A stretch of 63,839 bases of DNA, counting the filler, from Fonticula-like sp. SCN 57-25 (Eukaryota), in the NCBI GenBank assembly GCA_001724245.1. It is 3 parts of 3 records of this genome, joined end to end, with 100 filler letters (N's around TTAATTAATTAA, not from the genome) between each part and the next. Parts side by side here need not be neighbours in the genome. Positions count along the whole stretch, not along the records: positions 21,691 to 43,111 come from MEDX01000081.1; 2 more parts are not named here. One strand, written 5' to 3'. The translations under genes were made by a program, and so were the position numbers. A model generated the notes under the pieces. That model was given only the letters and a program-made list of their open reading frames with translations, did not search any database and was not told where the DNA came from. Positions 1-63,839 of this stretch are shown here, in pieces (position 1 is the first letter of the stretch; each line of letters begins with the position of its first letter).

Positions 1-620
1 CTTTCCGTTGAACGTGTGCCTTTGATTTTTCCACGAATCAGAGAGCTTCAACGTGTTCAGGATCGGAATTTTCGGACGCTTTTTGCAAACTTTTGCGGTA
101 TTTTGCCAGGGCCGTAAGGGTGGACCATATGGAAAACGAGGAGAATATAGCGTGAAAGAGTAGAACAAAGATTTATTGATCAAGAATCTTTCACAGGACG
201 CGTTCGGTACTGTAAAACGCCCCGAAGTGTACAATGAAATAAACTGAAACATCATCTATGATTCAATTGGATAGGTCTTGGTGAAGACTTTGGCTAGAAA
301 CCGATTTTCTTTTGGAATCTTTTCCCGTTAGAGTCAGAGTCTTTTCTTTTTTACCAAACAGGCTTCATCTGCGTAGCAAGCTAACTCATGAAACAGCTGC
401 TCAAAAATCATCATACACGGGCACAAATCCCGCTTGAATATCTCGTCATCACAGATTGAACGCGAAATGAAGCAAATATCACATGCACAACTGCTTGCGG
501 CCGTTCAACGTTATTGACCGAAAAGCCATGTTCACCGCAATCGTTTCTATCATTGTGTGCTTATCGGTCACTCTCGTTGAAACAGTTTATTGTTTAGCCA
601 AACACGCTTTATATATTGAA

Positions 621-1956
621 TTACTTTTTCTTTTTGCTGTCAGGCTTGTATCCCTGCTGCTTGTTGCCGTAATACTGCAAGAAGCCAATCTTATCCTCCA
701 CGGTCGCTCTTGTCCTGCGCACGCGGAGCATCTGCACGAGGCAGGTTCCCCAGTGGAGAGCGTTGTTGACGCTCTTGTCGGCGTCCGCAGGGACGGCCGA
801 CTCTGCCAGCGGGAGGTACAACACGTGGAGGTTATTGCTGGGCTGGCAGAGCAGGCGGAACACGTGCAGCGCGGCGCTGCCGGCAGAGTAGACGGGCGAA
901 AAGTCATTGTACGGATACCTAAACAGTTGTGAGCCGTGCCTCTAGCGCGAGAAATAGCGCACTTGAAGGCGATAAGCTGCACCTTGGTGCCAGCGGGATA
1001 GTCAACCTGCTCCAGGACGGGCGCGAACGACATGACAGAGAGGCCGTTCGAAGTGGTGCCTTCGGGGAACACAACGACCGGACCAAGGCTGCCCTTGCGG
1101 GCCGCGGCAAGAACGTCGGCCAGCGGCTCCAGAACGGCGTCCTGCGGGGCAGCAAGCACGGGAGCACCGAACGAGCGGCGCAGAGCAGTGATCCACGAGA
1201 TGCGCTCAACGAGGCCAGGTGCCAGATCCTGGGCGTTGTCGGCCTGGCGCTGGTAGGCGTGAACAAAGGTGGGGGTGAACCTGCGAGAAAACCGTCAGTA
1301 AACGCAGGCAAAGTCAATCCATAATAAAGATTACCTGAATTGAAGGTACAAAACATCAATATACGAGACGTGGTTTGCAATGATCAGATCGCCAGAGCCG
1401 ATCTCTGACGCCAGGGCGCCCGCCGAGCCTTCCGAGTGCCGCCTGAACGCATGGTGTCAATAGGGGTAAGTTCAAATGAATGAGTGGCGCACCCGCGCAG
1501 CAGAGAGGCACGAGACGAAGAAATCCACCAAAAACCACTGAATAGAAGCAGTGCGCGCGCGCCCATTGAGTTTGTGTACCGCGAAAACGCACGCCTCAGC
1601 GGTGCGATGGGGATCTGGCACTGGTCAGTACGACGATTGAGCGCAAGCGTCCCGTACAATGTTGGCAATGGCGTTCACGAGGACCATCCACAGAGACACA
1701 ATAATGACAAAGGGACCGCGCAGAATAGCAAGCACAGGGCCGAATAGGTAGTTCTTGAGGGCGACAAGCGCGCCGCCGCTCGACTGTAGCAATGACGTAA
1801 GTGACATGGACAACGCGTAAAACGTCGCATACCTTGAGCGGCAAGAACGGCTGAATGCCAGTTCCCGCATCCTGTTAAGCACCCACAGACGCTCTATTAG
1901 CTATTTAAGGCTACCGCACGCGCATCCCGCACCGTGAACCTGCTGTACTTCTCCAT
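621..1956 (-). CDS. LOA1: Lysophosphatidic acid acyltransferase, Loa1/Vps66-like (PlsC family), multi-exon
   Basis: Spliced N-terminus MEKYSRFT|DAGTGIQPFLPLK matches the Vps66/Loa1 MEKY..D.GTGI.PFLP motif; hydrophobic segment; acyltransferase motif VVVFPEGTTSNG; ends KPDSKKKK*. Confidence 0.8.
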
Positions 1957-2082
1957 CCCCGCGACCTGCACCGACCTGCACAGTCAGCACCAAGTGAGTC
2001 AGCAGACCAAGCAGGGCTGCCACAAGCCTGTTGATCGTCAGTTGTGGATCGTCCCCAGGTTTACCGCCATCTGTGACGCCAA

Positions 2083-5000
2083 ATGGCGGCAGATGCGGTG
2101 GCGGCCTCCGCCCGTGCTCCGGGAGAGGCCGCGCTATGGCGCTTGTTTCAAGAATACGACAGGACACCCAACGCCAAAGTGCGTATTGTATGTTTGCGCC
2201 GCTCGATCTCTGACGATTGCGCCAGGACAAGGAGGCGCGTCTAGAAGAGGTCTTGTTAGCGTTCAACCAGACGTTCCAGGCAGGGCAGCTCGATGTCGAG
2301 GTTCTCCCTTACAGGTTTGCTAAGCTTTGTAGGGTTGCATGTGATGCTAATGTTGCCTAGGTTCCCGTTTGCCGGGACGTGGATGCGCGATCTGTGCGTC
2401 TACTTTGTGTCGTGCCTGGACGACCTGCGGGCCAACCCGCCAGAGGTACGCCGCGCGTTGCGGATGAGTAGCGTTTGCTCAGTTACATGAACAGGGAGTT
2501 GAAAACAGCCAGGAGGCGGTGGTGAGCCTGCTGACGGGGAAAGAGGGCTTTCGGAATGGAAAGCAGGTCCTCATTGCGCTGGAGCTCCTGTCATCTTCGG
2601 TGCGTTTCCGCGATTCATTGATGTTGCGGCAACTGATGCGTCATCTCGCAGACCAAGGTGCTCGCAATGAACGCGACCCCCGTTAGCTTTCCTCCGCTGC
2701 TCGTTGGGCTTTTGGAGTTTACCATTGCCTGGATGGCGCATCCGACACGCCTCGAGTACACAGAGCCGCTCTCGAGCGTCTATTTTTTGCTACTTAGGAT
2801 AATTGGCAAACTGTGCCGCCGCGGCTATCTCTGTGAGACTGTTGTATCCAGTCCGTTCATGGCCATTGGCGACTTTATTCTTCTTTTGCAGGTACGTCTT
2901 GCAGCGATGACTGTTTACGTTGTCTCATATTACTAGCACCCCGATCTGGCCACCGAGGCGGCGTCGATGGGCGCCACGCGCTCGACGCTGTGGGAGCTTT
3001 CCCTAAAGGTGCGCGTGACTTTTGTTTGTCGTAAGATGCTGAATGTGAGATTAGGTCGATCGTCTGCCTGGAGTGCATGCGATGCAGCGCGCTGTTCTTG
3101 CAGCGTACACGCACCTCGCAGACCATCTTTGCATGCAGTCGTCGGGGGTCGATACTCTTTGCGATCTACAATTTGTCCCCCGCATGATTTATACATTGAG
3201 GGCGCGCGCGTCAGAGGCGCCCGCCGTATGCCTCGACGCGACCGACCTTCTCGTGCGGACGGTGCTCACAGCCTCGCAGCTTTCGCCCAGAATGGTGATG
3301 GAGCTGCGTCGCACAAATGGTCCGTCTCAATGCCGTGCTTGTTTTGCTCACATACTGCCACAGCCTACAACACGATGGTTGACGTGGCGCTTTGGATGGA
3401 AGAGTTTGGCGGCCTCAATGACACGGCCCATTTCTTGGGCACCTTTTGGCGTGTCCGCGTGGTCGGGTCGCCGCTCAAGATCGAGCCCGATCCGGATGTG
3501 CTTTCCACGCGGCCAACGCCCCTGAACCGGCCCCGTACGACTTGCTGATCCTTTTTACCGTATCCTGACAATGGGTTTTTGCCAGAGCTTCCAAAGGGCA
3601 CGTTTGACCCAGGAGTTCACATCGACTCGCTCGAGACAGTTAGCGCATGGCTGGATATTTTTTCGCGCGCCAAAACAGTCGCTGTGCAGCGTCTTTTGCT
3701 TGCTTACGTACGCCGATTGAACCCGCCTAATTCATGTACTCACGTCCGACTAGCTCTACGACGCGTTTGTGGTCAGCACGATGAATTACGCGAGGGTGCA
3801 GTCGCTGCCGGTCTGCAAGGTGCTTCTTTCGTCGCTGTCGACGACGGACCTGGCCGTCAAGGCGGACATTTTGCGGATATTTTCGCTTTTGCTAAACGAC
3901 GGCTACCAGCTAATAGCTGCCATTGCCATCTACGTGGCCCAGCTCAACAGTGTGTACCGCTATATTTCGCAATGCGCAACTAACGATTTTTTGTAGCGTC
4001 AAGCGTTCATACGGCGCTCATGCTCATCCAGCATATGCTGATGCAGATCGGCCAAACGCCCGCGCTTCGCGCCCAGCTCGTGCAGGCCGGCGTGATTCCC
4101 CTCGTACTCTCGTTTGTGATTGTGGCGTCGCAATCACCGTTGCGTCCGTCGTTGAAGGCAAACACGCGCGACATTAGCCTATCAATCGACGTTCTCACGG
4201 GTACGCGCTGCTATTTCGAGCCTCTTGTTTCTTATTTTTTCCGGTTTAGCCATTTCGCGCAGCGGTTACTACACCTCGCCGCGCGAGCTTTTCGAGTCGC
4301 ACAGCCACGAGCAGCACGACCTTCCGCAGGACGGCGAACTGCTGGAAGGCGAGGTGTCGTCTGTTTTGAACGAGCTGACGTTCCTGGCCCTTCAGCTGCT
4401 TCTTGCTGTTCTCGAAGAGTCGGCCAACCACACGAGCGCTCAAACGAGCGCCCTGCTTCACCGGGTACGCATGATGGTTGTTTCTGTGCTGCTTCTGACG
4501 AATTTCGCAGATTTTCCCGCTCACTCGTGACCCTGTCCTGCGTGCGGGCGCGCTGAATCTTATCGAGCGCCTCTCTGCGGTTTATCAGCAGGACAGCGGC
4601 GACATTGTTGGCGGTGCGTATCAAATTTACCGCACTATTTTATGCTTACGGTTTCCTTAGGATTGCTTGCCGAGCTCAATACCGCCGGCGAGCCGCAGAT
4701 GCTCGAGGCAGCTCGCTGCACTCAGCCGCACATTCTCGACCTACGCAAAGTACGGTTGCTTATTTTCTTTATCGCTTGCTCATTGTGACTCCAGGATGTT
4801 GCTCGATCGCTTGCGTCGATCCTGTCGACGGGCCGCCGTCTGCAGACGTCGTTTGGTGACCGCGGCGGATTCGAATTGATGACCACGCAGCTCCGCATTC
4901 TCACGCAGCAGTGCGAGTCGCTCCCCCCGCCGACCGCCGCCACGTGGGACGATCGCAGCGTGATTCATTTCAAGGCCGTCGAGCTCATCCTGGAGATGCT

Positions 5001-8000
5001 CTACACGCTGTCGTTTGCACTCAAGGACCACCAGGACAACCGCCGGCGCTTTGTTGACATTGACCGCTTTGAGACGCTTTTTGTGGCCCTCAAGAGCTCG
5101 TTCTTGCACACGCCCGCCATCGAGCTCCGCATCTGCGAGGCGCTGTTCCACATGGCGGTGCGCGTGGGATGGCCATTCTTTACCGACGTTCCGTTTTTCC
5201 ACGAGGGGCTGCGCAACATCTCGCCGTTCCTCCGCCTTCGGATTCACTCCAAGGACTATAGCGCAGCTGCCCTGGCGCCGTACTTTGCCTCCACCATGGA
5301 GATTCCGGTTGTGCTAGCGGCCTTCCGCACGTACCTGGAAACGCATGTGCCCGAAAAGGGGAAGCTTTTGCTGCTCTTTGGCTTGCTTCAGCGGTACCGC
5401 TCGGTCAAGGGAACGTCCATCTTGGCCGGAAAGGAGCGCGAGCGCATGCTTGCGGTTGCCAAGACCATGGTCGCAGGGTTCCCCGCGCTCAACGATCTTT
5501 TGACCCCTTTGATTTCTGCCCTGCCGTCCGTGGACTGCCTGGACTCTTTGCGGAGTGCCGTCGAAGTTCAGCTCGCGGACGACACCTTTTCTGAATTTTT
5601 GGAGCAGTACTGCGAGTCGATCTCGCCGCTGTCGATGAAGCGCGACTGCGCGCACTCGATGCGCGCCATCGTGATTGAGAGCCCCGAGCTGATTGGCGTC
5701 GCGGTTCGCCTCCTGAGCGCGTACTACGGCGCTTGGCGGCAGGCGCAACTGGCGCCAAAGACGGTGGCGGGACAAAAGCCCGATCGGCAAGTTCGGCGCG
5801 GTCATTCGCTCCTCTCTCTCTCGCCTTCGCTGCACGTGTCGGACGCTGTGCTGTTCAAGATTATGATTTCGTACATGCTGGAGCAGCTGCCGCTCATCGC
5901 CGGCGCCCTGCCGAGTAATCTTGCAATCTTATGCAACTACGGGCTGGTCAGCGTCGTCGTGACGTCCTTTTCCGACGCGCTGCAGGACGCCAACGTGTTT
6001 ATCCAGCCGCAGCTGTTGAATGTTATTTCGCAGCTCGCTCGTCATCGCATGTCCAACGTCGAGCTTAGGCAGATTCTCGAGTTGCTGCGCGGGCCAGAGT
6101 ACCCGACCAACTTTTTGAGCACGCTCGTGGGTATTGCCGAGCACCAGCACAACGAGAGCGCACTTCCACGCCACTATATCGGTACGCATTGTAGATATTG
6201 GTGATATTTGGCTCACTGTCGTGTAGATTTCAATTCGGTGCTTGAGGGGCATGGTGCGATAGAGATGCCGCTAAAGGACGTTCTATGGCCGCCGCCCAAG
6301 AGGTGCGATTTCTCCTTTGACCAAGCCAGTCTCTAACGATTGCGTGTAGTTTTGTTATTGCCTTTTGGGTTTGCATTGTTGGGCGTGTGGGTTACAGCAC
6401 GCCCGGCTACAATATTTGCCTGCTGCAGATGGACGGCGGAGGCAGTGGTCCGATCACGTTCCGCGTCGGAATCCGCGACAAGGTGCTGTACATCATCAAC
6501 AGCGAGGAGGAAGTCCAGTTCAATGGCTTCGAGTTTGACGAGGACATTTGGTACCACGTGGTCGTTCAGCATTCGCGGTCGCGCGTCGTTGCTCGCAAGG
6601 CGAGTGGCCGCGCGTCGCTCTGGGTGCAGGGCATCAAGCGGGATGACGTGGCGCTTGCCTACCCGGCAGCAGGCTCTGTGCCGACGATTCGGCTCATCTG
6701 CAACCCCAAGATCTCGCACCTCGTGCACGAAAACAGCTCGCACAGCTGGCAAGTCGGCAATGTTCAGGTGTTTGACGACACGCTCTTGAGCGAAGTGGAC
6801 GGTATGCTTGCCTACTTTGTGTCTTTTTGTTGACGAACTTTTCCAGTGTTTCTTCTCTTTGCGCTCGGGCCGAATTATGTGGGCGAGTTTACCGAGACAC
6901 TTGACCAGTTCCAGACATACGACCTTTTGTCTGCGTCCAATATTTCGCTGTACCGCTCGCACCTCGAGCTGCTCAACAATATCGGCCAGTTTTCCCTCGC
7001 GCCGCTCGCCGACCGCTACCTCTTGCTGTTTAACGCGCGCGACTGCTGTACGAACACACGTTTGCTGCTATGATCTCTGACTCGTGATTTTTGAAGCCGT
7101 TCTGCAGCACTACATGGCCATTTCGCCAAACACCGAGTTTGTGCTGACGCAGGCGCGCTCGTTGTCCTACGCGTCGGCCTCGCTCGTTGGCGGCGCGGCG
7201 TATCGCAACCAGCGCGGCATGAGCGAGGCGGTGGTCGACATTGGCGGTATCGGCGTGTTCGTGTACCTCGTCGCCCGCTCGTCGGTGCGTACTTTGAGTT
7301 GTACGTGGATGTTTCTGACTTTTTGTCGCAGGATGTCTGCAACGCAATGCGACTGTGTCATTCGCTGCTCAAGCACAACCCGCTCACGACAGCTCAGATG
7401 AGGAACATTCAGGGATTCGACATGCTGGGCAAGTTTATGCGCACAGAAAAGTGCGAGCTCAATGCCGAGCTGCTGCAAGTAGCGCTTCAGATGGCGTGTG
7501 CGTTCATTGAGCGCGACCGCTCTGTTGGCCCGAGCCGCGCGGTCGAGATGGAGAAGGGCATGGCGCACTGCAGCATTATCATCAATGCGCCGGCTTTCAA
7601 GAGCTTGCTGCTCGACTGGCGCATTTGGAGGCGCGCTCCCGACGACTTTAAGGCCGCCTTGTTTGAGAACTTGGTTATGCTCATCATTGACAATGTTTAC
7701 GCCGAGATGAACGTGCAGCAGATGCGCGCCGTTGGTACGCATTTAGCTTTTTGCTGCTTTCGTGCTGACAACATTGTTATGCAGACGCACTCGGCCAGCT
7801 GCTCTTTATGTTTCAAGAGGAAGAGTTTTACCCCGCCCCCGTGGTGCCTCCGATGGTCGCTCTCGTCCGCTGCCTCCTCACGAGCCCGCCCTCGACGGCC
7901 GAAGTGCACGCCCTCGTAAACTACATTGTCGGCTCGCATCGCACGACCGACAGCTTTACGACGTCTTTCCGCGTGGCGCAGGTCCGCCGCATTGGCCGGA

Positions 8001-11000
8001 TGAATTCCGAGTCGCTGAGCAGCATCTCGATGGACTCGATCAACGAGCCTCCGACGCCGCTCATCAGGGAGCCGCCGATGCCCGCCGCTTCCGCTGCGTC
8101 GCGCACCGGCGTATCAGTCCGCGAAGCCGTTCTTCAAATGCTGCTTGGTGCGTATTCGTATGAATATTTGGTTTTTCTAACATTGCGATAGACCTGATGA
8201 TTACGCATGGTGATGTTTTGGTTGAGGAAGTTGCAAGCCAGCTCAATGCCGAGGCGCTGCTCGCCTTGATCAGTCACGAGAGCCTTGCGACGCGCGTGCT
8301 GCTGCTGCAGATTTTGGATGTGTTTATCCACACGCCCTCTCTCGGCGTCATCCCCAAGCTGTCGCGCGTGAACGGCTTCCAGCTGCTGGCGAACCAGCTC
8401 AGGCAGCACAATGTCAACGAGGAGATTATGGACCTGCTCTTTTCCATGACGCAGCACATCCCCGTCTTCCCGAACGTGCCGCATCGCAAGAAGCCCGTTG
8501 TCGCTGTTCCCACCCTGCGCCGACAGAACGACGCTGACGCGCACAAAACGGCCGCCGTGCGTTGGAAGCTTACATATTTTATGTTTATTTACTGATTTTG
8601 ACAGGCCGCGTTTATTTCGGTTGTCATCAACATCGTGGACAATACGCGATACGACACGCCGCTCTGGCTGAGGACAATGTCGCGCCTGAGCGAGCTTTTC
8701 CAGACGAACACTGCAGTGCAGGAACTCATGTTCCAGGAGGCGTACGTCGACCCGCTCTGCGACCTGCTGGGAGTCGGCGACGACTCTGACCTTCTCCAGG
8801 AGGCGGACTCTAGCCTTCAGAGGTACAACTGGCTGACCATTAAACGTCGTTTCTAACGTAGTTTTCTAGCGCTGTGTTTCCTGAGAGCCCTGGTTCGACC
8901 ACGCCTGGCCGCCGACCGCCCAACTTTGATTCGAGTGCGGATGGGTCGTCGAGGCCGCCGTCGCCCGACCTGTCGACTGGAGCTGAGCCGCCGACGCTGT
9001 TTGACTCATCCATGGTGGGTTTGCAACGGCAGGCTTCGCGCCACGACAGTCAGCTTGCCATGGTGCGCTGCTATTATTTGCCTTTCTTTTCTGACCTTTT
9101 TAAACAGCCGATGTCGACTCCGCTCGAGTCGGTCCCGCCCGTCATCGACACGTCGCGGCCGGTTTTCCGCGAGGATTCGTCGGAAAAGGACATGGACGTT
9201 GTTGAGCTGCTCCAGCTGATTGCAGTGACCGGATGCCGCCAGCGCCACTTTAACGTGCTGGAAGAAATCCTAACATCGCTCCTTCGCCTGGACGGTTCAC
9301 GCAACACGGCGGGCGGCCTTTCAAAGGCCAAGGTCTTGCAGTACGATTTTTACAAGCGTTGGTTTACGTGTACTGACTGTGTGAATTGCAGCTTGCAACG
9401 GCTGGTTCTCTCGGCTGTTCTGTTGTACAGCAAGGAGCGCGAGGCCGAGGGCTTTTTCGTGTCGGTTAGCACCATGGCCGTAGAGCACATTATGTGGGCC
9501 AGCGGCAGCGGCCGCGCAGCAACGGGTTCGGCGACGCCAGCCAGTGATCTCAACGCAGCGCTGCCTGTCGGCCCCGGCCCGGACGACGACGAGTTCCGGT
9601 TCATCCAGTTTGTGTTTGGTTGCCTCACGGGTGCGATTTTTGTCGTGTTAATCATTCAGTACTTATTCTCGCTTTCGCAGGCAACATGCATCCGTCAAAG
9701 GAGGAGACGTCGGGCGTCGAATTTTTGCCGTTTTTCGCTATCCAGATGGCGCTTCACTCGCAGCGGGTATGCACTTTACAACCTAACACATCTCGTAGCT
9801 AACGTAATGATAGACGCGCCTGATTCTGCATCTCTTGTCGCCCGCCTCTCCTGTGGCCTATCGCGAGTTTGTCATTTTGCAGCTGGCGGGCCTTCAGACC
9901 GAGCTCGAGACGGACGCGCAGTTCAAGGTCATGCTTGTGCGGTATGCGACGGATATGCTTTACGCTCCGTTCAAGCCCAAGGTTCGCCACGCGGCTGCCA
10001 AGCTGCTTGCCATGGCGCTTCGCCGCAACGACAAGCTCTTCCAAGCCGCGTACGAGGGCGGCCATAACCCGATGCTGACGGACGCCCCGCCCGGCTTCAA
10101 TGCTGCATATCTGCAGGAAGTCCACGCCGAGGAGGAAAAGACGCGCGCTGCCGAGCTGCGCTGGCGTGCTGAGCGCCTCGAGGGAACGCGCAAAAAGGAG
10201 TCTGCGATCCGCAAGCAGAAGCAGGTACTTCGCAACGACATTCTGCAGCGCTCCGCGTCCATGATGAACATGCAGCACCGCCGCCTCAAGCACCACTACC
10301 AGCAGATTGCCATTGCTCACGACGGCGACCGCGCTGTCGAGCGCCGCTGGCGGTCCCTGATCCAGGTGATGACGCACCCGCGCGGCGTCTGGGCGGCGCC
10401 CCGCGACCTCTCCACGTTCACCTGGACGACTGACCGCACCGAGGGGCCGTCGCGCAAGCGCTCGCGCCTTGTCCTTTCAGACAGGCCGATGCCGTTCCTT
10501 GTGCCGCGCAATTTCGCGCCAGGAAGCCACGACCCGGGTATGTTTCCCGCGCCGGCGGCAGAGGACAAGGACGTGCCGTTTGACAACGAGCTGGCGACGC
10601 TCGCGCGTCTTCCGCACCTCTTTGACGACGTCGAGGATGCGCACCACAGCTCGAACACAAAGAGCCTGTCGCCAGAGGAGCGCCTCGTCCTCATGACGCC
10701 GTGCACGCGCATCACGCCCTTTGCACAGGTGCGTGAAACACTCTATTTCAAACATTTGCTAATGTTTTGCGTGGCAGACGTCGGTGGATTTGCTGATCAC
10801 GTCACACAGCGTGCATATCGTGGGCGACACTGCGCTGGAGCTCGTGCCGCCGCAGATCACCCAGGTTCCCACAGGTGCCTCGTTTAGCTTTTTTTTTTCT
10901 TTTGCTGACTTTTTCAAGATGGCGGGTCGGCAGTGGGCGTGCAGCGCAACCCGGCGTACCGTCGCGTCATGAGCGAGGGTTACGTCATCCTCGGCAACGC

Positions 11001-13354
11001 GACGATCAAGGAAGTGCACAAGCGCCGCTTTTTGCTGCTCAACGTCGCGCTCGAGATCTTTTTGACAAACGGCAAGACGTATCTCTTGGCGTTTGAAACG
11101 GTCGCGCAGCGCGACGCGGCCTATGACAAGGTGCGATATCGGCGAGCGTAGTTTTTTTTGCTGACTTATGCTTCACAGCTGCTGAGCGTCGACCTGCCAA
11201 ACAGGGCAAGCCTTGAGGACGAGATGGGCCGGGCGCAGTACCGCAAGCAGCTGACGTCGCGGTGGTGCAGCGGTCAGATGAGCAACTTTGAGTATCTGAT
11301 GTCGCTGAACACGCTGGCTGGTGCGCGCGCTCATCTGATTCGATGTTTTAAGCTAACCGGGTCCGTCCCAGGCCGCACGTTCAATGACCTCACGCAGTAC
11401 CCGGTGTTCCCGTTCATTCTAAAGGACTACACGTCGGCCTCGCTTGATCTGAGCAACCCGGCCGTATACCGCGACCTCACCAAGCCAATGGGCGCGCAGG
11501 ACGAGGCGCGCCTGGCAAAGTTCCTTGAAAAGTACAATTATCTGATTGATGCCGAGGAGGAGATTCCATACCACTATGGTTCCCACTATTCGAATGTCGG
11601 CTCGGTGCTGCACTTTTTGGTCCGGATTGAGCCGTTCACTCAGTTTTTCCTCGAGTTCCAAGGCGGTCGGTTTGACATTCCCGACCGCACGTTCCACTCG
11701 ATCCAGCAGACGTGGTACCTGTCGTCGGCCGGCTCGAGCACGGACGTCAAGGAGCTGATTCCCGAGTTCTTTTACTTTCCCGAGTTCCTCGTCAACATCA
11801 ACAACTTTGACTTTGGCGTGCGCCAGGACGACTCGCGCGTCGGCGATGTTGCGCTACCGCCGTGGGCCAAGAACAACACGCGGCTCTTTATCCAGCGCAA
11901 TCGCCAGGCGCTCGAGTCGCAGCACGTGTCGGAGCGCCTGCACCACTGGATCGACCTGATCTTTGGCTACAAGCAGACCGGCGAGGAGGCCGCGCGCGCC
12001 AACAACCTGTTCCACCCGCTCACCTACGAGGGGTACGACGTGACGGCCGCCGCCGAGGACGACGACCTCAAGAAGCAGGCGATGCTCGCGCAGATCTCGA
12101 GCTACGGCCAGACACCCACGCAGCTGTTTAGCAAGCCAGTGCGTGGTTTATATGGGTTGAATTTTGTGCTCACGCTTGCCGTTACTAGCACCCGCAGCGG
12201 CGCCACCCCGAGACCGCGCTGCTGTGCACGCTTGTGGGCAACCCGCAGGCCGACCTGTCGCTGCTGTGGAAGCGCGACGCCGGCGGACCGTGCACACACC
12301 TGCACTTTCAAGAGTCGACGCAGACGGTCTACATTCACGGTACGCGCCTCGCTGCACGCTGCCTTGTGCTGACACATGGCTTTAGGGCCGAACCGGATGG
12401 TGCTTCGACCGGACCTGACGCGGTACGCCTCGTGGAACCACTGGGACCGCAACCTGCGCATCTGCAGCGCCGACACGTTCAAGACGATCCAGACGGCCAG
12501 CACATACTCGGACGACGTGATTGTCTCGTGCTCAACGTCGTCGGACGGCAGCCTGCTCGTGGCCGGCGGCGTCTCGTCGCTCGTACACGTCTGGGAGATT
12601 GTCCGTGACAAGCGGTCCGACATTCGCTTCAAGGCGTCGCTCGCAGGACACATCGACGAGGTCACCTGCGTGCAGTACGCATCTTTTTTACCTTTTTATG
12701 CGCGTCTCACGCGCGATGTCACAGCATCTGCCAAGAGTTTTCGTTCATGGTGAGCGGCGGCGGGCGATCTGACCGCCGCGTCATCATCTGGGACCTCAAC
12801 ATGCTGACATGCATCCGGTCGCTGGAGCCGCTCCCGGGCCCCGCCGTCGCGCTCATCGTCAGCTCGCAAACGGTGCGCCACCTTTTGCTTTTGCAGCGTA
12901 TCTGACTTTTTCTTTTCAGGGCGATATCTTTTGTGTTGCGGATGTGGCTGCGGCGGGTGCGTCGAGCGACGATGAGCGCCGCGTGCGGAGCGAGCTCACG
13001 CAGTGGACCGTGAACGGCGGGCGCGTCGCGACGGTTCGCTCGACGGACCGCATCACGTGTCTCGCCGTGTCGAACGCGATGGAAGGCGTCAATGTGAACG
13101 TTGTGGTGGGCGGCCTCGAGTCGGGCGGCATTCAGATATGGTCCGCGTGGGACCTCTCGCCCGTCCGCAAGATCCTGGAGAGCAGTGTCTCGCCGATCGT
13201 GTCCATTGCGATCGGCTCCGAGGACTCGCTGCTGCTCGCAAGCAACCGCAACGGCGAGGTCTTTGCATGGGGGAGAAAGCAGGAGCGCGAAAGGAGGCGC
13301 ATTCTCGCAGGCGGGCTGTCGGCCGGCGCCATCCAGGCGGTGGTGATCCCGTAA
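2083..13354 (+). CDS. LYST: Lysosomal trafficking regulator LYST/LvsB-type BEACH protein (ARM-like N-terminus, ConA-like, PH-BEACH-WD40), many short introns
   Basis: BEACH segment [24 protein letters not shown]...[10 protein letters not shown]...[19 protein letters not shown] and C-terminal [35 protein letters not shown] closely follow LYST; PH segment [26 protein letters not shown]; start inferred at ATG 2083. Confidence 0.9.
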
Positions 13355-13454
13355 ATGGAATTGTTTTTGTAAATACGCAATATTTTATGATACTTATACA
13401 ATAGAAACATATAGAACAAGAATATTAAGGGCCATTGCAAAATGATACATGCGT

Positions 13455-13891
13455 CTAGTCAGTGTCCATGCGAGACTCATCCTTGGCGCCCGGCAACGTA
13501 GCGGACGCCAGGGCGGGCAACGCCGCAAACTGGGTAAGGAGATCCCTGCACCCGGGATTAGCACGGCAAGAGCGAGTGCATCGAGGCGCGCACTGCTTAA
13601 CCTTGATCAAAGACAGAGCTTCGTCGAGCACGCGCCGCTGGTCCTCCCGCGTGAGCTCGAGGCCCGGCATCTTTTCAATCTCGTCGTGGGCAGCCTGAAA
13701 GCGCTCAAACAGGTGCAGCACCTGGGCAAACAGTTAGGTCCAAAGCGGGTAGGAGTAAGGTTGCGAACCATGCGGCCGACTTCCGGAGGCTCACTTCCCG
13801 CCTCCAGCTTTTGTAGTAGGTCGAGGATGGACGGCAAGAACTGCATTGCCGGGTCAAAAACGGACCCCGGTGCCGGCGCCGACGATGCCAT
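13455..13891 (-). CDS. MED9: Mediator subunit 9-like, 3 exons
   Basis: FLPSILDLLQKL...LFERFQAAHDEIEKMPGLELTREDQRRVL...K..LL..F matches the Med9 pattern (FLP...MPG+..+.E.Q). Confidence 0.7.
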
Positions 13892-13982
13892 CGCTCCCCA
13901 GTCGCTCTCCCGACGCAGATGCAAACTGGCAGTGCAAACTGCAGGCGGCGATGCAAACTTGCGCGCAAACTGCGACGATGCC

Positions 13983-15362
13983 ATGACAGCATCGCTGCGA
14001 GATCGCCTGCTGTCGATAGCGGCGGACGCGGACCTGGTTGAGCGCTTTGTGTCGTGCTTTCCTGGGTATGCCGTGGTGCCTAACCCGCGATGCGGGCTGT
14101 GGTACTGCCGGTCGTCCGATCCCCTGATTCAAGTATACTTTCAGTCGAAGGACGGGCATGTTCAGACGCGCGGCTTTTCGCTACGTCGGCTCAACGTCAC
14201 CCTCGTGGACGCGGCGTGCCGCTACAAGGGCTGCGTGCTTGTCGACTCGACGCACAATGTGCGCAAGCGCATGCCGGATAGCTTTTCCAGGACAGTTCCT
14301 ATTTGGTGCGCGGTATTGAATCGCGCCGTCAAGCGCTTGGCCGACAGCGCGCACCCCGCAGCGGGGCCAAGCTGGGACACGGCACTGCACACGCCACGCT
14401 GCAGCGTCTCTGCACAAGACCACGCTGACACAGAAGACGTACTGGACGTTTTAGTGGACGTTTTGCTTTCAACATCCGACGACAAGGTGCAAAGCCTGCT
14501 TCTATCGCGGATAGCCCGGCCGCTGCTTCCCATGTGGGCCGTCGTCGGCGAAGAACTGCCCGAGCTCGCTGATACCGAGACCTCTCATTGGCCCGTCGTC
14601 TGCCTGACCGCTTCCCCTTTTACGGCGTCAGCTGTGGCCCCTAGCGGTTTTACGTACGTAAAGGGCGCCGGCGATGACCATGAGACGTGGTCGTGCGGCC
14701 TCGAGCCGGAGGCATTCTGGGCAAGCAGGGCTGCCCTGCTAGAGGCAGCGGGCGACCCCGACACGTTAGAAGCTTTTGATTGTGCGGTAAAAGATGCGGT
14801 GCGTCGGTCCGCAGAGCTTCCCAAAGGCGGGCTGTGCCGCGTGGGCGCGCACCCGGTCCTGCTGGGCTCGCTCGAGGCCGTCTACGGCATGTCGTGGTTG
14901 CCGCTGGTCGGCGGCCCCAAAAAGGCAGCCATGATTTTGCTGACACTGGAGGACGATAGCAGCGCGCGGGCGCGGCTGGACTCCGCCGCGCTCGACGTGT
15001 GCGTCATCAAGACGCCGTCCGGCAAGCAGGCCAAGGGGAGCATCGAGGAGACCTTTCAAAAGTCGCTCGACTTTGCATCGGAGCATCTGGCCGCGGGACG
15101 GTCGGTTGTGGTTGCGTGCGAGGATGGGCGCAATTTGAGCGCTGCGGTGGTGCTCTCGCTGCTCGTCAAGATGGAGAGTAACGCGAGCGGCGCCCCCGTG
15201 GACAAGAACATGACGGCAAAGGTGGGCGCAGCGCTGGCCGCAGAGTGCCCAGGCGTGCACATCGGACGCTCGCTCATTGTCGCCGTCAACAGGTTCTTTA
15301 TTAGCACGCGGTTCAAGGAGGACGCTCGTCGCGCTGCGGTTGAGCGCAAGGCTTTGGATTGA
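13983..15362 (+). CDS. RIT1: Initiator tRNA phosphoribosyltransferase Rit1 (with C-terminal DUSP-like domain), intronless
   Basis: RLLSIAADA..V; NPRCGLWY; YFQSKDGH...FSLRRLN; GCVLVDST...KRMPDSFSRTVPIWCAVLNR; YVKGAGDDHETWSCGL; VVACEDGRNLS. Start placed at MTASLR because the upstream part of the ORF overlaps MED9. Confidence 0.9.
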   Translation: MTASLRDRLLSIAADADLVERFVSCFPGYAVVPNPRCGLWYCRSSDPLIQVYFQSKDGHVQTRGFSLRRLNVTLVDAACRYKGCVLVDSTHNVRKRMPDSFSRTVPIWCAVLNRAVKRLADSAHPAAGPSWDTALHTPRCSVSAQDHADTEDVLDVLVDVLLSTSDDKVQSLLLSRIARPLLPMWAVVGEELPELADTETSHWPVVCLTASPFTASAVAPSGFTYVKGAGDDHETWSCGLEPEAFWASRAALLEAAGDPDTLEAFDCAVKDAVRRSAELPKGGLCRVGAHPVLLGSLEAVYGMSWLPLVGGPKKAAMILLTLEDDSSARARLDSAALDVCVIKTPSGKQAKGSIEETFQKSLDFASEHLAAGRSVVVACEDGRNLSAAVVLSLLVKMESNASGAPVDKNMTAKVGAALAAECPGVHIGRSLIVAVNRFFISTRFKEDARRAAVERKALD

Positions 15363-15533
15363 TAATTGTAGAAAATGTATATTGCATTAACATGGGATTG
15401 AGATAGTGTAAGCACGCGTGAGCGATATCGTAAAGCTGAAACAGCCACACAACAAAAATGAAACCAAACTACTACATGCAACGTGAAAAAACCTCAAGTG
15501 CTCAAAGTAAAATTGTGTGTAGGGAAACATGCA

Positions 15534-17097
15534 TTACGGCAGGGTCGCCGCTTCTTCATCGGCCGCGACAGGAGCGGAATCAAAAGCGGGATCGAAAGTG
15601 GTGGGGGTGGTGGCTGTGCTAGAGGCAGCGGCAGCGGAAGCAGCAGCAGACGCGGCGGCCAGTTCGCTTTTCCTAAGCTTGGCGTACATCAGCCCACATG
15701 CATTGCAGAGCGACTTTGTCCCGTCGGGCCCTCGTCTCCATTCTGGCGTCACCGACGAGTGGCACGACGTACACCACCGTGATACATCCACAGGCTTGTT
15801 GGTGGCGACGGTGCCCTTGTATGCGCGTTTCTTTGGGCTGTACACAAACGAATTTCCGACGACGCTGAGCTGCGGCTGGCGAGGGGGGCGCGCGCGACGG
15901 CGGTTCGGCGCGAGCTTGTCTTTCGTCGAGGACGACGCGTCGGCGCCCTGGGACATATTTGGCGAGGATTCCCCATCACCTGCATCCGGCATGGCCGACG
16001 GGAAGAACGGCATGAAGGAATCGAGCGGCGGCAGCGGAACGACCGAGCTCGTCTCTGGGATGCTGCACGCGAGCGGGCTGTTGTCGGTGGAGGGCAGCGC
16101 TCGAAAGGTCGTGTCAAAGCAGACGCCTTCGCTGGCAAACGAAAATGGCGTTGCGCTTACCACAAACTTGCATAGCCGCCCGCTCCTATTCGTGTGTTAG
16201 AGACAGCTTAAGCGGGCAATACGCGCGCACTTTCGAAGGAGACGAAGCGTGCAGGTGAACTGAATAGGGCCATTGACGATCGCGTTCAGGCACTGCGAGC
16301 GAAACTCGTGCAATATATGGGCGTCGGCGGGGTCAACAAGGCTCTCCAATTTGCTGTTGACGAGGGCGCTGGGGAGGTGGCCAAAAACATCCTAGCCACA
16401 CGTGGCAGGTCAGCGAGGGCCGATCTGGGTAAATTTGCGTACCAGCGACGCGGGCGATACATTGACAAAAACAAAAGCGGTATTTAGAATGGCCTTGAAT
16501 GTGCCGTCCAGCTGTAAATAGTGCAGCTGGTTAGCGTGCCGTTGCCATCGTCAACAAACGTACCTTTTGGTCGTAGACGTTGAGGAGAGGCCACTCTTCG
16601 GGATCGATGAGGTGGCCGTCCACATCCCTCGATCGCGTAATGCTGTACACCATTCGAGCCTCATGTGCAGACCGCAAAATGTAGGCAACGCGAGCTTCCA
16701 TCGGCGAGTAAAAGCCTCTGATGGACCACACGCGGAAAAGGGCTTTCGTCGTCGGCTGGAGGCGGGGCATTAGCACGAAAGCGGATAGCAAAAAGCAGCG
16801 CACCTTTCCCTCCGCCGCGTCTCTAATATCCTTGGTGACATAGGGTACGTCAGCAGGGTGCAGAATGTTTTGCAAGTAGTATCGCTCCAAGAGCTTCAAG
16901 TCGAGGGTGTGGGAAAAAGCCCGCCCAACCACCAAATCGCATATCCGACCACTGGTGTTTAATACCACAAAAATGCCGTCCGCGGCTACATTCCTCTTGA
17001 GCGCCACACGGTCCTCATCCGTGAGCTCCACAGACTCGCGCTGCAGGCTCTGAGGACAACCGGCCGTGCTGTCGAGCGGAGCAAAGTCCCCCGACAT
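15534..17097 (-). CDS. PAS-PAS-GATA zinc-finger transcription factor (White-collar-like, no LOV)
   Basis: PAS1 (VLNTSGRI...[10 protein letters not shown]...[10 protein letters not shown]); PAS2 reconstructed over introns ([32 protein letters not shown]); GATA finger [32 protein letters not shown]. Confidence 0.8.
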
Positions 17098-17188
17098 CGC
17101 CGCGCAGCCGTTCCCCCCTGATGACGACACACACTCTGATTGGTCGAATCCGATTGTCAAATTTGCGTTTTCTCACAACGGATCGAAA

Positions 17189-18416
17189 ATGGAGGTGATC
17201 AATGAAGGGGCGTCGGCGGCGGCAAGCGTCGACGCGTCGCTAAAGCAGTTGGGCGAAGAGCTCCAGGCGCTCGAGGTGCGCACTGTTTGTTCCATGGATT
17301 GCTTCTGATATCCTGGCGCGCAGGACCGGATGACTCTAATTCGCCGGGCCGAGAGCAAGCTTGAAAAGGACAATGCCGGCAGGTGCGCAAAAGTCGTGCT
17401 CTCCTGGGCCGACCGCTAACAGCCCCGCTGGAATGTGTAGCTTGTCGGAGGTTCAGTCTCAGCAGAAGAGGGTCAAGGCGTTGTTGCGTTCAATTGATGA
17501 CGACAAAACCGGCGCGAGCAGTGGGCAGCGAGCGGTGGCGGTCGATTACCTTAACCGCGTCAACGCCCTGCAGGGTCGCTTTCCCCGCCCTGCTCGTATG
17601 ATGCTGCGCATGTCGCTCGGCTCCGCCGACGTTTCAATGGCACACAAGGACAGGTTCCGCTACAAGGCAGAGTACGAAAGCTTCAAGCTTCGCCTAACGT
17701 GCGCTCTTTTGTTCCTGGCTGTGCTCGCCTACTATTTTATCGACTACACCCTCGTCTACTGTACGCGTCGCCCATTTTGACAATTGTTTCTAAACTTGTT
17801 TGGTGAAAGCTATGCTCAACTTTTTGGTTCTTTACTACTACTGCACGTTGACGCTTCGCGAGCACATCCTGCTCGTGAACGGATCTAATATCCGCACATG
17901 GTGGCTCATCCACCATTATCTCTCCACGGGCCTCGCTGGCGTGCTGCTTGTGTGGCCCGAGCTTTCTCATTACCACGACCTGCGTCGCATATTCATTGCA
18001 TACCAGATCTACCTTGCCATCGTTCAGCTGCTCCAATTCCGCTACCAGATGAATCGCCTCTACACTCTCCGCTCGCTCGGCAAGCGCGGGCTGCTCGATG
18101 TCACCACAGAGACCGCAACGGCGCCCATGGGACTCCGCTTCATCTCTCTTCTGCTGCCCTTCCTACTCATCGGCCAGCTCTTCCAAATGTATACCGGCGT
18201 ATCGTCCTTTGGCTACATTGTCGCTGCCGACGGCCACTTTGACTATTTCGTACGGCCTCGGACGCGCAACGAGGTGTATTCTAACTATTGGCACTATAGG
18301 CTCTTGCCGCAGGCGTTGTTTCAATTATCAACGGCTCGGGTAATATGATCACCACGTTGGGCATTTACATGAAGAAGATCAAGTCGCCTCTGAGCAAAAA
18401 GGCAAAGACAGGGTGA
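17189..18416 (+). CDS. TMEM120: TMEM120/TMPIT family membrane protein
   Basis: DRFRYKAEYESFKL; YYCTLTLREHILLVNGSNIRTWWLIHHYLSTGLAGVLLVWP; VQLLQFRYQMNRLYTLRSLG; LLLPFL. Confidence 0.92.
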
Positions 18417-18600
18417 CCACTGACATAACTCTATGGTTTAATTATAAAGCAATATATCAATCATTTTTATTGGAAACAATATATGTACTAGGATCACAAG
18501 GCATGAACCATAATTGTGATGATGCTCGTTGGTTTTCTTGCCACCGCCGGTCGCGGTGCGGTGTCTTGGCGTCAGCAATGCGAAAAAAATATGTCAAACA

Positions 18601-18880
18601 CGCGTGCGCGACCAGCTAATAATTCCGGTCAGCGGCATTCACATGCGGACAACACGGTTCTTCGCAGGCGACACGCGAAAGGCCGTGCTGAGCGGCCGGA
18701 CTGAGATCAGCTCCGGGTGCGCGGCGTGCGCCGCCAACGCGCAGACGCCGGTAGAGAACACCGGCCTTCAGCGGCGCAGTGCGTCTGCCGCTAGAGCTCG
18801 ACAAGGTAATACTGTTTTTGTTGTGTGGCAGCAAGCTCACCGCGTTCAAAACAAACGTGCACGAAACGGTCGCGCACGCG
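18601..18880. ncRNA. Unassigned GC-rich structured non-coding element (candidate RNA or non-autonomous element)
   Basis: 13-bp terminal inverted repeat 18601-18613/18868-18880 enclosing at least five hairpins; no convincing ORF; family not identified. Confidence 0.35.
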
Positions 18881-19522
18881 GCACGCACAAGGGGCTTAAA
18901 GCTTCATACCACGATCGAGTATTGTCATAACTCCTTGTTCAATAAAAATTCCTCAAATGTGTCTTCCATGAACTATTGTGGCTAGCAGAGACGATGCTTG
19001 CGCAGAACAGCGGCGAGCGGGCGGCAAGATCATGTTCGGGTGTGTTCATCGTTGAACTGAGCTGCTCGTCGTCGGACAGGTCGCCGATGCCGACGTCAGA
19101 TCAAGACAAGGCAGATCAAATTCAAACTAGTCAAAAACGATGAGCTTCGTCGCCATTCTCAGCGGCTTGGCCCCGATGGCAAGAATCTGGATCAAGTCGA
19201 GCTCATGCGAGTGTCCAAACACACCCCCTAGCGGCATTCAGCCATTCACGAAGCGATGATTCCGGCGGGTATGATGCGAGAGGCAGGCATTCCGCTCGAC
19301 GTGTAGACAAGGTAAAAACACCGCAGGGTTACATTCCTGCCGTTAGTGGACGACTGCTCCACCGCTTGAACCGCGTCAAGTGGAAGACGGGGGCCCCTCC
19401 GCCTCCTGAATCCTGCTGTCGGGAATCCGGAATGCTAATTTGCCTAATTCGGAATTCTGGTCTCCTGCGATTGGCTTAAACTATCGGATCAGTTCAGCCT
19501 TGGGCAGCTGCCGACCAGCAGG

Positions 19523-20982
19523 GATGGCTGGATGGCGGGCCGCGCTGGCGATGCTGGCAGCGATCCTCGTCTGCGGTATGTGCTCGTGTCGCCAATCTGT
19601 TCTTACTCAAAAACGCACGTGATTTTAGTCACGAGCGTGAATGACAACATCGCATACGAGATTAGTGGGGACTACACGTCCGTTATCGCTGAAACCAACA
19701 ACTTTGGGCCTCATAGTACGATGGCGGCCAATACTCAAAAGGTCTACTTACAGCTGGTTCAAATTAGAGAGTGGTTTTTATTACTTGCAAGGCGGCAGCA
19801 GCGGAACCGACCCGGCCACCTACGCTTACATCCAGTTTGACTTTGCCTCGTTCGCGGTACGCTCAGAATCAACCCCGTGTTTCATAACGATGATGGGAGC
19901 GACCGAATAATTGTGACTCATTGCCAAACATGTAGCCAGTAGTGCAAAAATTTTGCGCGTATGGCACTCCTACCTTTAACATAATGCCCGAGTTATCGTC
20001 CACTTTGACGCGCACCTTTACTCAACTGCTGTTCGATGCTCCGGCGACTACATGGTCCGCTTCAGGGCCTGCCGCCCAACTTTCGCACTGTTGTTCCGCT
20101 GACACACCATTGTCTTTATAACAGGACACACGAATCTATTACCTGGCAAAACCAGCCGTCAACAAAAACGCGACTTGGATCCCTGGAAACCGCAACCAAC
20201 TACGCTGTCAATGGAAGGTACGCACGCACAGAAACATCGTTATGAGCCGTTCTGAATGGCAAATAGCTTTGCTTCAATTGCCTTTAGTGCGGAAACGCTC
20301 AATGCTGCTGTTCGACTCTCCAATAGCAAGGTGCGCATAGTTGCTCGAAGAGTTGTATTGCTCATGGCGCACTTGTTGCAGACTGGCTTCCGCCACGCAT
20401 TCGATGATTACATTACTTTGAAATATCATGGCTGGGTGTCTGGCTTGTCATACCGGGCGTTCATTGCATTTGATTACAATACGTGCGACTCGGTAGCGAC
20501 CTGTAACGTGAGCACCGGTGCTTGTACTTGTTTCCCTGGGTACATCGGCCCAGGCACCTCTTGCCGCCGTACGAATATCAATTAATGGATGCCGTTCTAT
20601 TTACAACATCTGTTAGTTCCAAACATATGTGATACCACTGAATGCGACCCAAATGCGACATGCAACACTGACAATGGTGAGTGTACCTGCAACCCGGGGT
20701 ACATTGGCTCTGGCACCTCGTGCCGCCGTACGCTTATCCATGAAACGATGCCTTTCAACTTACACCGTCGGTTAGTTCCTAACGTTTGTGATACGGCTGT
20801 ATGCCACGCTCATGCAACATGCAACGTTGAAAAGGGTGGGTGCATTTGCAACCCTGGCTACACCGGCTCGGGCACCAATTGCCGCCGTACGCAGATCGTT
20901 TCGGCATTAACGATTACCTAACTCAAAACCATTAGTTATGACTAAATGCGAAACCACAGTCAAAAAGCTATGTTCAAGCTAG
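19523..20982 (+). CDS. Secreted DNRLRE/CBM96-like domain + 3 EGF-like repeats (family member 1; possible frameshift near 19740)
   Basis: Signal peptide [30 protein letters not shown]...[11 protein letters not shown]...[11 protein letters not shown]; three C-x(3-5)-ATCN..G.C.C.PGY.G.GT.C EGF units; stop TAG 20980-20982. Confidence 0.7.
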
Positions 20983-21590
20983 GCATTGAAACCAGCTAGT
21001 GAATCTGGTACTTTAGTGGTATGGGTACTTTACAACACGTTTTGTGATTCTGTTACATTGCAATGTTAGTCTTTTTAAACGCATCTTACAATAATGTTGC
21101 GAAAATTGATGTTCGTCGGTGAACGGGTGAGCTTCGTTGTCGTTCATATTCAGTATGTCGTTGTTTCCATGTTGTGTGCATTGCATTGGTATCACTGTAG
21201 CTGCTATAAGGGGGGTGTTTGGGGGGATGAGAATTTTCCAAAAATGGTCTCAAAGTTGGGTGAAAATTGACAAAAATTTGGCGCGAAAAAATCAGACAAT
21301 CTGATGTGTAGGCAGGTGGAAAAATGAAATTTTTGTTTTCAAAAACTGAAAAAGTGGAAAACGAAAACAACGAATTTTTCTTGTGTACTCCTACCCACAA
21401 GAAATTTCGCAAAACGGCGTGTTCCTGAAACTCAGAATCGTCCCCAAACAGGTAGAAAGAGCGACCGAAAATCACCCATTCCCATCCCAAAATCGCACGC
21501 CAGAAAACACCAAAATGTGGTGGTAAAGCCGACTGTAACCCGCCCGCCGGACAGTCAAATTTGAGTATAAGGTGGTGACAGAGTGACCGA

Positions 21591-21690
21591 NNNNNNNNNN
21601 NNNNNNNNNNNNNNNNNNNNNNNNNNNNNNNNNNTTAATTAATTAANNNNNNNNNNNNNNNNNNNNNNNNNNNNNNNNNNNNNNNNNNNN
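21591..21690. other. Artificial contig linker (N-run + TTAATTAATTAA six-frame stop + N-run)
   Basis: Seen directly in the sequence. Confidence 0.97.
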
Positions 21691-21940
21691 AGAGCAATAT
21701 CGCCTTCGTCGAGCGCTATTCGGGGAGCCGTCTTAGTATCGCTGTCCCACCCCTGCTTCCAACGATAAACGCGTACCTCTGATGGGATTCGAATCCTCAT
21801 TCTCCTCTTCGCCCGTGTTCTTGTCTATATAAAAAAGAAGAACCACATAGTTAGCCCACTGAATATCACAATGCACAAGGGGCTGCGGCCGAAGCAAGCC
21901 ACGTACACTTTTCCCAGTCTTCGCCGCGAGCCGACCCCAT
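21691..21940 (-). CDS. RPT1: 26S proteasome AAA ATPase Rpt1/PSMC2, 5' end only (truncated by gap)
   Basis: Three spliced exons give MGSARGEDWEK|YKNTGEEENEDSNPIR|ALDEGDIAL, matching the Rpt1/PSMC2 N-terminus. Confidence 0.85.
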
Positions 21941-22058
21941 CGTGAAGACGCCGTCAAGCCGAAAGAGCGCACACAAAAACGAACGAATACGTCATCGGCG
22001 TAATAATACCGAAATCTTGTAATCGTGCGTCAGCGTTTCTTGATAGGCCGCGTCAACA

Positions 22059-23901
22059 ATGGGTCAGGCGGCGAGCACCGAGTTGGCGAGCCCGGCGCTG
22101 GCTCTTCTCTCGGCGGGCGAGCGCGCCATGCTCGAAGACGCGTACAAGATCATGATAAGCGCGCGGGGTGACAAGGAAGAAGTGCCGATTTCGCACTTCG
22201 CGGTACGACCATCCGCCTGTCTGCTGCGTCACGCGGGCTCACTAGGGGGTAACAGGATCAGTGGCGCATGCTTGATCCGACCTCGCGGAGGGGTCTCGCG
22301 CGCGCATTTGCGGCGGGTCACACGGAAGCGGTGACAAAGATTGCGTTCCTTGGGTCTGCCGCTGAGCTGCTGCAGGGGTCGACCGAGGATCGCGCACTGT
22401 TCTGCATGGACTGGGCGCTCCACTTTGACGATCCCACCCCCGGGGCAGAGCCGTCGGCCGCCGTCACACACAAGACCGAGGTCGCGCTGCCGCGGCTCAG
22501 GAGGAACCTGGGCGCGCCGACGAGCCGTGATAGGCGATCGCTCTTGATGGCGGCCGGCGGGCGGCCAGTCACCCTCAAGCGCATGCTTGACTTTATCACA
22601 GCTGTCGCCTCTGCTTCGCTGCGGCTCCTCCGCGTGCTCGACGGATACAAGGACCCCGTGCGTTTAAAGCTTTTTTTTGTGTGTGTCTTGTGTTTCACAC
22701 GGCTTATTTTTTGTTCGTCAGCTTGCAAATGCCGACAACGCCCCGTTCGACGGCCAGGTGGCCCCCGAGCGCTTTGTCCTCCTGCTGCTCCAGCAGGCCC
22801 ACTTTCAGCAAGCCCAGTCGCTCTACTCGTTTGACGGCGCGACACAGCCCGCCGTTGCGCCGCTCCCAGAGTCCTACTCGGTGGACGACTTTGTCGCGTG
22901 GTACCGCAAATCGGTCACCTTCCAGCAGCTGCTCAACGTCTTTATCACATTCGCGTTTTCCCGCCCCGAGGCCGTCGTACGCTGCTACTCGTGCGTCTTT
23001 TTACGAGCATATTCTAATGTTTGGGTTGTAGACGGCCGCGCTGGATCGGATCGCGCACCCGCCGACGACCTCGTCGCCCGTGCCGCAGGAGGTGCTCAAG
23101 GACCGCGAGGACCTGCTGCGCCTCCCACACATCAACGGCAAGAGCGCGCTCCTGAGCGACGCTGATATCTGGTGGCTTGGGACCTTTATGCCGCACCACC
23201 TCCGCAGGCGCTGGCGCGTACGGCTCGCACTCGTTGGCTCTGTTTCATCGCTGACCCTCCTTGCAGCTACTCTTCACCGACACGATCCACGGGATGAGCT
23301 GGGCGCGCATGTCGTCGCAGATCCAGGATCAGGGACCGACGCTGGTCATTATTGAGGATGAAGAGGGCGCCCGCTTTGGCGGCTGGGCGTCGCAGTCGTG
23401 GTCGCGGCAGCCAGGCTTTTATGGTGATGAGACGTCGTTCCTCATGACGCTGTCGCCAAAGCTCGCGGCCTACCAGAGCTCGCGACTTAATAACCACTTT
23501 CAGTACTTTAATTATAGCACAAAGACGCTCCCGAACGGCCTGGTACGCTTGTTTGTACCTCTTTTGATCGGCTTGAACTGACATGCCTTTTTGTACAGGG
23601 GATGGGTGGGCAGTTTGACTACTTTGGCCTGTGGCTCCCCGAGTCGCTTGAGGGCGGCCACAGCAAGGCGGAGCCGCTCAGTACGACGTACAGCTCGCCG
23701 CAGCTGTCGCACAGCCAGGTGTTCAAGATCAAGCACATTGAGGTGTGGGCGTGCGGGCCAGAGCCAAAGAAGGAGGACGACGGGCCGAGTATTCTCGACC
23801 AGTACAAGGAGGACCGCGTCATTCTGGAGTGGGCGGGGCGGCAGCAGTTTTCGCAGGGGCAGCGCAACGACAGGGAGATCGAATACGACGACGAGGCGTG
23901 A
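22059..23901 (+). CDS. MEAK7: TLDc-domain protein, MEAK7/TLDC1-like, with N-myristoylation-type start
   Basis: MGQAAS start; LLFTDTIHGMSWARM...QGPTLVIIEDEEGARFGGWASQSW...FYGDETSFL; NNHFQYFN...LPNGL|GMGGQFDYFGLWL; IEVWACG; SILD...DRVILE.AG. Confidence 0.85.
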
Positions 23902-24063
23902 GCGCGCACCTTTGTGGCCTTTTTGTATCAATGCATGTTGAGTAGATTGCAATTGTCTACCTTGAGGCTGTTCGGGGGGACGGGGTTGGTGCCACCTTGG
24001 AAAAGCCCGCCAAAATTTCAACAATCGATTTTGTTGCTGTCCACCGCCAGGGATTGAGCGAGC

Positions 24064-24907
24064 ATGGGCGACTTTAAGCGCTTGAAATTACATCTCTTGC
24101 CAGAGGAGCTTGTCACTGCTCCCGCGGCCGTAGAGTATGACGACCGTCTGGTGTCTCCTTTCGCGACTCCGCGCGCTACAGACGAGCTGTCGATTCTCGT
24201 ACGGAACTTGCGCTGTCGGATTGGGGGTAACGGCTAACGAGGGGCGGCTGAATAGATCGTAGGGAGCGGTAAAACGGGAAAGAAGACGCTTTCGCAGTTG
24301 CTGCGCAGGGCGACGGGCGGCGCAAACCTTCGCATGTGCGTAATCCGGTGGTCTGTTTTACACGAATGTCTCATTGTTCGTTTCCAGCTACTCGACGTCA
24401 TCGCTGCCGCTACCTCGCGAGGGTGCCACAAAAGCTCACTCATTTGACTTTGTCATTATTCTGGTGAATATGGTGGACGCGTATTCGTGCGATGTGGCGC
24501 GCATGTCGTTGGAGCGCATCCGGTTGGAGGCCATCTATGGGCGGTGCTGCATCGTCTGCACCCACGGTACGCCCGTGCCCCTTTCTTCCGCCCTCGTCGC
24601 TAATTTCGCCACAGCCGACCGCACGAGCGCCTACAGCGTACTTCCCGAGTCGGTGGAGAACCTTGCCATGGCCTTTCAATTGCCCGTTCTCTACGCTGAT
24701 CTTTTGGTGCGTCATCGCTTTGTTGGTTCTTGTGTTCTGACCTCTTTTCCATGGCGCCAGAGAGGGAGCTCTGCTCAACTTGCCGCTCGTATTCACAAGC
24801 TGCTGAAAATTTCGGCTGGCCTGCTCGCCTCTGATGGCGGAACGCCGTCGGCGGTCATCAGTGCAGAGCCGATGCTCGTCACGCCAACGCAAATCTTGGA
24901 TGACTAA
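24064..24907 (+). CDS. CENPM: Centromere protein M-like (small GTPase fold)
   Basis: SIL|IVGSGKTGKKTL; SSLPLP; FDFVIILVNM..AYS; GRCCIVCT; LA..FQLPVLYADL; AARIHKLLKISAG follow the CENP-M motif order. Confidence 0.75.
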
Positions 24908-25032
24908 ATCACGCGCACCATTCTGTCACATTTTGTTGTATTAAAGATAATGTACATACCAATAAGTCATATTTCAAAACATATTTACCAAACTTGTCAA
25001 ACGCGCATATACACGGGTTCGCATCCGGCGGT

Positions 25033-25233
25033 CTACTTGTGGTCAGGTTGAGGCGTCACCTCTGCCTTTCCTTGGTACTTTTCGTAGCAGGCCCGAAACT
25101 CGCGGACTTCGTTCGAACACTTTCTCCAGTCTCTATGCTCTGCAAAGCACAGCAGGACCTTTTCGTTCAAGTCTGCGCAGCCCGTCCGCTCGATCCGCGC
25201 CGTGTACTCGTCCACCTCCTCCGCCTCCGACAT
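25033..25233 (-). CDS. COA4: Cytochrome c oxidase assembly factor 4 (twin CX9C)
   Basis: DEYTARIERTGCADLNEKVLLCFAEHRDWRKCSNEVREFRAC. Confidence 0.85.
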   Translation of the reverse strand: MSEAEEVDEYTARIERTGCADLNEKVLLCFAEHRDWRKCSNEVREFRACYEKYQGKAEVTPQPDHK

Positions 25234-25351
25234 CGTGACCACGTGGATGAATGGTTTGATTGGCGGTCCTTTGCGCTTTGTGATTGGTCAATAAATTGGC
25301 GGGAAACCGGCGTGCGTGCAACAATCGACAGCATTTATTGGATGCGGTTTT

Positions 25352-26416
25352 CTATTCGAGGAGGTAGTCACGGAGCACGTCGTAATAGTCGGTGTTGAGC
25401 AGCGGGGCGTCGCAGTTGAGGAGCTCCTCGTAAAACTCGACCTTGTTGGGCGTTCCCCAGAAGCGCACCTAGAGAACAGTAAGACACAGGGCCACATTGG
25501 TCCTGGCGTACCCGCTGGCCACGGGCGGCAGCCGTCGTCACGTAGTGGCGCACGCGCTCCTGCGTCTCCTCATCAAACGGCGTCTGTAAAAGAGTAAGCA
25601 AATGACCATTCAGCCTGCGGAAAATGCGCACGGCGGTGCTGTCAAAGAGCGAGTCCCAGCTTTGCGACATCCACGGGTAAATGGCGGCAATGTCCTCGGC
25701 ATCGTCGTCAAAGTTGTCCAGAATGCGGCCGTCGAGCGCCGCGTAGCGCACGCTCATATTGCGGAGGTACTCTTGCGAGACGCGGTTCCCCGAAATTAGC
25801 ACCAGGACGGCGCCCTCCGTCGTGTTGACTGCGATCACAGTCAGCGCAGTGGCGGGAAAACAAATCGCGTACTGATGCCGTTGGACGTGTGGAAGGTGAC
25901 AAAGAGGCCCGGGTACTGCGCAGCAAAGTACTCGAGGCTCGCGTGAATGGCCTCAAAGGTCTCCTCGGCGTCCGTCTTGACATCAATGTTGAGCGTGAAC
26001 GTCTTGCCGACGTTGAGCTTGTGAGCGAGCGGCTACGGGGGTGTTAGGGCCGCGAGCGAGCGACCTCTGCGTACCTGGATATACGTCGTCTCGACAAAGC
26101 GGTCAGCTAGGACCTGAAAGTATGCGTCGTCAAGCGACACATTGCAGGCGCGCTACATGGGGACAAGGTAAGCTGCAAGCGCGAGACACTGGCGGCGGAC
26201 CACATAGCAGTTGTGGCCGATGACCACGACGCCATCCTGAAGGAACACGTCAGGCTCGACGTTGCAAAAGCCGGCGTCCAGCGCAGGGATCAAAGGGTCG
26301 CCATTCTCCTGGTCGTTGTGAGCGTACGCGCGCAGGAGCGGCGTGGGCCAGGTCTGGCGCGCGGCCGCAATGGCCGCCAGCGCCGCCACCAGTACGACCA
26401 CCTCGAGACGCATCAT
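25352..26416 (-). CDS. AIM6-like PLC/GDPD-fold phosphodiesterase with signal peptide
   Basis: Signal peptide MMRLEVVVLVAALAAIAAA; AYAHND...PLIPALDAGFCNVEPDVFL...VIGH; TLNIDVK; VLISGNR; C-terminal LLNTD. Confidence 0.75.
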
Positions 26417-26514
26417 GTCGGATGTGATTGGACTGCACAAATTTTCAAATTTCACTTTTGTCACATCAATAATCAGCTTGTTGGGTTCCCTGGGCGGCCA
26501 GCGATTGCGACAAA

Positions 26515-27742
26515 ATGAAGAAGAAGGTGCGCTCGCTTGGCGGCGTCGCGGCTTTCGGCAAGCTCACGCAATGTTGTTTTTGATAAACAGGTCTTGCTTA
26601 TGGGCAAGAGCGGGTCTGGAAAGACTTCCATGCGCTCAATCATCTTTGCGAACTATATCGCTCGCGACACCCGCCGGTTGGGCGCTACGAGTACGTCACT
26701 TTCGTCGGCAAAAGTGCCCTTTGCCTAACTGTGGCTGCTTGTCGTTTAGTTGATGTCGAGCACTCGCACGTCCGTTTTCTTGGCAATTTGGTGCTGAACC
26801 TGTGGGACTGCGGAGGGTGCGCACCTTGCCTGCCTCCTCCCTTGGCTAACCGTGCCCCTGCAGCCAAGAGGCGTTCATGGAGAATTACTTTGCCAGCCAG
26901 CGCGACCACATCTTCCGCAACGTCGAGGTTCTTATTTACGTGTTTGACGTGGAGAGCCGCGAGCTGGAAAAGGACATGCACTACTACCAGTCGTGCCTTG
27001 AGGCCATCCTTCAAAACTCCAAGGAGGCCAAAATTTTCTGCCTGATCCACAAGATGGATCTCGTACAAGAGGATCAGCGCGATATTGTACGAGATTATTT
27101 CTGTGTCGCCTTTTTTCTAACGCCCGCGCGTGCAGGTGTTTGCCGAGCGCGAGGCCGAGCTGCGCCGCCGGTCGCTACCCCTCGACATCACCTGCTTCCG
27201 CACGTCCATATGGGACGAGACGCTCTACAAGGTTCGTTCGCTGGCCATTGTACTTTTATATTCACCAAGGCTGTTCAATTAGGCGTGGTCGTCGATTGTG
27301 TACTCGCTCATCCCGAATGTCAAGCTGCTCGAGTCGCACCTGATGACGTTTTGCAACATTTGCGAGGCTGACGAGGTCGTTCTGTTTGAGCGCGCAACTT
27401 TCCTCGTGATCTCGCACGCGACGTCGCGCGAGCACCGCGACGTGCACCGCTTTGAAAAGATTTCAAACATCATCAAGCAGTTCAAGCTGAGCTGCAGCAA
27501 GTCGCAGGCGCACTTTCAGAGCATGGAAGTCCGCAACTCGACATTCACCGCCTTTGTCGACTTTTTGACGGCCAACACATACGTCATGGTCATCCAATCA
27601 GATCCCTCTATCCGTACGCCTTTTCATGCTTTTATGTACTAGTTTGGCTAATATGAACGATGCAGAGTCGGCCGCCACGCACATTAACATTGCCGTCGCG
27701 CGGCAGCACTTTGAGAAGCTCGAGGGCGGCACGCTCAAATAA
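26515..27742 (+). CDS. RRAGA: Rag GTPase A/B (Gtr1)
   Basis: [78 protein letters not shown]. Confidence 0.97.
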
Positions 27743-27963
27743 GGTGCAGCGGCTGTCGCGGGCGTTTCGGGTTCGATTCCTGCGTGATATGTGCCCCTTT
27801 TCCCTGTAGTGTGCGTGCGAAGAGGGCCGTTTTTCTCCCTTTTTCGTGCCGATGTGACGCGCGCGCTCTTATTTCATAAACGTTTTATTACTGTCATCCA
27901 TCGGAAGAATACCATAAACACTTGAAATCGAACGAAGCGAGCTATGTGCCGCGCGCCAATTAC

Positions 27964-28901
27964 TTACCGCCTCGGCGGCGGCGGCGGCGGCATTGCGCTC
28001 TGCCGCTGCCGGATCGCCTCCCGGATCGGCGCCTCAAAGTGGAGCCCCGCCCGCGGGACGATGACGCCCAGGGCGGCGAGGGTCACCGGGTACAGCGCCG
28101 AGCTAAGCATGAGCGCCAGGGCGTACGAGCCAAGCACGTGCGATAGCTGGTCCTTGTGCGTCCCCAGCATGTCAAGCAGAGGGTCAATGTCCACGCCCAG
28201 TCGAAGAGCGCCGTAAATGAGCGTCGTGATCGCAAGGCCGGTAAAACGCGCGCTCAAAAAGTAGCCTAGATAACAAAAAAAAAGAGAAAAAAGTTCATTT
28301 AGTCACATTGAACGCTCGTGGTCCCGGTAAAGGAGATCATCGTACCGATGCCGTATTCGTTGACCTTGTCGACAAGCAGCCGCATCGACTTGCCCACGAC
28401 GGTGTCGGGCCTCGGGTTGACCGGTCCCATCCCGGGCATCACGTTGGCAAGCGCCGAAACGTTGACCTTGGAGAGCGGCGGGAGCACCTTGACGAGCACG
28501 GCGGCGTTGGCGAGCTCCAGGGGGAGGCGGAAACGGCGCAGCATGCGCGAGATGGCGACCGCGACCGCAAGCTCGGGAGCCGCGCTCATGCCGCTGAGGT
28601 ACACAAACGAGTATGTCGTCGCGATCGACGCCATGTCGAGCATCGGCATAGTCACAAGCGACGTGATCGGGTAATTGACAAAGGAAAAGTTGAGGTTGTA
28701 GGCAAAGCTCGGCACGAGCCCCGGCGGCTGCCGCGGGTTGTACTTGTCGTCCTCCTCCTCTTCGGATTTTGTATTGGGGGGGATCGGGCCGCCCGAAACT
28801 CCTTTAGACGCATCATCCGAGTAAAAGCGACGGAAAGAAAGAAGGGAGAGCGCCGGCCGCGACGACGGGGCCCGCAGGCCCACCCGACACAGCGACAGCA
28901 T
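27964..28901 (-). CDS. Mitochondrial FAM210/DUF1279-like membrane protein, apparently two DUF1279-like halves
   Basis: Arg/Ser/Leu-rich presequence MLSLCRVGLRAPSSRPALSLLSFRRFYS; EYGI|GYFLSAR...IYGALRLGVDI...GSYALAL...LYPV; first half ELAVAVAISRMLRRFRLPLEL. Confidence 0.55.
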
Positions 28902-28998
28902 CGCTCTGCCGACGCACCAACCAAAGTCTGACAGCGCAAATCAGGACGCAAATCAGAAAATCAGAAGGAATCAGAACGTCCCTGTTCGTCTGTTCAAG

Positions 28999-29676
28999 AT
29001 GGCGGCAGCGTCGCTCAAAGTGCAAAAGTTTTGGGCCGGCCTCGGTGCGATATTACCCTTTCGCTTGCCTCGCTAACGGCGGCATACAGAGCCCGTTCGG
29101 GTCCCACTGTATGATAGGAGCGCGCACAAGCATGCGCTGGACGATTTTGTGCGCCAGCTGTTTGAGCAAGTGTATGAATACACCGAGGATCAAGGCACGA
29201 GCAACATCAAGCTTGTCCTGGGCTATATTGGCTGCATAGCGGCCCTGGGCGGCTCTGCGTACGCCTATTTCCTCCCGTTTGAGCAAACGCGCGTCTTTCT
29301 CGCCGTGTGCGTCGTTGTGTACTTTGTGTGCAGCTCGGCCATGTCGTGGGTTGCCCACAAGGAAGGCGGCCGCGTCTTCCAGGGATCGTCAAAGATCGCG
29401 TCGGTGCGCCGTCTCTTTTGTCGTTGCTTCTTTTGTTTTTGACTGACTCTTTGATAGGGGCGTCGGTTAATTGACGTGTCGGCCGAGTGGCCCGCGGGGA
29501 CATCGCAGTACACGTATCGCGCCTCGGGGACGCAGGGCACCAAGCACGGCGAGTCTTCGGTTTCGTTCGACCTCGGGCAGGTGTTTGACAGCAGCGGGCT
29601 GCTGCTCACGAGCGTCGTACACGAGCACATTGCAAAGCTCATCGCCGCCGTCTACGCCGACTCGAAGAAAAACTAG
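28999..29676 (+). CDS. SPCS2: Signal peptidase complex subunit 2 (SPC25)
   Basis: VPLYDRSAHKHALDDFV...YTED....NIKLVLG...AYFLPFEQTRVFLAVCVVVYF; GQVFDSSGLL. Confidence 0.85.
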
Positions 29677-29738
29677 ACAAACTATACATTTTGCTTTATT
29701 GTATCATTCAATCAAAATTCAATGCTTTATGCCCTTGG

Positions 29739-30802
29739 TCAGTCGAGGTCGTCGATGTCGCCAGAGCTTGCCGGCGGCTGCGGCGGTGGGGCAGACGCAG
29801 CGCCGCCGAGAAGCAGTGAACGGAGGCTGCTCAGTATCCTCCCTTCGAGCGCATTCATTTCCTCGCGCACAACGCGCCTCACAATCCTGTCGCACGCGCA
29901 TTAGAAAAAGGTGCACGAACATTACAGCGCACGTTTCTATCATTGTCTCCGTCACCTGCACCTGCGCCGTTTCCTCCGTTTGTATTGTTCTTTTCTCCTC
30001 TTCTTGCCGCTCGCGCTCCATTGCCGCCTCTTTCCTCTGCCGCTCGACTGCGCCGCCGACCTCGGCCAGCGACGCTGCAATTCCTTGCGGAAGCGTCCCC
30101 GACGGGTTCGACATCATGAGGCCCATGAGAGGCTGCAGCATCGCGCTGCCCTTTAGCTCGCCCAGCATCGGCCCGTACGTGTCCATGAGTCCGCGAAGCG
30201 AGCTCGGGCCGGCGGCCTGCTGGCGCTCTAGATCACGCAGCTTCGCCTGCGCTGGCCCTCCGAGAGGGACACCAATATCGTCCAGCATGCCCTTGAGCCG
30301 ATTTACATCAAAGTCGCCCGGCGGCACAGAAGGTACAGGGACAGGCAAGGGGGCGCGCGCGGGGACGTCTTCTGGCTCGAGTGCAAAGAGACATATCCGG
30401 CCGACGCGGATGGCGGGGCCGTCACCAGGCAGCTACACGGGTCAGCAACGCTCGATGCAGCCACAAAGGGCATACCGTAATCTGGACGACCGACTTGACC
30501 TGTCGTGGCGGCTCAAAAGAAAAAACGTGTGTGTGGCCGTCGCGCTGCGGCGATGCGCACGATGGTACCCGCGGGAGGCCGTCGCCGTCCAGGGATGCTG
30601 ACGCGGCATCGCTCCACAGCGATAGGCGCTCGACCGAGATCGGCGCGTCAAATCGGATCGAGATCTCCGCTGGGCCCTTTACCTCGCCTCTATGTAACGT
30701 CACCGTGGCAAAATTGTCGTCGCCGTCCTCCTCGTCGGCCCCAAACACGGTGGCCCACGCGTCATCGCCGTGCAGATCCCAGCTCGACGCAATGTCCGCC
30801 AT
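29739..30802 (-). CDS. PAAT/C10orf88 (DUF4506)-like protein
   Basis: N-terminal ASSWD; central FDVNRLKGMLDDIGVPLGGPAQAKL..L..QQ resembles the PAAT motif IDL..V..+..+G..L...AQ.L...+..QQ. Confidence 0.55.
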
Positions 30803-30929
30803 CAGCGCAAACTGAACTGTGGTTTGCAAGGCAAACTCTCTTTGGTTTGCAACAAAGGGAAACCTTTTCGATAGCGTTTATTTGTACAACATAATTCCAG
30901 CCCGCCGTCCATGATAATTATGACGCTTT

Positions 30930-32203
30930 CTATGCGTCGACCTCCTCGAGGAGCGGGTCCTTGCCCGTCTGGCCCGTGGACAGCTCGCGGGGGAGCGCCG
31001 CGAGCGCCTCCGCCGAGATGGTCGGGAACGGCGGCGACGTCTCAAAGCGCTTCTTGATGGCGTCCGACATGAATACGTACGTGTTCTAGCGCGGCCACTC
31101 GTCAGCACAGTCAAAAACAAAAAAGGGCAGTGCGTACCTCTGAGCCGGGGATGGACCCCTTGATGTAGACGAGGTTGAGCAGCGTGTCCACCTTGAACAC
31201 CTGCACGTTCTGCTGCGTGCGGCGCTCGCCACCCATGCGGCCAGCCATCTTCTTGCCCTTGAACACGCGGCCGGGGTCCTATGGGGACTAGTGTCAGCTA
31301 CCGTGGATCACTGCAAAAAAAGCGCACCTGGCGAGAACCCGTAGCACCGTGCGAGCGGTGAGACACGGACACACCGTGAGACGCGGGGAGACCGCCAAAG
31401 CCGTGGCGCTTCATGACACCCTGGAAACCCTTGCCGATCCTAACGGGCGTGTGAGCAAAGAGAGATGCGCGAGGAAAGAGGCTCGTACGTGATGCCGGCG
31501 ATGTCGACGTACTGGCCGGGGACAAAGTGGGCCGCGCTCAGCTCCGTTCCTGAACAGTGTCGGTGAGCAATAGTGCATAAAAGTGACAAGCTGTAGCGCA
31601 CCGATCGGGATGACGGCCTCGGGCGACACGCGGAACTCGCAGAGCACATGGCGCGGCTCGATCTCGTGCTTGGCATAGTGGCCGGCCATCGGCTTGTTCA
31701 CGTTCTTCTCCTTGCGAGGCCCAGCGCCGATCTGCAGCGCCGTATAGCCGTCGCGCTCGGGGGTCTTGTGGTCGACAACAGTGACATGGTCCATCTGGAG
31801 CACAGTCACGGGCGTCTCAGTGCCCCACTCGTCGTAGAGCGTCATCATTCCCTTCTTCACGGCAATGACGCCCGTCCGGCGAGAAAGTTCCGTCCAGCCA
31901 GTCTCCTGCAATAAAGTAATAATACAATGAAAGAAAAAAGAAGGAAAGAAAGGAAAAACGTTGAGTCGCTTTGCAAAAAGCCTGCGAAAAAGAGCGCACC
32001 TTGTCCGACCGGAGCACGCGCTCGGGCTTGGAGCCGAAAAGCTTCTCGACCTCCTCGATGACCGCCTTTGGCCCATCCTTCACGGCGATCTTTGCCGTTC
32101 CTCCCGACGTTGGCTTTGCAGCGGCAGCGGCGCGCGCGCCGAGCAGCGCGAGCGGCGCCAGCGCAGGGCGCACGAGCATGCGGCCCGCCGACACGAGTGC
32201 CAT
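30930..32203 (-). CDS. MRPL3: Mitochondrial ribosomal protein uL3m
   Basis: [89 protein letters not shown]. Confidence 0.95.
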
Positions 32204-32270
32204 GGGTAACCGAGGCAAGGAAATCTGGGGTGGTTTCCGGGGCAGAATCAGGGGATGTATTGTACAAAGA

Positions 32271-33513
32271 TCAGAGGTCAAAGAGCGGCGCCGTGATGGA
32301 CGCGTAGTCGACGGGGAGCCGCTTGCCGGCCTTGCTGCAAAACAAAAAAAGTCAGGGTACAATGAAAAAGATACAAAAACATACCGGCACGCATAGAGAG
32401 CCGCTCCAACGGCCGCCGTTTCGGTGAGGCGCACAAACCTAAAGCCCTTTTGCGGTCGGCCCTCGTACTGCAGCTTGGCCTCGACGCCCTTTCGGAGCAG
32501 CTCGGCAGACCGAAAGACCGAGCCCGCGCATACAACAAGCAGCGGCTCCAGTCCGTCGACCATGTCGTGTGGCAGCTTGCGGGCGACTGAGCCAACGTGG
32601 TTACCGAGCCAGCCGCCGCAGCGCGCCCACGCCGCCAGGCAGAACTGGTCGCCGAGGGCGGCTCCTTCTGCCAGACGCACCGCAAACGAAGCAATTGCGT
32701 CCTTTTTAAAGTTGCTGTATGCGTGCGGAAGCATATCCCTTTGGAAATCATTCGATAACTATTAAAGTGAGCACTAAAGGTATCACCAGTCAGGGTCGCA
32801 CCGAAAAGTGATCCATGAGCGCCGCCTTGGCCCATGTAATGTCGCCGCTGTCGGCTGACTCTGCCTCCATCCCATCGCTTACCAGGAATATATGACGAAT
32901 GGCGGTAATAGAGACGTCATAGGCGCTACCATAGTCGCCCAGGACATGTCCCCAGCCCCCACTGCCGACCGACGAGCCGTCGGCGAGGATGCAGACGCAG
33001 TTGCTCCCCGTGCCCGCGATGAGGCTGATGCCCTGGATGCTTGGCGACGCCGTCGCAATGCAGCCAATAGTGTCATTGCACGCAAAGTATGAGCGCGAGA
33101 TGTCAGAGGCGGCGGCGGAGAGGGCCGCCTCTAGCTCGGCGCACGACGCCGGTGTGTCCAGGCCACTCAGCGCCAACCCCTGCAAAAGTTTAGTACAGCG
33201 AATGTGAACAACAAGCAAACATACGACACCGGCAAGCGGTAATGACACATTAGCCTCATTCACAGCTCGTAGCAACAGATCGCGGAGTACTTTGACGGTG
33301 GCCGCCATCCCGTTCAGCTACGCGGGGGTAAGCGTGTGAATGCACTTGACGCGACGTACCCATTGGTTCGTGCTGCCGGCCTGCGCGCGGCTAACGATCT
33401 TTCCCTCTGCATTTAAAATAACGCACACTGAATGTGTCGCGCCCCTAAATGGAGCACCCCTGAGCTCGCGTACAAGTGATACCTCGAACGTACCCCTCAA
33501 TGCCGGCCCACAT
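32271..33513 (-). CDS. NAGK: N-acetylglucosamine kinase (BadF/BadG/BcrA/BcrD ATPase family)
   Basis: MWAGIEG|GATHS; GLALSG; CNDTIG.IAT; LIAGTGSNC; GGWGHVLGDYGSAY; VVCAGSVF; AAVGAA. Confidence 0.9.
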
Positions 33514-33888
33514 CCTGCCAAACCAAACGATGACAGGTTCGTAAAATGAAGCGCACAATGCTGCCACAACCGTGTTGGGAAGGACAAGGAGGCCACCTGA
33601 GCCGGGAGGCCTTCTAATGCGCAGTATGGTACAGTAACAGCAATGCTTAAAGGTGCACTCAATGTACACCCAGCTGACAGTCCCTGAGGCTGTATAGCCT
33701 AGTCGATTGGGCCTCTTCTTCTACTACCCCACAAACCATTCATGCAGCGTCACCAAAAGTTGCATGCGACTTTTAGGACAGACTTTTCTGTATCACAGCC
33801 GCGCAGTTGCCGGGAAAGTTATACATTTGCCGCGCTTGTCGTCCGCATCCACCGCCTGTTCCCTTGGTTGTGACGACCGCTGTTTATA

Positions 33889-35071
33889 ATGTCGACTCCC
33901 GCATCGTCGGCGGCACCTGTGCCCGCCACGCCGACGCCGTCCTCGGGCCGCCGGCTCGCATTCGATAATGACGAGGTCGTGCTGTGCTACCACGGCCCGC
34001 TCATGTACGAGGCCAAGGTGCTGCGCGGCGAGTACTGGGAGGGCCGCGAGAACGCCGAGGACGGGCCGCACTACTTTATGCATTACAAGGGCTGGAAGTC
34101 AAAGTGCGCTCCGTTTGAATCCTATGTTTGGCGGCGTCCATGCTGACGACACGGCATAGATGGGACGAGTGGGTGCCCGAGAGCCGCGTCCACCGCTACA
34201 ACGAGGAGAACCTCCAGCGGCAACAGAGCGAGACGCAAGGTGCGTTTATAAATACTGTTAAGCAGGCCGTCTAACGCGCCCGCTAGCCCTCGCGGCAAAG
34301 TCGCCACAGCAGCCGGCGAAGGATTCCCAGCAGAAGGAGCAAGGGAAGGATCAGAACAAGCGCAAGCGCCCCGCATCGTCACTGCGCGACGAGTCTTCGA
34401 CGCCGCCGTCCTCCTGTGCGCTCAACGCTTTTCCAGCGCTGTCGCTGACGTTTGTTCTTAGCTGATCGCCACGTGCGGCGGCCCGGCGCCGGTGCGCCAT
34501 CTCAGTCCGGCCGCGCCAAGGGCGAGATCGTGCTGCCGCTGCCCGAGGACTTTGTGCGCTATCTCGTGGACGACTGGGAGAACGTAACAAAGCAACAGAA
34601 GCTCGTGAGTCTTCCGCGGGACCCGTCGATCTCGCAGATCATCGCCGAGTATCTCGAGTCGCACGCGCCGTACGCCCCTTCAATACCGCTTTTGCCTCTG
34701 ATGCTGATGAGCTGCACCGCAGTTCGACGGGGACGCGCGAGGCGCTCGAGGCGCTGGAGCTCTACTTTCAGATGGCGCTGGGCAAGATGCTGCTGTACCG
34801 GTTTGAGCGGCAGCAGCTGCTCGATGTGCAGCGGCGGTTCGGCGACAAGCACCCGCTGAGCCGCGTGTACGGCGCCGAGCACCTCCTGCGGCTGTACGTC
34901 AAGCTGCCCAACCTGCTCGAGCAGACGGACATGCCGCAGGACGCGGCGGCCGAGCTTGCCGCTACGCTCTCTGACTTTATGCGGTTCATGCACAAGAACG
35001 CAGGGAAGTTCCTGCTAAAGGAGTACGACAACCCGCCCGCAGAGTACATCAACATGAGCAAGAGTTTGTAA
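33889..35071 (+). CDS. EAF3: MRG15/Eaf3 chromo-barrel + MRG domain protein
   Basis: VLCYHGPLMYEAKV; YFMHYKGWKSK|WDEWVPESR; LVDDWENVTK; ALGKMLLYRFERQQ; YGAEHLLRLYVKLP. Confidence 0.93.
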
Positions 35072-35204
35072 ATACTTCATCATCACAATAAAGTGTACCA
35101 CTATGGACAGTGCGAGCGAGGCCGTGATAGTATACGGGGAATATGTACTAAATGCCTGCATAACTATGTACAGCAACAATAACGAATGCGACGACCACGT
35201 CGCC

Positions 35205-35899
35205 TCAGTAGAGCATGATGATGAAGAGGAGGAACAGGCCAAAAAAGAGAGCTGCCTGCGACAGCGTCTGCTCCTGGCGCCGCTGCATCTCTATCGCCAC
35301 CCACGAAGTTAGTAAAAGATTACGACGCTATTTATGCGCACCGAGGCTGTCCGCGGTGCCGGGCTGCCCGCCCAGGTTCGTCCAATTGACTCCTGTGAAC
35401 CCCTAGGAACATCGACCAGTCAGCAAAAGAAACAGCGTCCGCCGAGTAAGGCCGCACATTCGAGTGAACTCCGAAAAAACCGGGAAAGCCAAACATTCCT
35501 ATTGAGAACTGGAACTGATTCTGCGGCGGGGCGTTCGGGTTGGGCTGCAAGCGGGAAAGGTGAGCAGGGGGATCGACGGGTCAAAAGGGCGCGCACCGTA
35601 GAATCCGGCCGCTGCGCCTGCGGACGCGGCGTGGACGAGTGCATTGGGTTGGCGCGCTCTGCGCCGCGCGTAAAGATGGGGATGAGCTTGTCCTTGCCGA
35701 TGCCGGCCTTGCAGACGGGGCACGACGGGAGACGCTGGCTCTGCATCCACCGATCGAGACACGGCCAGCAGTAGAGATGGCCGCATAGCGACACGACCGG
35801 CTCATTCGCCTGGTCAAAGCAAATGTTGCATTCAAACTTTTCGCCAACGTCAGAGGGCGCCGAGGCACCCTTGCTCGAGCTCGCGTCGGCGTCCGACAT
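35205..35899 (-). CDS. RNF5: RNF5/RNF185-type C3HC4 RING E3 ligase with C-terminal membrane anchor
   Basis: FECNICFDQANEPVVSLCGHLYCWPCL..W....CPVCKAGI...KLIPIF.RG; PRPQAQRP; FQFSIGMFGFP; hydrophobic tail. Confidence 0.88.
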
Positions 35900-36098
35900 G
35901 CGCGCGGGCCGGCGAGGTTGTTATGAGAAATCACGTGATCTGATGACGTACGCGAATGGAGCGCCTGGAAAGCACGGCAGCAAGCGAAATACATGCACAC
36001 TACTCGGAATAGTACAGTTTAAAAGTGTAGTTATCAATATATCAATATATTCAAACAAAATATATATCTGAATCAATGTACAAAAAGGGCGCCAAAGC

Positions 36099-38658
36099 TC
36101 ACAAAAGAACGTCGTCGAGAATCCTCAGCGCGCGCTGGTACACCTCGAGCTGGTGCCTGCATCTATCGCGCTCCGCCGCCGTACTGTCCTCCTCGGTGAG
36201 CACCTCGGCCAGCCCGTCCGAGCGGTACAGTGCCGACACGAGGCGGCTCTGAAGCTGATCCCGCGACCGGTTCACCATGTGGTACATGATCGCCTTGGGC
36301 ACCAGATCGGCAACGTGCTTGCGCACGATGTTAAAGTAGGAGATGATGAGGGCGCGCAGCAGCTCAACCTCCATCTGCTCCTTTTCGGTCATCTCGCCAA
36401 CGCGCTGGTCCATCGTCGACAGCATGTCGACCTGTAAAAGTATCAGTAAAAGGGAATGTCTTTTGTTTCCTTCAAACGCACCTTTGCCACCCCGCCCGCC
36501 TGCACTGGCGTCGTCTGCCACCCGCCAAAAATCCCCATAAGCGACGTCAGCTGCCTCAGCTTGCCGCCCTCGTCGCCCCTTCCCGCCGCGCCATTCGCCG
36601 CCGCCCGCCCGTCGGCCCCGATCGTCGCCGACGCCCCCGCTGCCGCCGCTGCGCGACGGTCGCCTTCCTCCTTTGTCCGCCGGTGGCGCTCAATCACTAT
36701 CTGTTGTGTCAGCGTACATGTGGCGTCAAAAGAGGCGGACCTTCGATGGCACGCGCGGCGCCGATAAAGTCGGGGTGGCCCGTGTTGATTAGGGCGAGCT
36801 CAATGTTGATGAGCTCCTCAACGGCACGCTTTGCTGGCGCGAGGCCTTCGCGGAGCAGCGCGGTCGTCTCCTGCATGATGCGCGCGCTCAGAGCGGGGAA
36901 GCGCTTCACATCCTATAACGTACGTCAGTGACACTTCAAGATGCGTAAAGTGATGGAAATGACCAGCAACTACATAATTGACCTAACGACTGCGCCAATG
37001 AAGCAAAACTGACGAAAATACAGCAAAAAACAACGGAATATAGTTCTCAAACACAAATAAAGCATGTATATCCCTTCACTTCCCCGCCCGCACCTGCGCC
37101 TCCGCCATGGCCGCCACGCGCATCAGCTCCTCAAACACAAGGTCAACGCAGCGCTGCGCGGGGTCCGCCAGCCGCGCGATCTGCCGCTTGACGATGAGCT
37201 CAAAGGCCAGGTCGGGAATGAACAGCATTGAACGCGGCCCCTGCATGGAGTTAGTTTCGCGGGCAGTCATAGAGTAGGACGTACGGCAGAGTTGCGGATG
37301 GCCGTGCGGATCTCGCTGAGTGAGAGGCCGCCGCAGGGGTCGGTTTGCTCAAGTGTGCGAGCAAAGAGATCATTAAAGACGTAATGAATGCGCGCTCCGC
37401 CAGTCCTATAAAGACACGTTACAAAGCCGTACGCACTATTCAAGCATAGGCCATCCACCTATCTCACGTACAGTTCTGCTTGCTGCACGCGCATCGTGCC
37501 CTCAATTGACCGATTAAATGACGTGGCAAAATCCGTCAGCAACTGCAGCAACAGCTTTAACTATGCACGCTAGTCAGAGAACGATTCGCATAGTTTGTCG
37601 CGCACCGGCTCCGCGTCCGACTCGAACGAGACCGGCTTGCCAAACGTGGCGAGCTCGTCGGCCGCGCCGCCCGCCAGCGCCGCCAGCTTCTTCCTTATTG
37701 ACGGGGTTTGCTCCCTGATGCTCTGCACAAGCAACTTATTGAGCGTCTTGGTGAGGTAAGGCGTGCCACACCGGGCCGCAAACGCCCGGTACGCCTCGTG
37801 GCCCCTAAAGAACTCTTCCTCGGCCCGCAGCGAGTCCCTGATCCCCTTGCCCTGCTGCGTGTCGCGCTGGCTCCTGCTCACAACGCCGACGTACCCAAGG
37901 CGCAGCGGGACCACGCGGCCGTAGAGCGCGTCGATGGCGCTCGTCCCGCTGTCCATGAGGTCAAGCTTGGTCACCACGCCGACTGTGCGCAGGCCCTCGG
38001 GGTCCACCTGGCGCGCCAGCTTGAGCGACTCGGAATTTGCAAGATCGACGTTGGCCGCGCTCACCGCGAGAATGATCGCATGCGGGTTCTGGATGTGCTC
38101 GAGGGCGAGCGCGCGGACCTGCTCCTCGATGTCGCGAGGCTGATCACCGACGGGCACCTTCGTGATGCCGGGGAGATCAACTAGTGTAAGGTTTACAACG
38201 TCCGGTGCATGAATGCTCAGCACAATCGGCGTAGAGCAGACCTTCTTGCTCGCGCCGCCGCCAAGTGCGCGCGATGTCTCGAGCTCAATCTCGCGGCGCA
38301 CAAGGCCAAAGTCGGTAAAGATCTCGCCCGGCTTGTGCTCAAACTCGGCGTACTCGGCCGGCTCATCAAGCACGGCGGGCAGCGACGCGTATGTGTCTGC
38401 GTCGCCGGCGCGAGGGGAGTGCGCAGGGGCACTGGCGCCGCTCGCGAGCGTGTGGAGCTGAAGGACGAGGGGGCGTCGTGTGACGACATCGGGGCCGCGC
38501 GGGAGGAAATCCCGGCCGACAATATTCTCGAGAACGGACGATTTGCCGGTGCTCTGGCTGCCAATGACAACAATGCGAGGGAGGCGCAGTGGGTCGTGGC
38601 CAAGTGACGCGAGAGCAGACTGCACACGGTTGATGAGCGGGATCAGCTCCGACCCCAT
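36099..38658 (-). CDS. DNM1: Dynamin-related GTPase Dnm1/Drp1 (fission)
   Basis: LIPLINRVQ; IVVIGSQSTGKSSVLENIVGRDFLPRG; LVDLPGITKVPVGDQP; TKLDLMD; GGARIHY; IRTAIRNSA|GPRSMLFIPDLAFE; GED domain SYFNIVRK..DLVPKAIM. Confidence 0.88.
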
Positions 38659-38891
38659 CGCGGAAACAGTGACACACGGCCAATCGTGATGACGTAGATT
38701 GTGCAAAGTGCAAACTGCTCACATGTGGCCCACTAGCTGCCGACTAGCGTGGGTCCGTGGGATTCTAAATTCTATAAATAAGTTGCGCCGAGCGGGCCTG
38801 CAGCTTTGCAGCTTAGCTTAGATCTTTGGTTCCTCGCTCGCAGCTCGCGAACTACCCGTAGGGAGGATAAGCCAAGGTGGAGGAGCCGACA

Positions 38892-41800
38892 ATGCGGGAT
38901 GTTCTACTGCTAATCGCGCTGTTGGCTACCGCCATCTCGACTGCAGGTGCGGTTACCTCCGGTCTTACAACCCAGGGTCTGCTCACGGCAGACGTCTCTA
39001 TGTGTAGCCTCGCAGAACACGCGCGTGTACATGTACAACGGCGCTTCTACCTACTCTAGCAATGGTAGTCGTAACTACGAGGTTGGATCCCGCCACCAGA
39101 CCAAATTTTGCGATGGGGTGCCAGGCTGCACGGACGAATACAAAACGTACAACCTGGTGTACACTCAAGGAACCGGGTCAATGCCGCGCTGGATGGCCTA
39201 CACAGTCTATGACTTTTCTGCCCTGGCAGTACGTCACATGGGTTTCTGCTTCTTCTCACACGTCTAACGTTTCGCATTTGACAGCCTGCCCCGAGTCGCT
39301 TCTGCGCCACTGGCGCGCCCAAGCTCTTTCTGAGCCAATCTAGCACAAGCGTGGCTCCCGATATGGCTACCACGGTTACAACTGATGCCCTTGCCAATAT
39401 GTACGCGAAATATCACTGGCGACGCTGCCGATATTAACACGCTGCTTAGCGATTACGGCAAATTGACGTGGAACAATCAACCTCCGTTTACATCATACCT
39501 TGTCCGCGTATCGCAATCAGGCTACACAAAGGCATCAGAGTGCGACTGAGTGCCATTTTAGTTGCGTTTGCTAATGGCCTATCCAGGTGGTGGTACTATG
39601 TCGACCTCTCTGCCGTCTTGCTCAACACTATCGTGCGCAAGTCGGCCAGCGCCGTACGCATCACCCCCTTTGTCGAGTCATCCATTCACTCCGTGCCCTT
39701 AGGTGACGCTCCGCCAGCAGTACACGCATGGTACCCTCATCGGCTGGGAAACACACAAAGGGTCTTCTCCTTTTAAACCCTACGTAGCCCTCGACTATTT
39801 GACGTGTGACGAGAATGCGACCTGCTCCTACAATGGCGTATGCACCTGCAACACGCAATATGCCGGATCGGGGACAAAGTGTACTTGTACGCTACTTTTG
39901 TTTATATTGTTCTTGATCTAATCATCTATTTTCGCCTGATTTTCAGATAGCTCGTGTGACACGACGATCATGGGGAACGCCAATTTCACCTTGACATTGT
40001 CGGGCGAGGTTGCATCGGGGACCTGCCTCCCTGGCTACACTGGGCATCCGAAAGCGCTTTGTAGCAATACTGTTTGGGGCGCTGTGAGCGACCCTTGTAT
40101 TCGTTCGTATTTCGCTTGCCAGCCTGCATTTGCTGACGTCGCCCCTAGCATTGACGTGCCCCGAGGACATCACCCAGACCACTGGTAACGCCAGGTACGC
40201 GAGGACAAACGCTGGCCAGTTTACCACGGGTTTCTGTATCACTGGCTACAACGGAACTGCGACCCGATTCTGCTCCCTCCATGGCGCTTGGGCGTATGCG
40301 GCAATCGAGTCCTGCAAGCGCATCTCCTGCCCCGCTACAACGATGAGTAACGCAAGATTTATCGAAACCTACAGCTCCACAACCCGCGGTGGCTCCTGTC
40401 TCCCTGGGTACGCGACGAGCTCGGGCACCCCTACGAGCACCTGCTCTGCGTCTGGTGCATGGGGCAGTGTCACAAGGCCTTGTACCCGTACGCCACTCAC
40501 CTGATTGACCATGGCGAATACTCACTTTTTGGCGTAGGTAGAGAGTGCCCAACGTTCACGGACAATGTAAACAAGGCGCAGTGGCCAAAGACCCTCTCAT
40601 CGACGAACGGCGTGGGTGTATGCATGGCGGGCTACCAGGGCTCGCCGCAACGGCCGTGCGGGGCAAATGGAAGCTGGAACAGTACCGTTATTGGTGCCTG
40701 TCATCCGATATATTGCTCAGCCGAATCGACCTTTGAAAATGCTGCGTGGCCGGCGACGAACGCAGGATCAAGCAGCACTGGCACGTGCGTGACTGGGTAC
40801 AGCGGGGCGCCTGTGCGCACGTGCTCGATCACTGGCGTTTGGGCTTCGTCTGTATCGCCCGCGTGCGTTCGCAACACCTGCTCGGCGGCCAATTTTGGAA
40901 ACGCTATTTGGCCTGGCAGCACTCTGTCAATGACCACCGTAACCGGCACGTGCGCGACTGGTTTCTCTGGTGTCCCCTCTCGCGCCTGCAACGCCGATGG
41001 CACGTGGTCATTGTCTGTATCGAACCCATGCGTGAGGTTGTTTTGCCCGTGGGCGCAGCGAAACGACGCTATCTGGCCTCACTCGGCTGCTCCCACCTCC
41101 ACCGTTACGGGCGAATGCGTAGCCGGCTACAGCGGCACGCCTACTCGCGACTGCAGCGTGAGCGGCGACTGGCTAGCTGTTTCTGGTGCATGCACTCGCA
41201 ATCGCTGTAGCGCGATAACAGAGGGCTTTGCCACCTGGGCTGCCGCGGATTCGCTCACGTCGGTTTCTGGGACATGTCAGGCTGGGTACCAAGGCAGCCC
41301 GAGCCGTACTTGCAGCGCCGACGGCACCTTTGGTGAAATCATCAACCCCTGCCGGCGCATCGTGTGCAGTGCTCAGAGGCACGACAATGCGATGTGGTCG
41401 GACACCAATTCTGGAACCACTGCGTCTGGAATTTGCGATCATGGCTGGAGCGGATTGCCCACCAGGGAGTGCAGCTTTACAGGAACGTGGGGTTCCGTCT
41501 CTTCGCAGTGCGAGCGCATCACCTGCCCGTCGATCGATGACGCTTCAGCGCAAGCACTTTTCCCTGCAGCTAACGCAGGCGACCCGGAGCCTGCCATTTC
41601 AATTCGTCCACCGTCCCCACGCGCGACTGTATGTCCAACGGGTCGTGGTCCGAGGTGAGGAACCCATGCAGTACTAGCCAGTGCCCCGCCCTTCAGGACG
41701 ACGGCCACGCGGACTGGGAGAGATCTATGATCGTTAACCGGAATGTGACGGGCACATGCGTGGCCGGATACAACACCACGCTGCCGCCTCCGCAGCGCTT

Positions 41801-43111
41801 GTGTATGGCAAACGGTCAGTGGGCCGCCGAGATTACCAGCCCCTGCCAGCCGATCTTTTGTACCAAGACGTCTTCAAGTTACGCTCCGTTCAACGCCGAT
41901 TGGCCCAACTCGGTGCAGGCCGGTATGGCCGCTCCTGGGACCTGCGCTGCCGGATTCACCGGCACGACGTCGCGCACGTGCTCGCTCACGGGTGAGTGGG
42001 GTATCCCGTCGCCGGCTTGCCAGGCAATCACTTGTCCTGCCATTGGCGACGACGGCGCGCAGAGCTCGTGGCCAATGACGCAGGCTGGCAAGAGCGCGTC
42101 GGGCACCTGCGTGGCAGGCTACGAGGGCACCCCGACTCGCGGGTGCACCCTCGCTGGCCAGTGGGAGGAGGTCTCGTCGCCCTGCACGCAGAAAAAGTGC
42201 CCGGCCGGCACAGCCTCGAACAGCGTGTGGGTGGATACCCTTAGTGGTCTTTCAGCCACTGGAACGTGCGTGTCTGGCTCCGTCGGTTCGGTGACTCGCT
42301 CCTGCTCGTCGGATGGTGTTTGGGGTTTGGTTGTTGGGACGTGTAAATTTGTCGTCTGCCCTGCTGAAATAGTAGGCAATGCACAATGGGGCGATACTCT
42401 CCCCGGAGACGTTGCTATTGGCAGCTGCGTTGCCGGCTATGCGTCCAGCCCAGCACCCAGACGCACGTGTCTTGCAAACGGCAACTGGGGATCTGTCAGC
42501 GGTGCCTGCACGCGTCGTGTCTGCTCCAGCGAAACGTTTGACAATGCCAATTGGCCGTCGGAGAACGCGATGACGAATGACGTGCGTGGAACGTGCACCG
42601 CCGGCTGGTACGGCGCACCGGTGCGAGACTGCAGCTCGAGTGGCCAGTACTCTGCCGTGAGGAACTCCTGCCTCCGTAATATATGCCAAGCTATTGAGAG
42701 CGAGATGGGCGCGTGGGCGCCGACCAACGCCGGCTCGACGAACGTGCAAGGCACCTGCCCTATTGGCACCGTCGGCTCGCCCTTCCGCAACTGTGCCACG
42801 GACGGCACGTGGAGCTCAATCCTGAGCGGTAGTTGTGTCTCGCGGTCGTGTCCCGCCCAGTCGTCTGGACTTGTTGATTGGCCCGCCACGCCGGCGGGCA
42901 GTGTTGCCAGCGGCTCGTGCCCGTACGGATACTATTCGAACCCTTCGCGCGAGTGTTCGTCTACTGGTGTGTGGGGTCCGATCGTGAACCCTTGCTTGCA
43001 GTACATCTGCCCGGCCGTGGTAGACGGCCATGTGCAATGGCCCGCGACGCCGGCGATGTCGACCGCCACAGGCCAGTGCGGGTCAGGCTACTTTGGTTCG
43101 CCATCACGGCC
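38892..43111 (+). CDS. Secreted/surface DNRLRE/CBM96-like + EGF + at least 19 HRM/sushi-like Cys repeats (family member 2; 3' end lost in gap; frameshift near 41590)
   Basis: Signal peptide MRDVLLLIALLATAISTA; WMAYTVYDFSAL...KLTWNNQPP; EGF CDENATCSYNGVCTCNTQYAGSGTKC; tandem C-x(9-12)-WP.T.aG...G.C..GY.G.P.R.C...G.W....C repeats. Confidence 0.85.
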
Positions 43112-43211
43112 NNNNNNNNNNNNNNNNNNNNNNNNNNNNNNNNNNNNNNNNNNNNTTAATTAATTAANNNNNNNNNNNNNNNNNNNNNNNNNNNNNNNNN
43201 NNNNNNNNNNN
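43112..43211. other. Artificial contig linker (N-run + TTAATTAATTAA + N-run)
   Basis: Seen directly in the sequence. Confidence 0.97.
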
Positions 43212-43850
<639 letters not shown>

Positions 43851-43988
43851 CTATAGCCACCTGCGGGTGGGAAGTGCGTTTCCCGCGTCTTGCGACCAAT
43901 CACGTGCCGGAAACGGCGTTGAGCCGTGGACCTCGGGCCACGCCGAGCGGGCGAGGGAGAGCAGGGCAAGAGGGACACTAAAAATCTA

Positions 43989-44639
43989 TTACACGAGTGC
44001 TCGTCCGAGCTCTACAAAATGTGAAGGGCGCGTGAGCCTGTTGACGGCCGACGTCGGGAAGGGTTCCGTCTTGCCCGTCGGTTGGAGGCCAAAGTGGCCG
44101 TAGAGAGGGAGGAGATCGGTCCGGTGGTTCACAATGTGGCAGCTGATGGTCAGGGCGCCCTCGGCACGCGCGCGACGCTCAACAGTCTCGAGAAGACGGC
44201 GTGCAAGGCCCGATCCCTGAAAGCCCGCATATTAGCACAATCCCCGGCCGTATACCAACGACCCTTGGCAGACGGATCCACCGCAAATGAGCTAAAGAAA
44301 CAGCTACGATCGCGCGGCCTGAGAAATCATATTACAAAAAGGAATGCGTACTTTGTGCCTTCAACGTTGTAACGCACCACTCCTGCAAGAGATCCGTCAG
44401 GACGACACGCCAGAATAAATGTGCCGCCGCTCATGTCAATGAGGACATCGTCGCCAATGTACCGATTGCAATTCTTGAACGCAACCCCGGAGGAGCCAGT
44501 CTCCACCTGGTATGCAGTGTTTATAAGGCTCTATACGCCGCACAAACTCAGTTTAGTGCCGCAAGCAAAAAAGGGCAGGGCGCGTTACCTCGATGGCCTT
44601 TGAGTCCTGCAACTCGGCATCGCGAAGGAGCAGATCCAT
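43989..44639 (-). CDS. GNAT N-acetyltransferase (4 exons; last junction anomalous)
   Basis: Spliced: MDLLLRDAELQDSKAIE|SLINTAY...FAVDPSAK|GSGLARRLLETVERRARAEG...IVNHRTDLLPLYGHFG..PTG...FP...LTRPSHFVEL; acetyl-CoA-binding motif A. Confidence 0.8.
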
Positions 44640-45255
44640 TTTGATTGGTGGAAAATTGGGGATTTGGCGGCAATTTACATACCCAAAAGAACCAAAGAAT
44701 TTGGCATGCAATGAAGCTACTTTAGAATGCGCCAGTGTTTCCGGGGTTGAAGAGACCGACGGGAACACTATGAAACTGTAAATTTTCTAAAGAGGTTCCT
44801 TATGAAACAGAATTTTAAATATCAAAAAAAATGTGTTCATCAATTCCAGCAAATGTGGTTCAAAGGAGAGGTATAGGGTATTCTACTTCGTTTGCATATC
44901 AACAAAGTGCATTTTGCGACTCTGTGTTTTCATAGAAACATGTTTAGTCCGCGGGGGGCTGGGCTAAACGACAAGGCTTTTGGCAGGTGGCTCCGCCTTC
45001 AATCGCGTGAGCAGTGCCTTTTCGAGCGTGTCTGATTCCTTGTAAAGCACTGAAAACGGCTTCAGACTGCTCCTTAAAACTATTCTCTTGACCATTTCAT
45101 ACACTTTGTTCTATTCCGATTACTTTATACTTCTAATATATTTGCATTTGGCCCTCCGGCCGTCCATTTTGTCCCATTTCGACAGAGATTTTCATCAACA
45201 TTTCAAACGGTGACACACCTTTACCGAAACCTTTCAGAAGGCGCGCGCTTCCTCC

Positions 45256-48200
45256 ATGTCGGTCGAGGCAGAGGGTCGCGAAGTGCTGTCGCGGCTGCTC
45301 GCCGTCCGCGATGACGAGTACGTCTTACCATGACACGGTTACCGGCATACTGACACATATATTGTTGCAGTGGGCGCCAGCGCGCAGAGTTGTTTGTAAA
45401 GCTGCCTTCGCGCAAGCTGTTCGCCGATTATTACAAGGTCATCTCGGAGCCAATGGCGGTTGACACTATTCAGGTACGGCGCTGATGCCTGAGGCGGCGC
45501 TCGTCTAACGTCTCTGTGCAGAAAAAACTGAATGCGGGCGAGTATGATTCCTTTGCGGCGTTTGAGGCGGACGTGGCCGTTATGTTTGCCAACGCCAAGT
45601 ATTACAACGAGCCCGGCTCGGAGGTGTACGAGGATGCCGTGGCACTCGAAAAGGCGTTCAAGGCAGCCAAGAAGGAGGTCCACACCTCGAACAAGCGCGG
45701 CGACACACCGAGTTCGACGCCATCTCGCTCGGCTGTCAAGAAGGAGGCGGCGACGCCTGCGACGCCAAAGGCGGGCTCTGCTGCCGATCGCGCGCAGCTC
45801 GAGGGCATCCTGGAGGAGATCACGGCGCTCAAAGGCGACGACGGGCGTCAGCTCGCCAAAGAGTTTTTGAAGCTTCCGTCGAGGAAAGAATTTGCAATTT
45901 ATTACACCGTTGTTGAGAAGCCGATTTCCCTGAGCGAGATCCGGTCAAATATCAGCAAGGGCGAGATCGCGTCCGTCGCCGCGCTGGCCGCCGCCGTCGA
46001 TCTCATGGTGAAGAACGCCAAAATGTTTAACGAGCCCGACTCGGAAATTGTTTCCGACGCCCTGACCATTTCTGTGCGTAGAATCCAAAGATCGCTCGCT
46101 TTTGCTCACCTTCTTTGCCTTGCTAGAAAACGGTTGCGAAGCATCTCCCTCGCAAGGGGCGAGGCACGCCCGCGGCGCCTGAGGCGCCGTCCATCCCGGC
46201 GCCGGCCGCGACGCCCAGCCGGGCCAAGCCTGCCGCCAAGAGCGCGTCTCCCGCCCCCGCCAAGGCTGCGGCTCCTTCCTTTGCCGACTACGTGCCCGAG
46301 CAGACGGAAGAGTCGGTGACCGTCGGTGACGCGTCGTTCCGTGCGGGAGAAGTTGTCCTTTTGCCAAACACGGTGGACGCGGAGGCTGCGCCACACGTTG
46401 TCCTCTTGGACGCCGTGTGGATGGAGAATGGTGCCCCGATGTGCCACGGCACGCTGCTCTTCCGCCCCGAGGAGACCTTCCACGTGGCGACCAAGCGCTT
46501 CTTTGAAAATGAGGTGTTTAGGACAAATGCCGGCCGCACGCTGCCGCTCACGGGCGTCGTCGGCAAGGGCGCCGTCATTTCAGCCAAGGACTTTCCCAAG
46601 CGTACGTCTCTTTTTTTTAGCTGGACAGTCCTTTACTGACTCTTAAAAGTGCGCCCGGAAGGCATTGCCGATGCAAATGTGTTTGTCTGCGAGTCGCGGT
46701 ACGTCGAGGCGAGCAAGACGTTCCACCGCATCAAGGACTGGCGGAAAGCGTTCCCTCACCCTGACGCCGCGCCTGCCCTTGTGACGCGCGACGTGCCCGT
46801 GGAGCTCACGACGGTCCGCTCTGTGTTTTGGACGGACGCCGAAGGCGACGGGGACGGCGACGAGGGTGCGGTTGCTGACGCCGACGATGATGCCATGGAC
46901 GTGGACGCGCCGGTGGTCAAGCCGAAGCGCAAGGCGCCCGCGACGCCGTCGTCGCCGTCCACGCTCGATCTGGACGCGTCGGCCTCGGCCGCCAAGACGC
47001 CGCGCACGGCGGCCGCCAAGGACGTCAAGACGCGGAAGCCCGTCCAGATTTCCACCAATGTCTCTTACGGGTGGTCGTCGCGCGACTCGCTGCGCCGGGA
47101 GATTTACCTCGCGCGCCAGACGCCAGTGCCCGTGCGCGCTCCTCTTTGCTTAGCAACCAAATCTAATATTTGTGTGCAATAGGAGAGCAAGTCGCTTGAC
47201 AGGGCGCACCTGTACGTGTGCTTCCTTGGGGCCGATCCGCTGGCCGTGGAGGTCCCCGGCGGAGTCGCTCTGGGGCGCATCTGCGTGCCTCACCTCCTGC
47301 GGTACGAGTCGATGGCTATCTATTTGGTTCTTACGAAGGATTTAGGGCACTGTCGTTTCCCAAGAACCGCCGCCAGCTGCTGCTCAAGCGCGTATCTGCC
47401 GCGTACCCCGAACACATTGTGGAGACGCAGGCCGACCTTGACCGCTCCGGCCTATGGTGCGCGACACTGCCCTTTTTATTGCTTGTGGCCTGATCCAATT
47501 TCTGCAGGGCGCCGCTCGAGCTTGTGTGTGCCGTGCTGCAGGACGAGTTGTCAGCTTCGCAGACTGACCTGATGGCGACCTTTGCGCCGATCGTGCGCTC
47601 GTACCCGCAGTTTGTGGCGCGGGAGCCTTCGCTGGCGATCCCCTTTTTGGACGACGGCCTGCTGGGCAACGGCGAGGCGATCCCGGCGCTCGTGGAGAGC
47701 GAGCCCGCGGGCGACGGCACCGCCGCCCCCGCGCGCCCTCCGCTTCAGGCGACGCTTCCGCCGTACACGCCGCTGACTGTGAGCCTGCCGCGCGGCGGGC
47801 CTATTGTCGGCGGGCCGGTGACGACAGCGGCGAGCTCGAGCGCCCCGCTTCCGCAGCTTCAGTTGAGCGCGCGCGGGACGCAGGCGCTTGTGGCGCGCGC
47901 TCTCGCCGGCGAGCTGTCGTCCAATGCGGTGCAGCCGAGCTCGTCGCCGCTGGGCATCTGGCTCTTCCACTCGGACAGCGACGGGACCGTGTGGCCGCTC
48001 GACCCCGCCGTCGAGGCGCACAGCATCACCGTGCACGTCGACAGGCGGCCGGGCGCGCAGACGACCAACACGCATGCGGTTGCCAACTCTGACGACGAGC
48101 AGGCGGGCGCCTCGGCGTCAAAGCCGACGCTCACGCTTGTCATTGCGACCAACGGTGCTGTGAGCGAGGTGCAGGCGTTCTGGAACGCCAAGCCGATAAC

Positions 48201-48408
48201 GCCGACGCTCGTCGAGAAGCCGCCGTCGCCCGTGGCGGCAAGCGTCGGCGCGACGCTCGGGAGGTACCCGGCGGTGCAGACGGCTTTCTACACGGCCACG
48301 GTCGATATCGTCGGGCCGCTTTCTCTCTTTGAGCTCGTGCTCGGGGGCGCGGAGCAGCAGCAGCGGCCATTCTATACAATCTTTGTTCGCAAGGCCGCTG
48401 CCGTGTAA
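45256..48408 (+). CDS. RSC/PBAF-type chromatin remodeller subunit: bromodomain-bromodomain-BAH + C-terminal beta-rich domain (Rsc1/2-polybromo-like)
   Basis: LFVKLPSRKLFADYYKVISEPM...MFANAKYYNEPGSEVYEDA; FLKLPSRKEFAIYY...NAKMFNEPDSEI..DA; BAH FRPEETFHVATKRFFENEVFRT...VFVCESRY. Confidence 0.85.
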
Positions 48409-48736
48409 GCATTGGCCAAGCATTCATTTCTTTTTCAAGTGTGTCTCAATACATTATTATGCAACTATTGCGCGAATCTCAGCCAACTTATCCCAATTAA
48501 CTATATTGCTCAAGTATCATGGATGGTAGACTACACGTTTTCTTTAATAGGGCGGGCTCCACACCCGCCCCAATGATTATGCAACGAAAATACCCCCTCA
48601 ATGAATCTCCATGCCGCCCAGAGCAATCATCAAACGACATGGCGCAAGCACGGCCACCCTGCCACGAAACAAGACACAAAACAATGAAAAACAAATGAAA
48701 AAAATAGTGTTTCAAAGTACAGAATACATGCTGTGC

Positions 48737-49318
48737 TCACATAATGTACGGCATCTGCCCTCGCCTGGACTCCATGAACGACGGCTCGGTCACCTCGATC
48801 TGCCCGACCAAAAAGGAAAGGTCCTGGTCATCGGTGAGGTCCTCCTCTGCAATTGGCTGCTCATTGATGTGAATTGACCCGTAGTAGGCCGCCGACGTCG
48901 AGTCCTCGGACACGGATCTGTGGTGACGCTTGCTGGGGGGGGCAAACTTGCCGCCCCCGGGGGCCGACGGGCTGTTTGACGGCGTCTCTGTGATAGAAAA
49001 AGTTCTCCGTGCGCCGGCCGCCATCGGCCCGGAGCTTTGCCCTGCCCCAATGGGCATGCCCATCGCCGGCGGAGGCATCAGGTGCCTCATCAGCTCCTTG
49101 GCGGCGATCGACGCGGCATTGACGCGCTCCCGGTCGCGCTCGCCCGACAAGTCCTCTTCACTCGATGTGGCGCTGGAAGCCGAAGCAAACGCCGTCGCCG
49201 ACGACCGCGCGGGCGCAGCGAGCGAACTCCGCAGGGAGAGCCGGGCGAGCGATTCGTCCATCATCTCGGCGGCGACCGGGGGATGGAACGGCACAAGCGG
49301 GGGCGACGATGACGCCAT
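48737..49318 (-). CDS. Hypothetical Ser/Pro-rich, probably disordered protein (intronless)
   Basis: Open frame with coding-like GC bias from MASSSPPL; motifs RRTFS and KRHHRSVS; ends MPYIM; AT-rich 3' region follows. No family recognised. Confidence 0.55.
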   Translation of the reverse strand: MASSSPPLVPFHPPVAAEMMDESLARLSLRSSLAAPARSSATAFASASSATSSEEDLSGERDRERVNAASIAAKELMRHLMPPPAMGMPIGAGQSSGPMAAGARRTFSITETPSNSPSAPGGGKFAPPSKRHHRSVSEDSTSAAYYGSIHINEQPIAEEDLTDDQDLSFLVGQIEVTEPSFMESRRGQMPYIM

Positions 49319-51254
49319 ATATGAGCTCGGGCTGCTGTTCGACGGAGACGAGCAAGTCGGAGGAGATATCGTGAGTTGGCGGGTAAAGTCCAAGAGAAGC
49401 GAAGCCGGCGGGGTCGTCAGAAGCGGTTCACGGACGCGTGGCATGCGGATGGCAATGGACACGGGGAAAAGGTAAATGGCAAATGCGTCGCCCCAGACTT
49501 GTTTCGAAGCGGGAAGCAACGCAAAATGGGCCGGGAACGAAACGGACACGGCAAGCAATGAAAAAAAAAAAGACCGCTGCGAGGAAAAATCCAATCAGAC
49601 TTGCTCGGCAAAACACACAAATCCCGATGGGGATGACGCCAGCAGTCCCGAATTGGTCAGCAAAACGCAACCCTTGCCGGCAGGCCTGGGCCGCGCCTCT
49701 CTCTGCAGAGGGTAAAAGCAAGAGTCGCGCTTGCCGCCTGCAGCAGAGACGACGCGCTCACTCGGCAGTTCACCTGGTCGCTCACCAGGGGATCCGCGCC
49801 AGCAACCTCTTGACGGACACACCGAGCCGAGTGCCCAAATCAATACACAAACGAAGCCACCAACAGAACACAAACACGCGTGGGACACGCACAAATCAGT
49901 TTTCTTGACAATGATCAGATAGTGATTAGCGGTTGACGAATCACAATGCAATTGCGTTTAGGGGTAAGACATGACGAAGAGAGTGTGGAATTCGAAGAGG
50001 TTGCGCGTTTTGCGCCGCGGTAGACATCTAGTGCGGCGCGGGCGCCGCAGAAAGGGCGATAACGCGTATTTAGTGTGTATTTGGCCAGAGCGATGTGGCC
50101 CGGCATAGCCGCGGATGGTACAGAGGCGCGATGTTGCCTTTGAAGGCGGCGGGAAAGGGCGGTGGGGAACAGGGGTACTAAAAGTGATCACTTGCACTCG
50201 CCTGCCTATGCCTTTGGGCACCGCCCTTTTCGATGCAAACAGTATTCAATGTGCGGCCGGCTTCCGCGCCTCGGGTCTCACCCCGAAGACCGCACGTTCG
50301 GCGCTCCCTAATATAGCGGTTCCCCGAATTCGCTTTACAGTATTACAGGATCGGCCGGAGGCGCGTCCGATCACAATCTTTGCAATGGAGGCTTTTGATT
50401 GGTCCACGTAACTATAGTTCACTGTACCGGTAATTAGCGACCTGATCACTCCAGACCGAAACGACAGCGGGGTGGACGCAAGAAAAAAAGGAGTAGAGCG
50501 CCGCCGCTTACGGTCAGCTGCTTTTCGTTTCGAAAGCCATCGGCAAGGAGTGGGCTTCGTGTTCGTCCCCTTTTCTGTCGCTGTAGCAAAGGGTGCGTGG
50601 CGAGGGAGAGATCGCGAGGGTTGGTGGTTGTGTGGGGAAGGGCAAGGGGGCCTCTATTGGAACGGCATTGCGCGGCCCCCCAGGAGCCATCGGCACCCGC
50701 TGAGCGATCCGTCGCCGCGGGCGCCAGCTCTCCTCATATTCGTCAAGAAACCCTCTCTTGCCCCTCATTTTTCTAACGGTCCTGCGGTTTAGTTGGTCAC
50801 TTTTCTTTGCCTGCGTCCCCTTTCCCCCTTATTTGCACCCCGCCCCTCAAGACACGCCTGGGAGAATCAGGGAACGACCTTGATCCTTGTCTAGGATCTT
50901 TCTATCGAGCCTCCTTTCAGTGCGGTGTCGTGAAAACAAGCCTTTCTGCCAGGCGCTCCTTGGGGTTAGTTTGTTTCCAAAGGAGTCAAGGGACTCCCCT
51001 CCCTACAAACACCTCAGTGGCCCTGCTATAGGTCCCCGTCGCTCGCCACTTTTCCTTCTCAATTTTCAGTCGGCCTCTTTCTAAAGCAACTGCACGCACA
51101 ACGCTCGTTGCGCAGAATTTGCTTTTCGGTGCGCGAGTTGAATTTTCCAGCGCCGCCGTCCATCATCCCGTGCGATCCTCTCTACTTGCCAGCAACTTGT
51201 GCTTACCTTTTTTCCCGCCTACCTTGCAGCGCGACTGTCGTTGATTTTCTGCCA

Positions 51255-52484
51255 ATGACAGCTTCGGTACATCCTGTGCTTTTCTCCGATGTTGTGCATG
51301 CCGCGGCCACGCTAGCGGCCGAGTCGCCGCCGCCCACGCCAAAGTCTGGGCATAGCAGCTCTGCTGGGTCGGACGCCGGTTCGCCGTCCAGCTCGCCCTC
51401 GGGCTCGCCGGGGCCCCTCTCTGCGGGATGTGGCGCTGGCGCCCCCCACGAGAAGCGCCGCCGCTACGCGTGCCTCTTTGGGTCGTGCAACCGCCGCTTT
51501 GCCCGGAGTGAGCACCTCATCCGCCACATTCGCACGCACACGGGCGAGAAGCCCTTTGTGTGCACCGTGCCAAACTGCGCCAAGCGCTTCAGCCGCAACG
51601 ACAACCTGCAGCAGCACATCCACACGCGGCACAAGGACATTGCGTCGCACGTCCGCAATGCCGCGCTGCTCGCCGCCAACAGCACCACGCCGCCGTCGCC
51701 GTCGACGCTCGCCAACATGGCCGTGGGCAGGATGCGCGTGCAGCCCTCGCCGGCGCGCAAGGAAGAGCAACTCTCGCAGCAGCAGCAGCAGCTTCTCCCC
51801 CCGATGCGCACCGACGCGCCGCACTCTGTGCAGGCGATGGGCCAGCCCATGTCGATGTGGATGCCCGTGCCCAACCCGGGCGCGCCCGCCGAGTACCAGA
51901 TCGCGCCCAACGGCGAGGTCCTCCCCACGGGGTACTACGTGGACATGTCGGCGAACCTCGGCCACCACCGCGCCCCGATGTCGCAGCCCATGGGCCCCGG
52001 CGCGGCGCACCTGACGTCGACGATATACCCGCACAGCAGCCTCGTGGCGCAGCCCGTCGGCATGTGGCCGCCGCTGCGCCTCTGCAGCCGCTTCATGGCC
52101 GTGTCGCCCTCGCACGGCCCTCAGCCGCACAGCCCGCTGGCGTCGCCGATGGCTCCCGCGTCGTCGGTCGGCGGCTCCATCCTCTCGCCCATCAGGATGC
52201 CGCTCCCTGTCCCAGGGTCGCTCTCCGAGGCGGCGCCGTCCAGCGCAGGAGTCGCGGCAGATTCATTACAGCAGTACCGCGTGGCGCCCGAGCCGAACGC
52301 CAAGTTTAGCCCCGCCACTGGCCGCATGGACGCCCTCTCGGCGGTCGTGATGATGCAGCTCGGCGAGACGGCAACGAGAGATGCCGCGCCGGTAAAGCAG
52401 GAGGACAGCAGCGAATCCCTCGCTGGGGAGACGGTCAACGCTATGCCGCGGTCGGCAATCTCTCTTAGCGATATTGTGCAGTGA
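51255..52484 (+). CDS. Two-finger C2H2 transcription factor (Mig1/CreA/Usv1/EGR-like), intronless
   Basis: [56 protein letters not shown]; long Pro/Gln/Met-rich tail ending ISLSDIVQ. Confidence 0.88.
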
Positions 52485-52896
52485 GGGGTAATTGGGAAGC
52501 CGGCGTTTTGTGAGCAGACCAGTGAGAATGCGCATTGGTGTATTTAGGAATTCGTATGATTCGTTTTTATATTATATATATATGATGTTATTGTGAGTTT
52601 TGCAAAGCTGGACTTTACATTTTCTTTCGATGTCGCTACTCTTGAGTTATCGCCTCGCACTATTTCGTTGGTATGCTGTGAATACTGATGGCCCCCGCCT
52701 CAGATGGCAAAGGCCAAATATATACGAATTACCATTTGACAATCGTTCATTATACACAAAATTCCTGCTGAGCAACAGATGCACCAGACACGCGAAAGGC
52801 CCACAGATACTGAAAATACAAAAAATCGCAAACCCAGAAAAACACGCACACCACATGGGCACAATGGATAGTTCTACGAAAAGGTTTTCTTGAGCC

Positions 52897-53413
52897 CTAT
52901 GACAATGCGGGCGGCATCACTTTCCGCTCAGAATTGGCGTAGATCAGTACAGAGATATCCCCGCAGGTGACCTCAACGGCTTCGCTTTCAGCGGCGTCGT
53001 CCTTTTCTTGCGCACGCTGCGCTGCTCCACGTCGCCGAGGAGACGTGGTTTGCGAGCTGGATGCCTGGCTCCTCGATCCGATTTGCCGGTGTTTCGGCGG
53101 CGATCTATGTCCGCCTTCGCCGCTGTAAAACCGTGTTAAATATTCAATTATGCTAAAAAAAGGAATAAAATGTACCCTCTACGCGAAGAGCGGCTTTCGA
53201 TGACTGACGCCAAGTACTCGACCTGCTGTGCCGCGACGCGGGCCTTTCGGCTCGTTGTCCCCTTCAACGTGCCGCACATCTTGCATGTTGCCACTTTGAC
53301 AACATTCAAAAATGTGCAAACGGTGCACTCCCACATTTGCTTCGAGTCTACAAAACCTGTTAGACATGACACGCAAACTTCTGGACGCAGCCGGCGCACG
53401 CACCGTCCGACAT
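52897..53413 (-). CDS. RYBP: RYBP/YAF2-like protein (RanBP2/NZF finger + YAF2_RYBP C-terminal motif), 3 exons
   Basis: Spliced in frame: MSDG|FVDSKQMWECTVCTFLN...CKMCGTLKGTTSRKARVAAQQV...|...EAVEVTCGDISVLIY, matching RYBP WDCSVCTFRN...KGTSTRKPR...VAQQV and AVTVGNVTVII. Confidence 0.75.
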
Positions 53414-53638
53414 GGCCCCCTAAAGTGTCGGCCGCAGCCTCGGGCAGCAAGGCTGCAGCAAGGGATGACTGTCCCTTAAAAACGACGAAACGGACCCTAA
53501 AAATATCAAAAGTCTGGGGCAGATTCATCCCTGCCGCGTGGTTTTTTCTCCTGCTGAAAGCATCAGCGTCGCCCGAGTGAAGCGCGCCTCGCCTGATCGT
53601 CGACAGGCTTTGGCACTTGCACACGTGGTTTTACCGAC

Positions 53639-56495
53639 ATGAATTGGGAGCCCCAGGCCAACGTGCTGCAGGAGTTACAGCACCTGCTCAATGGGGTCGG
53701 CAACGCGAACAATGCCCACCACCGCGAGGTTCTCGAGGTACGCGTGCCCTGCCAGAGGATCGTTTCCACGTTCTGACTCTTTTTTCGTTAACAGCGGTTG
53801 CAACAAATGAACGCGATGCCGGACATCAACAACTACCTGATGTATCTCTTTATGAACATGCCGAATGAGTTGGACACGGTGCGCGCGACCGCCGGTCTCG
53901 TGCTCAAGAACAACGTGCGCGCCGGGTACATGCAGATGAATCCGCAGGTCAAGGAATACATCAAGCAAAACTGCCTGAGGGGGATCGCGGACCCGTCGCC
54001 ACTTGTCCGCAGCACCATCGGGTCCGTCATCACGACGATCCTTACTGCAGGCCAGGATTGGCCGCAGCTCGTCCCTGCCCTCGTCAATCTGCTCTCGAAC
54101 CCGCCGGACGTGGTCGTAATCGAGGTACGCCGCCCGGTTTGGTGAACGCGGCGATGCTCACTCGTGATTCTTTAGAGCGCGCTCTCTGCCCTCGCAAAGA
54201 TCTGCGACGACACGGCCTCCATGATGGACTATGGCACGGCCCAGATGCTCGTCCCTGTCTTCCTCCGGTTCTTTGAGCATCCCGAGGCCAAGGTTCGCGA
54301 GCTTGCGATCACGGCGACGAACCAGTTCATCAGCACGCGCGTGCAGGGCGGCCAGCCGGCTGTGCACCCTGCCCTGCTGCAGCACATTGACACGTTCATC
54401 CAGGTACTGGTCTCATGTCTTTGATCGATGCCCGTGCTCACGCTACGTTCAGGGCCTGTACAACCGCGCGACCGATCCCTCCCCCGACGTCCGCCGCCTG
54501 GTCTGCCAGGGCCTGGTGTACCTGCTGGAGATGGAGTCGGACAAGCTGATGCCGCAGATGCCGGCCATCATTGAGTTTATGCTGCACTCGACGAGCGACG
54601 CGGATGAGCGCGTGGCGTTGGAGGTGTGCGATTTCTGGATGGCCATTGCCGAGGTGCCCGAGGCGTACCCGCTGGTCGAGGCCGTGCTGCCGCGCCTTGT
54701 CCCCATCCTCATTGGCGGTATGATCTACCAGGACGATGACATTGCGCTCCTGCGCGCTGACGAGGAGGACTTTGCCGAGCCGGACCGCCGCGAGGACATC
54801 AAGCCCAACTTTTACCATGTCAGGACTCACGTGGCTGGCTCCACGGACATGACGGCGGATGTGGCAGTTGACGTTGATGACGGCGATGACGAGGACGACG
54901 AGGACGGCGGCATTGACGACGAGGGCATGGGCGAGTGGAACTTTAGGAAAAGCTCGGCCGCGAGCATCGACCAGCTCTCGAGCGTGTTTGGCGAGGGCCT
55001 CCTGCCGCACGTTCTCCCGCTGGTTGAGCCGCTGCTCCAGTCGCAAGAGTGGAAGCAGCGCGAGTGCGGTATCCTTGTGATTGGCGCGATCGCCGAGGGC
55101 TGCGCGCAGGCGCTCGAGCCGCACCTTCCCCAGCTCTCGACGTACCTGCTCCGCATGATGCAGGACGAGAAGCCGCTCGTGCGCAGCATTGCGTGCTGGA
55201 CGGTGAGCCGGTTCTCGTCGTGGTACGTGCGCCACCAGACGGACGACTACCTGAGGCCGATCCTCTGGCTCCTTCTCAAGGGCATGCTCGACCGCAAGAA
55301 GCGCGTCCAGGAGGCGGCGTGCAGCGCGCTCGGCACCCTTGAGGAGCAGGCGCAGGAGCGCCTCGTGCCGTACCTGGAGCCGATGCTGCAGCACATCACG
55401 CAGGCCTTTGGCATGTACAAGCACAAGAACCTCTTGATCCTCTATGACACGCTGAGCACGCTCGCGACGTCGGTCGGCAGCGTGCTCAACACGCCGCAGT
55501 ATGTCTCCCTCATCATGCAGCCGCTGCAGGACAAGTGGCTTGCGCTCGGCGACAATGACGACAACCTCTTCCCGCTGCTCGAGTGCATGGCGACCGTGGC
55601 GACCGTGCTTGGCCTCGGCTTTTTGCCGTATGCGCCGGCCGTGTTTGACCGCTGCCTCCGCCTGATTGCGAGCACGTACGAGCGCGAGCGCCTCCACGAG
55701 CAGGACCCCGCGCAGTACGAGGAGGTGAACAAGGACTATGTGATCGTGGGCCTCGACCTGCTGAGCGGCGTCGTGGAGGGCCTCGGCCAGTCGGTCGAGT
55801 CGCTCGTGGAGGGTAACCCGCAGATGATGAGCCTGCTCGCCGTGTGCATGAACGACGCGGTGCCCGAGGTGCGCCAGAGCGCCTTTGCGCTGCTCGGCGA
55901 CCTCTCGTCGTCGTGCTTTGTGCACGTGCGCCCGCACGTCAACGGCTACTTTGTGTACCTCGAGCGCAACCTCGTGCCGACGCACGTCTCGACCTGCAAC
56001 AATGCCGCGTGGGCGCTCGGCGAGATTGCGCTGCAGCTCGGCTCGGACATGGACGCGTTTGCCCAGGTCGCCCTGCCGATCCTCATCAACATCCTGCACA
56101 TGGACCGCACCGCGCTCCCGCTCACCCTGCTGGAGAACATTGCGGTCGCCATCGGCAGGCTCGGAAAGTCGTCCCCGGCCGTCGTCGCGCCGCACCTCCC
56201 AGTGTTCCTCGAGAACTGGTGCAGATACGTAAAGGTCATCCGCGACAACGCAGAAAAGGAGTCGGCATTTTTCGGCATCTGCAGCGTCGTCGAGCGCAAC
56301 CCCAACGGTGCTGTCGGGTCATTCATGTTCCTCTGCGACGCGTTCGCGTCGTGGACAAGTCCGTCGGCTGACCTCGCCGCGCGTATCGGAGCGCTGTTGA
56401 GCAACTTTAAGGCGTCGGCAGGGGCGCAGTGGGCGACGTTTTTCAACAACTGCCCGGACACGCTCGCTAGACTCGAGCAGTTCTACCGCATTTAA
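53639..56495 (+). CDS. TNPO1: Transportin-1 / karyopherin beta-2
   Basis: MNWEPQ; PDINNYL; RATAGLVLKNN; acidic loop PDRREDIKP...DDEDDEDG...WNFRKSSAASID; KKRVQEAACSA; YKHKNLLILYD; PEVRQSAFALLGD; NNAAWALGEI. Confidence 0.95.
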
Positions 56496-56969
56496 GAGTC
56501 ATACAATCAAATTAACTAGGTGTGGGCGCGCGCGGGCGCGTCGAGTATGTCGAAAGACGTTTTATCATTCAGTATCTTGAAAGTGATCTTTTTCTCTCAT
56601 GAAAATGTTGCCAAAGGATGAGCCGCGCGAGCCGAAAAGTTCTCGACTTGCGCGTCATCTTTGTGATTTTGATTTGCTTCTGCCGTCTTTGTGTTGTGTG
56701 CGTGTTTGTGATTGTTGTGCGTGTGTGCGTGTGTATAATGTGTGAGGCGGAAGCAATGACTCTTTGTTTTTCGAAACAATATAATTATTTATATCTATAA
56801 TATATACCCGGGAAAACATTTGGGTGAAACACAGCGACTCGCCGCGACCCCTCAAATACACACCCGCCGACAGTCATTGACGTGAAGGCGAGTAAAACAA
56901 AGCAGAGAAATGAAAGAGAACCTTTGCCGAAATCCGAGTGCATCATGTAAATATGCGTTTTTATGACCT

Positions 56970-57310
56970 CTACTCCTTTGCCGTCTTAAGTATGCTGAGC
57001 AGCTGCTTGCTTACCTCGAACATGTCCGCGAGCGTCGCCTTGAGCTCCGCCTCGGCCTCCTTTCGCTCCGCGAGCGCCTGCCTCACCTCGAGCAGCAGCT
57101 CGTGCACATTGCGCGGCAGCGGCTCGTCGCCGCTCCCGGCGCTCCCCAGCCGCATCATCTTGCCGCCGCCGCCCTGCCCGCCGGAAGACGACGGCGTCTC
57201 GGGCATCACGCCGCCGTCGTCAAAGGACCGCTTGCGGCCGCTGCGCGACAGCGCGTCGCCTGCGTCGTCGTCGTCGTCAAACCGCAGCCCGTTGACGCCG
57301 GGCGAACCAG

Positions 57311-57346
<36 letters not shown>

Positions 57347-58150
57347 TGTGGTGCATCGTGGACGGCGTCGCGGGAGAAAGGCCGTCGCTCGCGCCGCCGT
57401 CGCCGCCTTCCAGCACAGCGCGCATCTGCGGGTTCGCCTTGAAAAGGTCGTCCATTTCGCCGAAAAACTCGAAATTTCGCCGCCCGTGGCCCGCTTGAAG
57501 CGATTCCTTGGCGGCCTAGCGTCAAGATCAGGTCAGTCGCGCTGATACAAAAAACAAAAAGAAGGAAAGGAGGCGTACGCGGTACGACTTTGAGAGGACT
57601 TTCCACCTGTTGCGGCACTGCTCGAATGACCGCTTAAAGCCCTTGCCGGTAAGGCGCGAAGCGAGGCGCTCCCACACGAGCCGATTCCGCTTTGTCGTCC
57701 GGAAATCGGCCAGCATATCAACGTAAATTTGAAGGAAAACGCGCGTTTCAACAACGCCCCACCGCTATTAAAGGGCGCAAATGTGTTAGAGCGCACGTAA
57801 AAGAGATGTAATTCGGTCCAAGTGCGTCGCACCTCTTGGTTCTCTATTTCTCCTGTGCCGCTGCGCCCAAGCAGCGGCGTCAACTTTTCATCGGCGGCGA
57901 CCCCGAGATCCGACTTTGATACGCTCCCGCGCCCGCCTTCATTGCCTCCGCCGCTGCCGGCGCTGCCGGCGGGCGTGCCCATATGATGTACATACGAGGT
58001 GTGATCGTGCAGGGCATGGAGGTGGTGGTGGTGGTGGTGGTGATGCAAGCCGGGGACGATCTCGTTCATAAGGCCGTCCGAAACGAGGCCGCCAATAGGC
58101 TTGGCCTCCAGGGTGTTTGCCACCTGCTCCTCCTCTGACCGCTCCATCAA
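56970..58150 (-). CDS. Trihelix (GT-1/MSANTD, Myb_DNA-bind_4) transcription factor with poly-His and poly-Gln tracts and a C-terminal coiled coil
   Basis: Spliced RWGVVETRVFLQIY...RNRLVWERLASRL..KGFKRSFEQCRNRWKVLSKSYR...FEFFGEMDDLF. Confidence 0.8.
57312..57344 (-). repeat. (CAG)n microsatellite encoding poly-Gln
   Basis: Run of CTG triplets on the + strand within the trihelix CDS. Confidence 0.9.
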
Positions 58151-58561
58151 TTATCCACAGGCCGAGGCACGCAAATGCGGGTTGGCGGAGGGCCGCGCGA
58201 CAAAAGAACCGATCGGCAAGAGCGCGCCCTTGCTAGATGATCTCGCCGAATATTCGCCGACGATCGCAATAAAAAAGTAAAAATGCCTATCGCCCCAGTG
58301 CCGTCCTATTGCCCCTAGTCACCCCAGAAGCACGGTCGGTGCGCGATCGAGAGCGCACAAGAACGCTCAAGTCGCCTCTGGAAGGCACCTCACTGCGGCT
58401 CAATTGAGCCGATTTGGAAAGTGGCAGCTTGACAAATTTGCAAATCTGACGATTTTTGTGGGTAATATCGTTCCAGTGTTATGCGACCAGAATACAATAG
58501 GTAATGGCCACGGTACATGCAGTGAATAGCGTGCATAATTCTTCATTAAATATATTTATAA

Positions 58562-59870
<1,309 letters not shown>

Positions 59871-59951
59871 CGTGTACTGGTGAATTTAACGAGAATATAA
59901 TCACAGCATCCAACAGGTGTTTGCAGGCGCCGTGGTCGAGACCGCCACGAG

Positions 59952-62900
59952 ATGGCTGCAGCGAGGCGGCAGCGATGGCTAGCGCTGGCCTTGCTTCTCT
60001 CCATAGCGGCGTCAAGCGGTGCGCATTAGACTGTGGTGGCTTGGCACTCACGAGGGAGGTTAGCGAGCGCCTATGTCCGGGTCAATCAGATCGACGGCGC
60101 AACGACGAAACGTAGCGCGCCAGACCAAAACTTTGCAGTGACTCTTATAACCGATCTCATTTCAATTGCATCTCTTGGGATCAATGAGACCACCAATGGG
60201 GCCCACCTGGTCCCTCTTGACCACTCTGAAATAGCATATTTTGGGTTTAATTTTAGTGAAGTCGCCACAGTACGTCTAGTCGCTGGCTGAGCCTGCGCTG
60301 TGCGCTAACGTTCAATTTTCAATAACCATCTAGTCCTCGCAAACTTGCGCAACAGGCAATGTAAGCCTATACATTCACTTTACCCCATGTGGCGGCGGCT
60401 CCATCGAAGTACCTTCTATTTTTGTAATTGACTCGCCGTCGTTGGATACGTACGCGGGCGGCCGGCTATTGAGACAGCAGCTTACATTCATACTATAGGG
60501 CACTTTCGGCGATTACATGGAATAATCAGCCTTCAATAGACACTTTGTTGTTTGTTAACGAGACGTTTTCAAGCTACACCGTGGCCTCGGTGGGCCTGCC
60601 TACGGGCGACACGTGCGGCCGAGTTATTTCTTTCTCTCAATCTATTAACCATTCGCGCTTGCCTACCACCTTCAACATATCACTTTACAATACCTATTTG
60701 ATACAAGCAGTCTTCAGCCCCCTTGGTATGAGATTTCGTCGTCTATGCTATCTACGTGGGCAAATTCCGCATTCCGCCGAAACGTTCAGGTGTGTTCACA
60801 CTGATACGAATATCTTTAAGCTAACCCATGACTGTCCTCTTCAAGATGGACATTCTTCGCTTGGCACATGTATCTGCGGATTTCACACAGTCGTGCACCA
60901 GTTCTCATCTAACCAAGCCGGCGTATACTCTTGGTGCCTTCCTCGCAATTGATGATATCATGGATTGCCACGCCGACGCAACTTGCAACCAAGGACCCGA
61001 TGGCGCTAGCTGTGAATGCAACACTAATTATATCGGAAACGGAACGCACTGCAGCTACACACCTTGCGAGCAGGGCATCTTTGGTAACGCGGCGTTTCCC
61101 AAGGCGGCTATCGGCTCCACCGTACCCGGCGTGTGCTTTTCTTTGTACAGCGGTAGCCCTTTGATGACGTGTACTGCGGAAGGTTGGAGTGAAGTATCGA
61201 ATCCTTGCGTTAGTGCGTGTTACATTTTTTCATTGTCTTTATCACTTGGCTAAAGCATGGTGCATGGTAGAAATCACGTGCCCGGCGGACACAACGTCGG
61301 CAGTAGGCCATGCGAGTTACCCGATTACTGATGCGGGTACCACCGCGAGTGGCACTTGCAACACCGGCTACATGGGGTCGGCCACGAGGACCTGTTCTGG
61401 GACCGGCTTGTGGGCTACCTCTGCCACAACGTCCTGTACCCGTTCGTGTTTATAAGGTCTCTTTGTGATTAAGCTGACACATATGATTGACAGGAGCTAC
61501 CTGCCCCGCAATAGTAATAGTTGCTGAAAATGCGAGCTTCCCAAAAACGAATAGCATGACGTATGCCTCTGGTACATGCGGCTCTGGTTATCTCGCTGGT
61601 CCCACTGGCCCCCCTACCGCATTCTGCTCATCGGAGGGTGTCTGGGGTCCTGTCTCGAATCCCTGCGTCAGTGCGTGTTTAAAGCACCCCCGCTGGCGCC
61701 ATGCTGCGAAGCACAGGTTAATTCCACAGCTGGCTATGCACACTTTCCTCGCACTCCCATCAACACCGTCGCAACCGGTACTTGCATGACCGGCTACTCG
61801 GGTTCCGCGACGAAGGACTGTTTAGATAGCGGTTGGTCTATCCAACCCATAACTTCATGCATTCGTTCGTGTTTCGATTGAGTCTTGTGATAGCGCTGAC
61901 ACAGTCGATAGGAAACACGTGCCCGCAAACGACTATTAACAATGCGACTTTCCCCAGAACGAACAGCATGACGACGGTTAGTGGTACATGTGCTACAGGT
62001 TACATGGGAAACCCATCCGCAACCTGCTCGGCGGCTGGTACATGGGGCAGCGTCTCCTACCCCTGCACCAGTGCGTGTTTGCAATGCCTCGAGTGGTGCT
62101 ATGCTTACGTAGCACGATTAGAACGAACACACTGCGATGCACAGCCTAATTCAGCAGTTGGATATGCAAGCTTCCCCCTCACGCCCATCAACACAGTCGC
62201 AACCGGTATTTGCATGACCGGCTACGGGGGGTCGGCAAAGAAGACCTGTACTTCGACCGGAGTATGGGCTACCTCTGCCCAATCGTCGTGCACTCGTAGG
62301 TCTATATCTTGCCTTTTGCTTTGCTTACTTGCGTCTTTAGGCCTCAAGTGCATGGGAATGACCGTGGGCGGTGCGACCTACCCACAGACGGATAGCATGA
62401 CGACGGCCTACGGTACATGCATTTCAACCTATGAAGGCACCCCTATTGCAACCTGCTCAGCGACGGGTCTCTGGAACTTTACAACCACCTGCACCAGTGC
62501 GTATCTCTGCATTACATAATCATTTGTTTCGGTTCTGATGCATGGTAGAAATCCAATGCGAAGAGGATACATTCTCCTCAGTTGGACATGCAAACTATCC
62601 GCTCACCGATGCGGGTACCAATGGTGTTGGTACTTGCAACATTGGCTACGAAGGGTTGGCAACGCGCGCTTGCGATGAATGGGGTTTCTGGTCTCACGAT
62701 GCCATCACATCGTGTACTCGTACGTTTAGTTTATTCCTTGTACTCAAACTTACTTTCATTTTATTAGGAATCATGTGCCCACCTGCCACTATTGGCACTG
62801 CCTCATTTGAAGCGACTTATAGCATGACGATGGTGTACGGTACCTGCGCATCAACATATATCGGCTCCCCAACCGCAACCTGCTTAGCCAATGGTACCTG

Positions 62901-63839
62901 GGGACCAGTCGTGGCTCCTTGCGTCAGTGCGTGTTTCTCGAATCGCTTTTCCTGTAGCTCACGTTGGTGCTTGGAAACAGAAATCCAATGCCCAGCGACT
63001 GGATCGGCAGTTGTCGGCTATGCAAGCTATCCGAGCACCGATGCGGGTACCACCGGGATTGGCACTTGCAACATTGGTTACGAGGGGTCGGCAACTCGCG
63101 CTTGCAGTGTGTGGGGTGCCTGGTCCGACACTGCTACTACATCGTGCACTCGTATGTTTTACTTGTTATTGTACCTGGACTTACTCGATTCGCATCTTTA
63201 GGCATCAGGTGCCCAGCTACCACTATTGACACTGCGTACTTTGAAGAAGCTGATAGCATGGGGTCCGCCGCCGGTACATGCGCTGAGGGGTATTCCGGCT
63301 CACCTTACGCGTACTGCGGAGAGACGGGCCTGTGGGACGCGGTTGCTTTCCCGTGTTCTCGTGCGTGTATTTATTCCAAGTTCCTTGATCTCATGACTGT
63401 TGGTAGGAAATATGTGTCCTTTAGAGTACCATGCTGCGGGCAACGTATCATGGCCCGGCACGTTTTCGTTTGAGCATGCTTCTGGTATATGCGCTCCTGG
63501 GTTTTATGGCACACCGCAGCGACAGTGCCTTGCAGATTCGTGGAGCAGCACTGTACATGGCCAGTGCTACCGTACGTTCCCCTGGGCCCGCATGTGTGCA
63601 TTGCCATCGGATACTAATAATTGACTTTAGACATTACATGTCCCGGAGAACAATACCTTAATGCGTCATTCCCAGCTTCAAATGCCGGTTACTACGCAAC
63701 TGGGCAGTGCGAAGACGGCTTTACCGGCATGCCTGAACGCTTTTGTTCATACGAGGGAGTCTGGTCTTCTACGCTATCATTGCAGTGCACTCGTGCGCCT
63801 CTGCATCACGATGATGCCCGATGCTGATGCTTTTTGTCC
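59952..63839 (+). CDS. Secreted/surface DNRLRE/CBM96-like + EGF + at least 13 HRM/sushi-like Cys repeats, about one repeat per exon (family member 3; runs off window)
   Basis: Signal peptide MAAARRQRWLALALLLSIAASS; DGATTKRSAPDQNF...AYFGFNFSEV...AITWNNQPS; EGF CHADATCNQGPDGASCECNTNYIGNGTHC; repeats separated by phase-1 introns. Junctions at 60612-60845 and 61671-61700 could not be resolved. Confidence 0.8.

Follow-up and report, generated by a model that had tools for sequence, protein, structure and literature searches.

Plant wall-associated and lectin- or malectin-type receptor-like kinases (RLKs) carry a carbohydrate-binding-type ectodomain, with EGF modules in the wall-associated kinases (WAKs), followed by one membrane helix and a kinase of the IRAK/Pelle/TKL type. 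The CBM96/DNRLRE domain is covered by Pfam PF24517 (26-bit threshold), NCBIfam NF033679 and the structures 7VBO and 8WAB, and its founding member is TM6-N4 of alginate lyase Dp0100 (PDB 7VBO). In TM6-N4, alginate binding is attributed to Lys/Arg residues (PMC9971899). An earlier note on the DNA studied here had described CBM96 as mainly prokaryotic, which is fair, although two papers already report the domain for a protein of a diatom and for GH71 enzymes, the latter frequently encoded by fungi (PMC12028343, PMC12394665).

The window, i.e. the whole stretch of 63,839 nt that was analysed, comprises three eukaryotic metagenome contigs separated by N spacers. We assign a probability of roughly 0.6 to the reading that its genes 1–3 belong to an undescribed receptor-kinase-type family of secreted or type-I surface proteins with a CBM96-type head, the kinase end being deduced from relatives.

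Gene models and paralogy

A multi-exon gene was found at or near the 3' end of each of the three contigs, all on the + strand, with start ATGs at 19524 (gene 1), 38892 (gene 2) and 59952 (gene 3). Gene models were curated by hand using GT..AG introns with GTNNG donors, which gave intron sizes of 45–79 nt plus a single 112-nt intron in gene 3 (60790-60901) that was picked by homology to gene 2; exons 8 and 9 of the gene 2 array were likewise read by hand. In these models, the reading frames are open across all three heads, and the common layout consists of a signal-peptide exon, a head of 183–223 residues and one or more EGF modules. The three genes described in the earlier note all lie where it had placed them. 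Its statement that two of them extend into long Cys-repeat arrays also holds, as genes 2 and 3 continue after the EGF module into an HRM/sushi-like array that runs off the contig. The features are as follows.

19524..19575, + strand: gene 1 exon 1, signal peptide, ending in phase 1; donor GTATGT, 53-nt intron
19629-19715, 19768-19856, 19936-20054 (FCAYG), 20125-20217 (ITWQNQP) and 20267-20330, + strand: gene 1 head exons
20382..20568, + strand: gene 1 exon encoding the C-terminal end of the head (..AFIAFDY) together with EGF 1
20617-20727 and 20776-20886, + strand: gene 1 EGF 2 and EGF 3, respectively (Pfam EGF_3 in gene 1, 36.3 bits)
20936..20982, + strand: gene 1 final exon, tail and stop codon (20980-20982)
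38892..38946, + strand: gene 2 exon 1, signal peptide MRDVLLLIALLATAISTA, phase 1
39008-39228 (AYTVYDFSALA), 39285-39400 (FCATG), 39450-39539 (LTWNNQP) and 39587-39653 (WWYYVDLSAVL), + strand: gene 2 head exons
39703..39886, + strand: gene 2 exon encoding the C-terminal end of the head (WETHKGSSPFKPYVALDY) plus a single EGF-like module
39947..43111, + strand: gene 2 HRM/sushi-like array of ~19 repeats (exons 39947-40102, 40149-40487 and 40538 onward), running off contig 2
41583..41584, + strand: gene 2 frameshift, 10 nt absent compared with relatives and run X2
59952..60018, + strand: gene 3 exon 1, signal peptide MAAARRQRWLALALLLSIAASS, phase 1
60064-60269 (AYFGFNFSEVAT), 60334-60449 (TCATG) and 60499-60789 (ITWNNQP ... 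AETF), + strand: gene 3 head exons
60902..61209, + strand: gene 3 exon with the head C-terminus (KPAYTLGAFLAIDD), EGF (EGF_3, 30.5 bits) and HRM-like repeat 1
61210..63839, + strand: gene 3 array of 12 more HRM-like repeats, about one per exon, with two subtypes alternating, running off contig 3

Gene 1 is complete and short, with three EGF modules and without a Cys-repeat array. It stops 0.6 kb before the contig end and is not cut by it, which corrects the earlier account. The suggestion of a large, assembly-breaking family is a plausible one in the case of genes 2 and 3, whose repeat segments match many further near-identical contigs, but leaves gene 1 unexplained. The source of the window is eukaryotic, because BEACH, dynamin, importin-type HEAT, MRG and bromodomain genes are found as neighbours and the heads themselves contain spliceosomal introns; it is an uncultured, intron-rich protist.

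Genes 1–3 are paralogues, as had been proposed, because their heads match each other in BLASTP (genes 1 and 2, E 5e-13 over 149 aa; genes 1 and 3, 4e-6; genes 2 and 3, 3e-5) and share three intron positions and phases: a phase 1 intron behind the signal peptide, a phase 0 intron behind FDFS..A and a phase 2 intron a few residues upstream of ITWNNQP. Head identity between them is 25–27%. When the entire window is translated in six frames, the motifs AY..[FY][DN]F[SA] and TW[NQ]NQP each occur exactly three times, in all cases within genes 1–3, in identical order and 50–51 residues apart, and 200 mononucleotide shuffles gave a mean of 0.025 for the TWNNQP-type motif. The hallmark reads ITWQNQP in gene 1, LTWNNQP in gene 2 and ITWNNQP in gene 3. 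The shared motif order and EGF repeats were thus recovered, with both motifs in three of three genes and EGF_3 (PF12947) above its Pfam threshold of 28.5 bits in genes 1 (36.3) and 3 (30.5); gene 2 scored 19.8–20.1 bits, under the threshold.

Relation of the heads to CBM96

The TWNNQP motif is indeed a hallmark of CBM96, since Pfam CBM96 matched 39 of 40 prokaryotic windows containing ITWNNQP (the first 40 of 100 eligible, from 120 loci). The three heads resemble the domain in several respects: their size lies in the ~165–200-aa class, [IL]TW[NQ]NQP is invariant and stands at the equivalent place, a Y..FD[FL]S strand precedes it by 50 residues (FDFS-to-ITW spacing of 50–51 versus a CBM96 median of 46, IQR 44–53), the C-terminus ends in 'P.[ILV]..[DY]Y', and the head sits at the tip of proteins that are secreted or surface-exposed. 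They differ in an added conserved Cys motif, FCA[TY]G, in being cut by three to six spliceosomal introns, and in being joined to EGF and HRM modules rather than to lyases, S-layer or disaggregatase repeats; moreover, all their exon pieces score below the Pfam threshold, and outside the motif the similarity is marginal.

Pfam and NCBIfam searches were run on contiguous head exon pieces (n=15 and n=13, respectively). The sole piece of the 15 to match Pfam CBM96 was 20126-20215 of gene 1 (16.6 bits, E 0.0074, below 26), which covers profile positions 87–111 and thereby places the motif exon correctly, as the hallmark W-E-x-x-ITWNNQP is expected near position 100; NCBIfam DNRLRE matched none of its 13. 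An HMM of our own, built from 38 CBM96 windows, gave 26–29 bits for the spliced heads, scores that are inflated because the training windows had been selected by the same motif; with the motif masked, they fell to 4.0, 0.3 and 1.5 bits, which were reached by 13, 421 and 77 of 3000 shuffles. The spliced heads also aligned with the CBM96 windows in hhalign (96.8% probability, E 3e-10). The bulk of this score is the motif itself: P was 0.003–0.009 without the motif (0.009 for the three heads with its columns deleted), 0.012 for the N part ('RsYLkFDLS' strand) and 0.018–0.027 for the C part ('rP.L.V.Y' strand), both parts being collinear.

Further comparisons involved an independently gathered family, relatives of the P0012 heads. 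Among 90 proteins, the profile of the window heads matched three members of that family, P0031 (E 1.7e-4), P0089 (5.2e-4) and P0075 (2.9e-3), but the heads reached only P 0.026 against the P0012-type profile. Against CBM96, hhalign gave 70.9% (E 3.8e-5) for the P0012-head family devoid of window sequences and 93.1% (E 3.2e-7) for the merged family. P0012 itself reached only 18.5 bits for CBM96. Of the 73 family proteins found, 24 were scanned, and none matched CBM96 at E 0.1; tblastn confirmed a prokaryotic relative for none of 115 pattern matches. AlphaFold predictions of distant contiguous relatives (P0012 first head and P0020) were unusable, with pLDDT values of 49.9 and 50.0.

Homology of the head to CBM96/DNRLRE is advanced as likely, though not proven, and a CBM96-type domain as the best reading of these profile comparisons; the family's head would probably be bacteria-like and sugar-binding. 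The earlier idea of a prokaryote-type CBM96 head is partly supported: it is favoured by the hhalign probabilities (96.8, 93 and 71%) and weakened by the share of the score that the motif carries and by the lack of a Pfam or NCBIfam match at threshold. An unlikely alternative is that the head has a lineage-specific fold unrelated to CBM96, with the TW[NQ]NQP turn being convergent, and serves protein-binding recognition or adhesion receptors, e.g. for mating, kin or prey proteins. The weak similarity outside the motif (P 0.003–0.03) would agree with such a fold, as would the absence of a CBM96 chain among the PDB matches of two profiles, A1 (three-exon) and A2 (distant head relatives), and the strong divergence of the paralogous heads, which recognition modules should display. 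Convergence is, however, at odds with the near-exclusive CBM96 context of the motif in prokaryotes, with two more head landmarks that are collinear with CBM96 at the right spacing, and with the CBM96 match of a related family that does not carry the exact motif.

Stalk repeats, kinase-bearing relatives and the frame of gene 2

The gene 2 array, in which a regular expression found 14 core repeat motifs, matched Pfam HRM (PF02793) with E-values of 2.3e-26 and 6.4e-12 and scores of 92.4 and 46.1 bits, above the 26.2 threshold, the 92.4-bit match comprising seven stretches; it additionally matched Ephrin_CRD (E 4.5e-14) and Sushi. In gene 3, with a stalk of ~13 HRM/sushi-like repeats in total, HRM scored 23.4 and 23.5 bits, slightly under the threshold. 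The gene 2 array is collinear with relatives P0003 and P0004, the latter over 40528-43109 at 59–63% in tblastn, and a contig of run X1 reaches 1045 nt past the end of contig 2.

Metagenome proteins 64–65% identical to gene 2 run on into fn3 domains, followed by a single membrane helix and a kinase domain. P0004, P0005, P0009 and P0010 contain Pfam fn3 and PK_Tyr_Ser-Thr/Pkinase domains, as well as a hydrophobic helix of 21 residues with basic residues behind it. Membrane helix and kinase thus occur in four of the 18 relatives found (four of the nine scanned with Pfam), including two of gene 2's closest. For the P0009 kinase, the sole one searched, the nearest solved structures were CTR1 and IRAK4, with tyrosine kinases close behind. 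This relative carries HRDIKTAN and CDFGLAR; P0004 and P0005, read by eye, have HRDLRSSN but SGF/GGL at the DFG place, and a regular-expression search of P0010 found no HRD motif. By its nearest structures the P0009 domain appears TKL-like, and in gene 2's closest relatives the kinase domain appears pseudokinase-like.

Because close relatives of gene 2 terminate in a membrane anchor followed by a kinase, the family resembles surface receptors more than simple adhesins, and the function first suggested (adhesin, prey recognition or coat) was too narrow for a family in which gene 2's relatives are single-pass receptors with a kinase. It is quite improbable that the proteins are non-signalling adhesins or coat components, i.e. 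a binding head on a secreted or GPI-anchored stalk without a kinase. Gene 1, a complete secreted protein without an anchor, would fit that description, the C-terminus of gene 3 lies beyond contig 3, and P0001-3, P0006-8 and P0012 show repeats only in their recorded ORFs; yet the missing kinase in these relatives is uninformative because they are ORF fragments from short contigs, and the four kinase-bearing relatives speak against it. The chances are even that the window copy of gene 2, and of this gene only, is a decaying pseudogene of a once functional family, which is compatible with the other readings. Its location and array were as first described, whereas its frame is not intact: the 10-nt deletion at 41583/41584 shifts it relative to P0003, P0004, P0005 and run X2. 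Elsewhere, contigs of X1, X3 and X4 have TG inserted after 39330, which introduces a stop codon into head exon 3, X2 carries 5 extra nt after 39179 within exon 2, and X3 and X4 lack 20 nt at 42445; therefore, each version seen carries at least one frame-breaking indel. Against decay, open frames of 1.3–1.5 kb remain on either side of the frameshift, the splice sites are intact, some indels come from single contigs at a depth of 2–6, an error-prone range, and the gene models of genes 1 and 3 have fully open frames.

Proposed receptor model

In the preferred reading, a receptor-kinase-type family with a CBM96-type head, the signal peptide is followed by a head of ~180–220 aa, most likely a divergent CBM96/DNRLRE-type beta-sandwich, a fold also found in TGF-beta prodomains, and then by between one and three EGF_3 modules. 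The stalk that comes next in genes 2 and 3 has ~19 and ~13 HRM/sushi-like (Eph-CRD-like) cysteine repeats, respectively, and by analogy with the relatives the long forms would extend through fn3 domains and a single transmembrane helix to a cytoplasmic kinase.

If this holds, the family would share with plant WAK, lectin and malectin RLKs the carbohydrate-binding-type ectodomain, EGF, membrane helix and TKL-type kinase (CTR1 and IRAK4 for P0009). It differs from them in that the head pieces gave no match to GUB_WAK, malectin or legume-lectin domains, that a stalk of ~19 HRM/sushi-like repeats plus fn3 is not known from the plant proteins, and that the organism is a protist. The proposed order of beta-sandwich head, cysteine-rich sushi/EGF, fn3, membrane helix and kinase is also that of animal Eph receptors, and P0012 and several fragment relatives match Ephrin_rec_like. 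However, even with E-values as high as 10 allowed, Ephrin_lbd matched none of the 15 head pieces, the repeat number is ~10x higher here, the nearest solved kinases are TKL-type, and a SAM domain was not seen in the protist family. Family-B/adhesion GPCRs share HRM, for which the gene 2 repeats pass the Pfam threshold, but have one unit before the 7TM domain instead of tandem arrays of 13–19; 7tm_2 was absent from the nine relatives scanned, and the protist repeats match Sushi and Ephrin_CRD too.

Functionally, the distal head would bind a ligand outside the cell, probably a polysaccharide from prey, a biofilm or a cell wall. The rigid, disulfide-rich stalk would keep the head off the membrane, and ligand occupancy would be relayed to the kinase in the manner of the lectin-type and wall-associated receptor kinases of plants. 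Gene 1 would represent a short soluble form consisting of the head and three EGF modules. The gene 2 copy in the assembly may be a recently inactivated member, and the family may be evolving by birth and death.

Gene models and common features of the three genes

The three contigs, at positions 1–21590, 21691–43111 and 43212–63839 of the window, are joined by spacers of the form N44-TTAATTAATTAA-N44, and the overall G+C content is ~57%. The remaining long reading frames, which code for BEACH, Rit1, dynamin, importin-type HEAT-repeat, MRG, bromodomain and C2H2 proteins, show the DNA to be eukaryotic. Among public data, the best matches were metagenomes, namely a bioreactor run sharing 0.97 of the sampled words and an aquatic run sharing 0.59, followed by wastewater, 'fungus' and soil runs with smaller shares; no RNA run was found among the public runs listed as sharing the window's words. 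Gene models were curated by hand and spliced under the guidance of paralogues and database relatives, because an automated procedure, in which a custom model of codons and splice sites chained the exons, repeatedly mis-spliced. Introns spanned 45–79 nt, with one of 112 nt at 60790–60901 in gene 3, and the donors followed GTNNG (GTACG, GTGCG, GTTCG, GTATG). The resulting plus-strand genes were as follows.

Gene 1, 19524–20982 (+): complete in 10 exons; signal peptide, 183-aa head, three EGF modules, 15-aa tail and stop.
Gene 2, 38892 to beyond 43111 (+): signal peptide, 197-aa head, one EGF-like module and ~19 Cys repeats.
Gene 3, 59952 to beyond 63839 (+): signal peptide, 223-aa head, one EGF module and 13 Cys repeats.

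That these genes combine related heads with EGF modules and Cys repeats, as the earlier note had proposed from the sequence, was borne out by motifs, BLASTP, intron positions and Pfam. In the six-frame translation of the window, the TWNNQP-type motif and the AY..[FY][DN]F[SA] motif each occurred exactly three times, in genes 1–3 only and 50–51 residues apart, against a mean of 0.025 TWNNQP-type motifs in shuffled sequence. The spliced heads aligned with each other by BLASTP (E 5e-13 over 149 aa for genes 1 and 2; 4e-6 and 3e-5 for the other pairs) at 25–27% identity between paralogues. Three introns have the same position and phase in all three genes: one in phase 1 directly behind the signal peptide, one in phase 0 that follows the FDFS..A strand, and one in phase 2 that precedes ITWNNQP by a few residues. 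Two additional positions were common to genes 1 and 2. Pfam confirmed EGF_3 modules in genes 1 and 3 and HRM/sushi-type repeats in gene 2 (HRM, E 2.3e-26 and 6.4e-12), with gene 3 just below threshold; the gene 2 repeats also matched Ephrin_CRD and Sushi. In the gene 3 array (61210–63839), roughly one repeat is found per exon and two subtypes alternate. Many of the donors of this array read GT[CT][AC]GTGCGTGTT, which would fit a joint duplication of exon–intron units.

Elsewhere in the window, a dynamin-family gene (Dynamin_N plus Dynamin_M) at 37570–38718 (−) is oriented divergently from gene 2, with under 200 nt between it and the gene 2 start codon, and the two could possibly have a promoter region in common. 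The end of contig 1 (20986–21590) is A+T-rich (G+C ~0.45 vs 0.57 overall) and has no clear gene.

Probable relationship of the head to CBM96/DNRLRE

CBM96/DNRLRE is a mainly prokaryotic domain (Pfam PF24517) with ITWNNQP as its hallmark. A degenerate DNA pattern for this motif retrieved at least 120 prokaryotic loci, 100 of which had enough flanking reading frame. Among the first 40 of these 100, 39 windows matched Pfam CBM96 at E <=1e-3 and 38 exceeded its 26-bit threshold; the sole negative (L041:5424-6074) matched only Peptidase_M23, and several of the bacterial CBM96 windows also matched TGFb_propeptide. The gene 1 motif exon matched positions 87–111 of the Pfam CBM96 profile (E 0.0074); the remaining 14 head exon pieces gave no match to it. 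An HMM built from 38 of these windows, a training set selected by the ITWNNQP motif itself, scored the spliced heads collinearly at 29.1, 28.4 and 26.1 bits. With the motif masked, these scores dropped to 4.0, 0.3 and 1.5 bits, values equalled by shuffled sequences in 13, 421 and 77 of 3000 trials, respectively.

The assignment of the heads to DNRLRE/CBM96 in the earlier note stood in part: the hallmark motif is present and alignment of the three heads against the 38-window set by hhalign gave 96.8% (E 3e-10), but deletion of the motif columns from both alignments left a P value of 0.009, and NCBIfam matched none of 13 head exon pieces. Taken alone, the N part of the heads gave P 0.012, with AY.qFDFS placed on RsYLkFDLS, and the C part P 0.018–0.027, with f.P.iA.DY placed on rP.L.V.Y, each at the expected place. 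None of 115 pattern matches was confirmed by tblastn as a prokaryotic relative, the motif exon of gene 3 had no match in a word search, profile searches of the PDB with the three-exon and distant-relatives profiles retrieved nothing relevant, and the ESM Atlas had no usable match for the gene 3 exon or the head of P0012, a distant metagenomic relative with two heads. Solved CBM96 structures in the PDB are 7VBO and 8WAB.

A search with the gene 2 array retrieved 18 longer relatives; a JGI metagenome scan with the array alignment located one 2.2-kb locus only. P0012, with 1552 aa in one frame and 35% identity in the array, comprises Ephrin_rec_like, EGF, a 226-aa head, EGF, a second head, EGF and the array, and its first head matched Pfam CBM96 at 18.5 bits (E 0.0019). 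Both P0012 heads, used as HMMER queries, led to 73 representatives at E <=1e-3, mostly exon-sized metagenome ORFs, and none of the 24 family proteins scanned among them matched CBM96 at E 0.1; a word search with the same heads returned P0012 itself and P0011 only. Direct comparison of the window heads with those of P0012 was not significant. Among 90 proteins, the three-head window profile matched P0031 (E 1.7e-4), P0089 (5.2e-4) and P0075 (2.9e-3), and the window heads therefore belong to the P0012-type wider family; common landmarks are YCATG/FCATG and WETH...P.V..DY.TCD. Ephrin_rec_like or TNFR-like cysteine modules precede the head in the distant members P0012 (residues 1–160), P0030, P0037 and P0080. 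The head thus need not be N-terminal, and a single protein may carry two of them, as P0012 does.

Without the window sequences, this family, which was not motif-selected, gave 70.9% (E 3.8e-5) against CBM96 by hhalign; merged with the window heads it gave 93.1% (E 3.2e-7), and P 0.003 once the motif columns were deleted. For the first P0012 head and for P0020, AlphaFold2 predictions from alignments of 57 and 36 rows had mean pLDDT values of 49.9 and 50.0, respectively, too low to be usable, and were confident only in the EGF parts. Overall, the profile comparisons suggest that the head adopts a CBM96-type fold, to which we assign a probability of roughly three in four.

Receptor-kinase end of the relatives and state of gene 2

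P0004, a metagenomic relative of the gene 2 array, is collinear repeat by repeat with 40528–43109 (59% and 63% in two tblastn pieces; 64% in the array search). Past this stretch it continues with further repeats and fn3 matches (two stretches by Pfam), followed by a 21-residue hydrophobic helix, RRR and a PK_Tyr_Ser-Thr/Pkinase domain, and P0005, P0009 and P0010 have the same build. The P0009 kinase, with canonical HRD and DFG, has CTR1 and IRAK4 as nearest solved structures, ahead of tyrosine kinases and B-Raf, and is thus TKL-like. The kinase domains of P0004 and P0005 keep HRD but carry SGF/GGL in place of DFG, without the Asp, and may be pseudokinases. This architecture in close relatives argues that the gene 2 lineage encodes single-pass receptor (pseudo)kinases, and we infer that the window's own copy would be one as well.

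Gene 2 has a frame shift at 41583–41586, where two bases replace four codons of the relatives P0003, P0004 and P0005. Four public sequencing runs, X1–X4, were compared with the window. X2 has 10 extra bases exactly at this shift, while X1, the best-matching run, agrees with the window. Further indels that break the frame occur in the runs. A TG insertion after 39330 (X1, X3 and X4) brings, by hand reading, a stop codon into head exon 3 and gives rise to a phase-2 GTGAG donor-like site; a 5-nt insertion follows 39179 in X2, and X3 and X4 are shorter by 20 nt at 42445. Some of these indels were found in single low-depth contigs only. The window's copy may be a recently inactivated family member.

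The earlier note had further suggested that a large family breaks the assembly, with a member ending each contig. For genes 2 and 3, the breaks could plausibly stem from near-identical repeats at other places in the sample, but gene 1 is complete and contig 1 extends 0.6 kb past its stop. Many run contigs match single repeat units and then diverge, and one X1 contig reaches 1045 nt beyond contig 2. Depth spikes in this comparison (summed contig depth 126.7 and 75.3 vs 13–17 nearby) do not represent copy numbers.

A protist family and its possible role

The genes represent a real, apparently undescribed protist family with a signal peptide, a probably CBM96-like head, EGF modules and an HRM/sushi-like stalk, to which, judging by close relatives, fn3 modules, a membrane helix and a kinase would be added at the C-terminus, TKL-like in the one relative that was searched. 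The logic of the family is like that of plant lectin/WAK-type receptor kinases and its layout like that of Eph receptors, but it is a member of neither. PMC12028343 mentions CBM96 in a diatom chitinase-related protein, and PMC12394665 places it among the CBMs most commonly observed in GH71 enzymes, which, according to that paper, fungi frequently encode. A full-text search yielded no publication with both 'CBM96' and 'EGF', and, judged by titles, none of the publications listed for DNRLRE or CBM96 concerned such a protein.

A tentative scenario, which we regard as rather doubtful in its entirety, is that a bacterivorous protist anciently took over a prokaryotic CBM96-type glycan-binding module, within which conserved spliceosomal introns now lie, and joined it to kinases of the IRAK/TKL type via spacers made up of EGF, HRM/sushi-like and fn3 modules. 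What results would be a diversifying family of receptor kinases for the pattern recognition of exopolysaccharides from bacteria or algae, in which gene 1 would be a soluble decoy form and gene 2 an example of the rapid birth and death of copies.

If true, a system for prey sensing, or one akin to innate immunity, would have arisen separately from those of plants and animals, and a mainly prokaryotic domain would have been incorporated into a eukaryotic signalling architecture. Were the head to function as a CBM96-type lectin on a stalk linked to a kinase, lectin-type receptor kinases would have been invented independently a third time, besides plant RLKs and animal receptors. The host is an uncultured protist that is common in metagenomes from bioreactors, wastewater and soil. 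The family would then provide a handle on how phagotrophic protists sense the polysaccharides of prey or biofilms.

What the first reader, a model, noticed from the sequence alone, without database searches (positions are those of the whole stretch)
39948..43111. Tandem array of at least 19 repeats intermediate between the GPCR hormone-receptor (HRM) domain and sushi/CCP
Seen: units of about 52-58 aa, C-x(9-13)-[WF]P.T.aG..a.G.C..GY.G.P.R.C...G.W.....C. Established: WP.T..G......C.....G...R.C...G.W......C is the HRM pattern of class B and adhesion GPCR ectodomains, normally single-copy; C..GY..G.....C...G.W....P.C is the CCP pattern; the class B ectodomain core has been described as an SCR/sushi-like fold. 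Inference: free-standing poly-HRM stalks in a unicellular eukaryote could represent the pool from which GPCR HRM domains arose. The missing C-terminus could be GAIN-7TM, a kinase or an anchor.
Basis: partly seen in the sequence, partly recalled or inferred. Interest (0 to 1): 0.78.

Follow-up and report, generated by a model that had tools for sequence, protein, structure and literature searches.

The report
HRM/sushi-like repeat stalk of receptor kinase
This is the outer part of a cell-surface receptor gene from an unidentified compact eukaryote, built from 19 small disulfide-knotted modules that sit between the animal hormone-receptor (HRM) and sushi domains, and whose relatives end in a membrane anchor and a protein kinase, not a GPCR.

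Summary
Window 39947-43111 (+) encodes 19 tandem 4-cysteine units with a 53-59 aa period: 17 are complete, one is broken by a frame-disrupting indel, and one is cut by a contig join.

The units are intermediate between families. Pfam HRM scores best on the long exons (92.6 bits, against Sushi 32.9). Taken singly, only 1 of 18 units passes the HRM cut-off and 2 of 18 pass Sushi. A confident model of one unit (pLDDT 95.8) is closest to the Eph-receptor sushi domain, then to class B GPCR/latrophilin HRM domains, then to canonical CCPs. A three-unit model matches complement CCP arrays. The units lack HRM's helix and third disulfide but keep its Trp/Arg/Trp core.

Co-linear relatives continue into fn3 x2-3, a TM helix and a TKL-like kinase. 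None of the 32 relatives scanned has a 7TM or GPS domain.

The best reading is therefore the ectodomain of a receptor-like (pseudo)kinase, not a free-standing stalk or GPCR precursor. The taxon is unresolved. Verdict: a new variant of a known kind, of moderate interest.

The parts
39463..39537 (+). Possible upstream coding exon; the gene start and any signal peptide are not resolved
   Evidence: This is the only upstream stretch conserved with the second gene's upstream region (tblastn 50% identity over 26 aa, E 0.004). The evidence is weak.
39703..39886 (+). Exon ending in an EGF-like module (the open frame starts at 39703; the true exon start is unknown)
   Evidence: Translation. Pfam EGF_3 E 7.5e-4, 20.1 bits, below the cut-off of 28.5. 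Conserved with the second gene's EGF (E 2.75e-5) and with the N-terminus of P0015.
39887..39946 (+). Intron 1 (60 nt, GT..AG, phase 1)
   Evidence: Read by hand. Splicing gives ...GTKCTY|SSCDTT, parallel to the second gene's ...GTHCSYTPCEQG.
39947..40102 (+). Exon carrying unit 1
   Evidence: unit HMM 67 bits.
40103..40148 (+). Intron 2 (46 nt, phase 1), inside the 4-residue inter-unit linker
   Evidence: Read by hand. Splicing restores the C-x4-C spacing.
40149..40487 (+). Exon carrying units 2-3
40488..40537 (+). Intron 3 (50 nt, phase 1), inside the inter-unit linker
   Evidence: Read by hand. Splicing restores the C-x4-C spacing.
40538..41583 (+). Long exon, first frame: units 4-9 and the first half of unit 10
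   Evidence: Co-linear with P0022 residues 3-372 (74.6% identity) and P0023 residues 1-352 (59%).
41581..41586 (+). Frame-disrupting indel inside unit 10. The reading frame moves here and about 3 residues are missing relative to paralogs.
   Evidence: Frames read. The tblastn alignments to P0022 and P0023 switch frame between 41583 and 41586. The 100%-identical ORF P0006 from another record also starts only downstream, consistent with the same lesion.
41586..43111 (+). Same exon, second frame: the rest of unit 10, units 11-18, and truncated unit 19
   Evidence: Pfam HRM 92.6 bits. Co-linear with P0023 residues 357-865 (63%).
43112..43211 (.). Contig join (N44 - TTAATTAATTAA - N44). The gene's 3' part is not in the window.
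   Evidence: P0006 shows two more units beyond this point in another record.
60954..63839 (+). Second, separate gene of the same family: EGF_3 module followed by 13 units, about one unit per exon. It runs off the window end.

Best explanation
The region is the 5' (extracellular) part of a gene for a single-pass, type I receptor-like protein kinase or pseudokinase, from an expanded gene family in an unidentified eukaryote with a compact genome.

The ectodomain is an EGF-like cap followed by at least 21 tandem small all-beta modules of about 52 aa, joined by 4-residue linkers. Each module is a sushi/SCR-superfold domain with four cysteines. The pairing is inferred as C1-C3 and C2-C4. Each module carries the aromatic-Arg-aromatic core and the WP.T..G motif typical of the GPCR hormone-receptor (HRM) domain, but lacks HRM's N-terminal helix and extra disulfide.

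Strung together, the modules form a long, semi-rigid, CCP-like rod that holds binding surfaces far from the membrane. By homology, the rod is followed by 2-3 fibronectin-III domains, a transmembrane helix and a cytoplasmic TKL-like kinase domain. In the closest kinase-bearing relatives, that domain has lost the DFG aspartate and the glycine loop. Ligand or surface contact at the stalk would be relayed by clustering of the cytoplasmic (pseudo)kinase.

Shown here: the repeats, their family affinities, the fold, the introns, and the architecture of the relatives. Inferred: the disulfide pairing, the missing C-terminus of this particular gene, and the signalling role.

This copy carries a frame-breaking indel in unit 10, so it may be a pseudogene or may contain an assembly error.
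For: - Repeats and spacing.
- Pfam on exon pieces: HRM 92.6 and 47.9 bits (cut-off 26.2), Ephrin_CRD 52.3 and 39.9 (cut-off 27), Sushi 32.9 and 35.3 (cut-off 20.7).
- One-unit AF2 model: pLDDT 95.8, five strands, no helix.
- Foldseek PDB on that model: listed ranks 1-14 are Eph receptor CRD/ectodomain chains (TMq 0.74-0.83, rmsd 1.5-3.9). Next come the CRFR1, GIPR, CRFR2, latrophilin HormR, PTH1R and GLP-1R ectodomains (TMq 0.64-0.74), apart from one PTH1R entry at 0.54. Canonical CCPs (CD55, CR2, C2) score lower (TMq 0.42-0.57).
- Three-unit model: pLDDT 91.7. It matches tandem CCP arrays (C2, CR1 CCP15-17, beta2-GPI, Crry, CD46, CD55, factor H) at E about 1e-5, with 51 hits at E<=0.001.
- Co-linear relatives: P0023 (1588 aa), P0024 (1549 aa) and P0029 (1780 aa) have the array plus fn3, a hydrophobic TM segment and a kinase (PK_Tyr_Ser-Thr 82.6 and 113.8 bits for P0023 and P0029; precomputed Pfam list for P0024).
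- Kinase type: the P0029 kinase is most like CTR1 (1.5e-18) and IRAK4 (1e-17), so TKL-like.
- Positional orthology: diagonal matches are 59-75% identical and off-diagonal unit matches 30-40%. The array therefore predates the paralogs.
- Broader survey: of 32 relatives (>=800 aa, >=33% identity, chosen from the best 150), 26 have HRM hits, 6 fn3, 4 kinase, and 0 have 7tm_2, GPS or GAIN.
- Introns: phase-1 introns sit in the inter-unit linkers, 3 of 3 in this gene (read) and 10 of 12 boundaries in the second gene. This is the classic layout of shuffled extracellular modules.
Against: - The window holds no fn3, TM or kinase for this gene, because the contig ends at 43111.
- Only 4 of 32 scanned relatives show a kinase. 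Many show only repeats or other extracellular domains (Peptidase_S8, PAN, FG-GAP, ALK_LTK_GRD, CHRD). P0216 ends in a TM helix with a short tail and no kinase. The module is therefore used in many architectures.
- The nearest paralogs, P0022 and P0020 (67-69%), are ORF calls that stop just after the last unit, so their C-termini are also unseen.
- The frame break in unit 10 may mean this copy makes no full-length protein.
- No signal peptide or gene start was found.
- Per-unit Pfam scores are mostly below all three cut-offs.
- Foldseek E-values for the single 51-aa unit are weak (0.02-0.5), although the reported probability is 0.99-1.00 for the Eph and nearly all HRM hits (two HRM-side entries, GIPR and PTH1R, are at 0.94 and one PTH1R entry at 0.84) and 0.54-0.90 for the canonical CCP hits.
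Confidence: 0.62

Rival explanations
1. It is an ordinary sushi/CCP-repeat adhesion or secreted protein with no kinase. The HRM score would then be cross-talk between related cysteine-rich profiles.
For: - The four cysteines, spacing, 4-residue linkers, GY.G and G.W motifs and phase-1 introns are all CCP features.
- The profile of the units finds CR2 (2.8e-8), C2 (1.2e-5), factor B and DAF ahead of CRFR1 (0.42) and BAI3 (0.72) in PDB sequences.
- The three-unit model matches CCP arrays.
- Named distant hits are SVEP1-like and CSMD proteins.
- Some relatives show repeats only (P0021, P0025, P0163).
Against: - Canonical sushi arrays score Sushi far above HRM (P0250: 589.8 against 33.6 bits; P0289: 634.9 and no HRM). 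Here the order is reversed (HRM 92.6 against Sushi 32.9).
- Only 2 of 18 units pass the Sushi cut-off.
- A single unit superposes better on Eph-sushi and HRM domains (TMq 0.64-0.83, with one PTH1R entry at 0.54) than on CCPs (0.42-0.57).
- The CR2 E-value is a sum over many weak stretches (best single stretch 13.9 bits, against 19.7 for EphA2 and 14.0 for CRFR1).
- The relatives that run co-linear to the end of the array and beyond have fn3-TM-kinase.
Confidence: 0.2
2. It is the N-terminal fragment of an adhesion-GPCR-like protein (poly-HRM, then GAIN and 7TM), or a direct precursor pool of the GPCR HRM domain.
For: - HRM is the best-scoring Pfam family on the exons and in 26 of 32 relatives.
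- The HRM core residues W, R, G and W are kept.
- The fold is close to class B and latrophilin HRM domains.
- The literature places the HRM-GAIN-7TM linkage late, in the filasterean+choanozoan ancestor, with HRM-containing non-GPCR membrane proteins in Fonticula alba (PMC12716839, passages seen).
Against: - 0 of 32 scanned relatives and 0 of 37 relatives with precomputed Pfam lists carry 7tm_2, GPS or GAIN.
- The units lack two defining HRM features, the third disulfide and the N-terminal helix (features as listed in PMC3499705).
- Direction of descent cannot be read from similarity alone, and the organism is unplaced.
Confidence: 0.05
3. The locus is a dead copy (pseudogene) of a family member, so the array has no present function in this genome.
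For: - There is a frame-disrupting indel with about 3 residues missing in unit 10, while paralogs read through.
- An identical ORF from another record also begins only downstream of the break.
- The family is large, with paralogs at 50-69% identity, so redundancy is plausible.
Against: - Apart from this one lesion, both frames stay open for 344 and 512 codons, and all four cysteines are kept in 17 of 17 complete units. That argues for recent or no decay.
- The assembly is a draft made of short joined contigs, so a local error is possible.
- The two records may rest on the same reads.
Confidence: 0.3

Closest known systems
Sushi / CCP / SCR modules in tandem arrays (complement regulators CR1, CR2, factor H, CD55, beta2-glycoprotein I; Pfam PF00084)
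   Same: About 55-aa all-beta modules with four cysteines at CCP-like spacing, the C2-xxGY/F and GxW motifs, 4-residue linkers and head-to-tail rods. There is one module per exon with phase-1 introns in the second gene. The three-unit model matches these arrays at E about 1e-5.
   Different: - Only 2 of 18 units pass the Sushi cut-off.
- The N-terminal half carries the HRM-type aromatic-P.T..G motif and a conserved Arg before C3, which (from recall) are not CCP features.
- A single unit fits canonical CCPs worse (TMq 0.42-0.57) than Eph-sushi or HRM.
- The host is not an animal-like genome (introns of about 50 nt).
Hormone receptor domain (HRM/HormR, Pfam PF02793) of class B and adhesion GPCRs
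   Same: It is the best Pfam family on the exons (92.6 bits) and in 26 of 32 relatives. It shares the WP.T.aG, R.C and G.W motifs, that is, the Trp/Arg/Trp core. Fold similarity is TMq 0.64-0.74 to CRFR1/2, GIPR, PTH1R, GLP-1R and latrophilin HormR, apart from one PTH1R entry at 0.54.
   Different: - Four cysteines rather than six, with no Cys directly before the Trp.
- No N-terminal helix.
- The acidic partner of the salt bridge is not conserved.
- 19 or more copies in tandem instead of one.
- No GAIN or 7TM in any relative seen; fn3-TM-kinase instead.
- Only 1 of 18 units reaches the cut-off alone.
Eph receptor ectodomain (cysteine-rich domain with its sushi part, then two fn3, TM and kinase; Pfam Ephrin_CRD PF25599)
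   Same: It is the top structural neighbour of a single unit (listed ranks 1-14, TMq up to 0.83, rmsd 1.5). Ephrin_CRD hits occur in 11 of 18 units, with the best single-stretch PDB sequence hit at 19.7 bits. The order of domains in the relatives (sushi-like, fn3, fn3, TM, kinase) parallels the membrane-proximal half of Eph receptors.
   Different: No ephrin-binding domain was seen. There are many units instead of one. The kinase of the relatives is TKL-like (CTR1/IRAK4 score best), not a tyrosine kinase of the Eph type. No unit passes the Ephrin_CRD cut-off alone. Convergent domain shuffling is the simpler reading.
HRM-containing non-GPCR transmembrane proteins of the nucleariid Fonticula alba (reported in PMC12716839)
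   Same: These are non-GPCR membrane proteins with Pfam HRM hits, and they come from outside Holozoa, which the window's source may also be (passages seen).
   Different: Their sequences and architectures are in a supplementary file that I could not open, so identity with this family is untested. No Fonticula-named protein appeared among the hits.
Receptor-like kinases of the TKL group (plant RLK/Pelle-IRAK; membrane-spanning kinases of Saprolegnia)
   Same: Single-pass topology, with a large repeat ectodomain and a TKL-like kinase in the relatives. PMC3681718 (passages seen) reports 131 kinases with TM helices in Saprolegnia parasitica, showing that such receptors are common in some protists.
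   Different: No ectodomain of HRM/sushi-like modules plus fn3 is described in the passages I saw. The window's dynamin is only 52-58% identical to oomycete and fungal proteins, so it is not from a close relative of those named genomes.

Membership tests
HRM / HormR (PF02793) | Score above the Pfam gathering cut-off (26.2 bits) | tested here: inconclusive
   The exon pieces pass (92.6 and 47.9 bits; a third piece scores 16.2). Of 18 single units, 14 have an HRM hit at E<=0.06 but only 1 (42846-42998, 36.7 bits) passes.
HRM / HormR (PF02793) | Six conserved cysteines forming three disulfides (PMC3499705) | tested here: not met
   There are exactly four cysteines per unit in 17 of 17 complete units. 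In the one residue-level alignment seen (the first-ranked hit, CRFR1), the position of the Cys before the Trp holds another residue.
HRM / HormR (PF02793) | N-terminal alpha-helix preceding two antiparallel beta-sheets (PMC3499705) | tested here: not met
   DSSP on the models shows strands only and no helix, in one unit and in three units. The 4-residue linkers leave no room for a helix.
HRM / HormR (PF02793) | Acid-base salt bridge sandwiched between two aromatic rings (PMC3499705) | tested here: inconclusive
   Arg before C3 in 15/17 units. First aromatic 17/17 (W in 14). Second aromatic 17/17 (W in 15). No conserved Asp or Glu column; the nearest conserved polar residue is Asn in 10/17. Side-chain contacts could not be inspected because no coordinates were returned.
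HRM / HormR (PF02793) | Context: single copy next to GAIN/7TM or directly before a class B 7TM | tested here: not met
   There are 19 copies here. 0 of 32 relatives have 7tm_2, GPS or GAIN, and 0 of 37 do by precomputed Pfam lists.
Sushi / CCP / SCR (PF00084) | Score above the Pfam gathering cut-off (20.7 bits) | tested here: inconclusive
   The exon pieces pass (32.9, 35.3 and 22.0 bits). Of 18 single units, 9 have a hit and 2 pass (21.7 and 24.0 bits).
Sushi / CCP / SCR (PF00084) | About 60-aa module with four cysteines and a conserved Trp between C3 and C4, in tandem with short linkers | tested here: met
   (Trp 15/17, aromatic 17/17; linker of 4 residues throughout).
Sushi / CCP / SCR (PF00084) | Disulfides C1-C3 and C2-C4 | not testable with these tools
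   The models return no coordinates. The pairing is inferred from the alignment of C1, C2, C3 and C4 to the CRFR1 cysteines together with recalled CRFR1 pairings.
Sushi / CCP / SCR (PF00084) | CCP beta-sandwich fold and elongated multi-module arrays | tested here: met
   The three-unit model hits CCP arrays at E 1.2e-5 and below, with 51 hits at E<=0.001. A single unit hits CCPs at TMq 0.42-0.57, lower than the Eph and HRM hits.
Eph receptor family | Ephrin-binding domain plus one CRD plus two fn3 plus a tyrosine kinase | tested here: not met
   No ephrin-binding domain was found in any Pfam scan. The kinase of the relatives is closest to CTR1 and IRAK4. Only the sushi-like fold and the fn3-TM-kinase order are shared.
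Receptor-like protein kinase (single-pass, TKL-like) | TM helix followed by a protein kinase domain in the same polypeptide | not testable with these tools
   This gene's 3' part lies beyond the contig end, and the DNA collections that could extend it were closed. The feature is met in relatives P0023, P0024, P0029, P0165, P0169 and P0208.
Receptor-like protein kinase (single-pass, TKL-like) | Catalytic motifs (glycine loop, VAIK Lys, HRD, DFG) | tested here: inconclusive
   Read from the sequences. P0029 has all four motifs. P0023 and P0024, which are closer to the window gene, keep HRD and a Lys but have SGF or GGL in place of DFG and no glycine loop, so they are likely pseudokinases.

The most novel reading that the evidence does not exclude
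The 4-cysteine 'HRM-like sushi' module is an old, widespread eukaryotic extracellular building block that links CCP/sushi, the Eph-receptor sushi domain and the GPCR hormone-receptor domain. On this reading the GPCR HRM is a derived form that gained a helix and a third disulfide. Outside animals the module was already wired to signalling through an Eph-like sushi-fn3-fn3-TM-kinase layout, built on a TKL kinase. [quoted passage not shown]
Probability: 0.2. Interest if true: 0.75.

Novelty: new variant of a known kind. Interest (0 to 1): 0.5.

Why it matters
A recent survey (PMC12716839, passages seen) describes the HRM domain as largely restricted to Holozoa, with Fonticula alba as the only exception among the proteomes it sampled. 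It leaves open whether HRM predates Holozoa.

Here, HRM-scoring modules occur in long tandem arrays in a compact eukaryotic genome whose housekeeping dynamin is not close to any named animal, fungal or oomycete protein. A whole-library search finds 1008 cluster representatives at E<=0.001, 422 at E<=1e-10 and 128 at E<=1e-30. These carry many architectures but never a 7TM.

If the host is non-holozoan, this gives a concrete, testable candidate for the pre-GPCR history of the HRM fold. It also gives an example of a receptor kinase with an animal-looking ectodomain outside animals.

The caveat is that Pfam already tags such proteins as HRM/Sushi/Ephrin_CRD. The module class is therefore not new; only its form, copy number and partner domains are.

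Tried and rejected
- **DNA-level tandem repeat or assembly artefact:** rejected. TRF gave 0 rows.
- **Chance pattern:** rejected. Per-unit HMM E-values are 1e-15 to 1e-21.
- **Placing the organism:**
  - A dynamin-like ORF (37570-38661, minus strand) found only 52-58% identical named proteins, fungal and oomycete alike.
  - A 27-row tree put the window row inside the fungal set (96/100), but on a very long branch (2.98) that the tool flags as unreliable. I treat this only as a weak hint.
  - Pfam domains of 36 other ORFs show ordinary nuclear genes (BEACH, Rit1, TMEM120, CENP-M, MRG, bromodomain, importin-beta) and give no taxon.
- **ESM Atlas:** An X-free reference gave only unnamed 'Hormone receptor/Sushi' clusters with no taxa.
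- **Supplementary file 24 of PMC12716839 (the Fonticula HRM proteins):** Whether this family is the one reported there is unchecked.
- **Literature on poly-HRM, sushi receptor kinases or HRM outside animals:**
  - I ran searches, and read passages.
  - I found no description of this architecture. The only near items were one chytrid protein with an HRM hit (PMC5364385, one passage) and the Fonticula note.
  - This covers the held library only, not subscription journals.
- **Gene start and signal peptide:** comparing the upstream regions of the two genes gave only one weak extra exon candidate. The start is unresolved.
- **Extending the gene:** I did not scan genome contigs because it holds bacteria and archaea. 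No DNA of relatives was fetched, so their intron structures and true C-termini rest on ORF calls.

Full report
**What is there**

The window is three contigs joined by N44-TTAATTAATTAA-N44 linkers at 21591-21690 and 43112-43211. The finding lies at the 3' end of the middle contig.

I read the DNA and translated the pieces. This shows one plus-strand gene with short GT..AG introns:
- An exon ending at 39886 that encodes an EGF-like module (EGF_3, E 7.5e-4, below cut-off).
- Intron 39887-39946.
- Exon 39947-40102.
- Intron 40103-40148.
- Exon 40149-40487.
- Intron 40488-40537.
- One long exon from 40538 to the contig end at 43111.

I placed the introns by hand. All three are phase 1 and sit inside the 4-residue linker between repeat units, so splicing restores the C-x4-C spacing.

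**The repeats**

Cysteine spacing and unit extraction give 19 units with four cysteines each, at a period of 53-59 aa.
- Seventeen units are complete.
- Unit 10 is interrupted near 41581-41586. The reading frame shifts there and about three residues are missing compared with paralogs.
- Unit 19 is cut by the contig end.

An HMM of the units recovers each unit at 1e-15 to 1e-21. Elsewhere it finds only a second gene at about 61-63.8 kb.

TRF finds nothing at the DNA level. Units are 29-43% identical to the reference unit. Against paralogs, diagonal matches are 59-75% identical and off-diagonal matches 30-40%. The array is old and each position is individually conserved.

**Which family**

On whole exon pieces, Pfam gives:
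- HRM: 92.6 and 47.9 bits.
- Ephrin_CRD: 52.3 and 39.9 bits.
- Sushi: 32.9 and 35.3 bits.

Unit by unit, for 18 units (unit 10 left out):
- HRM hits in 14, with 1 above cut-off.
- Ephrin_CRD hits in 11, with 0 above cut-off.
- Sushi hits in 9, with 2 above cut-off.
- Two units hit none of the three.

As a control, canonical sushi arrays among the distant hits score Sushi far above HRM (589.8 against 33.6 bits; 634.9 against none). The reversed order here is therefore a real property of these units.

A profile of the 17 units against PDB sequences ranks multi-CCP proteins first, by summed weak stretches (CR2 2.8e-8, best stretch 13.9 bits). EphA2 CRD follows (19.7 bits in one stretch), then C1s, CRFR1 (14.0 bits) and BAI3. 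By sequence the unit is about equidistant from the three named families.

**Fold**

AlphaFold2 of unit 42846-42998, using the 17-unit alignment, gives pLDDT 95.8, five strands and no helix.

Foldseek against the PDB gives:
- Eph receptor cysteine-rich domains at listed ranks 1-14 (TMq 0.74-0.83, rmsd down to 1.5).
- Class B GPCR ectodomains and the latrophilin HormR next (TMq 0.64-0.74, apart from one PTH1R entry at 0.54).
- Canonical CCPs lower (TMq 0.42-0.57).

E-values are weak (0.02-0.5) because the domain is tiny. Reported probabilities are 0.99-1.00 for the Eph hits and nearly all HRM hits, with a few HRM-side entries at 0.84-0.98 and the canonical CCP hits at 0.54-0.90.

A three-unit model (pLDDT 91.7) matches tandem CCP arrays of complement proteins at about 1e-5, with 51 hits at E<=0.001. 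One module therefore looks most like Eph-sushi or HRM, and the string of modules looks like a CCP rod.

**HRM features**

PMC3499705 (passages seen) lists the class B ectodomain core as:
- A sushi domain with an N-terminal helix.
- Two antiparallel sheets.
- Three disulfides from six cysteines.
- An acid-base pair sandwiched between aromatic rings.

The units have the sheets, both aromatics (17/17 each) and the Arg (15/17). They lack the helix, the third disulfide and a conserved acid.

The alignment to CRFR1 puts the unit's C2 and C3 on two of the receptor's cysteines. By position, C1 and C4 fall on two more. With the receptor's pairings as I recall them, this implies 1-3/2-4, the CCP topology. 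That pairing is an inference, not a test.

**What the array belongs to**

The word-indexed search found the window's own ORF in another record (P0006, 100%). That ORF runs two more units past the gap and then stops in what looks like an intron.

Longer relatives include P0023, P0024 and P0029. Read and scanned, they have about 22 units, then fn3 x2-3, a hydrophobic transmembrane stretch followed by basic residues, and a protein kinase domain. P0023 is co-linear with the window gene at 59-63% identity.

The P0029 kinase has all catalytic motifs and is closest to CTR1 and IRAK4, so it is TKL-like. P0023 and P0024 lack the DFG aspartate and the glycine loop (read), so they look like pseudokinases.

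The exhaustive search finds 1008, 422 and 128 cluster representatives at E<=1e-3, 1e-10 and 1e-30. Of the best 150, I scanned the 32 that are >=800 aa and >=33% identical:
- 26 have HRM hits.
- 6 have fn3.
- 4 have a kinase.
- None has 7tm_2, GPS or GAIN.
- Others combine the module with Peptidase_S8, PAN, FG-GAP, CHRD + P_proprotein, ALK_LTK_GRD or Big_5.

P0236 is a run of about 20 near-identical 4-Cys units scoring 471.6 bits on HRM. P0216 ends in a TM helix and a short tail. The module is thus a widely shuffled extracellular block. The lineage nearest the window gene uses it in receptor (pseudo)kinases.

**Second gene and introns**

At 60954-63839 (+) there is a second family member, made of an EGF_3 module (33.5 bits, above cut-off) and 13 units. 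Ten of 12 unit boundaries have a phase-1 GT..AG intron of 45-59 nt that restores C-x4-C. Two boundaries were not resolved by my script. In its units HRM hits 8 of 13, Ephrin_CRD 5 and Sushi 4, none above cut-off. Donor sites in both genes mostly read GTNCGT.

**Organism**

The organism is unresolved. The surroundings are ordinary eukaryotic nuclear genes. G+C is about 58% around the gene. Introns are about 50 nt.

A dynamin-like ORF finds nothing above 58% identity among named proteins. A small tree puts it with fungi, but on a long branch that the tool warns about. 'Unicellular eukaryote' is plausible but not shown.

**Literature**

PMC12716839 (passages) reports the following. HRM occurs in choanoflagellate and filasterean adhesion GPCRs. 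It is absent from the sampled Holomycota, Amoebozoa, Viridiplantae and ciliates. The exception is five or six non-GPCR membrane proteins of Fonticula alba. That survey did not sample stramenopiles, other alveolates, rhizarians or excavates.

I could not open its supplementary file 24. My other searches and passages show no description of a poly-HRM-like receptor kinase in the held library.

**Verdict**

The 'intermediate between HRM and sushi' reading is supported, with the Eph-receptor sushi domain as a third and structurally closest neighbour.

The 'free-standing stalk' and 'GPCR precursor pool' reading is not supported by architecture and is untestable for ancestry.

Most likely this is the ectodomain of a receptor-like TKL (pseudo)kinase, in a copy that may be broken. 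I rate it a new variant of a known kind.

Noticed in passing
60954-63839 (+): A second gene of the same family: an EGF_3 module (33.5 bits) followed by 13 HRM/sushi-like units, roughly one unit per exon. Phase-1 introns of 45-59 nt sit at 10 of 12 unit boundaries. The gene runs off the window end. Its units mostly have F or Y instead of W at the 'WP' position.
   Followed up: partly
21591-21690 and 43112-43211: N44-TTAATTAATTAA-N44 linkers. The window is three separate contigs joined artificially, so genes on either side of a linker are not neighbours.
   Followed up: yes
41581-41586 (+): A frame-disrupting indel inside repeat unit 10, with about 3 residues missing compared with paralogs. An identical ORF from another record also starts only downstream. 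This is either a possible pseudogene or a shared assembly error.
   Followed up: partly
39887, 40103, 40488 and the introns of 61213-63630 (+): The 5' splice sites mostly read GTNCGT (GTACGC, GTTCGT, GTGCGT, GTACGT) and the introns are only 45-60 nt. This may be a useful signature for identifying the lineage.
   Followed up: no
36102-38718 (-): A Dnm1/Drp1-like dynamin gene (GTPase ORF plus a GED domain ORF). The best named relatives are only 52-58% identical, fungi and oomycetes alike. In a small tree it sits with fungi on a very long branch.
   Followed up: partly
relatives P0023 and P0024: The kinase domains of the closest full-length relatives keep HRD but lack the DFG aspartate and the glycine loop, while the more distant P0029 has all motifs. 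This suggests a pseudokinase subfamily within the receptor family.
   Followed up: partly
relatives P0230, P0261, P0223, P0171, P0285, P0190: In other unnamed proteins the same module is combined with the ALK/LTK glycine-rich domain, CHRD plus the proprotein-convertase P domain, subtilase, PAN or FG-GAP domains. Several of these are usually thought of as animal domains.
   Followed up: no
relative P0236: A 1116-aa protein made of about 20 nearly identical 55-aa 4-Cys units with a 1-residue linker. It scores 471.6 bits on Pfam HRM, making it a much more HRM-like tandem array than the window's, and it has expanded recently.
   Followed up: no
11152-12369, 13446-15359, 17794-18345, 24344-24904, 34466-35068, 45486-46316, 54225-56492: Ordinary nuclear genes: BEACH domain, Rit1 initiator-tRNA phosphoribosyl transferase, TMEM120, CENP-M, MRG, a double bromodomain, and an importin-beta-like HEAT protein. 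Many other long ORFs have no Pfam match.
   Followed up: no
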